64,000 nt of DNA from Moniliella sp. 'wahieum' (taxonomy: Eukaryota), in the NCBI GenBank assembly GCA_003971905.1, contig RSEE01000042.1, forward strand, positions 434,001 through 498,000, read 5' to 3'. Both the position numbers and the translations under genes were made by a program. Below the pieces are notes generated by a model. It searched no databases. It was given only the letters and a program-made list of their open reading frames with translations, and was not told the DNA's origin. Each line of letters opens with the position of its first letter. The stretch's first letter is position 1. Positions 1-64,000 of the stretch are shown here, piece by piece.

Positions 1-327
1 AGTCGCCCGAGGGAACACTACTGGAACAGAGCCAGCCTGGCGGCTCACCTATTTCTATCTCTATTTTCATAACGCAGACCCCCTGCTTACCTATTTGTTG
101 CTTACCTATTTGTTTGCGTTGTTTGCAACCCACCCCGCGCGCTCAGCCATGCACATGGGTGATAAAATTCCTCCAGCGTGGAATGGTGGCTATGGTGGCT
201 ACGATGACGAGGGAACGGTAGCGAAGGTGGCGAAGGTGGACCGGTGGCTAAGGTGGCGACGGTGCACCAAGCACCAAGCTGGGGCGAAGCCCCAGCTGAC
301 CGGGCCGTAGGCCCGGTGGTCTTCTAG
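1..327 (+). mobile_element. Helitron 3' terminus (5' part probably outside the window)
   Basis: Two adjacent perfect GC-rich hairpins, AGCTGGGGC-GAA-GCCCCAGCT (277-297) and ACCGGGCC-GTA-GGCCCGGT (299-317), followed 6 nt later by CTAG (324-327) and then T. Subterminal hairpin + CTRR + host T is the established Helitron 3' signature. 5' boundary not visible. Confidence 0.7.
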
Positions 328-2036
328 TTATTTTTAGCTGCCACGTTTCTCTTCCTTCTTCACGCTATACTTGCCCCACTTGCAGTTACTTTGGCGGCGG
401 GGCCAGTGCTGGAGATGAAAGCATCTGCGTCCCTCCATGCCAGCAACCTCTGTCGATCAACTTCTCATCTGCGTTCACGTACACAACCGCCGCTCCTCCT
501 GGCGCATCATGAGTACTGGAGTGTGGATGTGGGGTAAATCCACCGCCCACAGTCGACGCTTTTATTATCTGGTAGGGGGGGCGGCCTGTACAGGTCATTG
601 AGGCTTGGAACTTGAAGCATGAGTGCAAGGGGCTTGAAGTTGACCGTTGGAGCAGCTGAAGCTTGAGGCTTGAAGCTTGAAGGTCAAAGTCCAAGGTCAG
701 AGAGATGTGAGATGTTAGGCCTTAGGCCTTAGGTCTGATCTGAGGCGCCTGAGGCTTCACCTGAAGTTCAGGCTTTGAAGCTTGAAGCTTGATCAATGTT
801 ATAGTGATCGATGATCCCTCTGCTGGTGCTGATGCACTGATGCACTGATGCCTGCTGCTTCGAGCTTCAAGCTCTTCAAGCTTCAAGCTTCATCGACTTC
901 ATGGATCGTCACGCGTCATGCATCATGCACCATGAACTTGCGTAGTCCGTGTATGATTGTGGGGCCGACGGGAGAGGGCTTGTCGCGCTATTATGCACAA
1001 CTTTAACTCTCTGTTGTACGTATATGGTGCTTGGCATGCTGACATGGCGCGCTGACAGCAAAGCGCTGAAACAGCTGGCATATATATCCCAGACCTTGCA
1101 TTTTGGCCAGAGACCCTATATAGGCCCCAGCCCATCCCAGCCGTGGGGGTGGGCTAACTGTCGTGGAGCTTCAACTTGAAGCTTCAAGCATGAAGCTCAT
1201 GAAGCTTGAAGCAGGACCTAGCGTGGTCACTAGGTCACTATATATATTCGTCTCCTTTTAGGAAATTTAGAGCGCCGCGTCTCCACAGCAAAGTGGGCGC
1301 ACATCTTTGCCCCATCCTTTCCAACTCTCGGGAAAAAAGCGTGCACGGCCGCCTCTCCATAAAATACCTCTGAAGAGGTTATCATTTTGTTGCTGGAGAG
1401 GATTAGGCTGCCAACAGCAACAATGTGCGTAAAATATGGTGGGATGCGGATGGTGCTTGATGCTCTCGTATCCAGCTTGTAACCCCCCACACTATACCCC
1501 GGAGGCCGTGACGCGTAATGGCCCCACAAGCCGTTCCGAAAATTGGCGGTCTATATACGCCACAAAAAGGCTAATGTATATGGCCGCCGGCGCCTCAAAA
1601 GCGTACTCATCACCGGCATCGCCAGCAACCCCGCACGCTGTGGGGTGTGTTTGTCAATGCTGTTTGGTGCCGGTGGTAGCAGGATGCGGGGAGGAGGCTG
1701 AGCGTACTACGATCCAGGCACACACATAGGTGTCTTCATTCTGGTTTGCGTTTTGCGTTCTACTGCCGAAGATGCATGATGCTTGATGCATCTGCATCAT
1801 CTCACATTGATATCATCTCATTGTGATCTCATTGATTGCTCTGAGGCTCACTTATGTGGGTCTGCATGATTGCGATGACGGCCCAGATGTGAAGTAGGGT
1901 GCATAAAAGGACGACGACCAGGTCCTTTTTTTCTGCCGTCTCCCTCCCCCCCACCCACACCACTCTTCCTTTGACGTCTTAACCTCCTTTAACTCCTCAA
2001 CCTCATTCCCCCATCTCCTTTCTCGCTCTTCTCCAA

Positions 2037-2957
2037 ATGACCACCGGTCGTGTTGCCAACAAGATCGCTCTCGTAACGGGCGGGGGCAAGGGCATTGGGG
2101 CGGCCACAGCCCACGTCCTAGCGCGCGAAGGCGCCAAGGTTTTTGTTACCGACATTGACGACGTCGCTGGAGAAAAGTCACTCAAGAAATCAATAACGCT
2201 GGCGGAGAAGCTCACTACGCCAACCTGAACACTGCCTCTGACGCTGAGTGGGCGTCAGTGATGAATACGGTTCGTTACTTTCCTTTTGGTCATCCAGCAC
2301 TGCTGTGGTGATACATTCTTGTGTTGGTGGCGGGATACGAGTGCTGACTGCGTGGATGGGGATGGGCGCAAAGATCGAGACAACGTTCGGGCATCTCGAC
2401 ATTCTGGTCAATAATGCTGGCATCTTGCAGCTTGGTACGATTACCAACACTTCGTTCGACCAATGGCACAAGGTGCAATCAGTCACTCTGATGGTGTCTT
2501 CCTGGGAGTCAAGTATGCTGTTGAGCTGATGCGGAAGCACAATACCCCGGGTTCAATCATCAACTTGTGCTCCATTCTTGGTCAAGTGGGCACGAGGAAC
2601 TGTGTTGCCTATCCAGCCAGCAAAGGACTGGTGAAGCTCTTGACCAAGTCTGTCGCTTTGGACGAAGCACCTTATGGCATTCGGATTCAACGTATGCCCT
2701 GCGTATATCGACACTCCATTGCTGGACATCATGTCGAAGGAGGAACACGATGCCCTGATCTCATTGCATCCTATGGGTCGGTTGGGACGGCCGGAAGAAG
2801 TGGCCAATGCCGTTCTGTTTTGGCGTCGGATGAGTCGTCGTACATCACAGGAAGCGAACTGATGGTCGATGGAGGATACACAGCCGGTAAGAATTTCATC
2901 TTACTCCGTTCCTTGTGGGTATCAAGTGACTGACTCATCTTTGCTCCATCAGCTTGA
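2037..2957 (+). CDS. Classical short-chain dehydrogenase/reductase (3-alpha,20-beta-HSD/FabG-like), frameshifted in assembly
   Basis: TGGGKGIG Rossmann motif, [14 protein letters not shown] catalytic YxxxK, C-terminal [14 protein letters not shown]. Likely introns 2270-2373 and 2887-2952; stop TGA 2955-2957. Confidence 0.9.
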
Positions 2958-3572
2958 CCAACTCCTTACTCATGCCCCACATGTGTATCCCCACATGTGT
3001 ATTTGCCCTCTTTTCTTTCCCAACCCCAGTTCCCCTTAACACATTCACTTTGTTTTCGGGGAGATTTTTGAGTGTCATCCACCTCTTCTCTCAGTGTGAT
3101 GTCAGCCTAGTACATCTACGGTTGCTGTCCGACTCACCTACCAGGGTATCTTCCTCTGTGATGGTCTTCTCATTTCCGGAATAGATCCTTCATGATCTCA
3201 TTTTCCTCCTGCAAAATGCAACGACGTTATATTGCCAGCACTTCCACATGCTGATCACCAAATTCAGGAGGAAATAAGCAACGGTCTTCGTCCACAAGGG
3301 CAAATGAGATGAAGTGTCACCATATTACCCTCCTGACATAGAGTCTAATAGCTATGTTTGGGCCAATATCTCGGTACCGTCATTAGGAAACAATGTCGAG
3401 ATCACGCCGCATCCCCAAGAAGCCTCATTGGTTCCATATCATGGCTAGCGCTTGCCTTGAGATTGTTGAGATATATAGTACACCCCGCCTGAGGTGGCAC
3501 AGGGGACGAGGGGTTAATAATAGCAGTGAGAAGGGGGAGCTTGAAGCTTGAATAGGGAGGCTGTCGAGCCGG

Positions 3573-3801
3573 GTGGCTCGTGCTTTAATTGATGGCCAAT
3601 CTGATGTCCCTTCAGTTCCTCCTCAGGCTTAGGAGTTCCGCGGTTTTCTCTCTCCTGTTTTTCCTTGTCCCGCAGCTTAGCCCCTGATGGCAACTCGCTG
3701 CTTGATGTTCCTCTGTATGCATTGCTGATGCCACTACCACCATCACTATAGTGCGATTGCATCACCCTGGAGGGCCATCAGGACTCCCGCGGTCTCATCA
3801 G
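3573..3801 (+). repeat. Diverged dispersed repeat, copy 1 (copy 2 at 47775-48018)
   Basis: Collinear shared blocks GTGGCTCG, CCTCCTCAGGCTT, TTGATGTTCCTCTGTA, CCATCAGGACTCC, GGTCTCATCAG in both loci, same strand. Confidence 0.75.
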
Positions 3802-4602
3802 AGGCCTCAGCCTGAGGGGGATGCATAATAGAAGTATGACAGTCGGATGCGGAGACCCGATGACGCGAGTATGCTCCCACTGCTTCCGGAAGAAGGGATG
3901 GTGGTAAGTGTACAGTAAGAGGAGGATGGCAAGTGTTTTTTGGTTCCAGCTAAATTATACGTGAACGGACACACACAGCTGCGCCTTAATTTATTAAAGC
4001 CGCGGCCATACCTAATTGACGTGTGTCACGCATTCGATAGCCTTCGGAGTAGAGCAGTGAGGGTAGAGGGCTTTGGAGTCATAGCAGCCGTTGTGTCCAA
4101 CTCGCTAGCAGACGCTCCAACAACCACAGGGCATCGGGACCGTGTATACGTGGTGAGGAGTCAGAACACCCGTCCGCCACACAGGGTCCCATTCCCTACC
4201 GTGTGTGTGCTTTCGTATACCTCTGCTCATATACATACGTGTCACACAACGCTTACAAGCGTAGAGTATATCCCGTATAGTATACTCTGTGTGTACGTTT
4301 TTTAATCTCCGTAGCATATTGTCAGGCCGGGGGGAAGCAGAATCTTCTACATGATTCGCCATCGATCACAACAAGCTCTTCCCTGCTGAGGATGTGTGCG
4401 CCGTGCCCCTCCCCCCGCGGCTTCAGGTCGCAGGTACGGTTACTACTTTGTTGTGTATCAATCTATCGCGGACTTAACGATACCATCTTTTACACCTTTT
4501 AGCGTATATAACCCTTCACAGATCCTGCACCCAACATGCAACCATCCGCACTGCTCTCGTCTTAACCAGGGACCACACTCCTCAGCTAAAAGCCCCAGCC
4601 TG

Positions 4603-5560
4603 CATGACACCTTCTAATCCCACATCATCTGCCCTGGTGGCCTCGAAGCTCATCTTCGCAACAGTGTCAGCAAGATACTGTCGCCTTCTGGGCGCATCAC
4701 TTCGCTGCCTGTAATGGAGGATTCCCGCTTGCCCTGGCGCGTAAACCATGATGAAACCGAAGCAATGCTCATCCCTCGATACAATGACCTGGACACCACG
4801 GACAGTCTAGATTGGACACTACGATGAATACGACGAGCATCCTCCCTGTCAATACTCCGATGCTGCAAGTTTTCTTCCTCCGTACACGGAGTCTCGTTTC
4901 GAAACAAGAGAACGGATGGAACTGATGTACTCCAAGTACACATTGGGATCTAAGATTTCCGTTCGTGTAAGTCGTCACCCTATCCATACCAGTCTACTTT
5001 TCATTGTTTCTTAAGGACCCACATATTGGCATACTGACACACACGTCGATGCCTTCCTCGGTCCAAAACAGAACGGCTTCACGGGCCAGATCCTGTTCTC
5101 CACAGAGATTGAGTTCTTCTCCGTCCTCCTCATCATCTGACGAGGACCGATTGGTCATCCCAAACTGGGTGCGTCAAGTTGCGACTCAAGGATGAAGGTG
5201 GCAAGCATGTTCTCAGTGTTGTGTCAAGCTGGAACACGCACCCATTTCCAATTACGCTCGGTACAAGGCTCCGTGCTTGCTACAATCAAGACGGATGGGA
5301 AATCCAAGAAGAAAGGAGTCGTACGATTCTCCCACTACCTCGGCAGTCCAGATATACTTATCAGCCGGGCTGACGACAAAGATTCCTGGATCTTAACCGA
5401 AGAGAACTCTGGGCTTCAGGTTGCGCACATCACTCGCTCCGAGGGTTTGATGAAGCGCAAAGCCAGCATTGAGGTCTTTTCGGGCAACTACATGTTCGTC
5501 ATGGGAATTGCACTTGCTCTCTTTGAAAGGGACTACTTAATGGGCGTGGCAGCCCAGTGA
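4603..5560 (+). CDS. Hypothetical protein, possibly tubby-C/LURP-one/scramblase-like fold
   Basis: ATG at 4603, likely intron GTAAGT about 4967-5015, terminal 122-aa ORF 5192-5560 with alternating short beta-strand-like segments ending in a hydrophobic helix (YMFVMGIALALFE), an architecture typical of tubby-C-like proteins. Family assignment is inference. Confidence 0.4.
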
Positions 5561-5958
5561 AATCCCCCTCTCTTCGATGAAGTTTCGTGTGGTTCTCTCA
5601 CCTTTTCCTTTCAACACACCGCACGAAGTGAAAAAGCCCCCCCCCCCCCCCATACTCATGCTTATTTTGCGACACTCATGTCGTTACGACACTCGCCACC
5701 CCTCTGTTGATCTCTTTTTTCTCCTCCTTTATACACATTTTTGTTCTCTTGTTATCGATTCCAGTGATCTCATCAGCACACACTTCTTGTCCTTCACCTG
5801 CCCCTTCCTCTACGCTCCTGGGTTCGTTCTCTTCCTCTCCGGCTTTTCTCCACGACCAACACTACGAGTTCATTCATTAAAGTAGAGTTAAAGTATGTGA
5901 CATGTTGAGAATGGGCAACATAGAAATATGACATTGTCGGTCAATTGGCGGAAACAGA

Positions 5959-6037
5959 GGACGGCTGGCGCAATGGTAGCGCGTCTGACTACGATGGTTG
6001 TAATCAGGAGTTGCAGGTTCGACCCCTGCGTCGTTCG
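5959..6037 (+). tRNA. tRNA-Arg(ACG) with an 8-nt intron (5995-6002)
   Basis: Acceptor stem GGACGGC/GTCGTTC, A-box TGGCGCAATGG, anticodon arm TCTGA-CT-ACG-A[TGGTTGTA]A-TCAGG, T-arm GCAGG-TTCGACC-CCTGC, T-run Pol III terminator at about 6060-6065. Confidence 0.92.
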
Positions 6038-6694
6038 AGCCGACACCGGCGTCCTTTCCTTTTTTCCCTTTTGTGCTCTGGAGTATCCCCGAGACAAATC
6101 GCTCATCGATCGTCGATCTGCCCCAACCTGCAATCACACATCAACCATCGCCTGGCGTTGAAGGCGTTGATGACGTTGAATGTCGCACTGGCTGAGCACA
6201 CTGGCGTGGTGCCAGTGGCCCGCAACCCCGGCAATGCGGGGGCCTGCCAGGCACTCGCCCTAGGGCAGCGGAATAACGGAGGTGGTGCGAACACGCTGCA
6301 TTGCCATGGCCAGGTTGGTATAGCCCGCCTTCCAAGCACCTCCACCGCACTCGAGACAAGGGCGGACTTGGTGGATCTGGCGGCCGAGGCCACGCAAGTG
6401 GAGAAGAGAGTCCCGGCTGTACTCGTACAGTGACCACCACAGCGAATCGGGTTCAACGGTTCACTACTACTTGGTTAGTCTGGCCGGTGGATGCGTACAC
6501 GCTGCAGTTTGTCCGACATGTCCGACCCCCGTGCTATTTAAACGGCAGCCATGCGGTCTGGCCGATGGGATTGGTCCTCATCCTCACACATCCAACCTCT
6601 CCATCTCTGGCCTCATCTGATCCCGGGCGTCCTCTTCAACCTCCTTCCTCGCCCTTTTCTCAGCCACTCTTATCGTCGCCAACCTGGCTTCATC

Positions 6695-7919
6695 ATGGCC
6701 ACTTTTTCATCCTCGACGTTCTCTGCTTCGGGCTATCTAGCCTTTCGGCCCAGCTACCCGCCCTGGGTCTACCAGCTGATTGCTCAGTACCATGGCACGG
6801 GGCGCATCAGCGCGCAGGCCCTCCTCGCTGCTCAACACGGCACACCTGCTTCCTTGCTCCACCCGCCCTCTGCGGCCCAGGTGTTCGATGGGCACGGGCA
6901 CTCGACTTGGGATGCGGCCCAGGGATCGGATCGCTACCGCTTTTGACCTACTTTGACTCGGTCACCGCCTCGGATCCCTCCAAGAAGATGATCGACCAAG
7001 CTCTGCGTGATCCCAACGACCCCTCCCTTCCCGACCACATCCGTCCTCGCCCTCTCACACCCGGCTCCATCTCGGCCGCTGTGACTGGAGCAGAGCCCCA
7101 TGGCAAACTAGGCACCATCTCGTACCTGGTTGACAATGCCTTGACCTTGTCCAACTACCTTGACCAGTTTGGGGTCAAGTCACCAGACGATTCTGTGCCC
7201 GAGCAAGCTAAGGTCGATCTGGTCGTTCCTTTCAAGCTGCTCACTGGTTCACGCCCTATGCGAAAATGTGGCAGACCTTCGACAAGGTCCTTCGTCCAGG
7301 AGGCAGCGTCATCTGCGTCATTTACTCCGAGGTGTTCCTCCCCGAATACCCTTCGTTAACCCCGCTCATTGCGCAATTCACGACGGGCAAGCCACTACCT
7401 GACCCGGAAGACGGCCTTGGTCCTTACTGGGAGCCAGGAAGGCAGATCCTCAATAACGGCATGATTGACTTGCCGGCTCCCTGGGTGGTGGAACCTACGG
7501 ACTCGGCCGCATGGGACAAGAGTTCTTTCACACGTCGAATCTTTAGCAATGGCAAAGGCACCAACGAGACTCCCCGCTGGCCGGAACAGACTGTTCCTGC
7601 ACCTGAGAAGGAGGGCGCGAGGGGGGGCACCCCGCTGTCAAAGGAGGAGCATGGAGCTGCCTCTGAGCTGGTCATGTCCAAGCCCGCGGATTGGGAAACT
7701 CTTCGTGGCTACCTGAGCACCTTCTCCAGCCTCCACAATTACCGCCAAGATCACCCGGGTGACGAGAAAAATCAAGGCGGGATCCTTGAACGTTTTCTTC
7801 TCCGATTGCAGGCGGCGATGCTGGATGTGGAACGGACAACCAACCCTGAAGCGTCGCTTCCCAACCACTTTACCCTCCAGTGGCCCCTGCACGTGGTCGC
7901 TGTCAAAAAGATGGGGTGA
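6695..7919 (+). CDS. Class I SAM-dependent methyltransferase (Tmt1/Crg1 trans-aconitate methyltransferase-like)
   Basis: N-terminal MATFSSSTFSASGYLAFRPSYP, motif I ALDLGCGPG, DPSKKM, LRPGG, GPYWEPGR and GYLSTFSSLHNY motifs spread over three frames. Confidence 0.85.
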
Positions 7920-8560
7920 CAGGTCTTCATTCAGGCATCATGCGCTGTGCTAATGACAACACCCGAAGACGAAAGTGCCTGCACCACTGATGAATGGAAT
8001 CTGTGCATCACGCTGCAACAATGGGATGGACCTTTGAAGACGGGACCGAGACCATAACAAATCTGTACGAAAAAGCATATATGAGCTCCCCGCCGAAAGA
8101 GGTACTTAGGAGCCTTACCGGTAGGTGGTGGAGATGGTACGGCGTGAATCAGGGTGTGGTGAGGGTCGGTATGAGCTGCTGAAGCTGACGCTGGGAAGGA
8201 CGGGGAAATCGAGGAGGAAGCTTAACCCGACAAAGAGGAACAGACAACTCATGTCCGTAGGGAGAGGTTGCCTTTCGCTTGGCATTTTACTTCGTCTGCC
8301 CGCCGCAGATTCGCTCTGCCCCCTCGCCATTTCCATTACAATCCATGCATGGCTCCTTGATTCTACACTGTCCAAGCGTCTCTTGGCCTCATCAAAGTGT
8401 GTACGTCAGGGTCATGATGCTTAACCTACACAATGATTACACAGAATGAGTGTACCACAGACGCCTTGCTGCGCTGCTCGCCACATCGGTCGTCTTAAAT
8501 TGCCGTCTGTTCCACTGCACAGTGGCATTGGGTAGCAGATACCAAGCCCACAGATAGTCA

Positions 8561-9925
8561 TCACGTTATAACCACATTGTAGCCCATGGTTCGCTGCTTT
8601 TTGGCCGCCTGCGCCGAAAGTGCCGCCCCGACACCCGAGCCATCCTTACCCAGTTCGATCTTGACTCGGTTCGCTGTCTCTTGACCGAGAATCTCAACGA
8701 GAGCCACATGGGTTCGCTCGCGGAAGTGAGGGTAAAGCTCAGCTAGCGATCCATCTAGACCAACATTGAGTGACGCCGGAGTAATGGACAGGACGTTCCC
8801 AGGTGCCTTTTTGCTGCTGGCCAAATCCTCGATGGGCGGTACATGACCGGTATGGATCACGACGGCTGCAATTGCGCCGGCCGACAAGCCGCCCGCGTGC
8901 CCACCCACTCCGACATACCCTCGCACCGTTTCCATGTCCATGACTTGGACGTTCTCTCCGGAACACCGAGTTTGTTAACCAAGGCACCGCGTGTCTCGTT
9001 ATGGTGGTCGTCTGAGGCGAGGCCCGAGTCAATGTCGGCTTCGATGATGGACATGATGGACATGATGTACGTTTCCAACTCGTTCTGTTGTTGAGGCTAT
9101 CGGATGAAAACCCATCAAACACGAGTAGTTGGCCAATCATGTTGACCAGCACCGACCGGAACACTTCACCAAGGTACATGCCACTAATCATTTTCTCAAA
9201 AATGTCGTGGCGCTGACGGATGGCGGTACTGTCGACCTTATTGCCGTATTTAGTCACTGACTGGCAGCGCCTCGCGGGCATTATCGTAGCTTCCCCACTC
9301 TCGCTGTTGATACCATGTGGGTTGGCGCTGATCCATTGGAGCCTTGGCGTACCTGAATCCGTCCAATCGATTCAATCGACTCGAGATAGGCGCCATTGGT
9401 ATCCGTTCCAAAGATTGCTCACAACAGCGACCCCCCCCCCCCTGTTGGTAAGCCGAGGCGAGAAGGGTGCCAACTGTGGCGTTGATAATAGCATCCACCT
9501 TCACCTTCAAGTGACGCTTGTCCAATGCATCTTGGAGGAGCTGGACCATATCTTTGCCCACCGCGTCGGGGCAGTTAAGCCCCTTGGTCCATGAAATGAG
9601 GGCACCCGAGTCGATTGACGTTTGCTCGACAGGAAAGGAAAACGTAAAGCCCATCGACAGCCTTTCCTCATGTTGCCCAACATGCTTGTCGTTCAAAAAG
9701 ACATTTACCGATTCGGCCATATAGCAAACAAGTTGGCAACGGGGCCCATCTTGAGACTGTCCTGGACCTTGTACTTCTGTTGCTCGATGCTCACCTCCCC
9801 CATGCCAAGGAGTGTGATGGCGCACACACGTATAGGTTGGTGCCACCCAGATCCATGGCAAGGTAGGTGCCTGTCTCGGAGCCGTCGGGCAGGCTGGTGA
9901 CGAACGTGGGGATCATGAACATGGC
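8561..9925 (-). CDS. Hexokinase/glucokinase; 5' end not resolved, heavily frameshifted
   Basis: [65 protein letters not shown] motifs in correct order. Confidence 0.92.
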
Positions 9926-10207
9926 GGCGCCTTAGGCTCCACGAGTGCTGTGCAGAGGGCGCTCAAATACAGCGTTGACCAATTCCACCCTCAGGGCATA
10001 GGCGCATGCTCGTGCAAACTGCGCACGTGCCGAGATAGTACTGATGCCGCCCTCAACTTGCACCGACTACTGCGCACAATTCCGCTGGCCTAACTCGGGC
10101 GGCTAATCGTTGATCCACCTGCCCCGCTGCCCCCCCACCCCCACCAGCCCCCACCAGCCCCACCAGCCCCCACCTGCTGCCCATCCCAGCTCCTGCCCGG
10201 CGCTGCG

Positions 10208-11576
10208 CATGCCGCCCCAGCCAATGCGGCCGCCACGGCGTCTGCTGGCTCCAACCCTGCTCAAGCCGCCTACCTCGCCGCTGCCGACCGCACTGCGTTT
10301 CGTGCGCTGATGCAATATGCCGATCAGCTCGATGCGCTGCCCCTCGAACTCACCCGCACCATGAGCGATCTGCGTGAACTCGATGCTGTTCTTGGAGGCC
10401 ATGTTGGCAATATAACCTCCCGCATGGCCCAGCTTACCTCGCTCGTCGAGAACCGGAACGCGACGCCGGGCGAGCGCCTCGTCACTCTCAAAGAGGTGGC
10501 CGGAGAGTCGCGTGCCTACAAGCTGGGCGGCGACGACAAGATTCGTGTTGCCGTCGCTGCCGCCGAGACACTGGCCGTGGCCGAGAAAAAACTCGACGAG
10601 GCATTCAACAAGATTGCTGCCCACCCTTCCATTGCCCCCTTTGCCGACCCGGTGTCTTACCTCCGCCACCTCAACCTCATCCCAGGCGCGGTACCGGACT
10701 TGGATTCCTTAGCCCGCTTGCCGGGCGTTCCCCCACCCCTCCTCGGGCGCGTCGGCGGCCGCTTGGACACCTTGGCCATTGTTGCTCAGCGTACTGGTCT
10801 CCCCCCCCTTCGTCCTCTCACACGGCTGCGACCCAACCCCCCGCGACTGGCGGGAGCAACACCGTTGCCGACACGTCCCTCGGAACACCCAAGCGTAAGG
10901 TGGGCAAGACCACCGCCGCGGCTCAGGCAGCACCCAACCGATCCGACACACCCAGCTGGAAGCGACTCGCCGTGGGGCAGGCGGACCCCGCGCTTCGCCT
11001 TCCGCTGCACCGGGTTCCGGAAACAAGAAACGCAAGGCCCTCACCGCTGAGGACGGGACGGCCAAGAAGCGACGTAACAAGGTGGCTGCTCATTCGGAAG
11101 CTCCTGAACTCTCAGACGACGTGCGGAGCAAGTCGGAGAAGCCCAACGCTAGCCCTCACCCGGCCAGCGCTGCAGCGACGTTGGTGCGGCGACAAGAGCG
11201 GAGCGGCACGCCAGCCGGAGCGGGTTCGCCGGCGCTTGGTGGGCGGCGCCCTGCAGCCCAAGGACGCGGGAGCGGGAGCAGTGTCGTTCCATCTGCGCCT
11301 TACACGTTTGGGGCCGGGGGCAATGGTCCGCCACCGGAGGCGGTTGCGTTGACGGCGCAAGCGGGCAAAGACGAGGCGCGGTACTGCTTCTGCAACCAGG
11401 TTTCGTTTGGCGAGATGATTGCCTGCGATGCGCCCAACTGCCCTCGGGAGTGGTTCCACCTCTCCTGTGTCGGGCTGACTACTACCCCGGATGGCTCTTG
11501 GTTCTGTGCCGACTGCAAGGCCCGAGGCGCTATGGGGACCAGCAAGAAGAAGAAGCCGCAAACGCGCCGGCGTTGA
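10208..11576 (+). CDS. ING-family chromatin protein (Yng2/Pho23-like) with C-terminal PHD finger
   Basis: N-terminal ING helical domain ([23 protein letters not shown]...DDKIRVA) and PHD finger [32 protein letters not shown]...WFCADC. Start uncertain. Confidence 0.9.
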
Positions 11577-12200
11577 GGAGGTCGCCGGGTGCGGACTTGT
11601 TTCCTGCTGTGTTGTGCTTGGGTATCTTGTCCTAGGAAGCATTGTTTTCTGTCGCAGCTTCCCGCTTCAGGCTTGCGGGCTTCGTGACGACCGCCGTAGG
11701 CCAGTGCATCGAATAGGCCGAGCGAATGAGGGGGGGGCTGCTTAAGGACGGATTCGTAGGATGCACGTCACGTGATGCGTGCGCTGCGTCTCCACCGAGA
11801 GATGGAGATTGCTGGTCGATCGGATGGATGCAGTGCAGCGTGTAGAAGGACGCATGGAGGCCCTAGGGGAAGTTGTGCCCGATCCATTCGGTCTGATCGG
11901 CGCTGGAGGGGCCCAGCCGAGGCTGAGGACTGCTCAGACGGCCCCAAAAGGGCCAGGAAACGACGGTGGTGGCCCCTCCGCTACGCACCAGGGGGGGCAG
12001 CTTTTGAACATTGCACATCCCGCGCGGCCGCGAAGCAATGGGACGCGACGCGGCGGCGTGTGGACGCACACTGGCGCCGTGCGTGGCGCGGCTGGGCTGG
12101 CTTTGCGTGCGCTTTGCTTTCGCCGCCTGGCCCCCACCTCCACCCCCTCCATCCCCCTCCATCCCACTCCATCCCGCTCCATCCGCCCTCAGCACAAGCG

Positions 12201-13452
12201 ATGCTCTACGTCGACAAGCACCGCCCCACCTCCTTCCCGCAGCTCACCTACCACCCGAGCTTACCGAGCGCTCCAGGGCCTGGCGAGGGTGGCCGATGTG
12301 CCCCACATGCTCTTCTACGGCCCCCCCGGCGCGGGCAAGCGCACCCGGATCAACTGCCTCTTGCGCGATCTCTTTGGCCCCGGCGCACAGAAGGTGCGCG
12401 TCAGCCAGCGCGTCTTCCTCACCCGTCCAAGCGCAAACTCGACATCAACATCATCACCTCCAACCACCACATTGAGCTCACGCCTAGGTACGTTGCCGCC
12501 TCCCCCTCGGGCCCGCGCCTTCTTCCTTCCCGCCTTCGCCTCCCACGCTGACCCTCCCCTTTCTGGGCGTGCGTTCCCAGCGATGCGGGCATCTATGACC
12601 GTCTCGTCGTGCAGGACATTATCAAGGACATTGCCAAAACATCTGTGCTCGAGGGCGGGCCTGTCGAGGCGGGCAACTTGTCGGGCCACACGCCCACCGC
12701 CACGGCCAAGGGCAAATTCAAAGTGGTCGTCATCTACAGTGCTGACCAGCTGACGCGCGATGCGCAAGCTGCTCTGCGTCGGACCATGGAGAAGTACATG
12801 AGCAATCTACGTTTGATCCTCTGTGCCGACAGCCTGGCCCGGCTCATTGCTCCCATTCGAAGTCGGTGTCTGCTGCTCCGGGTGCCTGCGCCGTTGGCGA
12901 GTGACCTGGTGGAGCTGCTGCAGACGGTGGCTAAGAAGGAAAAGTTCACCTTGCCCTCCGATGCGGCTGTAGCGCTGACCCACCATGCGCACGGCAACAC
13001 GCGCCGGGCGGTGTTGATGCTGGAACTGCTGCACCAGCATGGTGGCGGTGGGCTGGAGACGAGTTCCAAGGACGGGAAAAAAGCGCTGGACCTGGCAGTG
13101 GCCCTGCCCGAGTGGGAGCAAGTGGCTCGATCAGCGGCGGAGGTGTGGCGCTGACCAAGCTGTCGTCCGAAGGCGTGTTGGAGGGAGGGGGGAAACTGTA
13201 CGCCTGCTTACCCATGCCATTCCAGCGACCATTGTGCTCAAGACGGTGGCGTGGCGCATGGTGGAGCGGATTCCCTCGGTCGAGGAGAACGATGAGCTGC
13301 GCTCGGCCATCATTGGGTGGGCATCTGTGTACCAATCCCGCTTGCGTCAAGGTGCCAAGCCGATCCTGCACTTGGAAGCGTTTGTGGTCAAGGTCATGGC
13401 CGTGTACAAGGCCAAGCAAATGGGGGAATCGGTGGAGATGCCAGAATTGTAA
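12201..13452 (+). CDS. RFC5: Replication factor C subunit 5 (human RFC3 orthologue)
   Basis: MLYVDKHRP start, HMLFYGPPGAGKRTR P-loop, ADQLTRDAQAALRRTMEKY, IAPIRSRC, C-terminal GAKPILHLEAFV. Intron about 12488-12579. Confidence 0.95.
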
Positions 13453-14100
13453 CCGCCCGCTAGGGGCGGGGCTTGGCCAATGTGAGCTTGATGCACCACA
13501 GGCGCCGCACACACCCTGGACTATCAAAACGTGCATAACCACATAGCGAACATAGCATTACTCAGTGATGTGACAGGTGGGACCGCCCATGGAGCAGAGC
13601 ATGTAGCATGGACCTGCCTGCCTTCTTCCGAGCCTTCCTGTCCTTCCAATGTGTCCTTTCCCCCCAAGACGTGCCCTTTCTTCCAAGGCGCATTCTTCTT
13701 GCCCGGCACATGCCTGTGGCAAGAAGCACACCTCCTCGATCTGTCCCCCTTCATCGTCACACCAACCACTCTGGTTTCGTTGCTCATTTCTCCACCCCGT
13801 CGCTGTCTTGGGTTTCTAGCCCAGATCATCACAAGCTAAAAACCCACAGCTGTCCGTCCCACCCACAGATGCCTGAGCCAGCCTCACTCAGTCGACGGAA
13901 CCGTAGCGACCTAGCTGCCTGCTCGCGGCAAACTAGGCAGAAGGAGCCAAACTAGTAGCAGATGATTAATTGGCGAAGCCTTGCTGACACTAAGGGGAGA
14001 AATGCATAAGAAGGTAGACATTGACGTTAGGTTAGACAGTAGGCGAAAAGGAAGAGGGAGAAAGGTGATATTTTTTTTTGGCCTGCAGTAGTAGTAGCGG

Positions 14101-19620
<5,520 letters not shown>

Positions 19621-20193
19621 GGGGGATCACAGAGAAAAGGGAGAAGGGGAGAGGGTGGAGAGTGGTGGAGAGAAGGGGGCACACGCGCAGACACGGGCGC
19701 AGGCGCGGGTGGGCGGGGGGAACGAAAGGCGCGACGGGGCCGGGGGGCGGCAGACGGCGGCGGCGGCGGCAGTGGGCGGGGCAGCAGGCGGAGCAGGGCG
19801 GGGGGGGCAGCGGGCGGCGGGCAGCGAGGCGGGCGCGTCCACGGCGGCGGAGGGCGGTGGGGCGTGCGTGGTGCGTGCGTGCTGGCCGCGGCGGAGGTGG
19901 TGGCGACCGAGACGAGCGGAGGCCCGCGACGGCCGGCAGAACTCGTCCGAAGCAAGCCGGCGCGTGCCACTCTCGCCCACACTGGTCCCGTGCCGCACGC
20001 CGTTCCGCCCGCTGCGCATTCCGCCCGGGGCCCGCGCGGTGGCCGCGCGGACGCCCGACGAACGCGCTGGCTGGTGCCACGCGGCCGCTTAGTCAGCCCC
20101 GCGCCTCCCCGCCTCCCGTGGCCGCTCGCCTGCGCGGCCCACGCGCCGCCCTCTCCTCTCCATCCACCGCCACCGCCACCGCCCAGCCGCCTC

Positions 20194-22555
20194 ATGTCCT
20201 GGTGGGCGCCGACCCCTTCAGCGACGCCGTCGACAAGGCCACGTCCGAGCTGCTGCCTCGGGCACCGAGGACATTGCCCTCAACCTCGACATTGCCGACC
20301 AGATCAAGAGCAAAAGCGTCGCCGCCAAGCACGCCATGCAGGTCCTCAAGCGCCGCATCAGCCACAAGAACCCCAACGTCGTCCTCCTGGCCCTCGGCCT
20401 CACCGACATCTCCGTCAAGAACGGCGGCGATGAGTTTCTGCCGAGGTCGGCTCTCGCGCGAGTTCATCGACAACCTCGTCTCCATCCTCCAGATCCCGCT
20501 CGCCGGTGGCACCCTCAATCCCGACGTCAAGCAGCGCATCCTCGGCTTGCTCCAGGCATGGGCCCAGATCAGCGAGGTGCGGCCGGATACATGACCCATG
20601 CCGCGGCTGTCTACAAGCAGCTGCGGGCCGATGGGTACCAGTTCCCACCCAAGGACCCGGTCGAATCCGTCGATCCTCCTCCGCTGCCGCCTTCGAGACA
20701 CGTACCATGCCGAGTGGGTTGATGGCGAGGTGTGCCTCCGCTGTCGCACGTCGTTTACCACATTTACCCGCAAGCATCACTGCCGCAATTGTGGCAATGT
20801 ATTTTGCCACCAGTGCTCTTCCCAACCATGGCTCTTCCATGGTTTGGCGTTGGCCAACTTGTCCGAGTGTGTGACGGTTGCTTTGCGCGCAAGTCCATCC
20901 CGCCCAAGGCGGCTGTGGTGCGGCGAAAGTCGATCGATTCGCCTCGCTCCCCGCCTAGCTATGGCCGAGGCGGCGCTGGTGCTGCGAGCAGTCCTCGCCA
21001 CGCACGGTCCAAAACGATGGACCCTCGGGCCGCCGCAGCGCGGCGCAAGGAGGAAGAAGACCTGCAATTGGCATCAAGCTCTCTCCAAAGTTCGGGCCAG
21101 CAGGTCCGATCACACCCTCTGCCCTAGTGCACCTTCGATGCCCGGGCGTCAATTGGAGGGGACCGACGAAGCCTCGATCGACGTGGACGCTGAGAACGAC
21201 CCGGACTTGGCTGCGGCCATCAAAGCCAGCTTGGAAACGGCCCCGCCTCAAGTTCTAGCGGCCCAGCGGGCGACTGCCCCGGCTCCGATCGAGGTGTTGA
21301 CCCCTCAGCACCTGCTTTGGCCCCCTGCCCCAACGGCGCCCTCAGCTGCCCCGGCTGTGCCCGTCTCTGCTGGTCCGACTCTACCGAACGTGGAGATGGA
21401 CGCGAACGACATTGATTCGCTTTGACATTTGCGCAAGCGGTCTCGCGTCTTGACCAGGCCATCGCTGCTGGCCAAGCTCCCACGCAGATGGAGCGCCCTC
21501 CCCCACCCGTCCAAGCTGCGCTCGAGAAGTCCTTGGGCGCTCGTCCGAGGCTAGACGCAAACTGAATGAAGCCGAGAATCGACTAAAGCGGCTCAGCGAG
21601 ATGCAAGCCAAGATTGACTTTTCTGTCAAGTTGTACGACCGTCTGCTCGATGCCCAACTGCTGCTGCTGCTCCCGCACCATCTTTTGCTCCTCCCATCTC
21701 AGCCTACCAGCCTCCAGCTCCTGTCCATCCATCTTATCTTCCGTACACGTATCCTTCGCAGGCTTCAACCGACACTCATCCGTACGCTCAAACTTACCCC
21801 CTGGCCTTGGCCCAATCCCAAGGCCAGAGCCAAAGCCAAGGCCAAAGCCAAAGCCAAACCCATGCGTACCCTCAAACATACCCGCAAGGATATCTTCCCC
21901 CGCCGAGCCCAGCTTATGCCGATCCCGCCCACGCCTCCCCGGTCCCTAACATGGCCACCGCACCAACACCGAATCCCGCGTTGCAACGGCAAACGAGCAT
22001 TTTCCCTGCCTCTCCTACGGTAGCGCCAGTTCCGACTTTCAACTACTCTGTCTATTCGCCCTTTACCGCACCTCAGGCTGCTGCCTCCGCCTCGCCTAGT
22101 GGAGTGGCAGTTGCGTCCCCCCCAATGTCGCCGTCAGCGCCATTGTGGTTCAGTCACCTTCCATTTCTGCCCCTGCACCATTCCATGCCCCTTCTACTTC
22201 TTCCGCACAGCCACTTGCTTTCGAGTGAGGCGCAGGCCCAACCGCCAGGCGCGGCAATGCAGGCGCCGGCAACGAGCGCGACCTACCCCACGGCGCAGCC
22301 TCTTTTGCCCTCTACCGGGACCTACCCGCAGCCTTCTTTTGCCCCCCCTGGGAGTACAGGTGCGCCGCCGGTGTCAGTGTCTGGGGCGCGCAGGGTGCGC
22401 AAGACGTGCACCTTCCCTCTGCCCCGACCGTTGCTCCCGCGACGCACAATTGGCTCGCCGGGCCCGATTCGCACGTGCCAGCCCAGACGCCCCAATGGGC
22501 TTTGCCCCCCCAGCAAGCAGCCCCCCAAGCCGAGGTCTCCTTGATTGAGCTCTGA
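20194..22555 (+). CDS. VPS27: ESCRT-0 subunit Vps27/Hrs
   Basis: VHS domain ([20 protein letters not shown]), FYVE finger ([38 protein letters not shown]), two UIMs ([20 protein letters not shown]), coiled coil (VKLYDRLL), Pro/Gln-rich tail ending in clathrin-box-like LIEL-stop. Confidence 0.95.
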
Positions 22556-22827
22556 CATGTTTTCTCTCATCCGTTCCACTCCAATTTACGGTTTTCTCGC
22601 TTTGCCCGTCGCCCTTGCTTCCCAAATAGATCTAGTGGATGTAGGACCTATGTTAAGCAGTAGTCGGACCCGGTTCCGCTGCTGGAGCTCCGAGCTGGTC
22701 TGGACCTTGCCGCAGTTTTGGCGTCGTTCGGGCTTGAGTGCCTCCGCCTGCTTTGTGCGGTGGGTCAGGTTGAGCTGGAGTAGATGGCGACAACCATTTC
22801 CCCTTTCCTGCTGGGGTTGCTCAGAGG

Positions 22828-22870
22828 TAACCCTAACCCTTTTCTTCTTCATGCTCAAAGGGTTAGGTTA
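22828..22870. repeat. Inverted pair of telomere-type repeats (telobox-like)
   Basis: TAACCCTAACCCTTT (22828-22842) and AAAGGGTTAGGTTA (22857-22870), reverse complements apart from one base. Confidence 0.7.
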
Positions 22871-23683
22871 GGTGCCTTGAGTGCTTTGCGTCGCCGCACG
22901 GGCCCCGTCCCGAGTTCCAACTCGTGTGTGCTCCCCCCTCCAGAGCCGCACTGTGAGCCGCTGCAGCCGTGTTTTGCCAGAGTTTGAGGTTTTATGAGCA
23001 GCGGCAGAAGCGCAGGAAGCGCCCCTCCAATTTGACTTGCCCAATCAAATGCCAGTGTCAGTGAGGCTTTTGTTGAGGAGAGGAGGGATGCCAAACAGCA
23101 ATGCCATATATACCCTCCTCTTGGTTTCGTCTTGGGTCGGCTGGCTGATAGGCTCTCCTGCGCAATCACACCTGCCGCATTGGTGTATCCTTACCAGAAC
23201 TGCGCAAGTACATGCTTGCGGAGATGGGAGCGCAGGCAGGGAGAATTGTGGTGGCAACATCCAGAGGCAGAGAAGTGGCCCACGCTCCCGCCAAGCCAGA
23301 ATGGAGGGTATTTTAACGGCGCCCGCACGCACATCACGTGATGGGAGTTCACATTTCATATGTGCTGAGTCAGCGCCGAGGCGGCCCGGGGGTTGGCATG
23401 CATCATGCATCCTACGTCATGGTGTGTGACGGCCAATAATCGATCATCGGATGCGCATGCGGGCGGGGTCTGGCACAGGGGGGCTGAGATTGCACCCGAC
23501 CGCCCCATCACTCGGCCCCTGCACAGCGGATGGCGTGGGACGCAGCACCCCCACTGCCACTAAGCACTAAGCACCAACCCCCACCAACCAGCGCCATCCG
23601 CTCCCCCCACCACCACCTGCTGCGCCGTCGCCGCCACGACGCCTTCTCCGCTCAGCTGCTGGTCGCTTGCGCTGGCGCTCTGG

Positions 23684-26600
23684 ATGAAGCAGCCGCCGCC
23701 TTCGCCCTCGGCCCAGGCGGCGCCAGCGCTAGCGCCAGCCCCCCTTCCCACCGCCCGCAGCCCCGCCCGTCCCGTCGCTGCCCGAGTCCATGCGCGCGCA
23801 CCGGCCATGAGCTCCGACATGCCTTCCTCCCCGCTCCCCTCCTCCTTTGACCCACACCATCTGCATCCCGCCGCCGTCGACGCACGCACGGCCTCATCCC
23901 ATGCCCCGCCCATCCCCCACATCAGGCGAGTGGCCTGGCGCCCTACATCCCTACTCCCATCAGCCGTGCTGCTGCAAGTCTACGACGTGTGGGCAGCTTT
24001 GCCTCACTCACCCTAGCTCCTGCAGCACAGGCTGCTTCGCCAGAAGCACCTGGCTCGGAACCTGCCCCTCCGGCCGAGGTATCGCCACCGTCAGCGTCGG
24101 CGTCGGCACTAGGCGACAAGTCACGCCGTCCCTCGGTGCACCGTGCGCTCGCTGCACCGTATCGCATCCCCAACACGACAACAGTACGGACGGTGACCAA
24201 GATCTCTACCCCCAGGCGCACCCAGCCTGAGTCCATCTCAGCCATCAATCCCTTGTCTACTACTTCCGAGCCCAAGCCCGAGCCCGAGCTCGAGGCGGTG
24301 CCGCCTTCGGTGCCCGCATCCGTCGAACCTGTCCCTCGTAAACGGACCGTATCGTGGTTTGGCCGCAAAATCCCGAGCCCTCCCCCGTCACCTCCCTCGC
24401 CGCCCGCGCCAGCAGCTGACCCTACTCCATCGCATGATCCGCCGCCCGAATCCGAGGCACACCAGTACTTACGTTTCCTGCGCGACGGGCCGGCCGTCGA
24501 GGCCTCGATGGAGCCAGTTGCTGAAGAGGGTAATGATCGCCCACTGTGGATCCCCTGCCGCTTCCCAAAGCGCGCTTGCAACAGAACCTCCAAAGCCATC
24601 TCTGCTGCGGTCTATATTTCTTGGGGCCCAACACCAGATCCTGTTCCTGTCTCTTCCGTCGAGCCCCCCTTGGAACTCGAACCCCAAGTAGAGGAGACTG
24701 TCTGCACCAATGCGCCTCCTCCGGATGAGACAAGAGGCGCTGACTCGCCGCCACAGTCTGGGTGGCTGTGGCCCTTTTGGACAGCACCCCGCGAAGAGGG
24801 TCTACCCCCACCGTCTCAGGATCCCCCGTCTGCCATTGTCAAAAGGAGACGCTTCAACCTGAATCGGGTGCGATGATGGACATTACGGATGCTGACTGTC
24901 AACCACAATTACCAGTGGTAGAGAATAGCACAGCTCCCAGTGTCGGAAACTACATCTTCCTGGATGCCCAGTCTTCGGTGGGGAGGGAAGAAGAGCGTGC
25001 CGCTCCCACCTCCGAGGGGAGCAGCTCTGCGTGTGAACCAGCCCAGCCGGATGTGACACGGCTGAACAGATCAAACGGGATGTGTTGCTTCGGTATGGCT
25101 CCTCTGAGCAACTAGTGCGGACCACCCACGCGCTGTGTCAACCGGACCAAACGCCCGGTGCAGACGTGGTGGCACGTCCTACTTGGATGTCGCTTTTGCG
25201 TTGGACAACCTCATCTGCCCCTGCTTTGCCTAGTTCCGGGGAGCCCAATGGGCCGGAAGTGATGGACTTGGATGAGGACCCCAATGCCCCTGGACCTGTG
25301 GCTCCGGACCCCACACCCACCCAGACATCTGCCTTGTGCTGAACCGACGGTCTACCAGTCGTCCAAGAGCGTCAAGGATGTAGCCAAGCATAGCTTGAAA
25401 CAAGAACTGAACCCCAAATCGGCTTCCACCCCGTCGTTGACGCGCACATCTCGAGCCACCCCCGCACCTTCGGTTCAAGGACCAGCGGAGCCTTCCAAGC
25501 CCACAAAGGCGTCCACGGAAACGAAGCCTACGTCCAAATCTGGAAAAGAACCCAAGGACCTTGTCCCCCTTGCTCCCAACCTGGTCGCGCCCAGCTTTGA
25601 AGACACGTTCTTATCCCCACCTCGGTCGCTGGTGCCCAAATCTGGAGTATGGGAACGGACCATTTCCTACCTCTTTTCCACTTCATCAAGTACGCAGACA
25701 GACGCGTCTCCAACCCCTGACGTCCCATCCCTGTCCGACAAGTTACCTAAGGCGTGGACGACACTCGAACGTTGGCCCGACTCGCAGATTCGTCGGGTGG
25801 TTGTAGTAGGGGTGCACGGCTGGTTCACGCAAAGTTTCCTCAAGACCGTTATGGGTGAGCCCACGGGAACGTCCCACAAGTTTGCCACCATGATGAGCCA
25901 AGCAGTAGAGGACCAGTTGGATGCGCTGGGGGTGCCCAAAGCCGAGCGGCATGTGACCAGCATCCCTCTGCATGGCGACGGAAAGGTTTCGGAGCGGGTG
26001 GACATGTTGTATGGGCAACTGCAGGGCAACTCGGAGTGGCTTGCTGCCCTGCGCAATGCGGATGCGGTCTTTGTTGCTGCACACAGCCAAGGCGCCATTG
26101 TATCGGTACATCTGTTGGCGCAGATGCTGGAAGAGGAGGTGGTACAGACGGACGGACGGCTGTGTGTCTGTTGGCCATGTGCGGGTTCATCACGGTCCAT
26201 TTACCCATTTGCAAGGCAACTTGCCTCGACGTATCTGCACTACTTTGAGACGGCTGCCGCTAAAGAGCTATTTGAGTTTCAATCGCCGTCGAGCGGGGTG
26301 AGCCAAGCCTACCTCGCTGCGCTTCAACGTGTCCTCGCGCCGCCCCAGGCAAAGGGACATGGCCAGCCCGGAGTGAAGGTTTGTTTGTTGTGGTTGGGGA
26401 TGATCAGGTGGTCCCGCTCTACCGGATTGAACTTTTCGGTGGATCACACCCAATGTGCTAAGGGCTTTGTACATCAATGGGCAAGCGTTCCCGCAAGGCC
26501 AAGATGACTTTCTCATTCACCTTCTCAGCTTCTTGGTCCGCATCCGCAATGCCGGCTTGGACGATCATGGATTGCTCGCCGCCATTGCTCGTCGGCGGTG

Positions 26601-27113
26601 GGGGGAGCGTGTTTGGAGGATCGGGACACAGTCTGATTTACGATGAAGCAGCAGTGTATACCTTGGCCGTTCGGTACCTGTTCCAAGTCGACCTCTACCG
26701 CCCCTCGGCGCCTCCCGCGCCCAGCCGTACCAAGCGGGGGAAACGCACACGCACTGCCGCTCCCTCGCCTGGCTCGGTCCAGGTCAGCTCGGACGAACGA
26801 CGCCAATCCCTCACGGACGGGGCAATGAAGAATCCGTACCAAACTTCCCTGGGCATTCCGCGGACTGCTGGAGACCACGCGAATCAAACGTTGGTTCGGC
26901 TCGGAACTGGATCAGCTCATCGACGCATTCGATCAATGGCGACCGGTCACCAAGCCGCTCAAGGACATCCAGTTCCGCCTCCAGCCCTTAAGCCAACATG
27001 CGGCGCTCGACGCGCCCGCAAGTCCCAGACCAAGGCGCCGAGATGGGACGGCCAGTCGCCGGTCCGAGTTTTGCTTCTGCCTTGCCGTTTCCTGGATCCC
27101 TTGGCCCTTCTGA
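23684..27113 (+). CDS. YML020W-like fungal protein with C-terminal alpha/beta-hydrolase-like domain
   Basis: Long Pro/Ser-rich N-terminus, then VVVGVHGWF, GEPTGTSHKF, nucleophile-elbow AAHSQG, ELFEFQ, DQVVPLY, GSGHSLIYD and NPY.LPW...W.PVTKPLKDI motifs. Both ends approximate. Confidence 0.8.
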
Positions 27114-27826
27114 TGTCCATGCCCTTGTCCGTGGGTTGTATCCCGCTTTCCCCCTCATTCCACCCCACCCCCATTCCCCATCCTTCATCCCCCCATCCCC
27201 CTTTCCACTGCTGTCGAGCGTTCCACATCTCCCTCGTAGCATTACCCCCTGTCATATCCCATTATCTGCATGTGCTCTGTACCATCTTTACTTTTTTCTT
27301 TTCTTGATTGCCTGGTTCTCCGTTCGCCCTCGTTCGCCCAAATACGAGGGACCGGAGGTGAGGAGGAAGGATAACGTCTCGGGCGCAAGGACAGGGGCGA
27401 GGCAGAAGACAACATTCTCCTAACTAATGACGACGTGTGTACGACCGAATGCACGGGCTGGGTCCTGTAGAAGGCAACAGGGCGTCAATGATTGGATGCG
27501 CAGCACCTCACTTGGGGCCGTTGGGCTAGCCCACCAGCCAAGATGGCAACCCCACCCCCAACCAGCCCGTGCTCGAAAGCCGTTTGAAACTTTGAGAAGT
27601 AGACGCAACACTCAAAAGTAGCACCTGAAATTGAACTCCCCTCCGGGCGGAACCTACCTCCACATTGCTGCCTTTCCGCGCTCCCGCCATTTTTCTTCGC
27701 CCGTGCTCTTCCGCAGGTGCTGCGGTCTGCTGCTCACCGCCACCGCTTGTCGGCGCGGCCCCCGGCGTGGCGCCCTCTGTCTTCTCTCCGCCATCAGGGT
27801 ACGTGCTCTTCCCTCGTCCTTTCATC

Positions 27827-27933
27827 GGGATGAAATCTACCGACAGGCGGACCTAAACCCACGCTTCTCCCTGCACCCAAATTTTCAGGGGGGTGCACAG
27901 AGGTAGTGGTTGCGGATCTTATTCGGCTGCTGA
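27827..27933 (+). ncRNA. Candidate box C/D snoRNA inside an intron (27799-28008) of an apparently non-coding transcript
   Basis: Donor GTACGT, branch GCTGAC, acceptor AACAG. Inside: C-box-like GGGATGA, internal stem CCACGCTTCT..TGCACCC/GGGTGCA..AGAGGT.GTGG, D box CTGA about 60 nt upstream of the branch point. No target identified. Confidence 0.45.
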
Positions 27934-28071
27934 ATCCACGTCAAAGTGCTTGCCGCTTACGCTTGGCGCGGGCTATGTGCTGACCACGATCTGCTCGCTC
28001 TGAACAGATGGCTTGGGCCTGCACGCAGCCTTGATTTGATTGATGGGCTTGCGAGCGGCTTTCAACGCACA

Positions 28072-28177
28072 CAGTTACACGGTAACGTTCCTTCTCCTTG
28101 TTGTTGCCCCCTACCCTCCCCACGCAGTTACAAGGTAGCGTTCCTTCTCCTTGTTGTTGCCCCCTACCCTCCCCACG
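28072..28177 (+). repeat. Tandem duplication, 2 x 53 bp
   Basis: CAGTTACA(C/A)GGTA(A/G)CGTTCCTTCTCCTTGTTGTTGCCCCCTACCCTCCCCACG twice, 2 mismatches. Confidence 0.9.
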
Positions 28178-28473
28178 CCCCCTATCCCTTCTCCCTTTTT
28201 CTCGTCTATAAGTAATTACCTGAATGAATCAGAACCAGCAGCTGGTATGAGCGCGAACGATCATCCCCTGCCCTTGTGTTGCGAGCGGCCTGTAACGAAG
28301 GATAGACAGCACGTGTTAAGGCCAGCCTAGGGGCGTTGGAAGTTGATACATTGCAATGCCTGATTGTTGACCGACTAAACTCTTCCATCATCGATCCACG
28401 ATTATCGATCGTCTCTGCTGGGTAGGAGCTACCCAGGAGGGGAAACAGGGGGCAATCTTTAATCCCGTGATAG

Positions 28474-30036
<1,563 letters not shown>

Positions 30037-30499
30037 AATGACGACTACCCCGCTGCTGCATATTCTCGTTTTCGTTCTTCATGCTTCATGCCCAAAATGT
30101 GTAATGCACCATCCCCCTCTGCACTTGCCCATCTCACGACTGTTCCCATAGTGTCTCTTCAGAAAGCAAAGTCTTATGTGCTACATGACCGAACCCAAAT
30201 CTGATGAACCGGGATTGCGTGTTGGAGATATGCCTACATACCACAACTGAGCCAGCTTAGCCTAGTAGCGTAAGTAGAATTGCTATGATGACTCGCTCAC
30301 AAGACTCGAAGTGGGCGTAGGTGGGTATAGAGACGGTGGTTAGCGCGAGTTGCATATCGGACACCATTAGCTTCTTTCTTCAATAGTAGCTACGCGCCAG
30401 CTCTGTAGACGCAGTCTGTAAGCAGGCCGAAAGGCGGGGACGATAGTCATCCAGTGAAGCATCATGGGGATCTTGCAAGTTTGTTCGACTCGAACAACC

Positions 30500-32883
30500 T
30501 CACAAGCGCTTCCGAATCCATTCCTCCAAGCCTCCAGCCAGGAACAGATCCTGCACATTCTCCGCCACCCCAGTCTTGGTTTGGTACGTGACCTTGGACC
30601 CGTCGGGCAACGTCTGCACCACCCCCCGTCGGCCGAGGAAATGTCAAGGGTCTGGTCCAACGCTTGGAGGGTAGCCTTGCCGTCCTTTGTCCCGGCGCCG
30701 CGCGCGCCCCCCTTGGCATACTCGGCGGTCAACGCATCCACAAGCGCAGGGCACTCAAGGCAAATCAGACCATTGTTGGTTGCGTTGCGTTGAAAATGTC
30801 GCCAAACGAACCGGCAAGCACGATGGGCACGCCGGCATACTTGAGTGCCGTCGCCGCCTGTTCCCGCGACGAGCCCGTACCAAAGTTGTACCCGCCCACC
30901 AGCACCACGCCCTTGCGCACCCCTTCCGGCGCCGTCTCAGCCGCATGCGCCGCACGCACCTGGGCCACCACCTTGGCAAAGTCCACATCGTAGTTCTCCA
31001 TCACTACCTCGGCTTGCTTGGCCGGGGTCATGTCGTCTTGGTACGTGTACTTGCCCGGGTAGAGCGCATCGGTGTTCAAGTTGTCCTGTGGCGCAAATAG
31101 GAAGGGCCCCGAGAAATGAGACGGGAAACCAGGCAACAAGGTACCCTTTGCCTCGGGCTCTGCCGTCGTGGCCTCCGCGCTGGCCTGCTGCGGCGCAGCC
31201 GGCGCATTGGCCGTCCAGGAAAAGATAGGCTTGGTCATCTTGGCCAGCGACGGGTCCAAATCGGCCGGACCACAAATCTTGCCGGCCGCCGCAGAGGCTG
31301 CGACGACGGCGGGCGACGCAAGGTAGGCCAACGCGTTAGGCGAGCCCATTCGGCCCTTGTAGTTGCGGTTGGTAGCGGAGATGCCCACCTCGCCATCTTC
31401 CAGCAGCCCCGTGCCAAGGCCAATGCAAGGCCCGCATCCGGCCGGAAGCGGTTTGGCGCCCGCAGCGAGCAACGTGCCCCAATCACCCGCCTCTTCTGAC
31501 GCGCGCTGCACCACACTCGACGCGGCCGCAACGTAAAACTCAACGCCAGGAGCGACCTTCTTGCCCTTGAGCACTTGTGCTGCCGCATGCAAGTCGGACT
31601 GGCGTGAGTTGACGCAGGAAACGAGGTAGGCCTTGTTGATGGGAATGTTTTGCTCGGTCAACTGGCTCAACGGCGTGGCGACTTTGACCGAGTTGGGGCC
31701 CGAGACGTGGGGCGCAAGCTGGCTCAGGTCCAGGCGGAGCGTTTTGCTGTAGACGGCATCGGGGTCGGAACGGACGAGATGGTTGGAGAGGTACTCCAAG
31801 CGCTTGAAGTTGAGTCGCGGGTGGGTCTGGGCCAAGGAGGGAGACGAACCAAATTGGAACTTGTCCAGGCCGCGGATCAACTTTTCGTACCACGCCAACG
31901 TCGTCTCGTCCACCGCAAACACCCCGGCCAACGCACCCCACTCGGTGGTCATGTTGGCGATCGACAAGCGCTCATCCACACTCAACGTGCTCACCCCCGG
32001 CCGGTAAACTCAATGGCACAGTTGAGCACTTGGTCTTGATCAAAGTACCCGCACAGCGCAATGATCACATCCTTGCCCGTCACCCCGGGCGGCAAGTGGC
32101 CCGTCAGCTCGACCTTGACTTGCTCAGGGATCTGCCACCAGGTCTGCCCCGTGGCCCAGATCGCCGCAGCGTCGGTGCGGACCACCGGGGTGCCCACACA
32201 GCCAATCCCGCCATACATGTTGGAATGCGAATCGCTGGCCACGGCCAGCGTTTGGGGAAACGCATACCCTTCCTCAATCATCACTTGGTGACCAATCCCG
32301 CGCCCAGCCGGGTAAAAGGAAATATCGTGGGCTCGGGCAAAGGCTTGGATCTTGCTGTACTTTTCCAGGTTCTTCGGCGACTTGTTCTGCACATCGTGGT
32401 CCAGCGCAAACGCCACCTGGTCCGGGTTGGCAATCTTACTCGCGCCAATGGAGCGGAACCTGGAACGCCAAACACACACCACACAACAACGTATCGCGTA
32501 ACGTCCATCCCGGTCAGAGGGCCGTACTAACCACATGGAAATGGAACAAAGGGAGGAAGGGAAGAGGAAGAGGAAGAGGAAGAGGAAGAGGGAGAGGGAA
32601 GGAAGAGGAGTGCGTACTTGGAGATCACAGGGCCCGTATTGTCATGGGTCATGACCACATTGGGACGGATGTTGACACTGTCGCCGGCCTGGACAGTGAC
32701 GCCAGGGCGGAGGTCCACCGCATACCGCTGCACAATCTTCTCAATCAGCGTTTGCGCCACCTCGGCCTGGGCGCGCGCCGAGACGCAGAACCCAGCGCGA
32801 GGGGAGGCAAAGGTGGGCGTGGAAGGGCAGGGACGCAAGAGCGCACGCGGCACCGCCCGCGACAGAGCCGGTCGAACAAGCAT
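30500..32883 (-). CDS. LYS4: Mitochondrial homoaconitase
   Basis: [85 protein letters not shown]-terminal [11 protein letters not shown]. Intron about 32460-32617. Confidence 0.96.
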
Positions 32884-34109
32884 GGGGCGCGAGTTGGTGG
32901 TAGTGGTGGTGGTGGTGGTGGCGCGGCGGCGGTAGCGTTGCCCTGGAGCGATGGAAATGGAGCGCCAGGTTGGGGCGGAGTAATTACTGGACTGTCCAAT
33001 GCGAATCACGCTTTTTTTTCCACCGCCTCCCCCAGCGGCAGTTGCGGATTTATGGCGCCAGAAGAATATTTGTCAGACATTTACTCCGGCAGCGCGTCAG
33101 CGTTCGACATTTCACTTTTACTTTCCCTCAAGTCATGTGACTCCAAGGCGGAGGCAGTCGACAATCGCGGGGGCTGTCAACTGTCAACTACTGGCACACA
33201 GACTCGATTAGCAGTCGCCGGACCACAGAACTCCCTTCATTATGCCAGTTGGTGCCCGCTGTCATTAGTTCTGTCACCGCGGTCCATGCAGCTCAAGTCA
33301 ACATGGTGGCCAGCTCTTTGTCGTCCGCCATTCCCTCTCCCACGGGCAAAACCTCCTTCGCCCGTCAAAGTGCCGAATCGTTCTTCTCCAAAGGACAATT
33401 CCCTTACACTACTATGGCCCGGGCCCCTGTCCAGAGTCCACCCATGATGCATGGCACTGGCTATGCCCAATCACAACCCCCCCCCGTCTCTCCCATTGCG
33501 CCGGCCATCGGAATCGGGACTACAGATGCCGCCCACGGAGGGTACTATACAGGGAGCGTGTGGATTCAGAGTGGGGCTATCGACGTAACAACAGAGTCTC
33601 AAAGACAGACACGCTAAGCTCGAGTTCCACCGCGCGCACACCAAGGAAGGAAGGAATAGGGGGGGAACTTGGGGGGGGGACAATGAGGTATACTGTGTAA
33701 TCAACCCGTGGGAGACGCTGCTTCTCCCAGTCGAGAGGCCAGAGAGCCCAGAGGAGAGACCGAATGGGATGCGCGTGTAGAAACGAGAAAGCTTTAAGGG
33801 TATGCGAGCATGTGGGGAAGGGAAAGTAGAGTCGGGGATGGGGTTGGGAGGGGGATGATGGTCATGGGGCATCATATGTGTTGGGGTTCTGCTCGGTAAA
33901 TATCGAAGAAGCACAGACAATATTGGGGACAACCCCTAGTCAGCTGGATGGACCATAGGTATACTGACTGGCACACAGTCCTAACACTCCCAGAGAAAGT
34001 GCAAGGTAGCCTGCCAACGCTCCGACCACAGGGTAGGGAAAGACGCAGATCAACAAAAGGGGCCATACTAGGTCTCAAGAGGCCAGGTATATGTATACGT
34101 AAAACTGGC

Positions 34110-35524
34110 TTAGGCAAGTGCCGCCATCGATCCCGCAGCGACAGCAAGCCAGCAAACCGTGTGGACGTAGAGCAAGCCTGCGGTATTGGGCTTGCCCTTC
34201 CCGGACCCATTCCCATTTGAACCACTGCCACCCGAACCATTGCCACCGTTGGAACCAGACGGGTTGTTACCAGTACCGTTGGGCCAGCCCGTACCGGTGG
34301 TATTGGCGCCATTGTCGTTGCCAGCGACAGTGGAGTTGGTAAACCCCGAAGCGGGATTGTGGGCATCTGGTCCGGGCACGTCGGGGCCCTGGGTTGAGCC
34401 CGCATTGTCGCCCTGGATGAACCCTATGACGGGACCATGGAAGACTTGCGTGCGGACAGCGCCGCTTGGACCGACCGCGACTCGTTGTAGTTAGTGTCGA
34501 GCAGCACATTGTCCAGCGTGTGGATCACGCCGTTTTTGGAGATAATGTCGGATTGGATTATCTGCGCCCAGCTGGTCCCAACACGGATCGAGTTGTTGCT
34601 CGGCTCATAGTACATGTCTTGCCCCGCCGCATTGACCAGCGATCCTTGGGTGCGCAGCAGCGGCGTAAATACCGCCCGGTTCTGGATAATGTGCTGCAAG
34701 GCCACCAGCGTTGCGTTGCCCGTTGCGTTGATCAGGGACGAGGCGGATGTCCAGGCCTCCGTTGTCGGCACAAACACCGTCACCCCAGGCAGCGAGTCGA
34801 GGTCGTTGTCGGTAAAGTAGGTCGAGTTGGCCAGCGTGGTGACCAGCTGGGTCTGGTGGGCGACAAAGCTGAGCGTGTAGGACGTGGTACCGGGCACGGT
34901 GATGGCTTGGGCAATGGGCGCCACGGTAATGTTGTTGGAAATGGTGTAGGCGTCTCGGTTACCGCGTCGGAATTCAACCCCTCAAAGACGTCAAACGGGC
35001 CGTCGCCCCGCTTCGAGAGGGAAATGGGAAGGCCGTTGCCACCGGGCTGAGCAGAGAATGAGCCATCGGTAAGGAGGGAATACCCAAGAGCGTGGGTAGG
35101 TGCGTTGGGGATCTGGTCGACTGGGAAAGAACCATTGAGGACTAAGAGGGCAGCATTTTCACCCAGTTAGAACCTACACCCAGGAGAACCAACGGGAGAG
35201 AGCACACAGATACATACCGTGCTGCAAGAGTGTGGCGCGAAGCTCGGTCTGGTTGCCCGAGACCCAGGTGGGGAGACCCGTCACGGCACTGTCCACAGGC
35301 GCCAGGAAGAGCTTCTCGCCCGCGTTGGCGACGATCGTGTTGGCGACGTCCATGTTGCTGGAAAGCAGGGTAGCGAGCTGGGTAAGGTTGTGAGACTTGA
35401 GATCGTTGATGAGCGTGTCGCTGGCCTTGTTGGTCGCCTGGCGGGACTGGGACTGGGGCAGAGCGTATGCTGCGGCAGCGGCGGCCGTGGCAGCAGCAAC
35501 AGCAACAACAGCGGCGGTGTGCAT
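34110..35524 (-). CDS. Secreted fasciclin (FAS1-domain) protein with probable GPI-anchor signal
   Basis: Hydrophobic signal peptide, FAS1 H1/H2-like motifs (LFLAPVDSA, VTVFVPTTEAW, LQHII, DIISKNGVIHTLDNVL), Gly/Asn/Ser-rich linker and hydrophobic C-terminus (VCWLAVAAGSMAALA). Intron about 35143-35217. Confidence 0.88.
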
Positions 35525-37221
35525 GGCAAGGAGAGGCCAGAGCCCACCACAAGAACAGAGGGGAGAAGGAAGAGGGGCGGGTGGGGGCAATTTGGGTCGC
35601 CTGCGGGACAGTCCCTGCATTATATGCTGGGGGGGGGGCATAATAGACCGATCGGACGAGACGAAACGATGGGTGGGGGTGGTGGGTGGTGGGCAGAAGG
35701 CCGGGGGCAGTGTGGTGCTGCCGCTGGAGTGTTTGCATTGCCGCGCCTCTCACAATCAGCCAGTCGTGCGGGGCAAGGGCGCTCCTCGGCTGTGATGCGA
35801 TTGTGTGCTGGGCAGCAACGAGACGAACGGTGGCATATAAAATGCAGTTGTTCGATCTATCGGACAGACGGGAGCACTGCCCCCGCAGCGCGACGCTGGC
35901 TTGGGCAGGGTGTCTGCGCCCCGTGCATGCCATGCGCACCACAGGGGAATGGAAGAGCGCTGCGAGGGGGAAGCGCGAAGCTACTTAGTACTATATGGGC
36001 TGCTGCCCCGTGCATCCTGTGCATGCACAGGGCGCACCCAGCAACAGGCCGCCCACAGCTCGGCTCCGGGTGGGCTGCTTGTGGCTTGTCCACGGGGTTC
36101 CTTCAACTGGGAGGATCATCGGAGAGGGGGCGCAGCATCATTAGGCGAGCGAGGTGTCGGGATGATGACTTCCGCACACAGCAGGAATAACCCAACACGG
36201 TCAATCTTTTATTGCTACTTCGCCGTTATACTGTGCCTGTGAGAACCCCCTCGCCCTTGTCAATATGCGTTCCCGCAAGCAACTAACCCGGGTGGTGTGT
36301 ACATACACACCAGAGGAGAGGAGAGGCTTTGTAGACCTTCATTAGGCTTATAGGTTGGTCACGTTGATCGGCTCACGGTGCCAACCGCGCTATACTGCTG
36401 GTTGTCCATGCTCATCTCATGTCATTTCCGACGGCCGTTACCGCCTTGTTTGGTCCCGTACATAGGCCAAGGCACCTTATCGATTATCACCCTTTGCCCC
36501 TTGTTTGAGCTCCAAAGCCTCCACGGGTACACTCCGGTAGTTTCGAACCCCGGTCTCCTCTTGGTGCGACAAAGGCTTAGACGTTAACGTTTAAAACTAC
36601 CACCACCGCGATCGCATTTTGCTCTATATATCCAGAGGTTCTCCACCCAATCCTTGGGTCCTTTCGGACTTGCATGCGTTAGCCGTGCCGTTTTGCGTTC
36701 GCATATATAGGCACAAAATTTTTGGCTAGGGGTGCTTTCTAGACAGGTTGGTGCCCTGAGGCCTGATGATCGATAAGGTGCTTCACAGGGGAAGGCCGCC
36801 AGAGGTCGCCTCGTTCTTCTATTACAAAAGTCAGGGAGAGTACTTAGCACTTATGCAAAATGATGTTGTTGCATGTGTGTCCCCCGCACGAAAAAGCAAT
36901 AGGGGAACCCTACTGCTGTGCGGAGATTCCGCCGGGAAAGACATCTCTTCCAACAATCCCCGCAACGTTCCACGACGTTCACTTCTAAGATCAGTCGCTA
37001 CGCGCAATCTCTGCCCGGGCCCAACAAAGTCAACGAGACGGGGCAGCGAAAAAGGAAGAAAGACAGAGAGAGTGTTGATTATGTCGCGGAAATAATCCAA
37101 TCGATCTTTCCATATAGTGTGGTACGGCCGGTACCTAATATAACCCTCCTCAGGCCTGAGCTTCAGGCCTCACGCGTCACGGCAGTTGAAGATCAGCCAA
37201 GATCGACAATTGAAACCCTGC

Positions 37222-38318
37222 TGTTGACTGTGATCCTCTGGCTCCCAGTCGGTAGACCAGGTTCGCCTCGGTTCCATCGGCTTCCACGCTGACGTCCCGC
37301 GTGTCACTGTCCCTGTGCCCTGCACTCTCTCCTGTGTGACTCACTGTCCCTGTGCCTAGTCCAGCCTCCTATATAGATGCCTCTGTACCCAGACCCAACT
37401 CTGGCTCCAATCCATCACCTCACCTTCTCCTCATCCTTCTGCCGTCCGGCTCCTAGGCCAACAGAGCTACAATCTGATCCCCCCGGAAGGGGAGCGCTCT
37501 TCAAGCAAGCCCACCCCCAAGCCTACAAGCCCAAGCTAAGCCGCCTGCCAATTCATCCGGGCACCTGGGGAAAGGATGGGGGGGGGGTCACCCAACTTCT
37601 TCCACTCCTCTTTTCAACAACAAAGAGAACCCAAACAGATCAAGACGGTTGACGCATAGCGCCCGTTCATTTCCATGCCCAATGGACCCACTGGCACCAG
37701 GCATGCGGAACCAAACAACTACCAAACGCATCCAATTTTGATGCCAACGACCTTGGACCGCATTTACTCCAAGTTTCCAATTTTCTTTCACTACACCTAT
37801 AACTGGTGCTTTTTACTTTGCCCACCAAATCGCTTCGGGGCGCAACCCCTACTACTTTACTTCTAAGACTTCTACAGCATCTGGCGGTCGCACAATACAC
37901 CAACCACAAGCGCTCGGCTCGTTCAGGTGTCATCCTGGACAGCGGGGGTGTGCAGTCGTGTGGCCATGCACAACTCCAGGCCATTCGTCCCGGTTGCCAC
38001 TCAAGTCCTCCCCTCTACATCCACTGGCAGGAGCTCATCCCACAACCGATGTCTCCGGGTTCCTGGCCAGCGGGGGGTGTTGACTGTGATCCTCTGGCTC
38101 CCAGTCGGTAGACCAGGTTCGCCTCGGTTCCATCGGCTTCCACGCTGACGTCCCTGCGTGTCACTGTCCTGTGCCCTGCACTCTCTCTCCTGTTTGACTC
38201 ACTGTCCCTGTGCCTAGTCCAGCCTCCTATATAGATGCCTCTGTACCCAGACCCAACTCTGGCTCCAATCCATCACCTTCTCCTCATCCTTCTGCCCGTC
38301 CGGCCCCCTAGGCCAACA
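37222..38318 (+). mobile_element. Non-autonomous LTR retroelement (TRIM-like), LTRs 37222-37463 and 38078-38318
   Basis: Two near-identical 241-242-bp direct repeats each bounded by TGTTG...CAACA, TATATA inside the LTR, purine tract AGCGGGGGG abutting the 3' LTR, flanks CCTGC/CGTGC (5-bp TSD, one mismatch), 614-bp interior without recognisable gag/pol. Confidence 0.9.
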
Positions 38319-41300
38319 CGTGCACTCAATACACATTGTGCTCATCGTCATCGACATCCCTAGGACCATCGGGATAAACTTGGTGAACATTGGCCGAGCC
38401 TGTGAGCGCTGAGCCTCACAACACAAAGGCAGCCCAGGGGCATCGTCGACACTGCCTGTTCCGGCTAAATATGGCATGCTCGCCCGGGTATATGGTGCCG
38501 ACGCGTACGTAAGGGCTTCTATCAGTTCTAGTTACTTGGGTAAGCCAACGGACTTTCCGCTGGGGCAGTTTGTGCACTGAAAATTGTGAATGCAATGAAC
38601 CATCATGCATGCAACCACGATCATGCGCCAGGACCGTTTGCGTTGTGCTGTGCTTTGCAAGGTGTCTGAGGATACGAAACAGGTACCCGGTCCACCTCCT
38701 CAGCTCCCCCAGGCTCTCTTAGCTCTCCCCCCCTCCCCCTCTGGCGTCTGAGATGGAGTTCGATCTGAGATCTGACCAGTGACTAGTAACTCGTGCCCTC
38801 TCTATCGGCAAATCTTTCGGTCTCTCTTTTCCAGCGCCACACGGGCCACTGCAAGTGATTAAATTGCGCCCTGGGTTGACGACATTGACGCGTTAATTGA
38901 CGCGTCGACACCAGTTGCTTCTGTATAGTGAGACTGGCTACCTGCCGCGCACACCGAGTAAAGAGGCAACAACAAAAGGGAGTTTCTTTCACTCACCCCT
39001 CCTGCTCCACGAGTTTGGCGCAAGGAACGGTTCATATGTGACGCTGAGTTTGAATGCTGAATCGTGGGCACGGCTTCCAGGTACGATGATAAGAAGAGCA
39101 CATGCCATGGTGCAATCGCATGAGAGTACACAGAACGGGGAAAAGGACATTATGGCTTGCAAGCCGGCCCTGCCGGCCCGCGTGACGCGTGAGGCCTCAG
39201 ATGAGGTCTCCGAGGGCCTGAGGCCTTTTGAGGGTTAGCTGACTCAGGCCTATGCAAATGAGCATGATCCATGATCAACACGACACATACCCCTACGTGT
39301 CGTTTGGTAGATCATCTCAAACATGGTGGATCTGCTTGCATGCGCGGCCCCCACGTGCCAACTTCTATGTGTCGGACTACAGATGACTCTCGAGGCTGGC
39401 CGCGTTCAACGTTCAACGTTTTCAACGTACACTTCAATTGCTGAGCAGTGCATGTGACTCTCGGTAGTACTCGGCCTCACTTGGAAGTTGGCGATGGCAT
39501 TGTCGATAATTACGCGACGATAATCGACAATCGATAACTAAACTTGATAGCTTTTGATAACAATCACTCAGAGACCTATTTCATCCATAGATGCGGTTGG
39601 TCCGAGACATGCCGATGTGCAGTAGACGGCTGGGCGCAGTGGGCTCCCGGTTATCGATTATCGGGTGGCAATATACAAGGAAAACAATACCTGTCCGCCC
39701 CCTTCGATACCCGGTGCGCGGTAACCAACGGTAAAATGCATTCTGATTGAATGATATAGATAGCCCGCTGTGCGCTGAGAAGCTCTGCCAAGAGGGCTGA
39801 GGCTGAGAGGCTGAGATCTGAGAGTCACTTTAATTGACAGTATCCTCATGGCGGATGGCGCTGGCTCTGCATGGGCACTGGCACGGGGAGAGGGAAAGCC
39901 CACGGTTGGGCGTGGACGTGTAGTTGCTTCTCACGTAGCAAGCCGTGGTAAAGCAAGGCAATTCTCCAGGAAAGCCGAAGTGCCTACTACACCTCCTGTC
40001 TACAAGGAACGGGATGGTGCGGGGTACACTGCCCCCATGCTCCGCTCCCGGCGTATTTAAAATTCGTGACAACGTTAAACGCTCAGCGCTCAACAGGGCT
40101 GGGTGCGGTGGCGGCGCACGAGACGGCACGAGCGTGGCAAGGTGTGGGTGGCCCCACGGCAACGGCGGCAACAGGAGGCTTTTGTCCTCCTGAGCTGGAG
40201 GCTGAGCTTGAGCATCGCTGTGTTGCACCATCTGCATCACCTGCATCATCGGCAAAGTCCGGACATGTTCCCCTGTACCGATAATCTCGATAATCGCTAA
40301 TCGCACATCGCTAATCGCTAATCGAGTCTGATCGAAATGATCCGGGTTCCTCTGCAGAGACCCGACACGACTCTCCATCGCGGGTCCACAGCGAAAACCC
40401 AGAACGGACATGATGATCGATGACGCGATGATGCATGAGATCGTGATAACTTTGTTGGTGATTCAGTGATCGATGATCGATGACCTCATCCGTGATTTCG
40501 CAATGACTACGGCCGGCGTGGCGCATGCCGCACGCAGCCCCGGTGCTCCCCTGTCCACCTGGAGGAGTTTATAGCGACCGCGATCAGCTTATCGCGCAGG
40601 ACAAGTCATCGGCTCCTTCCCTCCTCTGTGCCATCCCCTTCTCCTTGGTACAGCAACACCACTACGCGCCCTGGTCGCCCTCGCGCCACTGCTTCCCCTC
40701 CCAAGGTGCGTATCATGTCCTATCATGTCCCGCGGGTGTTACATGTCACGGTTGTGCGCAACGCGTTGCTGGTAACCCCCCCTTCTTGCACTAGATCGAA
40801 TGGGAAGGATCTCATTGCCGATCTCAGCGCGCTCAGCACGCTCAGCAGCGCTTTGGGCTGTGATCGATTCTCACACAAAAAGGTGGGGGGGGCGCCGGAG
40901 CGCCCAGTGCTCAGTTGCGTACTCCAACGGCAATAGTGTGGACTGACCACTCTTTTTGTTTTTGTTTCGACAGACCTCCTTGCCTTGCACACTCAGTCTC
41001 CGCTTTATCTCAACCAACGCACCCTGTGTGACTTCAAGAAAGCTTACCACGCGCCTGCCCAATCCCAATCTCAACCCCAATCCCAATCCGTCTGCTCCAA
41101 TTCCTTTGCCAAGACAAGTATGGATCCCGTTTCTGCAACTGGTGCTACGAGGGCTTGAAGAACGACACGCCGCTCTGCCCCTACTGTACCACGACCCGTT
41201 CCGCAAGTACGATCGCCCGCGCGACTAAAGCGGAGCTCCTTTGCCTTGTCGAACTGATATCATTGGGGCTTGGCAGGTTCGCCTCCAGCCCATTGAACGT

Positions 41301-43106
41301 TATTGAACGTTGAACATGCTATGCCACCACTCGCAGCCTGGGAGCTGGAATTGTGGCGGTGGTGCCTCAGCCTGAGGCCTGGGGTCAGGCCTACGGCCAG
41401 AGTGAACTCAAACCGCCTGAGGTCATCGAGCCGTCCGCCTTGCTCTATCTCCAGTTGATCGATCTCCTCACCATATCTTCAGCTTTCCACAACAGCATCA
41501 AGCATCAAACTTCAAGTCTCCAGCTTCAAGCTTCTGTGCGCGTCACGCGTTCTTCTGTGTATACGCGTTCCGATGAGAGCACGCTCTACGTGCTCCTCGT
41601 CTCCAAGCCATTCTTTCCTTGTGGCGCTTTGCTTTGTGATCAAGCGATCTGGGTGCGTTGAGTGGGCACGATCCAGGACTGCAGGTCGGAGGCAAGCTCT
41701 CTCAGCCTAGAGCCGGGGTTCGGGGGTTTCCGGTGCCTTTTGTCTCGCTCGTGGATTTCCTTCATCTTCCTTTTTTTGCTGTCCACTTAGCAGCTACCCA
41801 TTTGGGCCTTCCGCCCCGGCTTGCGTGCATGGCGCCTCTGTTTTGGTATCAGAGGCTCGCTTGGGGCGCTTGGCAGGGTACACTTAACCACTGCGCTGTG
41901 ATCTGTGACATGTGAGTCCTTTCGGGACCCCCGCAAGGGCAATGGTTAATGGGGGGGAGAGCCGATTAGGCTGGATGGGTTTGGTTGGCTCTATGACTGT
42001 GCATGCCATTTATCTCTGCTGTCGAAATAGGGGGTGTACCATGGGCTGTTGTGATGTGTTACTGTCCCACAGACATGGGCTGGTGGGGCGGAGCGTACGT
42101 AGAGCGAATGGGTGCGCGTCGGCAGTTCCGCGGCACTCTTCAGGCTGGGCTGAGTCGAGGGACGACTGGCAAAAGGATATCGATAAGATCTAAGAGTTCC
42201 TGATTGATATACCATTGATTGACGAGGGTAGGATGACGTTGAACGTTGAACGTAGAACGGCAATACATGACGACGCGCTTACGCGCCACGAGAAAAACAA
42301 GCGGCGTGTGGACGCAGGGCCGATGGCGTGGCAGCGGTGGGCATGGGCCTGGGAACGGGATGGGGATGGGCGTGGGTGGGGATGGTGGATGGGGGCGCAT
42401 GGGAACAAGCCAGGGACGGTTGAACGTTGATTGGGCGAGCGGCGGCTGCCGACGCGAGTGGGGCGGCGAGCGCGCTCGACGGGAGCAGCCGGAGCGCAGC
42501 GTGGAGTTAAGCGAGGCGGGCGGGCGAGTGCGGCGAGTGCGGGCCAGTGCCTGCCAGCGCGTGCCAGCGCTGCGCGGACACGGCGCGGGCCCGAAAGCGC
42601 CCGACACACTGCCCCCCCGCTGGAGGCGGTATCACTGACTCACAGCACGCCGCCTGCCGCGCTGGGCCGCCGGCGCCGCCGAGCGCAGGGCAGCGCCCCC
42701 GCGTCCACGCAGCGCCCTGAGCCCCAGCCGCACGCCGCACGCCGCACGCCTCCCACCGCTGGGGTTGGTTTATCATTGTGTTGCATGCCCGGTGCGGCGG
42801 ATCCAACGCACGCCCAACACTGCCCCCCTGCCCATGCGGCGCTCCTGCCCCGCGCTTGGGCTCATGAGAGCATGCACACAACCACAATCCACCTGGCCAT
42901 GTCGCCCGCACCTATAAGATGCGTGGCCAGCCGCTCCGCCTCGCCCCCCTTGGAGCGTCCCTTCTCTTGCCTACGCCCTGCGCCCCCCTGCTTCGCCTCC
43001 CGCCTGCCCACCGCCCTCCGCCGCGTCGGGATCCATCGCTGTTTCTGTCTCTGTTTTTGCTTCTGCCTCTGCTTCTGTTTCCTTTTGCCTGGCTTTGTCC
43101 GCTGCC

Positions 43107-44651
43107 ATGTCCTCCCTCGTCCCTCCCTTCCTCCGCGCCCCCCTCGCCTGCGAAGCCCCCGCCAACGACCGCGACGTGCCGTTCGTGGTGAGTGCTACGC
43201 TCCGCACCCCGCCCAAGCCTCGCCCCAACTCCACGCCCAGCTCGAGGCGTTCCAGCGCGAGGTCAAGACCGCCCCGCCGGGGCTCATCACCTACACCTTT
43301 AAGCCCGCCGACCCCAAGGCCCAGCCGGGCGTGAGCGATCTGGTGCACGAGCTGCGCATCACCGACACGTTGCAGCCGTATGTGCCGGCGCGCTCGTTGA
43401 CCCCGCCGCGGCCCGCCGCGGCCGTGCCCGCTGCTCCGGCCGCCAGCCCACCCATCCCCACCGAGGTCGACGCCGAGGCGTATGTGGACCCGGTGGGTTC
43501 CTCCCATGTGCCCAGGCATCATGATCTGACCCACGAGTCGGCGGGATCGGTGCTGTACGACATTGGCAAGTCGGTGTACCACTTTGGTCTGGGCGGCATT
43601 GCTGGCTCGGTGGGGGCAACGTTGGTGTACCCGATTGACCTGGTCAAGACGCGCATGCAAAACCAGCGTGCTCCCGTGGGCGAGGCACCTATGTACAAGA
43701 ACAGCCTCGACTGTGTTGCCAAAGTGTTTCGCAACGAAGGTCTTCTCGGCTTCTATTCCGGCCTGGGGCCTCAGCTGGTCGGCGTGGCGCCAGAAAAGGC
43801 AATCAAGTTGACGGTCAACGACCTGGTGCGGTCCAAGACCCAGGACCCGGTCACTGGCGAGATTGCCTTGGTCTGGGAACTCGTCTCGGGCGGCACGGCA
43901 GGAGGGTGCCAGGTCGTCTTTACCAACCCACTCGGTACGTCTTCCCCCCCCCGCCTCCAGGTACTAGACCAGTGATGTGATGAGATATACTGACGAACGG
44001 TACCCCCAGAGATTGTCAAGATCCGTCTGCAGGTTCAAGGCGAGCTGGCCAAGGCGGCGGCCGCCGGCGTGGCGGCACCAGCCAAGTTGGGCGGGATGGA
44101 GATTGTGCGACAGCTGGGAGTACGCGGATTGTACAAGGGCGCCGGGGCGTGCTTGTTGCGCGACATCCCCTTTAGTGCGATCTACTTCCCCCTATGCCCA
44201 TCTGAAGAAGGACACATTTCACGAAGGGCTCAATGGCAAGAAGCTTGGGTTTGGCGAAACGTTGGCTGCGGCAGCGATCAGTGGTATGCCAGCTGCCTTC
44301 CTCTCCACCCCAGCCGACGTGATCAAGACGCGCTTGCAAGTCGAGGCGCGGCAGGGCCAAGCGACGTACAATGGCATTGCCGATTGCTTCCGCAAGATTC
44401 TGGTCCAAGAGGGTCCCAAAGCGTTCTTCAAGGGCTCTCTTGCCCGTGTCTTGCGCTCCTCCCCGCAATTTGGCGCCACATTGGTGGCCTACGAGTACTT
44501 GCAGCAATTCCTCCCCTTCCCTTGGTCCCCCTCCCCTGCGTCGGCTACTACTAGTACCGACGAAGACCCCACCCGCGCGTCCACCCGCCGTGCTCTGGAC
44601 TTGCTCCACGACATGCACTCCACTCTTGCCTTACCCGCCGGGACACACTAA
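43107..44651 (+). CDS. AGC1: Mitochondrial aspartate/glutamate carrier (Agc1/citrin-like)
   Basis: Three carrier repeats ([42 protein letters not shown]), [33 protein letters not shown]. Introns about 43188-43240 and 43935-44009. Confidence 0.9.
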
Positions 44652-47600
44652 GGTGGCGAAACGGAGTGGAGTGGGTTTGCACGCCACGCCACGCTCCGCT
44701 CTCCAACATGCACAACACCAGCCCGTATCTCTCCTTCGGTTCGGGCCAATGCATTGCATATAAAAGGACCGTCCGTCCATCGTCTCATCATTCTCGCGCC
44801 CTCATTATGGATGGAATACAGGGCTCGAATGCAGGATGCCCGTTCGGTCGGTAGAAGAAACATACATGTCGTCCATTTGACTTCAAATGGACACTTCCCT
44901 GTCACATGTTACAGCGAGGCGGCGGGCTTGCGGTCGACGTTCATTTCCTTGCATCTCAGTAGCGTCGCACCGGTCTCGCCCCCCCCCCTCCCCCTTTCCC
45001 CCACCGCCTCTCCTGGGTCCTTTGCGCCATGTTCTTGATCTCCCATTCCCGTACCCATCCCCTATGGCCCCATGCGCGGGTGCCCCACGTAGACGTACAG
45101 GACGCAGCAGCCTGGATCCAGTGCCAGAGCGCGTAGAGGCAGCGTCGGTGGAGGGTGCAGAGAGACTGGTATTCGCTTGGTGGGCGATTGGTCCCCTAGC
45201 ACACTCGGACTTCCACTTCTAATTATTAGGTGAGACAACATGTTGGCCACTACACCACTGATTGTGGAACATCCTTTTTCCTCCCTTCTTGTGCCTACTA
45301 TAGTACTGACCCGTTGGCTGCAGAACACGTAACAGCACCGACTCTCTATTGCACCAAGCCGGCTTCACCATCTCCACATTTCGCTAGCGATATTGGACTG
45401 CGCCGCTCAGCTCGGCGGAGACACGACCAAAACGAGGAACGGCGCGAATATATATGCCCCGGCATACACATATGGTCACAGAGGGAGAAGATAGAGGTTG
45501 AGAAGGGGGGGGGGGGGGGCAGGGGTATATATAGGTCGGCAGTGCGGTATTACACTCTCCAATGCTGAGATGCATGATGCATGGGAGGCTCTCTTCCACG
45601 ATGCGGGCCTATGTACAGAAAAAAGGGTTGCACAGGGCCAGGCAGGGGGGCGGGGTTCCTGTCTGTCGGGTTGGCGGCACAGCACCTACTAAGAGCACCT
45701 ACTAAGACACCAAAGGCAATTGCCATCGTCGGTTGTATACCACCACCAAGAGATCTGAGACCCAGCAGTTCAATCGCCGTTCTGTACTTTTTGGAGGGAG
45801 ACATGATTATGCATGATTAACAAATGATTAACGGTTTTAATGATTGGAGATCGAGAGGATGTCTTTCATGAACTGACGAGACACATGCTTTCCACAGGTC
45901 CTCCCTGAGACGCTTGATGTGCCTAATGGATCGTACCATCCAAGAGTGTTTTTGCTTGAAGCTTGAGAGGCCCAAAAGATACAGCATGTGGTGGCTTCAG
46001 GCATCAGTGTGGCGCTTGTCTAATTAAGACAAGCTCTATCTCATGGACAGGAGGCCCCCGTGCCGTCATCCACAGAGTGCATTAATTAACTCTTCTACAG
46101 GGGTGTGCAACGGGGGTACCACATCCGTGGGACAGACATTCGCATCTGTCATCTGATATGCTGAGCGGAGAGGTCATCCATCGCCTTTTTGCATGGTCAA
46201 AGGTACTCGGAAAAGTCAGGAGGTCCCAAGTGGCAACTGACAAGTGTATGGCATACTGTGTGAGATCTCGGATGTGGCTGTATCATGCGGTGCACGCCGT
46301 TGTCTTGCTAAACCCAGTGGAGCTTGCGCCGCTGAGTACTGTCATGCGCCCTTTCTTTTATCAGGAACAATCCCATTCCTGTGAGACGCCACAAAGTCTG
46401 TATCACAGGCGCCAGCACTCAGTCCTATATCCCTCAGTCAGTGAACAGGCGGAGCCGTCACGGTGACGCACAGGTGACGGAACCTCAACACACGGCCCCA
46501 TATATCCTTCACTCCCCACCCTGCGACTTTCTTCGTGCCTTGTACTTCCCTCTGTAGTAGCACGACGATCGTCGATTGCCCCCCTCAAATAAGGAAGGGG
46601 GCACTTCCCCTTTCGCCCTTGACCCGCCTCATCCTTGTACGGCCAACGTCAGCAGTCACATGTCCCATGCTCTCTCGCGCCCAGGTTTTGCTGAGGTTGC
46701 TGAGGGATAGGAATTCACGACGAGATTCAAGCTTTGCGGGGAAAAGACAAAAGTGCAAGGCACCTAGTCAAGTGCGCTCGCCAAGTGCACTCGTCGCTCC
46801 AAATCAGCTACTTCTTGCTTCTGCGCGAACGGACCCACCCCTCCGCCCCCACACCCCCCTGCCCCACACTGTCGACGCACGTAGGATTAGTACTAATACA
46901 CTCACACCCCAGATCAAGAAAGATAAAAGGCGCCTTTATGAACGGTTCGAATTGCCAGGTTTGCTTCCTTTGGCCACCCCTCTGTCTCGCCCTTGGTACC
47001 CGGTGTGAGAAACGGAGTGAAAGCAGAGTAGACTAGCCGCACCTTCTTACCTACCGCGTCGTACGTTTCATACTCTCTCTACCCCCATCGCATCCCTTCC
47101 TTCCCCTTCGCACAACTATTTTCAGCGCCAAACGTGTGCATCTTCCCACTGGCGTGCTGACGACAAGCTCTGGGATGGTGCGGGGGGGGCACCATGCTCC
47201 TCCGATCATCTAGCTTCGGTCGGCAAAAATGAAGTGGCTCCAGTGCAACACTTGCAAGGCGCTTGTGGACTACACGAGCCATAAACGATGCCCATATTGC
47301 AAAGCGTTTTTAAGCATGCGCTACGAAGAGGCAGGTGACTAGCCCCTCCATCCTCCCCCTTCGCCGTATCTTCCATTTTCTCTACCTTTCATGCGAACAC
47401 CATCCTCCACCTTCCCCGCTTTCCCACCACGTTGCCCACTGCATTTTCATACTATACCCATCTCCTCTCCCCTGTGGGATGAATCACGGTACCTTCCCCC
47501 CTGACATTCGACTGCTCGACTGTCATGTCTCTCTTCCCTCCTCCCTCGATTCCAGCACGTGGGACGATCCCAATACCGGCTTGCTCTCACCCTTGATCTC

Positions 47601-47774
47601 GGACCCGCTACGGACTGTGATGGCTGAATCAGTGCCCGCCCCTTGCTCCTCCCTCCTCCCCCAACAAAACAATGCCTCCCTGTCATGCCTCACTTAGTAC
47701 TCTCACGCACATCATCGATCAGAGGCAGAGAAGCGGCTCGTTTGGACGAAAGCCAATGTTGAGTCAGCGCTGGT

Positions 47775-48018
47775 GTGGCTCGCATGTGTTGGCCAAAAGG
47801 TCCTTTCAATCCCTCCTCAGGCTTGCATGAGGCCTAGGAATTCCGATGCTTTCTGGCTTCTGTTTCCGGAGGCTTGGTCCACAGCCTGGCCCTTGGCGAA
47901 GATTGGCTGATGGAGTTGATGTTCCTCTGTAGACGTTGCTGGATGGCTTAGACCACCACCGCTACCAGTGCCATTGTATCCCCTCATCGAGGACCATCAG
48001 GACTCCAGGTCTCATCAG
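47775..48018 (+). repeat. Diverged dispersed repeat, copy 2 (copy 1 at 3573-3801)
   Basis: Same collinear blocks as copy 1. Confidence 0.75.
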
Positions 48019-48469
48019 CCAAGTAAAATGTGAGGGGGACAAACCAGGGTTGGTGAAGAGAAGAGGGGGGAGGTGAAGTGCTCATATATAAACGCGATCG
48101 ATCAGAACATACGTCTCGCTGAAGGAACCTGGCTTTTGGTGCCGAAATGGTATTCATTCCAGCAAAGGGGGTGCGTTATGTACCAGAAGAATAAGGCGAA
48201 GCCACCTCGCAACGCAGGAGAGATCATAGTAATGAACATGTAGAAACGCGTGTTGCAAGAAAGGCAAAGCAGTCCCAAGTAAGGAAAGATCTAGAGTAAA
48301 AGGTCATAGATGCAGCTGATGGATATATGTGTTGGACCCATCACCCCCTCTGCGCGTCACAAAATTCATAGAGAAGAGCAAGAAAAATGAACAAAAAGTG
48401 ATGCGAGAGAAGAAACCTATACTACGTTAGACAGGACCGTGTTGGGGCCGGTACGTTTCTCTTTGTTCG

Positions 48470-49895
48470 CTATTGAGCAAACTCTCGATCGCGAGCGGAT
48501 GCTGAGAAGCAGCTGTGCCATGATGCGGTCCAAACGTAGCAAAGTCCAGGCCAAAGGTGCGGCCGGGCAAAGAGGGGTGCATGGAGGAGGATAAGTTGGA
48601 GCTTGCCATGCCAAACGACGATGGCGGCGCGGGGAGGGTAGGGCATTGTGGAGGAAGGCCATGACGACATGGGCCCAGGATCTGCCTCCTGGGCTGGTGC
48701 ACCGGGTGAACCGGGTGAAGCACCACCATCACCGTCACCCACCACTGGAGGAGTAGAGTGGTACGTGCCGAACGACAGACGGGGACGGGGCAGCAGGTGC
48801 GTCCGGTCTGGCGTAGATGAGGAACCGGTCGAGCCAATCAAGGGAGTGTAGTAAGTGTCGGCGGCGCGGCCAAGAGGTAGCATACCGGAGCGGTCCTCCA
48901 AATGCTGATGAGGAGCCGAGGCGGGCTTGTCCCCCGTGTGAGCCCAATTGTGGAAGGGTGGAGAGCAGGTCGGTAGGCCGAGGTGGGCGGTGGGATGCTC
49001 TCCATCTCCATGCGATGAAAGCGGCTGGGCGAAGTGGAAACGACCCAAAAGGCGGCAGATGTATCGTCGAGGAGGTTGTTCTCTTCTCCATTGCAAGTGG
49101 CAGGGCAATCAGGTGGTGCACTACCACCGTCTGGCAGCGAGGCTCGGACCCGTTCCTGGGCTCGCCTACCCCGTTTCCTCCCCTGCAGCTGCCGAGGGGA
49201 AGACGGCGGTGGCGGATACGGCCGCGACGAATCCAACCCGAAGAGCAACAGGGCACACGTTCTCGGCCGAGCTGGCGCGCCGCAGCTGGCGTACAGCGCG
49301 TCCTTCCCGCCGGCGGAGACCAGGGTGGGTGCTAGGTGAGGCGCGGTTGTGGGCACTGGTGCGAACGGGCCAGCAGAGGAGGCAGGGGCGCCGTCCGTGG
49401 GGACGGGGACGGAGGAACGGAGGAGGCGTCAGAGAGCTGGTAGGGACTGCACAGGGGGAAGCCGTAGTCGCGGCAAGGGTGCAGCGCACGCGCGCCAGCC
49501 CCGTTTCGCCGCTGGTGGCGCGGTGCTGGTCGAGGAGACGCGGGCGGTCGCAGGAGCGTTTGAGGCGGCGGCAGGCCTGGCAGCTCGTCCCAGGGCGGTT
49601 GCGGGCCGCGTGGGAGCGGAGGAGGGCAGGAGAGAAGGAGGGGGGCGGGGCGGGCACGTTGGAGGGCTGCGGGTGGCGAGGACACCCATGCTGGCGATGG
49701 GATGCGGAGGAGAGCGCGGCGGTGTGGGTGGCGAAAGGAGCGTGGTAGGAGGTGCGCTACTATATGATCCACCGTATGCGAACGCGGCCATGCTATTATG
49801 CTCTCCGACACTCTGCGGCATGCGGGGCGCTGGCGCGGATAATCTACACTGCCCCGATTGGAGTTTGCGGCGTCTGGGATTGGGCTGATGCGCAC
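48470..49895 (-). CDS. Putative Zn(II)2Cys6 transcription factor with low-complexity flanks; boundaries uncertain
   Basis: RNRPGTS-CQACRRLKRSC-x19-R-VR-C-x9-C at 49451-49582, embedded in about 1.4 kb of Pro/Ser-rich open frames. Confidence 0.6.
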
Positions 49896-51828
49896 ACGGC
49901 GTGCTGAGTGTACTGGGCACAGGGAGGACGGAGTCCTGAGTACTGAGTCCCGAGTTCCTGATGGGAAAACACAACACGGCGCGTGGCTGCGGTGGCTCCG
50001 CTCAGCCGAGGAAGGGTGTAAAAAGCGGCGGTGGGAGCGCTGCCGAGCGGGCGCTGACTACGAACGATGACTGCGTGACTGGCCAGCGCCCAGCAGGCCC
50101 CCGCGCTCTCGCCTATGCCGACGCAGTTCCCAGGGCCCTCATCATCAGCCGGAAGGCTCAGCCTGTGCCCTGGCGCCTGCCGCGATGAGCAAAAGTCTGC
50201 CCCGCCGCCTGCCGCCCCAACACTCTGTAACTAACGCATCTCGCGTGTACAATGCAATCCTCCTTCTCTTCTCGGCCCTAGGCTCACCCAGCGGGCAGCC
50301 ATCGTTGCTCGTCCAGATCAGGCGGCAGGCTGAGGGCTCGTTGAGCCGTTCAGCCGCAACGCAAAAAGCTTCGCGCAGCCATCGCTCTCGCCTCGCAGAG
50401 CACCTGCTATGGCCGTGCCTCGCACTCTTACAGTCAGTCGCACATTCTCCGACACCCTGTCCTCCCCCAGGTGGGTAGTCTTGCGCATTGGCCTTGCTCC
50501 TACGTAGCTCCCCTGCCGTTTTCCCTGCGAATTGCTTAATAACGCCACCCCGGCTAATACCCGTCCCAGCCAAGAGCCCCACTGAGGCGTGTCTGTGCCC
50601 ACGCCGCCCGCACCCGTGCCGTGCTCCGGCCTGGACCCCGGCGCCACAAGCGCGCGCAGGCCACTCGCACCTCCTGCCTCGCTACGACTGGGATCACATG
50701 CATTGCGCCCTTAGGCCCTTAGGCCTTAGACCTTATAGCCCCGCCCCCCCTCAGCCGGCCGGGCGCAGCGAACAGGAGCATATCGGTGCCCAGACTAATC
50801 GATGATGGATGATCTATCTCTCTCCTCTCTCCCCGCCGTCCAGTCATTAGTCACTAGTCACTAGTCACTAGTCACAGCCAACTAAGTATACTAAACCCGT
50901 TCTGAGTGTACGTTCAGGCTGCGCCCAACCGAGTGTAGCTCCCCAATCAAAAAGCAGTTGATGACAATCTGACACGCTTCGCACTTCTGGGCCACACAAA
51001 ACCCAATAGCCAACAGATACGTCGGCAGATGGCGAAAACCGCCGTACCTGTGCATATGGTCCGCCACAGCGTTGGCCAAAATGAAAGGTAGTAGTGCATC
51101 TCGATGCCCATTTGCTCTTCCTGCCGACGCTCTCTGTACACGGATTGAGAGAGTAGAGAATTGTGTAGCAGCCATCTCTTCCGTGCTGCGATCAGCCTGA
51201 GCGCTGAACCAAGCCTATAAGATCTAGACGACAGAAAAAGGAGAAAGGGAAGAAGGGGTGCCCAAAGGGTTGTTACGTTCAGAAATAACGTTCAGTGGCA
51301 CTATTATAGGTCCGCGCGTACCGCGCGTCCGCGTCATTAAAGATTGCATCACCTGCGTCATCGATCCGCCATCTTCGGCCTGGCTGCCACAGCCTTCTTC
51401 TTCGGCCCCCAGGCCACAGGCCACAGGGCCCATCAGTACTATTCAGTCCGTTGCTCGGCACACATCGTGCCGCTGTCAGCGCTGGACATGACAGTGACAG
51501 CGCTGACACTGCTCGAGCCCCGATCATCGATTCTCCCCACACGTCTGTCCATTGAATATTGAGGCCTGAGGGTTGAGGGCTGAGGCCGAGGCTTGAGGGA
51601 CGCTGCGCACAGACGCGCAGAGGCCTCCGTGGCGCCCACACCTGCTTCAACCTTCCAGGGCAGATGAACGGGCACGTGGGTGGTAAAGTACACCAGGCGT
51701 GCCATGCGACCTGACGGGGCTGCTTACCTAAGCCCGACACGCACGGTGTGGTGGTGTGGCGGGGGAGGACACTGGTAAGTGAGGTACGTACGGCCTGGCT
51801 TTGGTCGTCCGCTCGTCTTGGTCCTCCC

Positions 51829-54800
51829 ATGCCGCCGAGGGTCCGGACGAGGATGGGGGCGTCGGCCACCACATCCTCCTCGGCCGAGCCGTCGTCAACC
51901 ATGAGTGGTGTGCCCACCGACTCGGTCCAGCCGCCGCGCCACTCCCCAGCCCCACTCGCCGCGCCCGCACTCGCACCCGCACCCATCCCGCCTTTGCTCC
52001 TTGACGACGACTCGGAGAACGACGAGGTTGACGACAGCCACGTTCCGGCGCGGCCTCGACGAATCCTGGCTGAGCGCACACCGTCTTTTGATGAGGGCGA
52101 CCGGCCAACTCGCTCACCGCGTCCGGAAAAGCCATCCCGACCCAGGCAACAGGAGATGGAACCAGAGGAGTTCGAGGAGGAGGCAGCGGAGGAGGAGGAA
52201 GACGACGAAGAAGAAGAAGAACATGATGATGAACCGGAGCGAGCCGTGTACCACCCACTCTACCCATCCCCACCCCTACTCCTGTTGCCCCCCGCTCCAT
52301 CCCTCACACCAACACGCAGCCGGACTTGGCGTTGGCCGAGGCGGACGAGCGGAACGTGATCAAGATCCTCATCACCACCGACAACCATGTGGGCTACCTA
52401 GAAAATGACCCCGTGCGCGGGCAAGATGCTCTCAACTCGTTCCGCGAGGCACTGCAGATTGCCAAGACCGAGCAGGTGGACATGGTGCTCTTGGCTGGCG
52501 ACTTGTTTCATGACAACCACCCTTCGCGCGACTCGCTGCACCAAGTCATGGGCGCACTGCGCGAGTACACCATGGGCAGTCGGCCGCTGTCACTGGCCTA
52601 CGTGTCGGACCCAAGGGACTCGGCGCATCCCAAGTACAAGTGCGTTTTGGCCGCTCCTGCTTTTTCTGTGTTGTGTTACGCTGCTAACCGCGCTTGCTGT
52701 TGGTATAGGTTTGGGGCGGTGAATTACATGGAACCGTACTACAATGTGGCCATCCCTGTCTTTGCCATTCATGGGAACCACGATGATCGCCAAGGCTTGG
52801 GCCCCGACGGTCCTCTCTCGGCTCTGGACTTGCTCTCTACCGCGGGGTTGATCAACTATTTGGGCAAAAAACAACTTACCTTTGGGCAGCACCTCCCGCC
52901 GCACCGAGCAGCAACAGGTCGACGTCCGTCCCGCCTGATGCAAAAGGGAACCACCAAGTTGGCGCTGTATGGGCTGGGCAATCTACGCGACGAGCGATTG
53001 GCAATGGAGCTACGAATGCGGCGGGTGCGCATGTTCAAGCCGGTCGAAGACAGCGAGGCGTACTTTAACTTGCTGGCTGTACACCAGAACCGGCCGACGC
53101 GGAATGCGCCTGGAAGCGTCCGTGCCCGAAGGCGCCTTTGACGATAGCATTGACCTGGTGGTCTGGGGCCACGAACATAGCCGTACCACACCTGAAACGG
53201 TGCCACAAAAGTCGTACAAGATCTGTCAGCCGGGTTCGACCGTCGTTACCATCCTTAAGCCAGGGCGAGGAGATTGCCAAATCGGTGCGCTGCTGACGAT
53301 TTGTGGGAAAGAGTACGAGGTGGAGCGACGCGAGTTGCAGACCGTACGACCATTTGTGATTGAAGACTTTGATTTGGAAGAAGAGGTGGAGGTACGCGGG
53401 ATCGTCTTGTCGGAAGAACGATCGTACAAGTTGGTGCTCAAGATGCTCGAGGCCAAGATCGAGTCGCTGATTGTACGTGCCAAAGAGCAGTGGGCGGCGC
53501 GGCACAGCAGTCAGCAGGGTACCCCCTCTGACGAGTTGGTCGAATGCCCCTTCCATATTGATCCTTTGCGCGTCAACTTTGAGAAACACGAAGTGGGCAA
53601 ACTTGGTTCGATTTGGGTCCAATTGTTGGGCGAGTGGCCAACCCAAAGGATCTACTGGGCTTCAACCGAAGCGCGTCCAAAAGAAGAACGCCAAGACCGG
53701 ACCGCGTTTGTCGATCCGCAAGAGATGGGCGTGATGGAGCGACTGCAAAAACTCGACCTCAACAAGATCATCTCTTTCTATTGTCCTGGGGCAAGAATTC
53801 GAAGGTCTGCCGGCACTCGTGTTGGACCATGGATTGCAAACGTCAGTAGAGAAGGACGATAAGAACGCATTGAACGAGATTATCCAACGCTCGCTCAAGC
53901 GCCAGATGCGTTCGGCGCTCCAAACGGCGCACGCGAGTGAGAGATTGACATGTCGCTACAAGATTCGTACCAGCAGGAGGTGGACATGGCCAAGGCGCAA
54001 TACGGCGCTGCTCTCGGCCGCCAGCAGGAATGGCGACAATGGTGACCATGGCAGCATGGACCTCGACCGCGCTGGTCCCTCGGCGCCTGCTGCCAGCCGC
54101 CCCACGGGCCGGTCGGCCGCTTCGGCGGCGGCGCGTGCCTGATCCGGACCCCATGGACAATCCGGCGTCGAAGAGCAAGAAGAAGTGCGTGCGCCTCGGG
54201 CGCAAACGGCGCGAGGGCGAGCAGCGGCTGCCCCGGCCGCACGTAAGCCGCCGCGCGCCGGGCGCCAAGCGAGTCGGGAACGAAGGCCTCGGCTTCGGTT
54301 CGGCCGACTCGGCTGCGAGGTCCAGTACGCGCCAGCGCGGCTCGCGACCCAACTATATGAGGGAGGAGGAGGAGGAGGAGGAAGAGGAGGACCAGGAGGA
54401 AGAAGCGGAGGAAGACCAAGACCAGGACGACGGCGCGGGAGTACACCCTGCGCCTCGCTCCCAACTGTTCCTGGGGGCAGCACACCTAGCTGGAACGCGT
54501 TGGAAGACGAACAAGTTCCCGCGCTGGCCGCCGAGGGACAAGCGTCCCGGCCCCAGTCCCTCTCCGCCTCCGCCTCCGCCCAAACGGACGCCGCCACGTC
54601 TCGCTCAGCCGCCCAGGCCACACTGACCAGCTCGGTCGCGGGCGGGGGCGTGGCCGGTCGCTGGCTTTGGGCTTGGGAGTCGGCCCGGGAAGCGGGCAGG
54701 CCGAGGCCGGGGAGGCGCGACTCGCCCACCGCTGGCCAGGGGCGCAACGCGGCTCGGCGCGCGCCTCCGTCCGAGTCGGATTCGGACATTGAGTTTATGG

Positions 54801-54830
54801 AGAGTCGCAAGTTCCGTCAACGGGCTTGCG
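51829..54830 (+). CDS. MRE11: Double-strand break repair nuclease Mre11
   Basis: Phosphoesterase motifs ILITTDNHVGY, LAGDLFHDN, FAIHGNHDD, LAVHQNR, VVWGHEH, then QPGSTV, LQTVRPF, GRVANPKDL. Intron about 52640-52708. Acidic low-complexity tails; ends approximate. Confidence 0.95.
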
Positions 54831-56791
54831 ACTTGCCTCCCAGAGTCAGACCCAGCCTACCGCCGTGCTCGTCGTCGTATTTGATCGTGCGAGGCAGTCC
54901 TCTTGGGACTGGTACCCACGTACCGGTGCCTCGGCACGCTGCACCATACATATGCGTAGAGTGAGACGCGGTGGCAGGCCAAAAAGGGCAAACGAGGTAG
55001 TGAAGCTAGCGCCTGGGTGATTGATTAGTCACAGTGGCTCCCGTGACTAGTATGGCTAGGCAATGACTAGTAACTAGTGGTTCAGTAATTTACTACTAGT
55101 GAACAGCGCCAACCAACTTAGTCCTCAACCTCCATTCAACAGGCTAAACCGTTGTAAATGAGGGCTTAGTAGCCTGGCTGGTGTTGGGGGATTGGTGGGT
55201 AAGATCTAAGAGACAACCAGTTATACGGATGGCCATCAGCATCATGCATCAGCCAGCCACAGCCTGGGCGGATGCTTGCTCAACTCTTGAGGAGTCACTA
55301 GTCATAGTCATGCCCTTCCACGGGGCGAAGGGTTGCCGGTTAATCATTGACTGGCTGCCACTGAGGCCCCCCACTCGTGTGGCTTGTGCTGCCACGACGG
55401 TTGAAAGAAGATGCAGGTCCCAGTTCAAGCTGAGCGCTGAGCCACTGAGGGCTATTAGATACTGATTCGAGCCTCTCCCGCGACTCGCTTTTGCCTCGAG
55501 GAGGTTGCGCATTGGTTGAACGTTGAAGTACGTTTGAACCTCGTGCCACTGGAAGATAGTAAGTGGCGTGGTCGGAGTAATTACACAGCTATACAAAAGA
55601 GCATTCGTGCCAGTCGGACTGGGACAGTGGCCACAACAACGGTTGCTATTGGCTCAGCCTGAGGGCTCAGCCTGTGAGCGCTCGTACGCACGTCACAGTG
55701 GCCCGTGCACCTCCCACAGCTGTCTCGATTAAGTTCTAACGGCTGGGCTGCTGAGTACTGAGTATTACAGAGCTGAGTACTAAGACTGAGTATGAGCGTG
55801 CGGGATATGCGTGAGGAATGTTGGGGTCAAAAACCTTATAGACACGAGTGCAGTTCGCCTCCTCATATCTCGATCGTAGGGGCATGTGTTTCAATCGGGC
55901 ACAACCTACTTTTCATTGTGCCGGGCTGTCCAGCGCTGTCCACTGCCTTTTAATGGCACCGCCCTTGTTGTCGCCCACAACAAAAGAGTCAATTGTCCGC
56001 TGAACTTCAACTTGAACTCCACCCAGGCTTGAATGTTTGAGGCCCCGGAAGAATGAACGTGTTCGGAACTCACGTATCAAAGATAGATATTAGATCTGCT
56101 TTGCTCTGCAACTGCCCTCCTCCCCTGCCCGAAGAGCTTGTAGCACGCCGTCTCAGATCTCAGATCTCAGTAACTCAGTACCCAGTCCTCAGTTGAGACA
56201 TCCAGGACCAGGCACAGGAGCACAGTGGTGGATTGGGTTGCCACATTATGCATCTTCGGCGTCGATGAGCGGCCGAGCCGTTGAACGTCTGAACTCCCAA
56301 TCAAGCGTGTGGATGGTGCTCCCTCTATCGTGCTTTAAGCTTTTCAGGCTTCATTAATCATTGCTCTCTCGGCCATTGAGGTCAGAATGCATTCCGCACG
56401 CTGGATTGTTGTTGCACCACTTACGAGCTACTGCCGGACGATGGAATATTGTAGACTCGCTGCGGAGATGGCACTGATGAGTTGGTTACTGTTTCCCGCG
56501 GCTGTGCTGGTAGTATGTCGTTGGTGCACATGCCGTTTGTCCACAAATACCAGACAACAACGGCGCCACCACGCAAGTGATCCCGAAGGCAACAGCGTTA
56601 GCCAACGCTCTGTCTCCGCAACACTTATAAGCCTACCACCCCACCCCCCCACCATTCGTCATCCTGGCATCCCCTAGCACACACGCACCCCTAGTTCACA
56701 CCGTTTCCCCCAGCATTCTTCTCTCCTTCCTAATTCGCTGCACAGAACCTTTCATCGCCATCATGTCCAACGCTGTCCCTCCAGCGACGAG

Positions 56792-57352
56792 ATGTCCTCC
56801 TCTGAACAACAGGCGCTCCAAAGATTGGACCAAGCTCTGCTCAATCTACGTCGGGATGCCTCGCTGTACGCCCACACCAACCGGCTGAACCGCTCTCAAT
56901 CGGCTTTGGTATCACAAGCGTGGCTTCCCATCGAGGAGGTATTCCAGCCGTCAGCCATCAAAGGAACCAACGAAGAGGAGCTTTCTTCTCTCCGTTCCGA
57001 GGGAATGATACCGCAATGGGGTACAACAGCTACTCCCACCCTTGTTGCAGGTGGCAACAGCCATTTGTTATCGCTTTCTGCCAAGCCCCGTCCTCGTCGC
57101 GTCCGGCCCCAACGCACACCCTGCTCCCATCGTGGCTCCGTTGATTTGCCGCCTCCAAGGGAAGAAGCAGAGGAAAGCCAAGAAGAAGCTACTGAATTTG
57201 ATACGCTGGTCAACCACTTGGTCGCCGCATCCCAAAGTCGGTTGGAAGATCAATGTGCCTTTATGACTGGGCTTCGGTCGGATGTCGCTTCCTACACCTC
57301 TTCGTCCGACATGTCGGAAGATCCACCCACACCCGAAATGGGGCGGGCCTAG
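56792..57352 (+). CDS. Hypothetical protein (186 aa or longer)
   Basis: Open frame with protein-like composition preceded by a TATA-like TTATAA and a pyrimidine-rich leader; no recognisable family. Confidence 0.4.
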   Translation: MSSSEQQALQRLDQALLNLRRDASLYAHTNRLNRSQSALVSQAWLPIEEVFQPSAIKGTNEEELSSLRSEGMIPQWGTTATPTLVAGGNSHLLSLSAKPRPRRVRPQRTPCSHRGSVDLPPPREEAEESQEEATEFDTLVNHLVAASQSRLEDQCAFMTGLRSDVASYTSSSDMSEDPPTPEMGRA

Positions 57353-58336
57353 ACTGGCCTCTTCCCTCGCCCCTTTCCTCCCCTCGGTCGTTAACTTCTC
57401 GTCTCCCTTCGTCCTCTGCTGGATCCCATCCTCCGCCCTCGTCGTTTCCGCGCCACGCACTCAACTTTACCATCCCCGTCCGGCGCTCTACCAAGCGAAT
57501 CAGCCGACTTTGGAAAGGATCCAGTCTGGCCGCCGGTGCAACCGGCGAACTGCACAGTGCTGGTCGTTGCCAAACCGATTGATTGATCTCTCTTACGCAC
57601 GTGTCATGTTCTCTTAGGGTCTTGTCGCCAACCGATCGTTATTCCCGCCCCCCACTCTCGTTCCCAGTCGCCTTTCCTGTCCATGGCATGCACCGTGCTT
57701 GGGCGATTCGCACTGCTGTTCTACTACCAATGGCGCAGGCGCCTGCCGATATTGTACCACCAATTTGCGTTGGTTCTCACCACCGCCACACACCTCCACA
57801 TCGCCCTCATATTATACACCCTTCCTGTGCTGTTGTTAATGGTGTTTTTTCTTGTTGCTCTTCCCGCTCCTGTCATCATGTCATCGATCATCGCGTAATG
57901 TATGTCTACTCGCTTCAGCACGGCGGTCCGAGGGATGGTGCGCGCGACAAAAGATGCGCAGGTAGTAGTGCTGTCCTGGTTCGTTTTTTCGTATCCGTAT
58001 ACCACATTGATGTGGCGGGCAACCGCGCCTGCCGCAACCGTCCCGTGTGACCATCACCTGTTGGCGGTTGCTAAAAGCCAGGCCGCCGCCCAGCCAACCC
58101 AACGGCTGCCATGGCGGAATTCCGCTGCGGCATCTGGCCAGGGGCGGAACGGGCGGGGCGGGCTGAATTCGATGGCTGCAAACGGCGCCAACACGCTGGC
58201 CCACCACCTTCTGCCGTCGCCGTTGCTGTCCTTTGCGCGTGAATGTGAGCGCCTGCTCCCCGCCTAGTCTCTGCGTCTCGGTGCTGACCCTTGCCCGCCT
58301 GCGTTCTGACCCTGCCCCTGCCCCTGTCCCGCAGCC

Positions 58337-58839
58337 ATGACTGCCACTAACTTCAACACGGAGCTGTGCCCCGTCTACGCGCCCTTTTTCGGCGCCATGG
58401 GCTGTGCTGCGGCCATTGTGTTTACCTGCTTTGGCGCTTCGTACGGCACGGCCAAGCGCGTGTCGGTCTGAGCGCGATGGGTGTCCTGCGCCCCGACTTG
58501 CTCATCAAGTCCATCATCCCCGTCATTATGGCCGGTATCGTGGCCATCTACGGTCTGGTGGTCTCGGTACTCATCTCCTCGGGGATCAAGTCGCCCATGT
58601 CGCTGTACGCCGGCTTTGTCCAGCTCGGCGCCGGCTTGTCCGTTGGCCTGGCTGGTCTTGCAGCTGGGTTTGCGATTGGCGTGGTAGGGGACGCAGGCGT
58701 GCGCGGTACGGCACAGCAGCCTCGTCTGTTCATTGGCATGGTGCTCATCCTCATTTTTGCCGAGGTGCTCGTCTATGGCTTGATTGTCGCCCTCATCATG
58801 AACACCCGTGTCCAAGACGACATTGGCTGCTCGCTGTAA
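58337..58839 (+). CDS. VMA3: V-ATPase 16-kDa proteolipid subunit c
   Basis: [82 protein letters not shown] with the proton-carrying Glu. Confidence 0.96.
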
Positions 58840-59645
58840 TCCCCCCGTCTTTTTTCACCGCACTGTGAAACGTTCGGAGAAGGCTTGGGGCCATGGTGCG
58901 GTTCACTTTGTCCTAGTGTTCTCCCTTTGTCTCTCGTCCTTCGTCCCTCGTCCTTCGTCCCTCGTCTCACACCCCTCATCCCTTGCCCTGCCTCTCCTCT
59001 CCTCCCTCTCCTTTCCCTCACTCTCTCTTTTCATCCATGGTTCACCATTTGGGGAGGACCCACCCGCCCTAACCCCTATTTCATGCCAAGCACCACAACG
59101 GCGTCTGTTCCGGACCCATTCTCCCTCCCTGCCCTAAAGAGTTAACGGTCAAATGTATGCAGTGGTGTGCGACGCCTGCTTTTTGTTTCTTCTTTCTTCG
59201 CCCACGTCGTACATGTGTCCGAGCCTGGCTGGTAGGTGGAGGAAGTACTGCAATGCTCCCTAAGCATCGACCTGGAGACCTGTGCCAGTGTGGCAACCTT
59301 TCTCTGTTCAATCTGTTGAGACACTTGGGATCAGGGCATGGACCGAACAAATGACTACATGGCGGCTACATCGTTCGAGGAACAAATGTGCGACAAAAGG
59401 GGAACGTCAGCGGCGGGTTGAGTCATGTATAAAAAAGTAAATTCGCGTCCTCCCCATGCGTTGTAATGCTCCTCTCGTTGGCATCGAGCGCAATGGTAAT
59501 AGGCAGAGAAAAGGATGGGCAAGGGACGCGAAGAGGCATGTCGCCATACGGCGAGAGGGAAGAGAGAGGGGAAGGTACCTTCCCACTTCCCCACCATCTA
59601 CCTGTAATAAAAGGGATGGGCGTGTTTGGCGTCATGTATCTCTCG

Positions 59646-61941
59646 TTACAGCAACAAGGCAACCGCCCCAAGGACGAGAATCCCCACTCCCACTGTCGAA
59701 ACCAGAGGGTGGGCCGCACCACTTTTGTGCGTTTTGGTAGAAGCTGCATGCGTGCCCGAGGCGCTGGCGGTAGCAGGGACACTGCCGGTGGCCGTCGGGT
59801 TGGTAGAGACGGTGGTGCCGTTGGTGCGATGGCCTTGTAGGTTTGGTTGTTGGCCTTGGCCTTGATCAGATCGGCGCCAATCTCAGCGAGGCCATACGTG
59901 ATGGTCATGAGATGCTGCGACATGGAGAGCGGCGGGACGGAGAATCGATGACGCGAAGATGTTGGGTTTGTACACAGCAAACTCGCCATCCCACCACCCC
60001 GCCCAACTCGAGCGGTAACATGGAGCAGGACGAGCTGGGGTGGTACTCGGTTCCGGACGTGTTAGCCACATACGTGTTCCAATCAGCGTCCGACTGCACC
60101 GCCGCTCCCGGCGCCAATTCCGTCGCGGCAAATTGGGTTAGCGGCGCGGTCGTACCCACAGTCCGGGCCAAGCGGCAGCCTTCCCGCATGATCGTCACAT
60201 CCTCCTCGTGCAACAGGTAGCCAGGGTCCACAGCGGGATGGTCAAAGGGAGAGGTGTGTTGATCTTGACGCTGCCACGGGAAACCGGGTGCTGGAGACCA
60301 CACTCGACGAGAATGTTGCCATACGTGTTGCCAAGCAGAATCTCGACGGCCGGCACGTCGTGCGGGTACATATTGTCGACCAGCTCGATGCTCGTCGCGT
60401 GGAAGCCAGCTTTGACGCTGGCCGGCGCATCGTATGCGTCCACGTAGGAGGCAATGTTGGAACGGTACTTGGAAAGGAAGGTGGTCACATTGCCGCCCAG
60501 CACCTTACTGAGCGGAATGTAGGCCGTAGCCGAGTTGACGTAACTGTCCACCGTCGCATTGCCCGTCACTTTGGCCGGGGCAATGGTGGTGTTGATGGCC
60601 GGAGAAAACTTGACCGAGCTAGAGAGGTGGTCTTGCAGATGGAACCCGACACCGGGCACGTTGGCCACTTGCGCAATTCCCAACGGGTCCAGTACCGAGG
60701 CATCAGCCACGCCCGACAGCTGAAGCAGCTGCGGGGACCCAATCACACCAGCCGAAAGGATGACCTCGTTGCTAGCGTTGACAGTATAGTTGGCCTGGCC
60801 TGGCCCGGCAGCAAACTCAACCCCGGTCGCGGTGGGAGGAGAGGTGGTGTTGTCAAAGAGAATCTTGGTGGCTTGGTACCCGTCAGGACATAGAGATTGG
60901 GCCGGTCCAGATTCGGGTCCAGGTAACCGTCGCGAGCAAAGGAACGCGTCCAGTTGGCCGGGTTGATGGAACGACATGGACAAGAAGGGGCCTGAGTTGT
61001 TCCCTCCGTATGCATCCTGGTTAATCTCCATGTTGGCCGCCGTCGCCGCAGCACCGAGGAACGCGCCCACGTCTTCGTACGTAAAGCCAGGGTACGAATG
61101 GTGAATCGGGCCAGAGCTGCCATGGTAGGAAGCATTGTAAGGGACCAAGGTTCCCTGGTAGCCTGGGTTCCCGGATGCAATGATCGCTTCAGCCTCGTCA
61201 TCGATGGGGGTGTAGGTTTCCGATCGTTTCATCGCGTCCAGCACATTGTTCCAGGACCAGATGTCTTGGGCAGCGCTGCTCACGTTGGCCATCAGGTTGG
61301 ACCAGCTGTTCTGCTCTACCTCGGGCTGCCGCACAAGGTAGAGCCCATTGATGGCTGACGAACCACCGAGCGTTTTGCCCCGCGGCCACGGAAGCTGACG
61401 GTTGAACAAGTGGATTGGGAGGTGGTAAGGTAGGCCCAATCCATGTCGGTCCCGACGGAAGAGTTGTACAGCTAAGATGCAAAATAGTAGGAAGAAAGGA
61501 AAGGGCCACAGTTAACGGAGGGAACCCTAGAGGGACAACTGGAGAAGGGTATATAATAGGAGGGATAGAAAAGAGAGAGCGACGTACATTGGCTGCAGGG
61601 ATCGTGACGCTGGGATCGTCGCCTTCGCCACTGGGGCCGGCCTCGATGACGACGACGGTCAAGTTGGCCTGTTCCGTCAGGCGCGAGGCCAGCACCAGAC
61701 CAGCATTGCCGCCGCCTACAATGACATAGTCGAACGCCTGGCGGTCAAACGCCTGGCCGTTGTTCGAAATGCCAGCCGGGGCGGTGGGGGCTGCGCGGCC
61801 GAACAGGCGGCCACGAGAGGGAGCAGTGGCAGCAGCAGCGGTGGCAGCAGCAGCAGCAGCAGCAGCAGCAGTGGTGGCCAGTAGGGCCGAGCACAGCACC
61901 GAGCGTCGTGCCGGGCGGGAGGACGACGAGGACAATGCCAT
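59646..61941 (-). CDS. Secreted GMC oxidoreductase (CAZy AA3_2-like) with hydrophobic C-terminal tail
   Basis: Signal peptide, [80 protein letters not shown] and SQHLM (His/His pair), LRVIDS. Intron about 61471-61586. Confidence 0.95.
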
Positions 61942-63599
61942 TGATGGTTGTAGCAATGCGCTGTGGTGAGGGGGAGGTGGACGGGTGGGAGCGGGTTCAG
62001 AGGGGGAGGCGTGCCGGAGGGAGGATAATGATGGAGGATGTGGAAGAGAAGGGGGCAGGAGGTGCTCGGGGGCCTTGCCTGAGGCCGGAGGGGGGACTGA
62101 CTACGATACTATAAAGGCTAGCCACGGCTGCTGGTGCTGGAGGGGATGTTTGCTGGGCGGCGCAGAGCGGGGGCAGCCACTGGGCGTCGGCAGTGGCGTT
62201 GTCTGGTCTGGGGCGCTCCCTCTGCTTCAATCAAACTGCGCCGCCCGCTGGAAAAATCAGCACATAGCGCACCGCGCCCCACACAGGCCCCGTGCGGGGC
62301 AGTCCCAGGGCAGGATGCATGATGCGTATCGGTGATGCGATCCGCGTGTACACTGCCCCTGCGCCGCAGTGTTGACAGCCACTGCACGGGTGCCTGAGAC
62401 GCTTCCCCACACGTCCCACGCGTCACGCGTCAAGCTCGTCAAGCGCGTCAGGCCTCAGGCTCAAGCGTTTCCAGGTGCGGCTGTTCGGCCAGCGAGCGCA
62501 TTACGCGCGTCACGAGAGGGTGTTCTGTTGTTTCTGTTGTCGCGAGCAGGAGTGTGACAGCGCCCCGCTACCACTCCACTTTCTCAAGCGCCCGGGCGCC
62601 GAGGAGGAGCATCTTTAGCGCTTAGCTGGCGTCGTCGGACCTCCTTCAGTCGGCCCTGTAGCTGTCGTTCCTGTTCCATTCCACCCCCCCCCCTGCTTCA
62701 AACACCACATGCGTTTTCATCATCAACTCAGTCAGGCTCACGCTGAGGCTCAGCTCACATGCTCAGCGGCCTCAGCGTCAGCGCCCAACTGAGCGCTCAG
62801 CACCTCTCCAGCTCACATGCACAAGTCACACATGTCACACACGTGGAGCGATCGCCTCGCCGATCCTCGTATCCATCACCCTACTCACGTACGCCTCCCG
62901 TGGCGCGTAGCAGGCCTGCTATGTAATAGCAGGCCTAGCAGATGCCTGAACCCCACTAGCCCTTTCCAGCCCTCTGCTCCAAAACGTCTCAACATACCGG
63001 TTATACCGGACTTACCTTTCTTCATGTTCACTGCAACCCGAACGCCATCCACTGGCCACCTCTCTTCCCTGCTACATTCTCATCATCAAATTCTCAGCTA
63101 ATTACTTGCCGCTTCTCTTACGCAATCAGTCTCTCACCTCAGTGGCCAACGGTGCAGATCGTGGTCGATCGTCAAACCATCCCCATCACTATCATGCCAC
63201 TGTTGCTGTATTTTATAGTTGCTAGCTGCTGGCATGTGGTCGAAGATCCTGGATGCCTCTGACGCTCCACCGAGTGCAGCGCTCCACAATGCCAACCGCA
63301 TAGACAACCGACATGATCGATGAGATCGATGATCTCCAAAAGATCTCAATTCAAGCTCAAGCTTCAAGCGCTCAAGCTTCAAGGTGAACGTTACTACGTT
63401 GATCATCCCATCAGTAGTCCGACCAGAGACCAGGAACACATGGTGCATCGCCCGCCACATGCAGAGTGCCGGGCCGGCGCATTCTGAATCATCCACGGAC
63501 TTCCGACTCCCGAGACTCTCACAGTCCATACTTAGGCCTAGCGCTCCTGGTATATGATACATCCTGAACAGCATGCATGTAGTACACAGTCTATTATCG

Positions 63600-63960
63600 C
63601 TACGAGCTATACGAGTTAGGCCCGTGGCATATTCAGTTTTTGCGAGAAAAAGCGATACGACACGTCCAGCACCCATCGCCTCTCGGAAGAAATGAATGGT
63701 CTGATATACACCAACGTGTAGAAGACCAGAGAGCAGGCAGTTGATGGTGTATTGCATCGACGGGTTTTCTCAAGCTCTCGAGCTCAATCTCCACCAAAAC
63801 TTAATAACCCCCGGAGTGGCCAGGTGGGGGAGTCAGGGATAGGACCCGAGTCGCGGTCACGTAGCGGCTCCAGGACCTTGTGTCCCAGGCTCTTGGTGTG
63901 GAGGTCGGAGACGTTATTGTCCACATTTTTGCTGATAGTCAAAGGGGCGACAATACTTGC
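63600..63960 (-). mobile_element. Possible degenerate Ty1/copia RNase H relic
   Basis: Minus-strand translation VDNN...ENPS...HV...HFFREAMGAGRVV...EYATGLT loosely follows the copia RNase H consensus DNQ..NP..KHI..HFVRE...G.....ADxLTK; interrupted by stops. Judged by eye only. Confidence 0.35.
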
Positions 63961-64000
63961 TCGGTTCTCTCACATATATAGTGGCAGGAGCGAGCAAGGT

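Follow-up and report, generated by a model that had tools for sequence, protein, structure and literature searches.

A stereotyped 7-bp scar with palindromic junctions in basidiomycete intergenic DNA and its possible origin by transposon excision

Scar loci in the window

The intergenic DNA of the window, by which the whole 64-kb stretch analysed here is meant, contains many copies of one stereotyped 7-base insertion, in which a T-x-A site is doubled around a tiny palindrome (Table 1). The best named protein matches of the window are to Ustilaginomycotina. All 11 strings with which a first-pass annotation had illustrated such duplications are present where it had placed them, and its impression that they avoid coding sequence holds: a coding mask takes up 40.5% of the window, and 1 of 42 perfect loci lies inside it (binomial P = 1e-8), the mask being a crude codon-usage model and not an annotation. 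Scars occur at about 1 per 0.9 kb of non-coding DNA, clustered within large intergenic regions in patches a few hundred bp across, and no scar loci were found between 4 and 36 kb of the window. At least 13 different sequences serve as the palindrome, and the geometry is constant. Beside 40 perfect loci (null 0.4) there are 36 loci with one violation (null 7.1), and this decay looks like a record of mutation.

Table 1. Scar loci in the window; indented entries lie within the range named in brackets.
Position	Strand	Feature	Neighbouring gene
657..935	.	Dense cluster: TGA-type units 657-816, then TCA-type units 857-929	
 715-733		TTA-GGCC-TTA-GGCC-TTA-GG (657..935)	
 775-792		TGA-AGCT x2 (657..935)	
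 829-851		+8 product CTGATG-CA-CTGATG (657..935)	
 865-882		+9 product CTTCAAG-CT-CTTCAAG (657..935)	
 909-929		Mixed chain TCA-CGCG-TCA-TGCA-TCA-TGCA (657..935)	
1167..1240	.	Mixed array AGCT-TCA / TGA-AGCT	
 1177		Candidate 4-nt-junction (k = 4) product (1167..1240)	
 1189		+9 product CATGAAG-CT-CATGAAG (1167..1240)	
 1225		+8 product GGTCACT-A-GGTCACT (1167..1240)	
3538..3552	+	Isolated footprint AGCT-TGA-AGCT-TGA-A	Downstream of short-chain dehydrogenase gene
23397..23574	.	TGCA-TCA-TGCA, site of the first-pass annotation, one-mismatch variant	
 23558-23574		Plain 7-bp duplication ACTAAGC x2.4, TAA-centred (23397..23574)	
36477..37181	.	TTA-TCGA-TTA-TC; CC-TGA-GGCC-TGA; chain AGCT-TCA-GGCC-TCA-CGCG-TCA-CG	
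37166-37181, 39181-39196		16-bp perfect inverted repeat, left and right arms	
38403..39823	.	TGA-GCGC-TGA-GC; GATC-TGA-GATC-TGA; (CGTTCAA) x2.6; TTA-TCGA-TTA-TCG; C-TGA-GATC-TGA-GA	
 39181-39196		CGCG-TGA-CGCG-TGA-GGCC = right arm of the inverted repeat (38403..39823)	
 39263-39276		Plain duplication CATGATC|CATGATC (38403..39823)	
40080..40483	.	CGC-TCA-GCGC-TCA; GA-TGA-TCGA-TGA; TGA-TGCA-TGA; TGA-TCGA-TGA-TCGA-TGA; (TCGCTAA) x5.4 array, unit GC-TAA-TC not palindromic	
41292..42430	.	TGA-ACGT-TGA-AC; TG-TGA-CATG-TGA; TAA-GATC-TAA-GA; GT-TGA-ACGT-TGA	
 41292		+10 product ATTGAAC-GTT-ATTGAAC (41292..42430)	
 41494-41549		Decayed array holding three sites of the first-pass annotation (41292..42430)	
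 42236-42253		ACGT-TGA-ACGT-TGA-ACGT (41292..42430)	
45569..45966	.	GA-TGCA-TGA-TGCA-TG; GCT-TGA-AGCT-TGA	Downstream of mitochondrial carrier gene
50707..50875	.	+8 product CCTTAGG-C-CCTTAGG, then CC-TTA-GGCC-TTA-G; longest array (CTAGTCA) x4, 28-bp exact run	
51551..51598	+	AT-TGA-ATAT-TGA-GGCC-TGA-GG, two-palindrome chain, then decayed TGAGG units	
55064..56362	.	Eight loci: TGA-CTAG-TAA-CTAG; TAA-GATC-TAA-GA; GCA-TCA-TGCA-TCA; AG-TCA-CTAG-TCA; GC-TGA-GCGC-TGA-GC; GT-TGA-ACGT-TGA-A; C-TGA-GTAC-TGA-GTA, decayed units up to 55796; (TCTCAGA) x2.9; TCA-TTAA-TCA-TT	Downstream of Mre11
62417..62626	.	CA-CGCG-TCA-CGCG-TCA; TCA-GGCC-TCA-GGC; TTA-GCGC-TTA-GC	Upstream of GMC oxidoreductase gene (minus strand)
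 62428		+9 product CGTCAAG-CT-CGTCAAG (62417..62626)	
63313..63383	.	A-TGA-TCGA-TGA-GATC...; TCA-AGCT-TCA-AGC; TCA-AGCT-TCA-AG	

Period-7 signal

Period-7 repeats of a 4-base palindrome plus TCA, TGA, TAA or TTA are 30-100x over Markov nulls. Self-matches of 4-mers at distance 7 number 818 in the window, versus about 440 at each of distances 4, 8, 10 and 11, and no excess was found in the window at periods 4, 5, 8, 10 or 11. Exact period-7 runs that span 13 bp or more number 80, versus about 15 in the Markov null (100 simulations each of orders 1, 3 and 5). The unit is quasi-palindromic in 34 of the 80 (null 1.7), and in 33 of those 34 units T-N-A lies at the centre; a T-S-A centre is found in 29 of the 80 runs (null 0.15-0.5) and a T-W-A centre in 4 (null 0-0.06).

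The claim that the spacer between the repeated 4-mers is constrained to these triplets stands for palindromic 4-mers: among 58 sites in which the same 4-base palindrome (pal4) flanks three bases, the spacer is TCA in 11, TGA in 9 and TTA in 1, and TCA and TGA together make up 2.9% of trinucleotides in the window overall. Extended to all 818 N4-N3-N4 sites the claim does not hold, as TCA, TGA, TAA and TTA are enriched there by 1.2-1.5x only. In non-coding DNA, TGA ranks first, TTA second, TCA third and TAA seventh of the 64 triplets preceding a 4-bp palindrome; TGA, TCA, TTA and TAA are the top four of those following one.

Anatomy of the scar

The basic product is 12 bp long and reads TNA-xy-y'x'-TNA-xy. 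By length, the 54 runs with TNA-pal4-TNA cores comprise 2 of 10 bp, 6 of 11 bp, 17 of 12 bp, 13 of 13 bp, 5 of 14 bp and 11 longer ones. Among the 17 12-bp runs, 10 have the phase TNA-pal4-TNA-xy and 7 its mirror image ((0,2)/(2,0)), and none (0/17) is centred (1,1). An unbiased search of both strands for [abcxy][rc(xy)][abcxy] returned 89 sites (10.6 in a Markov-3 null), in 62 of which abc is TCA (27), TGA (26), TTA (5) or TAA (4). Products with a gain of 7 bp number 62 (null 0.33); those of +8 bp, [..TNAxy][P][qTNAxy], number 5 (null 0.1), and those of +9 bp, [..][P][pqTNAxy], number 4 (0 in 40 simulations). The net gain per scar is thus nearly always +7 bp, at about 87% of recognisable products, the searches recognising structured products only. 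Because the +8 and +9 products extend to pqTNAxy, the direct repeat reaches 7 nt.

When k denotes the number of junction nucleotides, 34 junctions are assigned to k = 2/3 only (null 0.17), 6 to k = 0 only (null 0.13), 4 to k = 4 only (null 0.1) and 1 to k = 1 only, and 32 are ambiguous. Five plain, non-palindromic 7-bp duplications have TNA exactly at their centre (null 0.05), for instance at 39263. TNA-centred 7-mer repeats separated by a 1-3-nt filler that is complementary to the adjacent repeat end occur at 836, 865, 1189, 1225, 40280, 41292, 45802, 50709, 57871 and 62428. A target logo of 43 events is constrained at T, S (37/43) and A only, and 2-bp palindromes between TSA triplets show no excess (6, null 5.5). 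TSA triplets on the two sides of a pal4 have the same orientation in 52 cases (null 1.6) and opposite orientations in 4 (null 1.2), and 56 chains end in TSA on both sides (27), in the palindrome on both sides (16) or are mixed (13). Some chains join units with unrelated palindromes, such as TCA-AGCT-TCA-TCGA, and all four positions can differ. These data fit a 7-bp duplication of an nn-T-S-A-nn target, with 0-3 junction nucleotides complementary to the duplicated end that resemble the P nucleotides left by hairpin opening.

The first-pass annotation had proposed, in the manner of Tc1/mariner, a transposon with a 4-bp palindrome-biased duplication and TGA..TCA or TAA..TTA ends, leaving a stackable +7-bp scar that regenerates its own target. 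The general idea persists in the reading preferred below; the detailed anatomy failed four tests and is highly implausible. It does account for the +7 bp and the T-N-A triplet, and the palindrome is repeated around TSA in 20 of the 58 pal4-N3-pal4 sites. However, triplets set independently by transposon ends do not agree with identical flanking triplets in 52/56 cases, a scar that begins and ends with the palindrome describes the minority of chains, and the predicted 11-bp primary product is represented by 6 runs against 30 of 12-13 bp. Adjacent units with unrelated palindromes cannot come from a 4-bp duplication, direct repeats reach pq-TNA-xy in the +8/+9 products and plain duplications, and arbitrary 4-mers that are all strictly palindromic would be an implausible target preference. 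Nor does the likeness to a Tc1/mariner footprint go past general logic, there being no TA duplication and a repeat of TNAxy up to pqTNAxy. The TNA is therefore part of the duplicated target and not a transposon end, and the palindromic 4-mer arises at the junction and is no target duplication.

Occurrence in a second lineage

The same signature is present in two distant basidiomycete lineages, that of the window and that of L062, a Lactarius-like metagenome contig (85% identity) with arrays of CTGAGAT, GGTAACC and TGAAGCT. Paralogous spacers of L062 differ by +7 and +14 bp, that is, by whole 7-bp units, and a variant unit, TTGATGC, has itself been amplified. Among L062 paralogs that are 12-22% diverged, perfect arrays are kept at the same position.

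Comparison with known transposon systems

Of the window's 244 ORFs with 110 aa or more, 168 were scanned, and none of these has a transposase Pfam domain; the window and fetched loci, together 0.80 Mb (loci 0.73 Mb), yielded no convincing candidate for an element with terminal inverted repeats and a 3-, 4-, 7- or 8-bp duplication. Known systems offer several points of comparison. Excision of hAT elements proceeds via hairpins on the flanking DNA, Artemis-type opening cuts such hairpins about 2 nt from the tip, and in the footprints of Ac/Ds and Tam3 both duplications persist, joined through complementary bases. Like hAT footprints (Ac/Ds, Tam3, Hermes), the scars keep both copies of the target duplication, here TNA-centred 7-mers with 0-3 nt between them, and the nucleotides at the junction are the complement of the duplicated end, just as an opened hairpin would leave them. 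In the most frequent product they stand in place of equally many bases from the other copy, and the gain is then the length of the duplication, which is again hAT-like. On the other hand, hAT elements classically target 8 bp with the pattern nTnnnnAn, whereas here the repeat is at most 7 nt with the logo nnTSAnn; the scars also differ in that 2-3 junction nucleotides prevail, and their density is unusual.

Two groups of basidiomycete transposons with 7-bp duplications were described in 2025: the hAT7 families of Pucciniales, which cluster with Ac and Tam3, and the Kyakuja elements, found in Agaricomycotina including Russulales (PMC12730594). They are documented in Pucciniomycotina and Agaricomycotina; Ustilaginomycotina are not mentioned in the text of that paper (PMC12730594). 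The scars resemble hAT7 of rust fungi in duplication length, but the lineage of the window is a different one, and neither a hAT transposase nor a hAT element turned up in the window or loci. Kyakuja (KDZ) elements likewise agree in the length of the duplication, which is the basis of the comparison, and they occur in the order of L062, Russulales; however, they are described as having CA..TG ends without inverted repeats (PMC12730594), and CA/TG remnants were not seen in the scars. In the smut Ustilago maydis, whose genome is transposon-poor, thousands of short intergenic repeats have been read as scars of past transposons (2012 study, as cited in PMC4081816). Their unit is 10 bp and not 7; our guess is that it represents an 8-bp duplication plus 2 nucleotides.

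Tc1/mariner footprints (TA + 2-3 terminal nt + TA) share with the scars a stereotyped short insertion with the target duplicated on either side. They differ in that the flank, and not the element, supplies the inserted bases here, 7 bp are duplicated instead of TA, and the central base is invariant between both copies. PIF/Harbinger and IS5-type elements, with TNA/TWA 3-bp duplications, share the T-N-A at the target centre, but the duplicated stretch here is 5-7 nt instead of 3, and S is favoured over W. A PIF/Harbinger footprint (3-bp duplication plus 2+2 end bases) would be 10 bp, a length seen in 2 of 54 runs only, and a 3-bp TNA duplication is rejected, as the repeat runs 2 nt past TNA at one flank and, in the +8/+9 products, as many as 2 nt past it at the opposite flank.

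Origin of the scars

The scars are a real feature, a variant of known transposon footprints that is new in this form. On balance, we favour the view that they were left by the excision of a cut-and-paste DNA transposon whose insertion duplicates a 7-bp nn-T-S-A-nn target. Judged by duplication length, hAT7-like elements (hAT superfamily) or Kyakuja-like ones are the best candidate sources. Because the window and fetched loci yielded neither a donor element nor a transposase, the transposon, like the hairpin chemistry, is something that we infer. Upon excision, each flank would keep its copy of the 7-bp duplication, with the end sealed as a hairpin that would be nicked k nt from its tip, mostly with k = 2-3. 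Ligation of one strand over the break would then give [pqTNAxy], followed by k palindromic nucleotides (y'x'..) and the second copy without the k bases at its start, a net gain of +7 bp independent of k. With k = 2-3 the junction xy.y'x' would be an arbitrary perfect 4-bp palindrome between identical TNA triplets, and with k = 0 a plain tandem 7-bp duplication would result. Since each scar has two TNA targets, re-insertion and excision could extend it into a period-7 array, probably together with replication slippage, and the use of the left or right flank hairpin could produce chains with two different palindromes. Against the footprint reading, the products are more uniform than typical end-joining footprints, and the persistence of arrays in the diverged L062 paralogs would also be accounted for by slippage alone. 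Clustering is also far above random re-hitting of the 1,569 non-coding TNA sites, and the reading therefore needs slippage as well, or else a strong preference for sites already scarred.

An endogenous process would produce the same anatomy. The open chromatin between genes could be cut at T-S-A, with a 7-bp stagger and hairpin-sealed ends, by a repair pathway or by a host nuclease such as a domesticated transposase of hAT/RAG type, and end joining would turn these breaks into +7 scars. This would accord with the missing donor, the patches in large intergenic regions with the gap from 4 to 36 kb, and the signature's presence in two distant lineages. We nevertheless think it improbable. Duplicating 7 bp is characteristic of transposon integration, and a simple break would do so only if both overhangs were filled in, which clashes with hairpin sealing; we know of no fungal nuclease of this kind except the transposase-derived mating-type switching enzymes of Kluyveromyces. 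The missing element is weak evidence, because only 64 kb of this genome were covered.

Ordinary heptanucleotide microsatellites, in which chance 7-bp duplications of hairpin-prone quasi-palindromic units grow and shrink by replication slippage with no transposon or specific break, are an equally doubtful source. The whole-unit differences between L062 spacers, the amplified TTGATGC variant and arrays of up to 4-5 units are as slippage would have them, and tandem units are predicted to fold into 5-bp stems with 3-nt loops. Slippage, however, would be free in phase, length and unit, whereas here 12-13 bp is the commonest length, two asymmetric phases are preferred and there is no fall-off from 10 bp, and the near-invariant T-N-A centre (not A-N-T, C-N-G or G-N-C) is left unexplained. 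So are the duplication of TNA-centred non-palindromic 7-mers, the complementary fillers of the +8, +9 and +10 products, adjacent palindromes differing at all four positions and the lack of excess at other periods.

Selection on functional cis-elements, either binding-site arrays (ACGCGT MCB-like, bZIP TGA half-sites) or UTR RNA hairpins, is very unlikely: the scars are intergenic and adjoin genes, TGACGCGT-like words recur and array position is kept among L062 paralogs, but no single factor could read so many palindromes in one geometry, orientation relative to neighbouring genes is inconsistent, one-mismatch variants are almost as frequent as perfect loci, and an asymmetric 12-mer with an arbitrary xy copied as y'x' is a signature of copying, not a motif.

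Implications

A broader reading may be put forward tentatively, as a possibility that we hold to be less likely than the excision footprints themselves. The nn-T-S-A-nn duplication with its 2-3-nt hairpin-derived palindrome might be a pervasive, highly stereotyped and previously undescribed +7-bp mutational signature of basidiomycete intergenic DNA across subphyla, recording thousands of excisions of a 7-bp-duplicating transposon that is now absent or rare, or the action of a domesticated hairpin-forming transposase on open chromatin. If so, heptamer microsatellites and new promoter 6-bp palindromes of the form A-NNNN-T (ACGCGT, AAGCTT, ATCGAT) would stem mainly from this signature.

Gene Content and Source of the Window

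The window is eukaryotic, with split reading frames and a G+C content of 58%. Pfam matches in its reading frames include RNA polymerase II Rpb1 with its C-terminal repeats, homoaconitase, ketol-acid reductoisomerase, Mre11, hexokinase, an RFC subunit, an ING/PHD protein, a Vps27-like VHS/FYVE protein, a mitochondrial carrier, and a GMC oxidoreductase. Among named relatives, the homoaconitase is closest to those of Ceraceosorus and Malassezia (69% identity), with unnamed sequences reaching 83%. The source is therefore a basidiomycete and, judging from such sequence comparison, probably Ustilaginomycotina-like.

Features of the window and their coordinates
Feature	Position in window	Description
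Gene-dense region	4000-36000	Methyltransferase, hexokinase, ING/PHD, RFC, Rpb1, Vps27-like, KARI, homoaconitase, fasciclin
Patches of perfect loci	0.6-3.6, 36.4-46, 49.9-51.6, 55-57.9, 62.4-63.4 kb	
+9 product	1189	CATGAAG-CT-CATGAAG
+9 product	62428	CGTCAAG-CT-CGTCAAG
Plain duplication	39263	CATGATC-CATGATC
Period-8 array	829-851	CTGATGCA
Period-8 array	1225-1240	GGTCACTA
Period-8 array	50707-50729	GCCCTTAG
Inverted-repeat candidate	37163-39199	16-bp perfect arms, GGCCTCACGCGTCACG, at 37166-37181 and 39181-39196
Direct repeats	37222-37463, 38078-38318	About 245 bp, 95% identical, 856 bp apart; TGTTG start, CAACA end; flanking pentamers CCTGC and CGTGC
Weak dispersed repeat	3606-3801, 47800-48018	Two non-coding regions; 68% identity over about 220 bp
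Homopolymer runs	5637-5651, 45505-45519	C15 and G15, non-coding
21-bp tandem repeats	14205-14762, minus strand	Coding for the heptad repeats of the Rpb1 C-terminal domain
53-bp tandem duplication	28068-28178	2.1 copies, 94% identical; upstream of the ketol-acid reductoisomerase gene

Distribution of the Period-7 Signal

Within the window, 4-mers match themselves 818 times at a distance of 7, vs. about 440 times at distances of 4, 8, 10, and 11, and outside long reading frames the period-7 rate is about threefold above baseline. The window contains 80 exact period-7 runs that are 13 bp or longer, where Markov nulls give about 15. A quasi-palindromic unit is present in 34 of these 80 (null 1.7), and its center is TSA (TCA or TGA) in 29, T-W-A in 4, and another sequence in 1. 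All 11 repeat strings cited in the first-pass annotation are present at their places. That annotation also held that the spacer between duplicated 4-mers is constrained to TNA (TCA, TGA, TTA, or TAA), which holds for palindromic 4-mers (TCA and TGA make up 20 of 58 sites) but not for 4-mers at large. Over all N4-N3-N4 sites the four spacers are enriched only 1.2- to 1.5-fold, with no clear TNA excess, a misleading count in which the signal is diluted by array phases and coding periodicity.

The proposed avoidance of coding sequence is borne out, as only 1 of 42 perfect loci (period-7 repeats of palindrome plus TNA without mismatch) falls inside a crude codon-usage mask that covers 40.5% of the window. 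Scars occur only in the larger intergenic regions, and the gene-dense region contains no perfect footprint despite several intergenic spacers there. Perfect loci number 40 (null 0.4) and loci with one violation 36 (null 7.1), while the excess of two-violation loci over the null is not measurable in the window. The scars thus resemble a mutational record that is fairly young and in decay.

Anatomy of the Scars

The primary product is TNAxy-y'x'-TNAxy, where y'x' is the reverse complement of xy. An unbiased search of both strands for any abcxy, followed by the reverse complement of xy and a second abcxy, returned 89 sites (null 10.6), 62 of which begin with TCA, TGA, TTA, or TAA. Rarer products are of the forms TNAxy-P-qTNAxy (+8, n = 5) and TNAxy-P-pqTNAxy (+9, n = 4). 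Non-palindromic 7-mers with TNA exactly at their center also occur as plain tandem duplications (5, null 0.05), and TNA-centered 7-mer repeats are found with 1–3 intervening nucleotides complementary to the adjacent repeat end. From the +8, +9, plain, and filler products it follows that the duplicated stretch includes the two bases that precede TNA. A single formula then covers all products: pqTNAxy, followed by k nucleotides complementary to its end and then by the other copy without its first k bases. By junction class, 34 events fit only k = 2 or 3 (null 0.17), two values that are indistinguishable because T pairs with A; 6 fit only k = 0, 4 only k = 4, and 1 only k = 1, and 32 are ambiguous. 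In 43 events outside array interiors, the target is constrained at T, S (37 of 43), and A only. Three period-8 arrays share the TNA-centered grammar and are read as +8 variants of the same event.

The first-pass annotation had proposed a 4-bp palindromic target duplication plus three transposon-end bases, and four results show that anatomy to be wrong. Firstly, an independent triplet at each event would make the triplets flanking a palindrome identical about half of the time, while the counts are 52 identical pairs (null 1.6) and 4 opposite ones (null 1.2). Secondly, only 16 of 56 chains begin and end in a palindrome; 27 have TSA at both ends and 13 are mixed. Thirdly, the predicted 11-bp product accounts for only 6 of the 54 runs around TNA-palindrome-TNA cores, which measure 10 bp in 2, 12 bp in 17, 13 bp in 13, 14 bp in 5, and more in 11; of the 12-bp runs, 10 read TNA-palindrome-TNA-xy and 7 read y'x'-TNA-palindrome-TNA, none being centered. 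Lastly, neighboring units sometimes carry unrelated palindromes.

Other anatomies were also set aside. A 3-bp TNA duplication joined to 2 + 2 terminal nucleotides of inverted repeats expects 10 bp and would require ten or more element families, each with its own ends. A plain 7-bp duplication as the basic product expects 14 bp, which does not fit the run lengths either. A 5-bp duplication with 2 P nucleotides (Transib-like) gave way to the 7-bp model once the +8 and +9 products and the plain duplications were taken into account.

Search for a Donor Element

Among the window's 244 ORFs of 110 or more amino acids, 168 were scanned and none showed a transposase domain, and self-comparison of the window did not reveal a dispersed DNA-transposon family. 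Searches of the window for inverted-repeat elements returned one candidate of note, whose arms are built of a footprint motif chain. It has TCA on both flanks and encloses 2 kb, including an LTR-like pair; this inverted repeat may be due to chance or may represent the ends of a non-autonomous element. The enclosed direct repeats have the look of a TRIM-like, small non-autonomous LTR element, or else of a solo pair.

A Second Lineage

Scanning metagenomes for three AGCTTCA units gave at least 121 stretches, and 120 loci were searched, L048 being set aside as part of the same contig as L047. Among the matches listed, another TNA 12-mer is present in 14 of the 120 loci, and two or more in three of them (L062, six; L034, three; L100, two). 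Most of the listed stretches are on unrelated contigs with nothing else of the signature, and inverted-repeat scans of the metagenome loci showed no enrichment of TNA-flanked elements. L062 resembles Lactarius, with 85% identity to a helicase of Lactarius psammicola, and its positions 1-20021 hold four tandem 5.5-kb paralogous units that are 78–88% identical, each coding for an intron-bearing AAA_11/AAA_12 (Upf1/SDE3-like) RNA helicase. In the paralogous spacers, arrays lie at the same place and differ by one unit (CTGAGAT, +7), by two (+14), or by many. The signature is therefore present in a second, distant basidiomycete lineage, and its arrays change by whole units.

Origin of the Scars

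The scar feature itself is real, and the general idea of transposon scars put forward in the first-pass annotation is plausible, if not the anatomy that came with it. hAT elements excise via hairpins on the flanking DNA, and the footprints of Ac/Ds and Tam3 retain the two duplications and carry complementary bases where these meet. Artemis-type opening takes place about 2 nt from the hairpin tip. Hairpin opening would leave a loop-free perfect palindrome, whatever its sequence, exactly where a target duplication ends, and a target duplication retained at both sides would be the remnant of transposon excision. The best reading, held with moderate confidence, is that the scars are excision footprints of hAT7-like or Kyakuja-like transposons. 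The net gain would be +7 whatever the value of k, so that the excess is exclusive to period 7, and TNA orientation would be constant within a chain because every copy descends from one target. In chains with two palindromes, the left one would be q'p'pq and the right one xyy'x'.

An endogenous hairpin-forming nuclease might also yield palindromes at a duplication end, and is an unlikely maker of the scars. Random re-use of the non-coding TNA sites, 1,569 in all, could not cluster the scars nearly so strongly, which means that slippage, or a bias toward sites already scarred, must play a part; slippage alone is an improbable explanation. That they are cis-regulatory arrays is very doubtful, and the 4-bp duplication with three end bases, given the flanking triplets and run lengths, is hardly tenable.

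According to a 2025 study, the hAT7 families of rust fungi make 7-bp duplications and cluster with Ac and Tam3, and Kyakuja elements make 7-bp duplications across Agaricomycotina, including Russulales (PMC12730594). What both share with the scars is the length of the duplication. In Ustilago maydis, numerous 10-bp repeats have been suggested to be transposon footprints, according to PMC4081816 (citing Laurie et al., 2012); PMC8120014 has nothing further on these repeats. Literature searches on heptanucleotide microsatellites in smuts and transposon footprints in U. maydis gave no matches, and those on excision footprints and palindromes in fungal genomes gave nothing relevant. No description of the 7-bp T-N-A-centered signature was found in a literature coverage that excludes most subscription journals, so it may be published.

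Implications

If the excision reading is right, there is about one transposon scar per kb of non-coding DNA in a stretch where no DNA transposon was found. The grammar TNAxy-y'x'-TNAxy would be usable to quantify and date past cut-and-paste activity, and the target logo of the scars could point to the transposon family responsible. The reading also suggests that the unexplained 10-bp repeats of U. maydis obey the same rule with an 8-bp duplication. Were it correct, the scars would be an in vivo read-out of the position of hairpin opening in fungal end joining, and transposons would give rise in promoters to period-7 microsatellites and to new palindromic words that could serve as binding sites.
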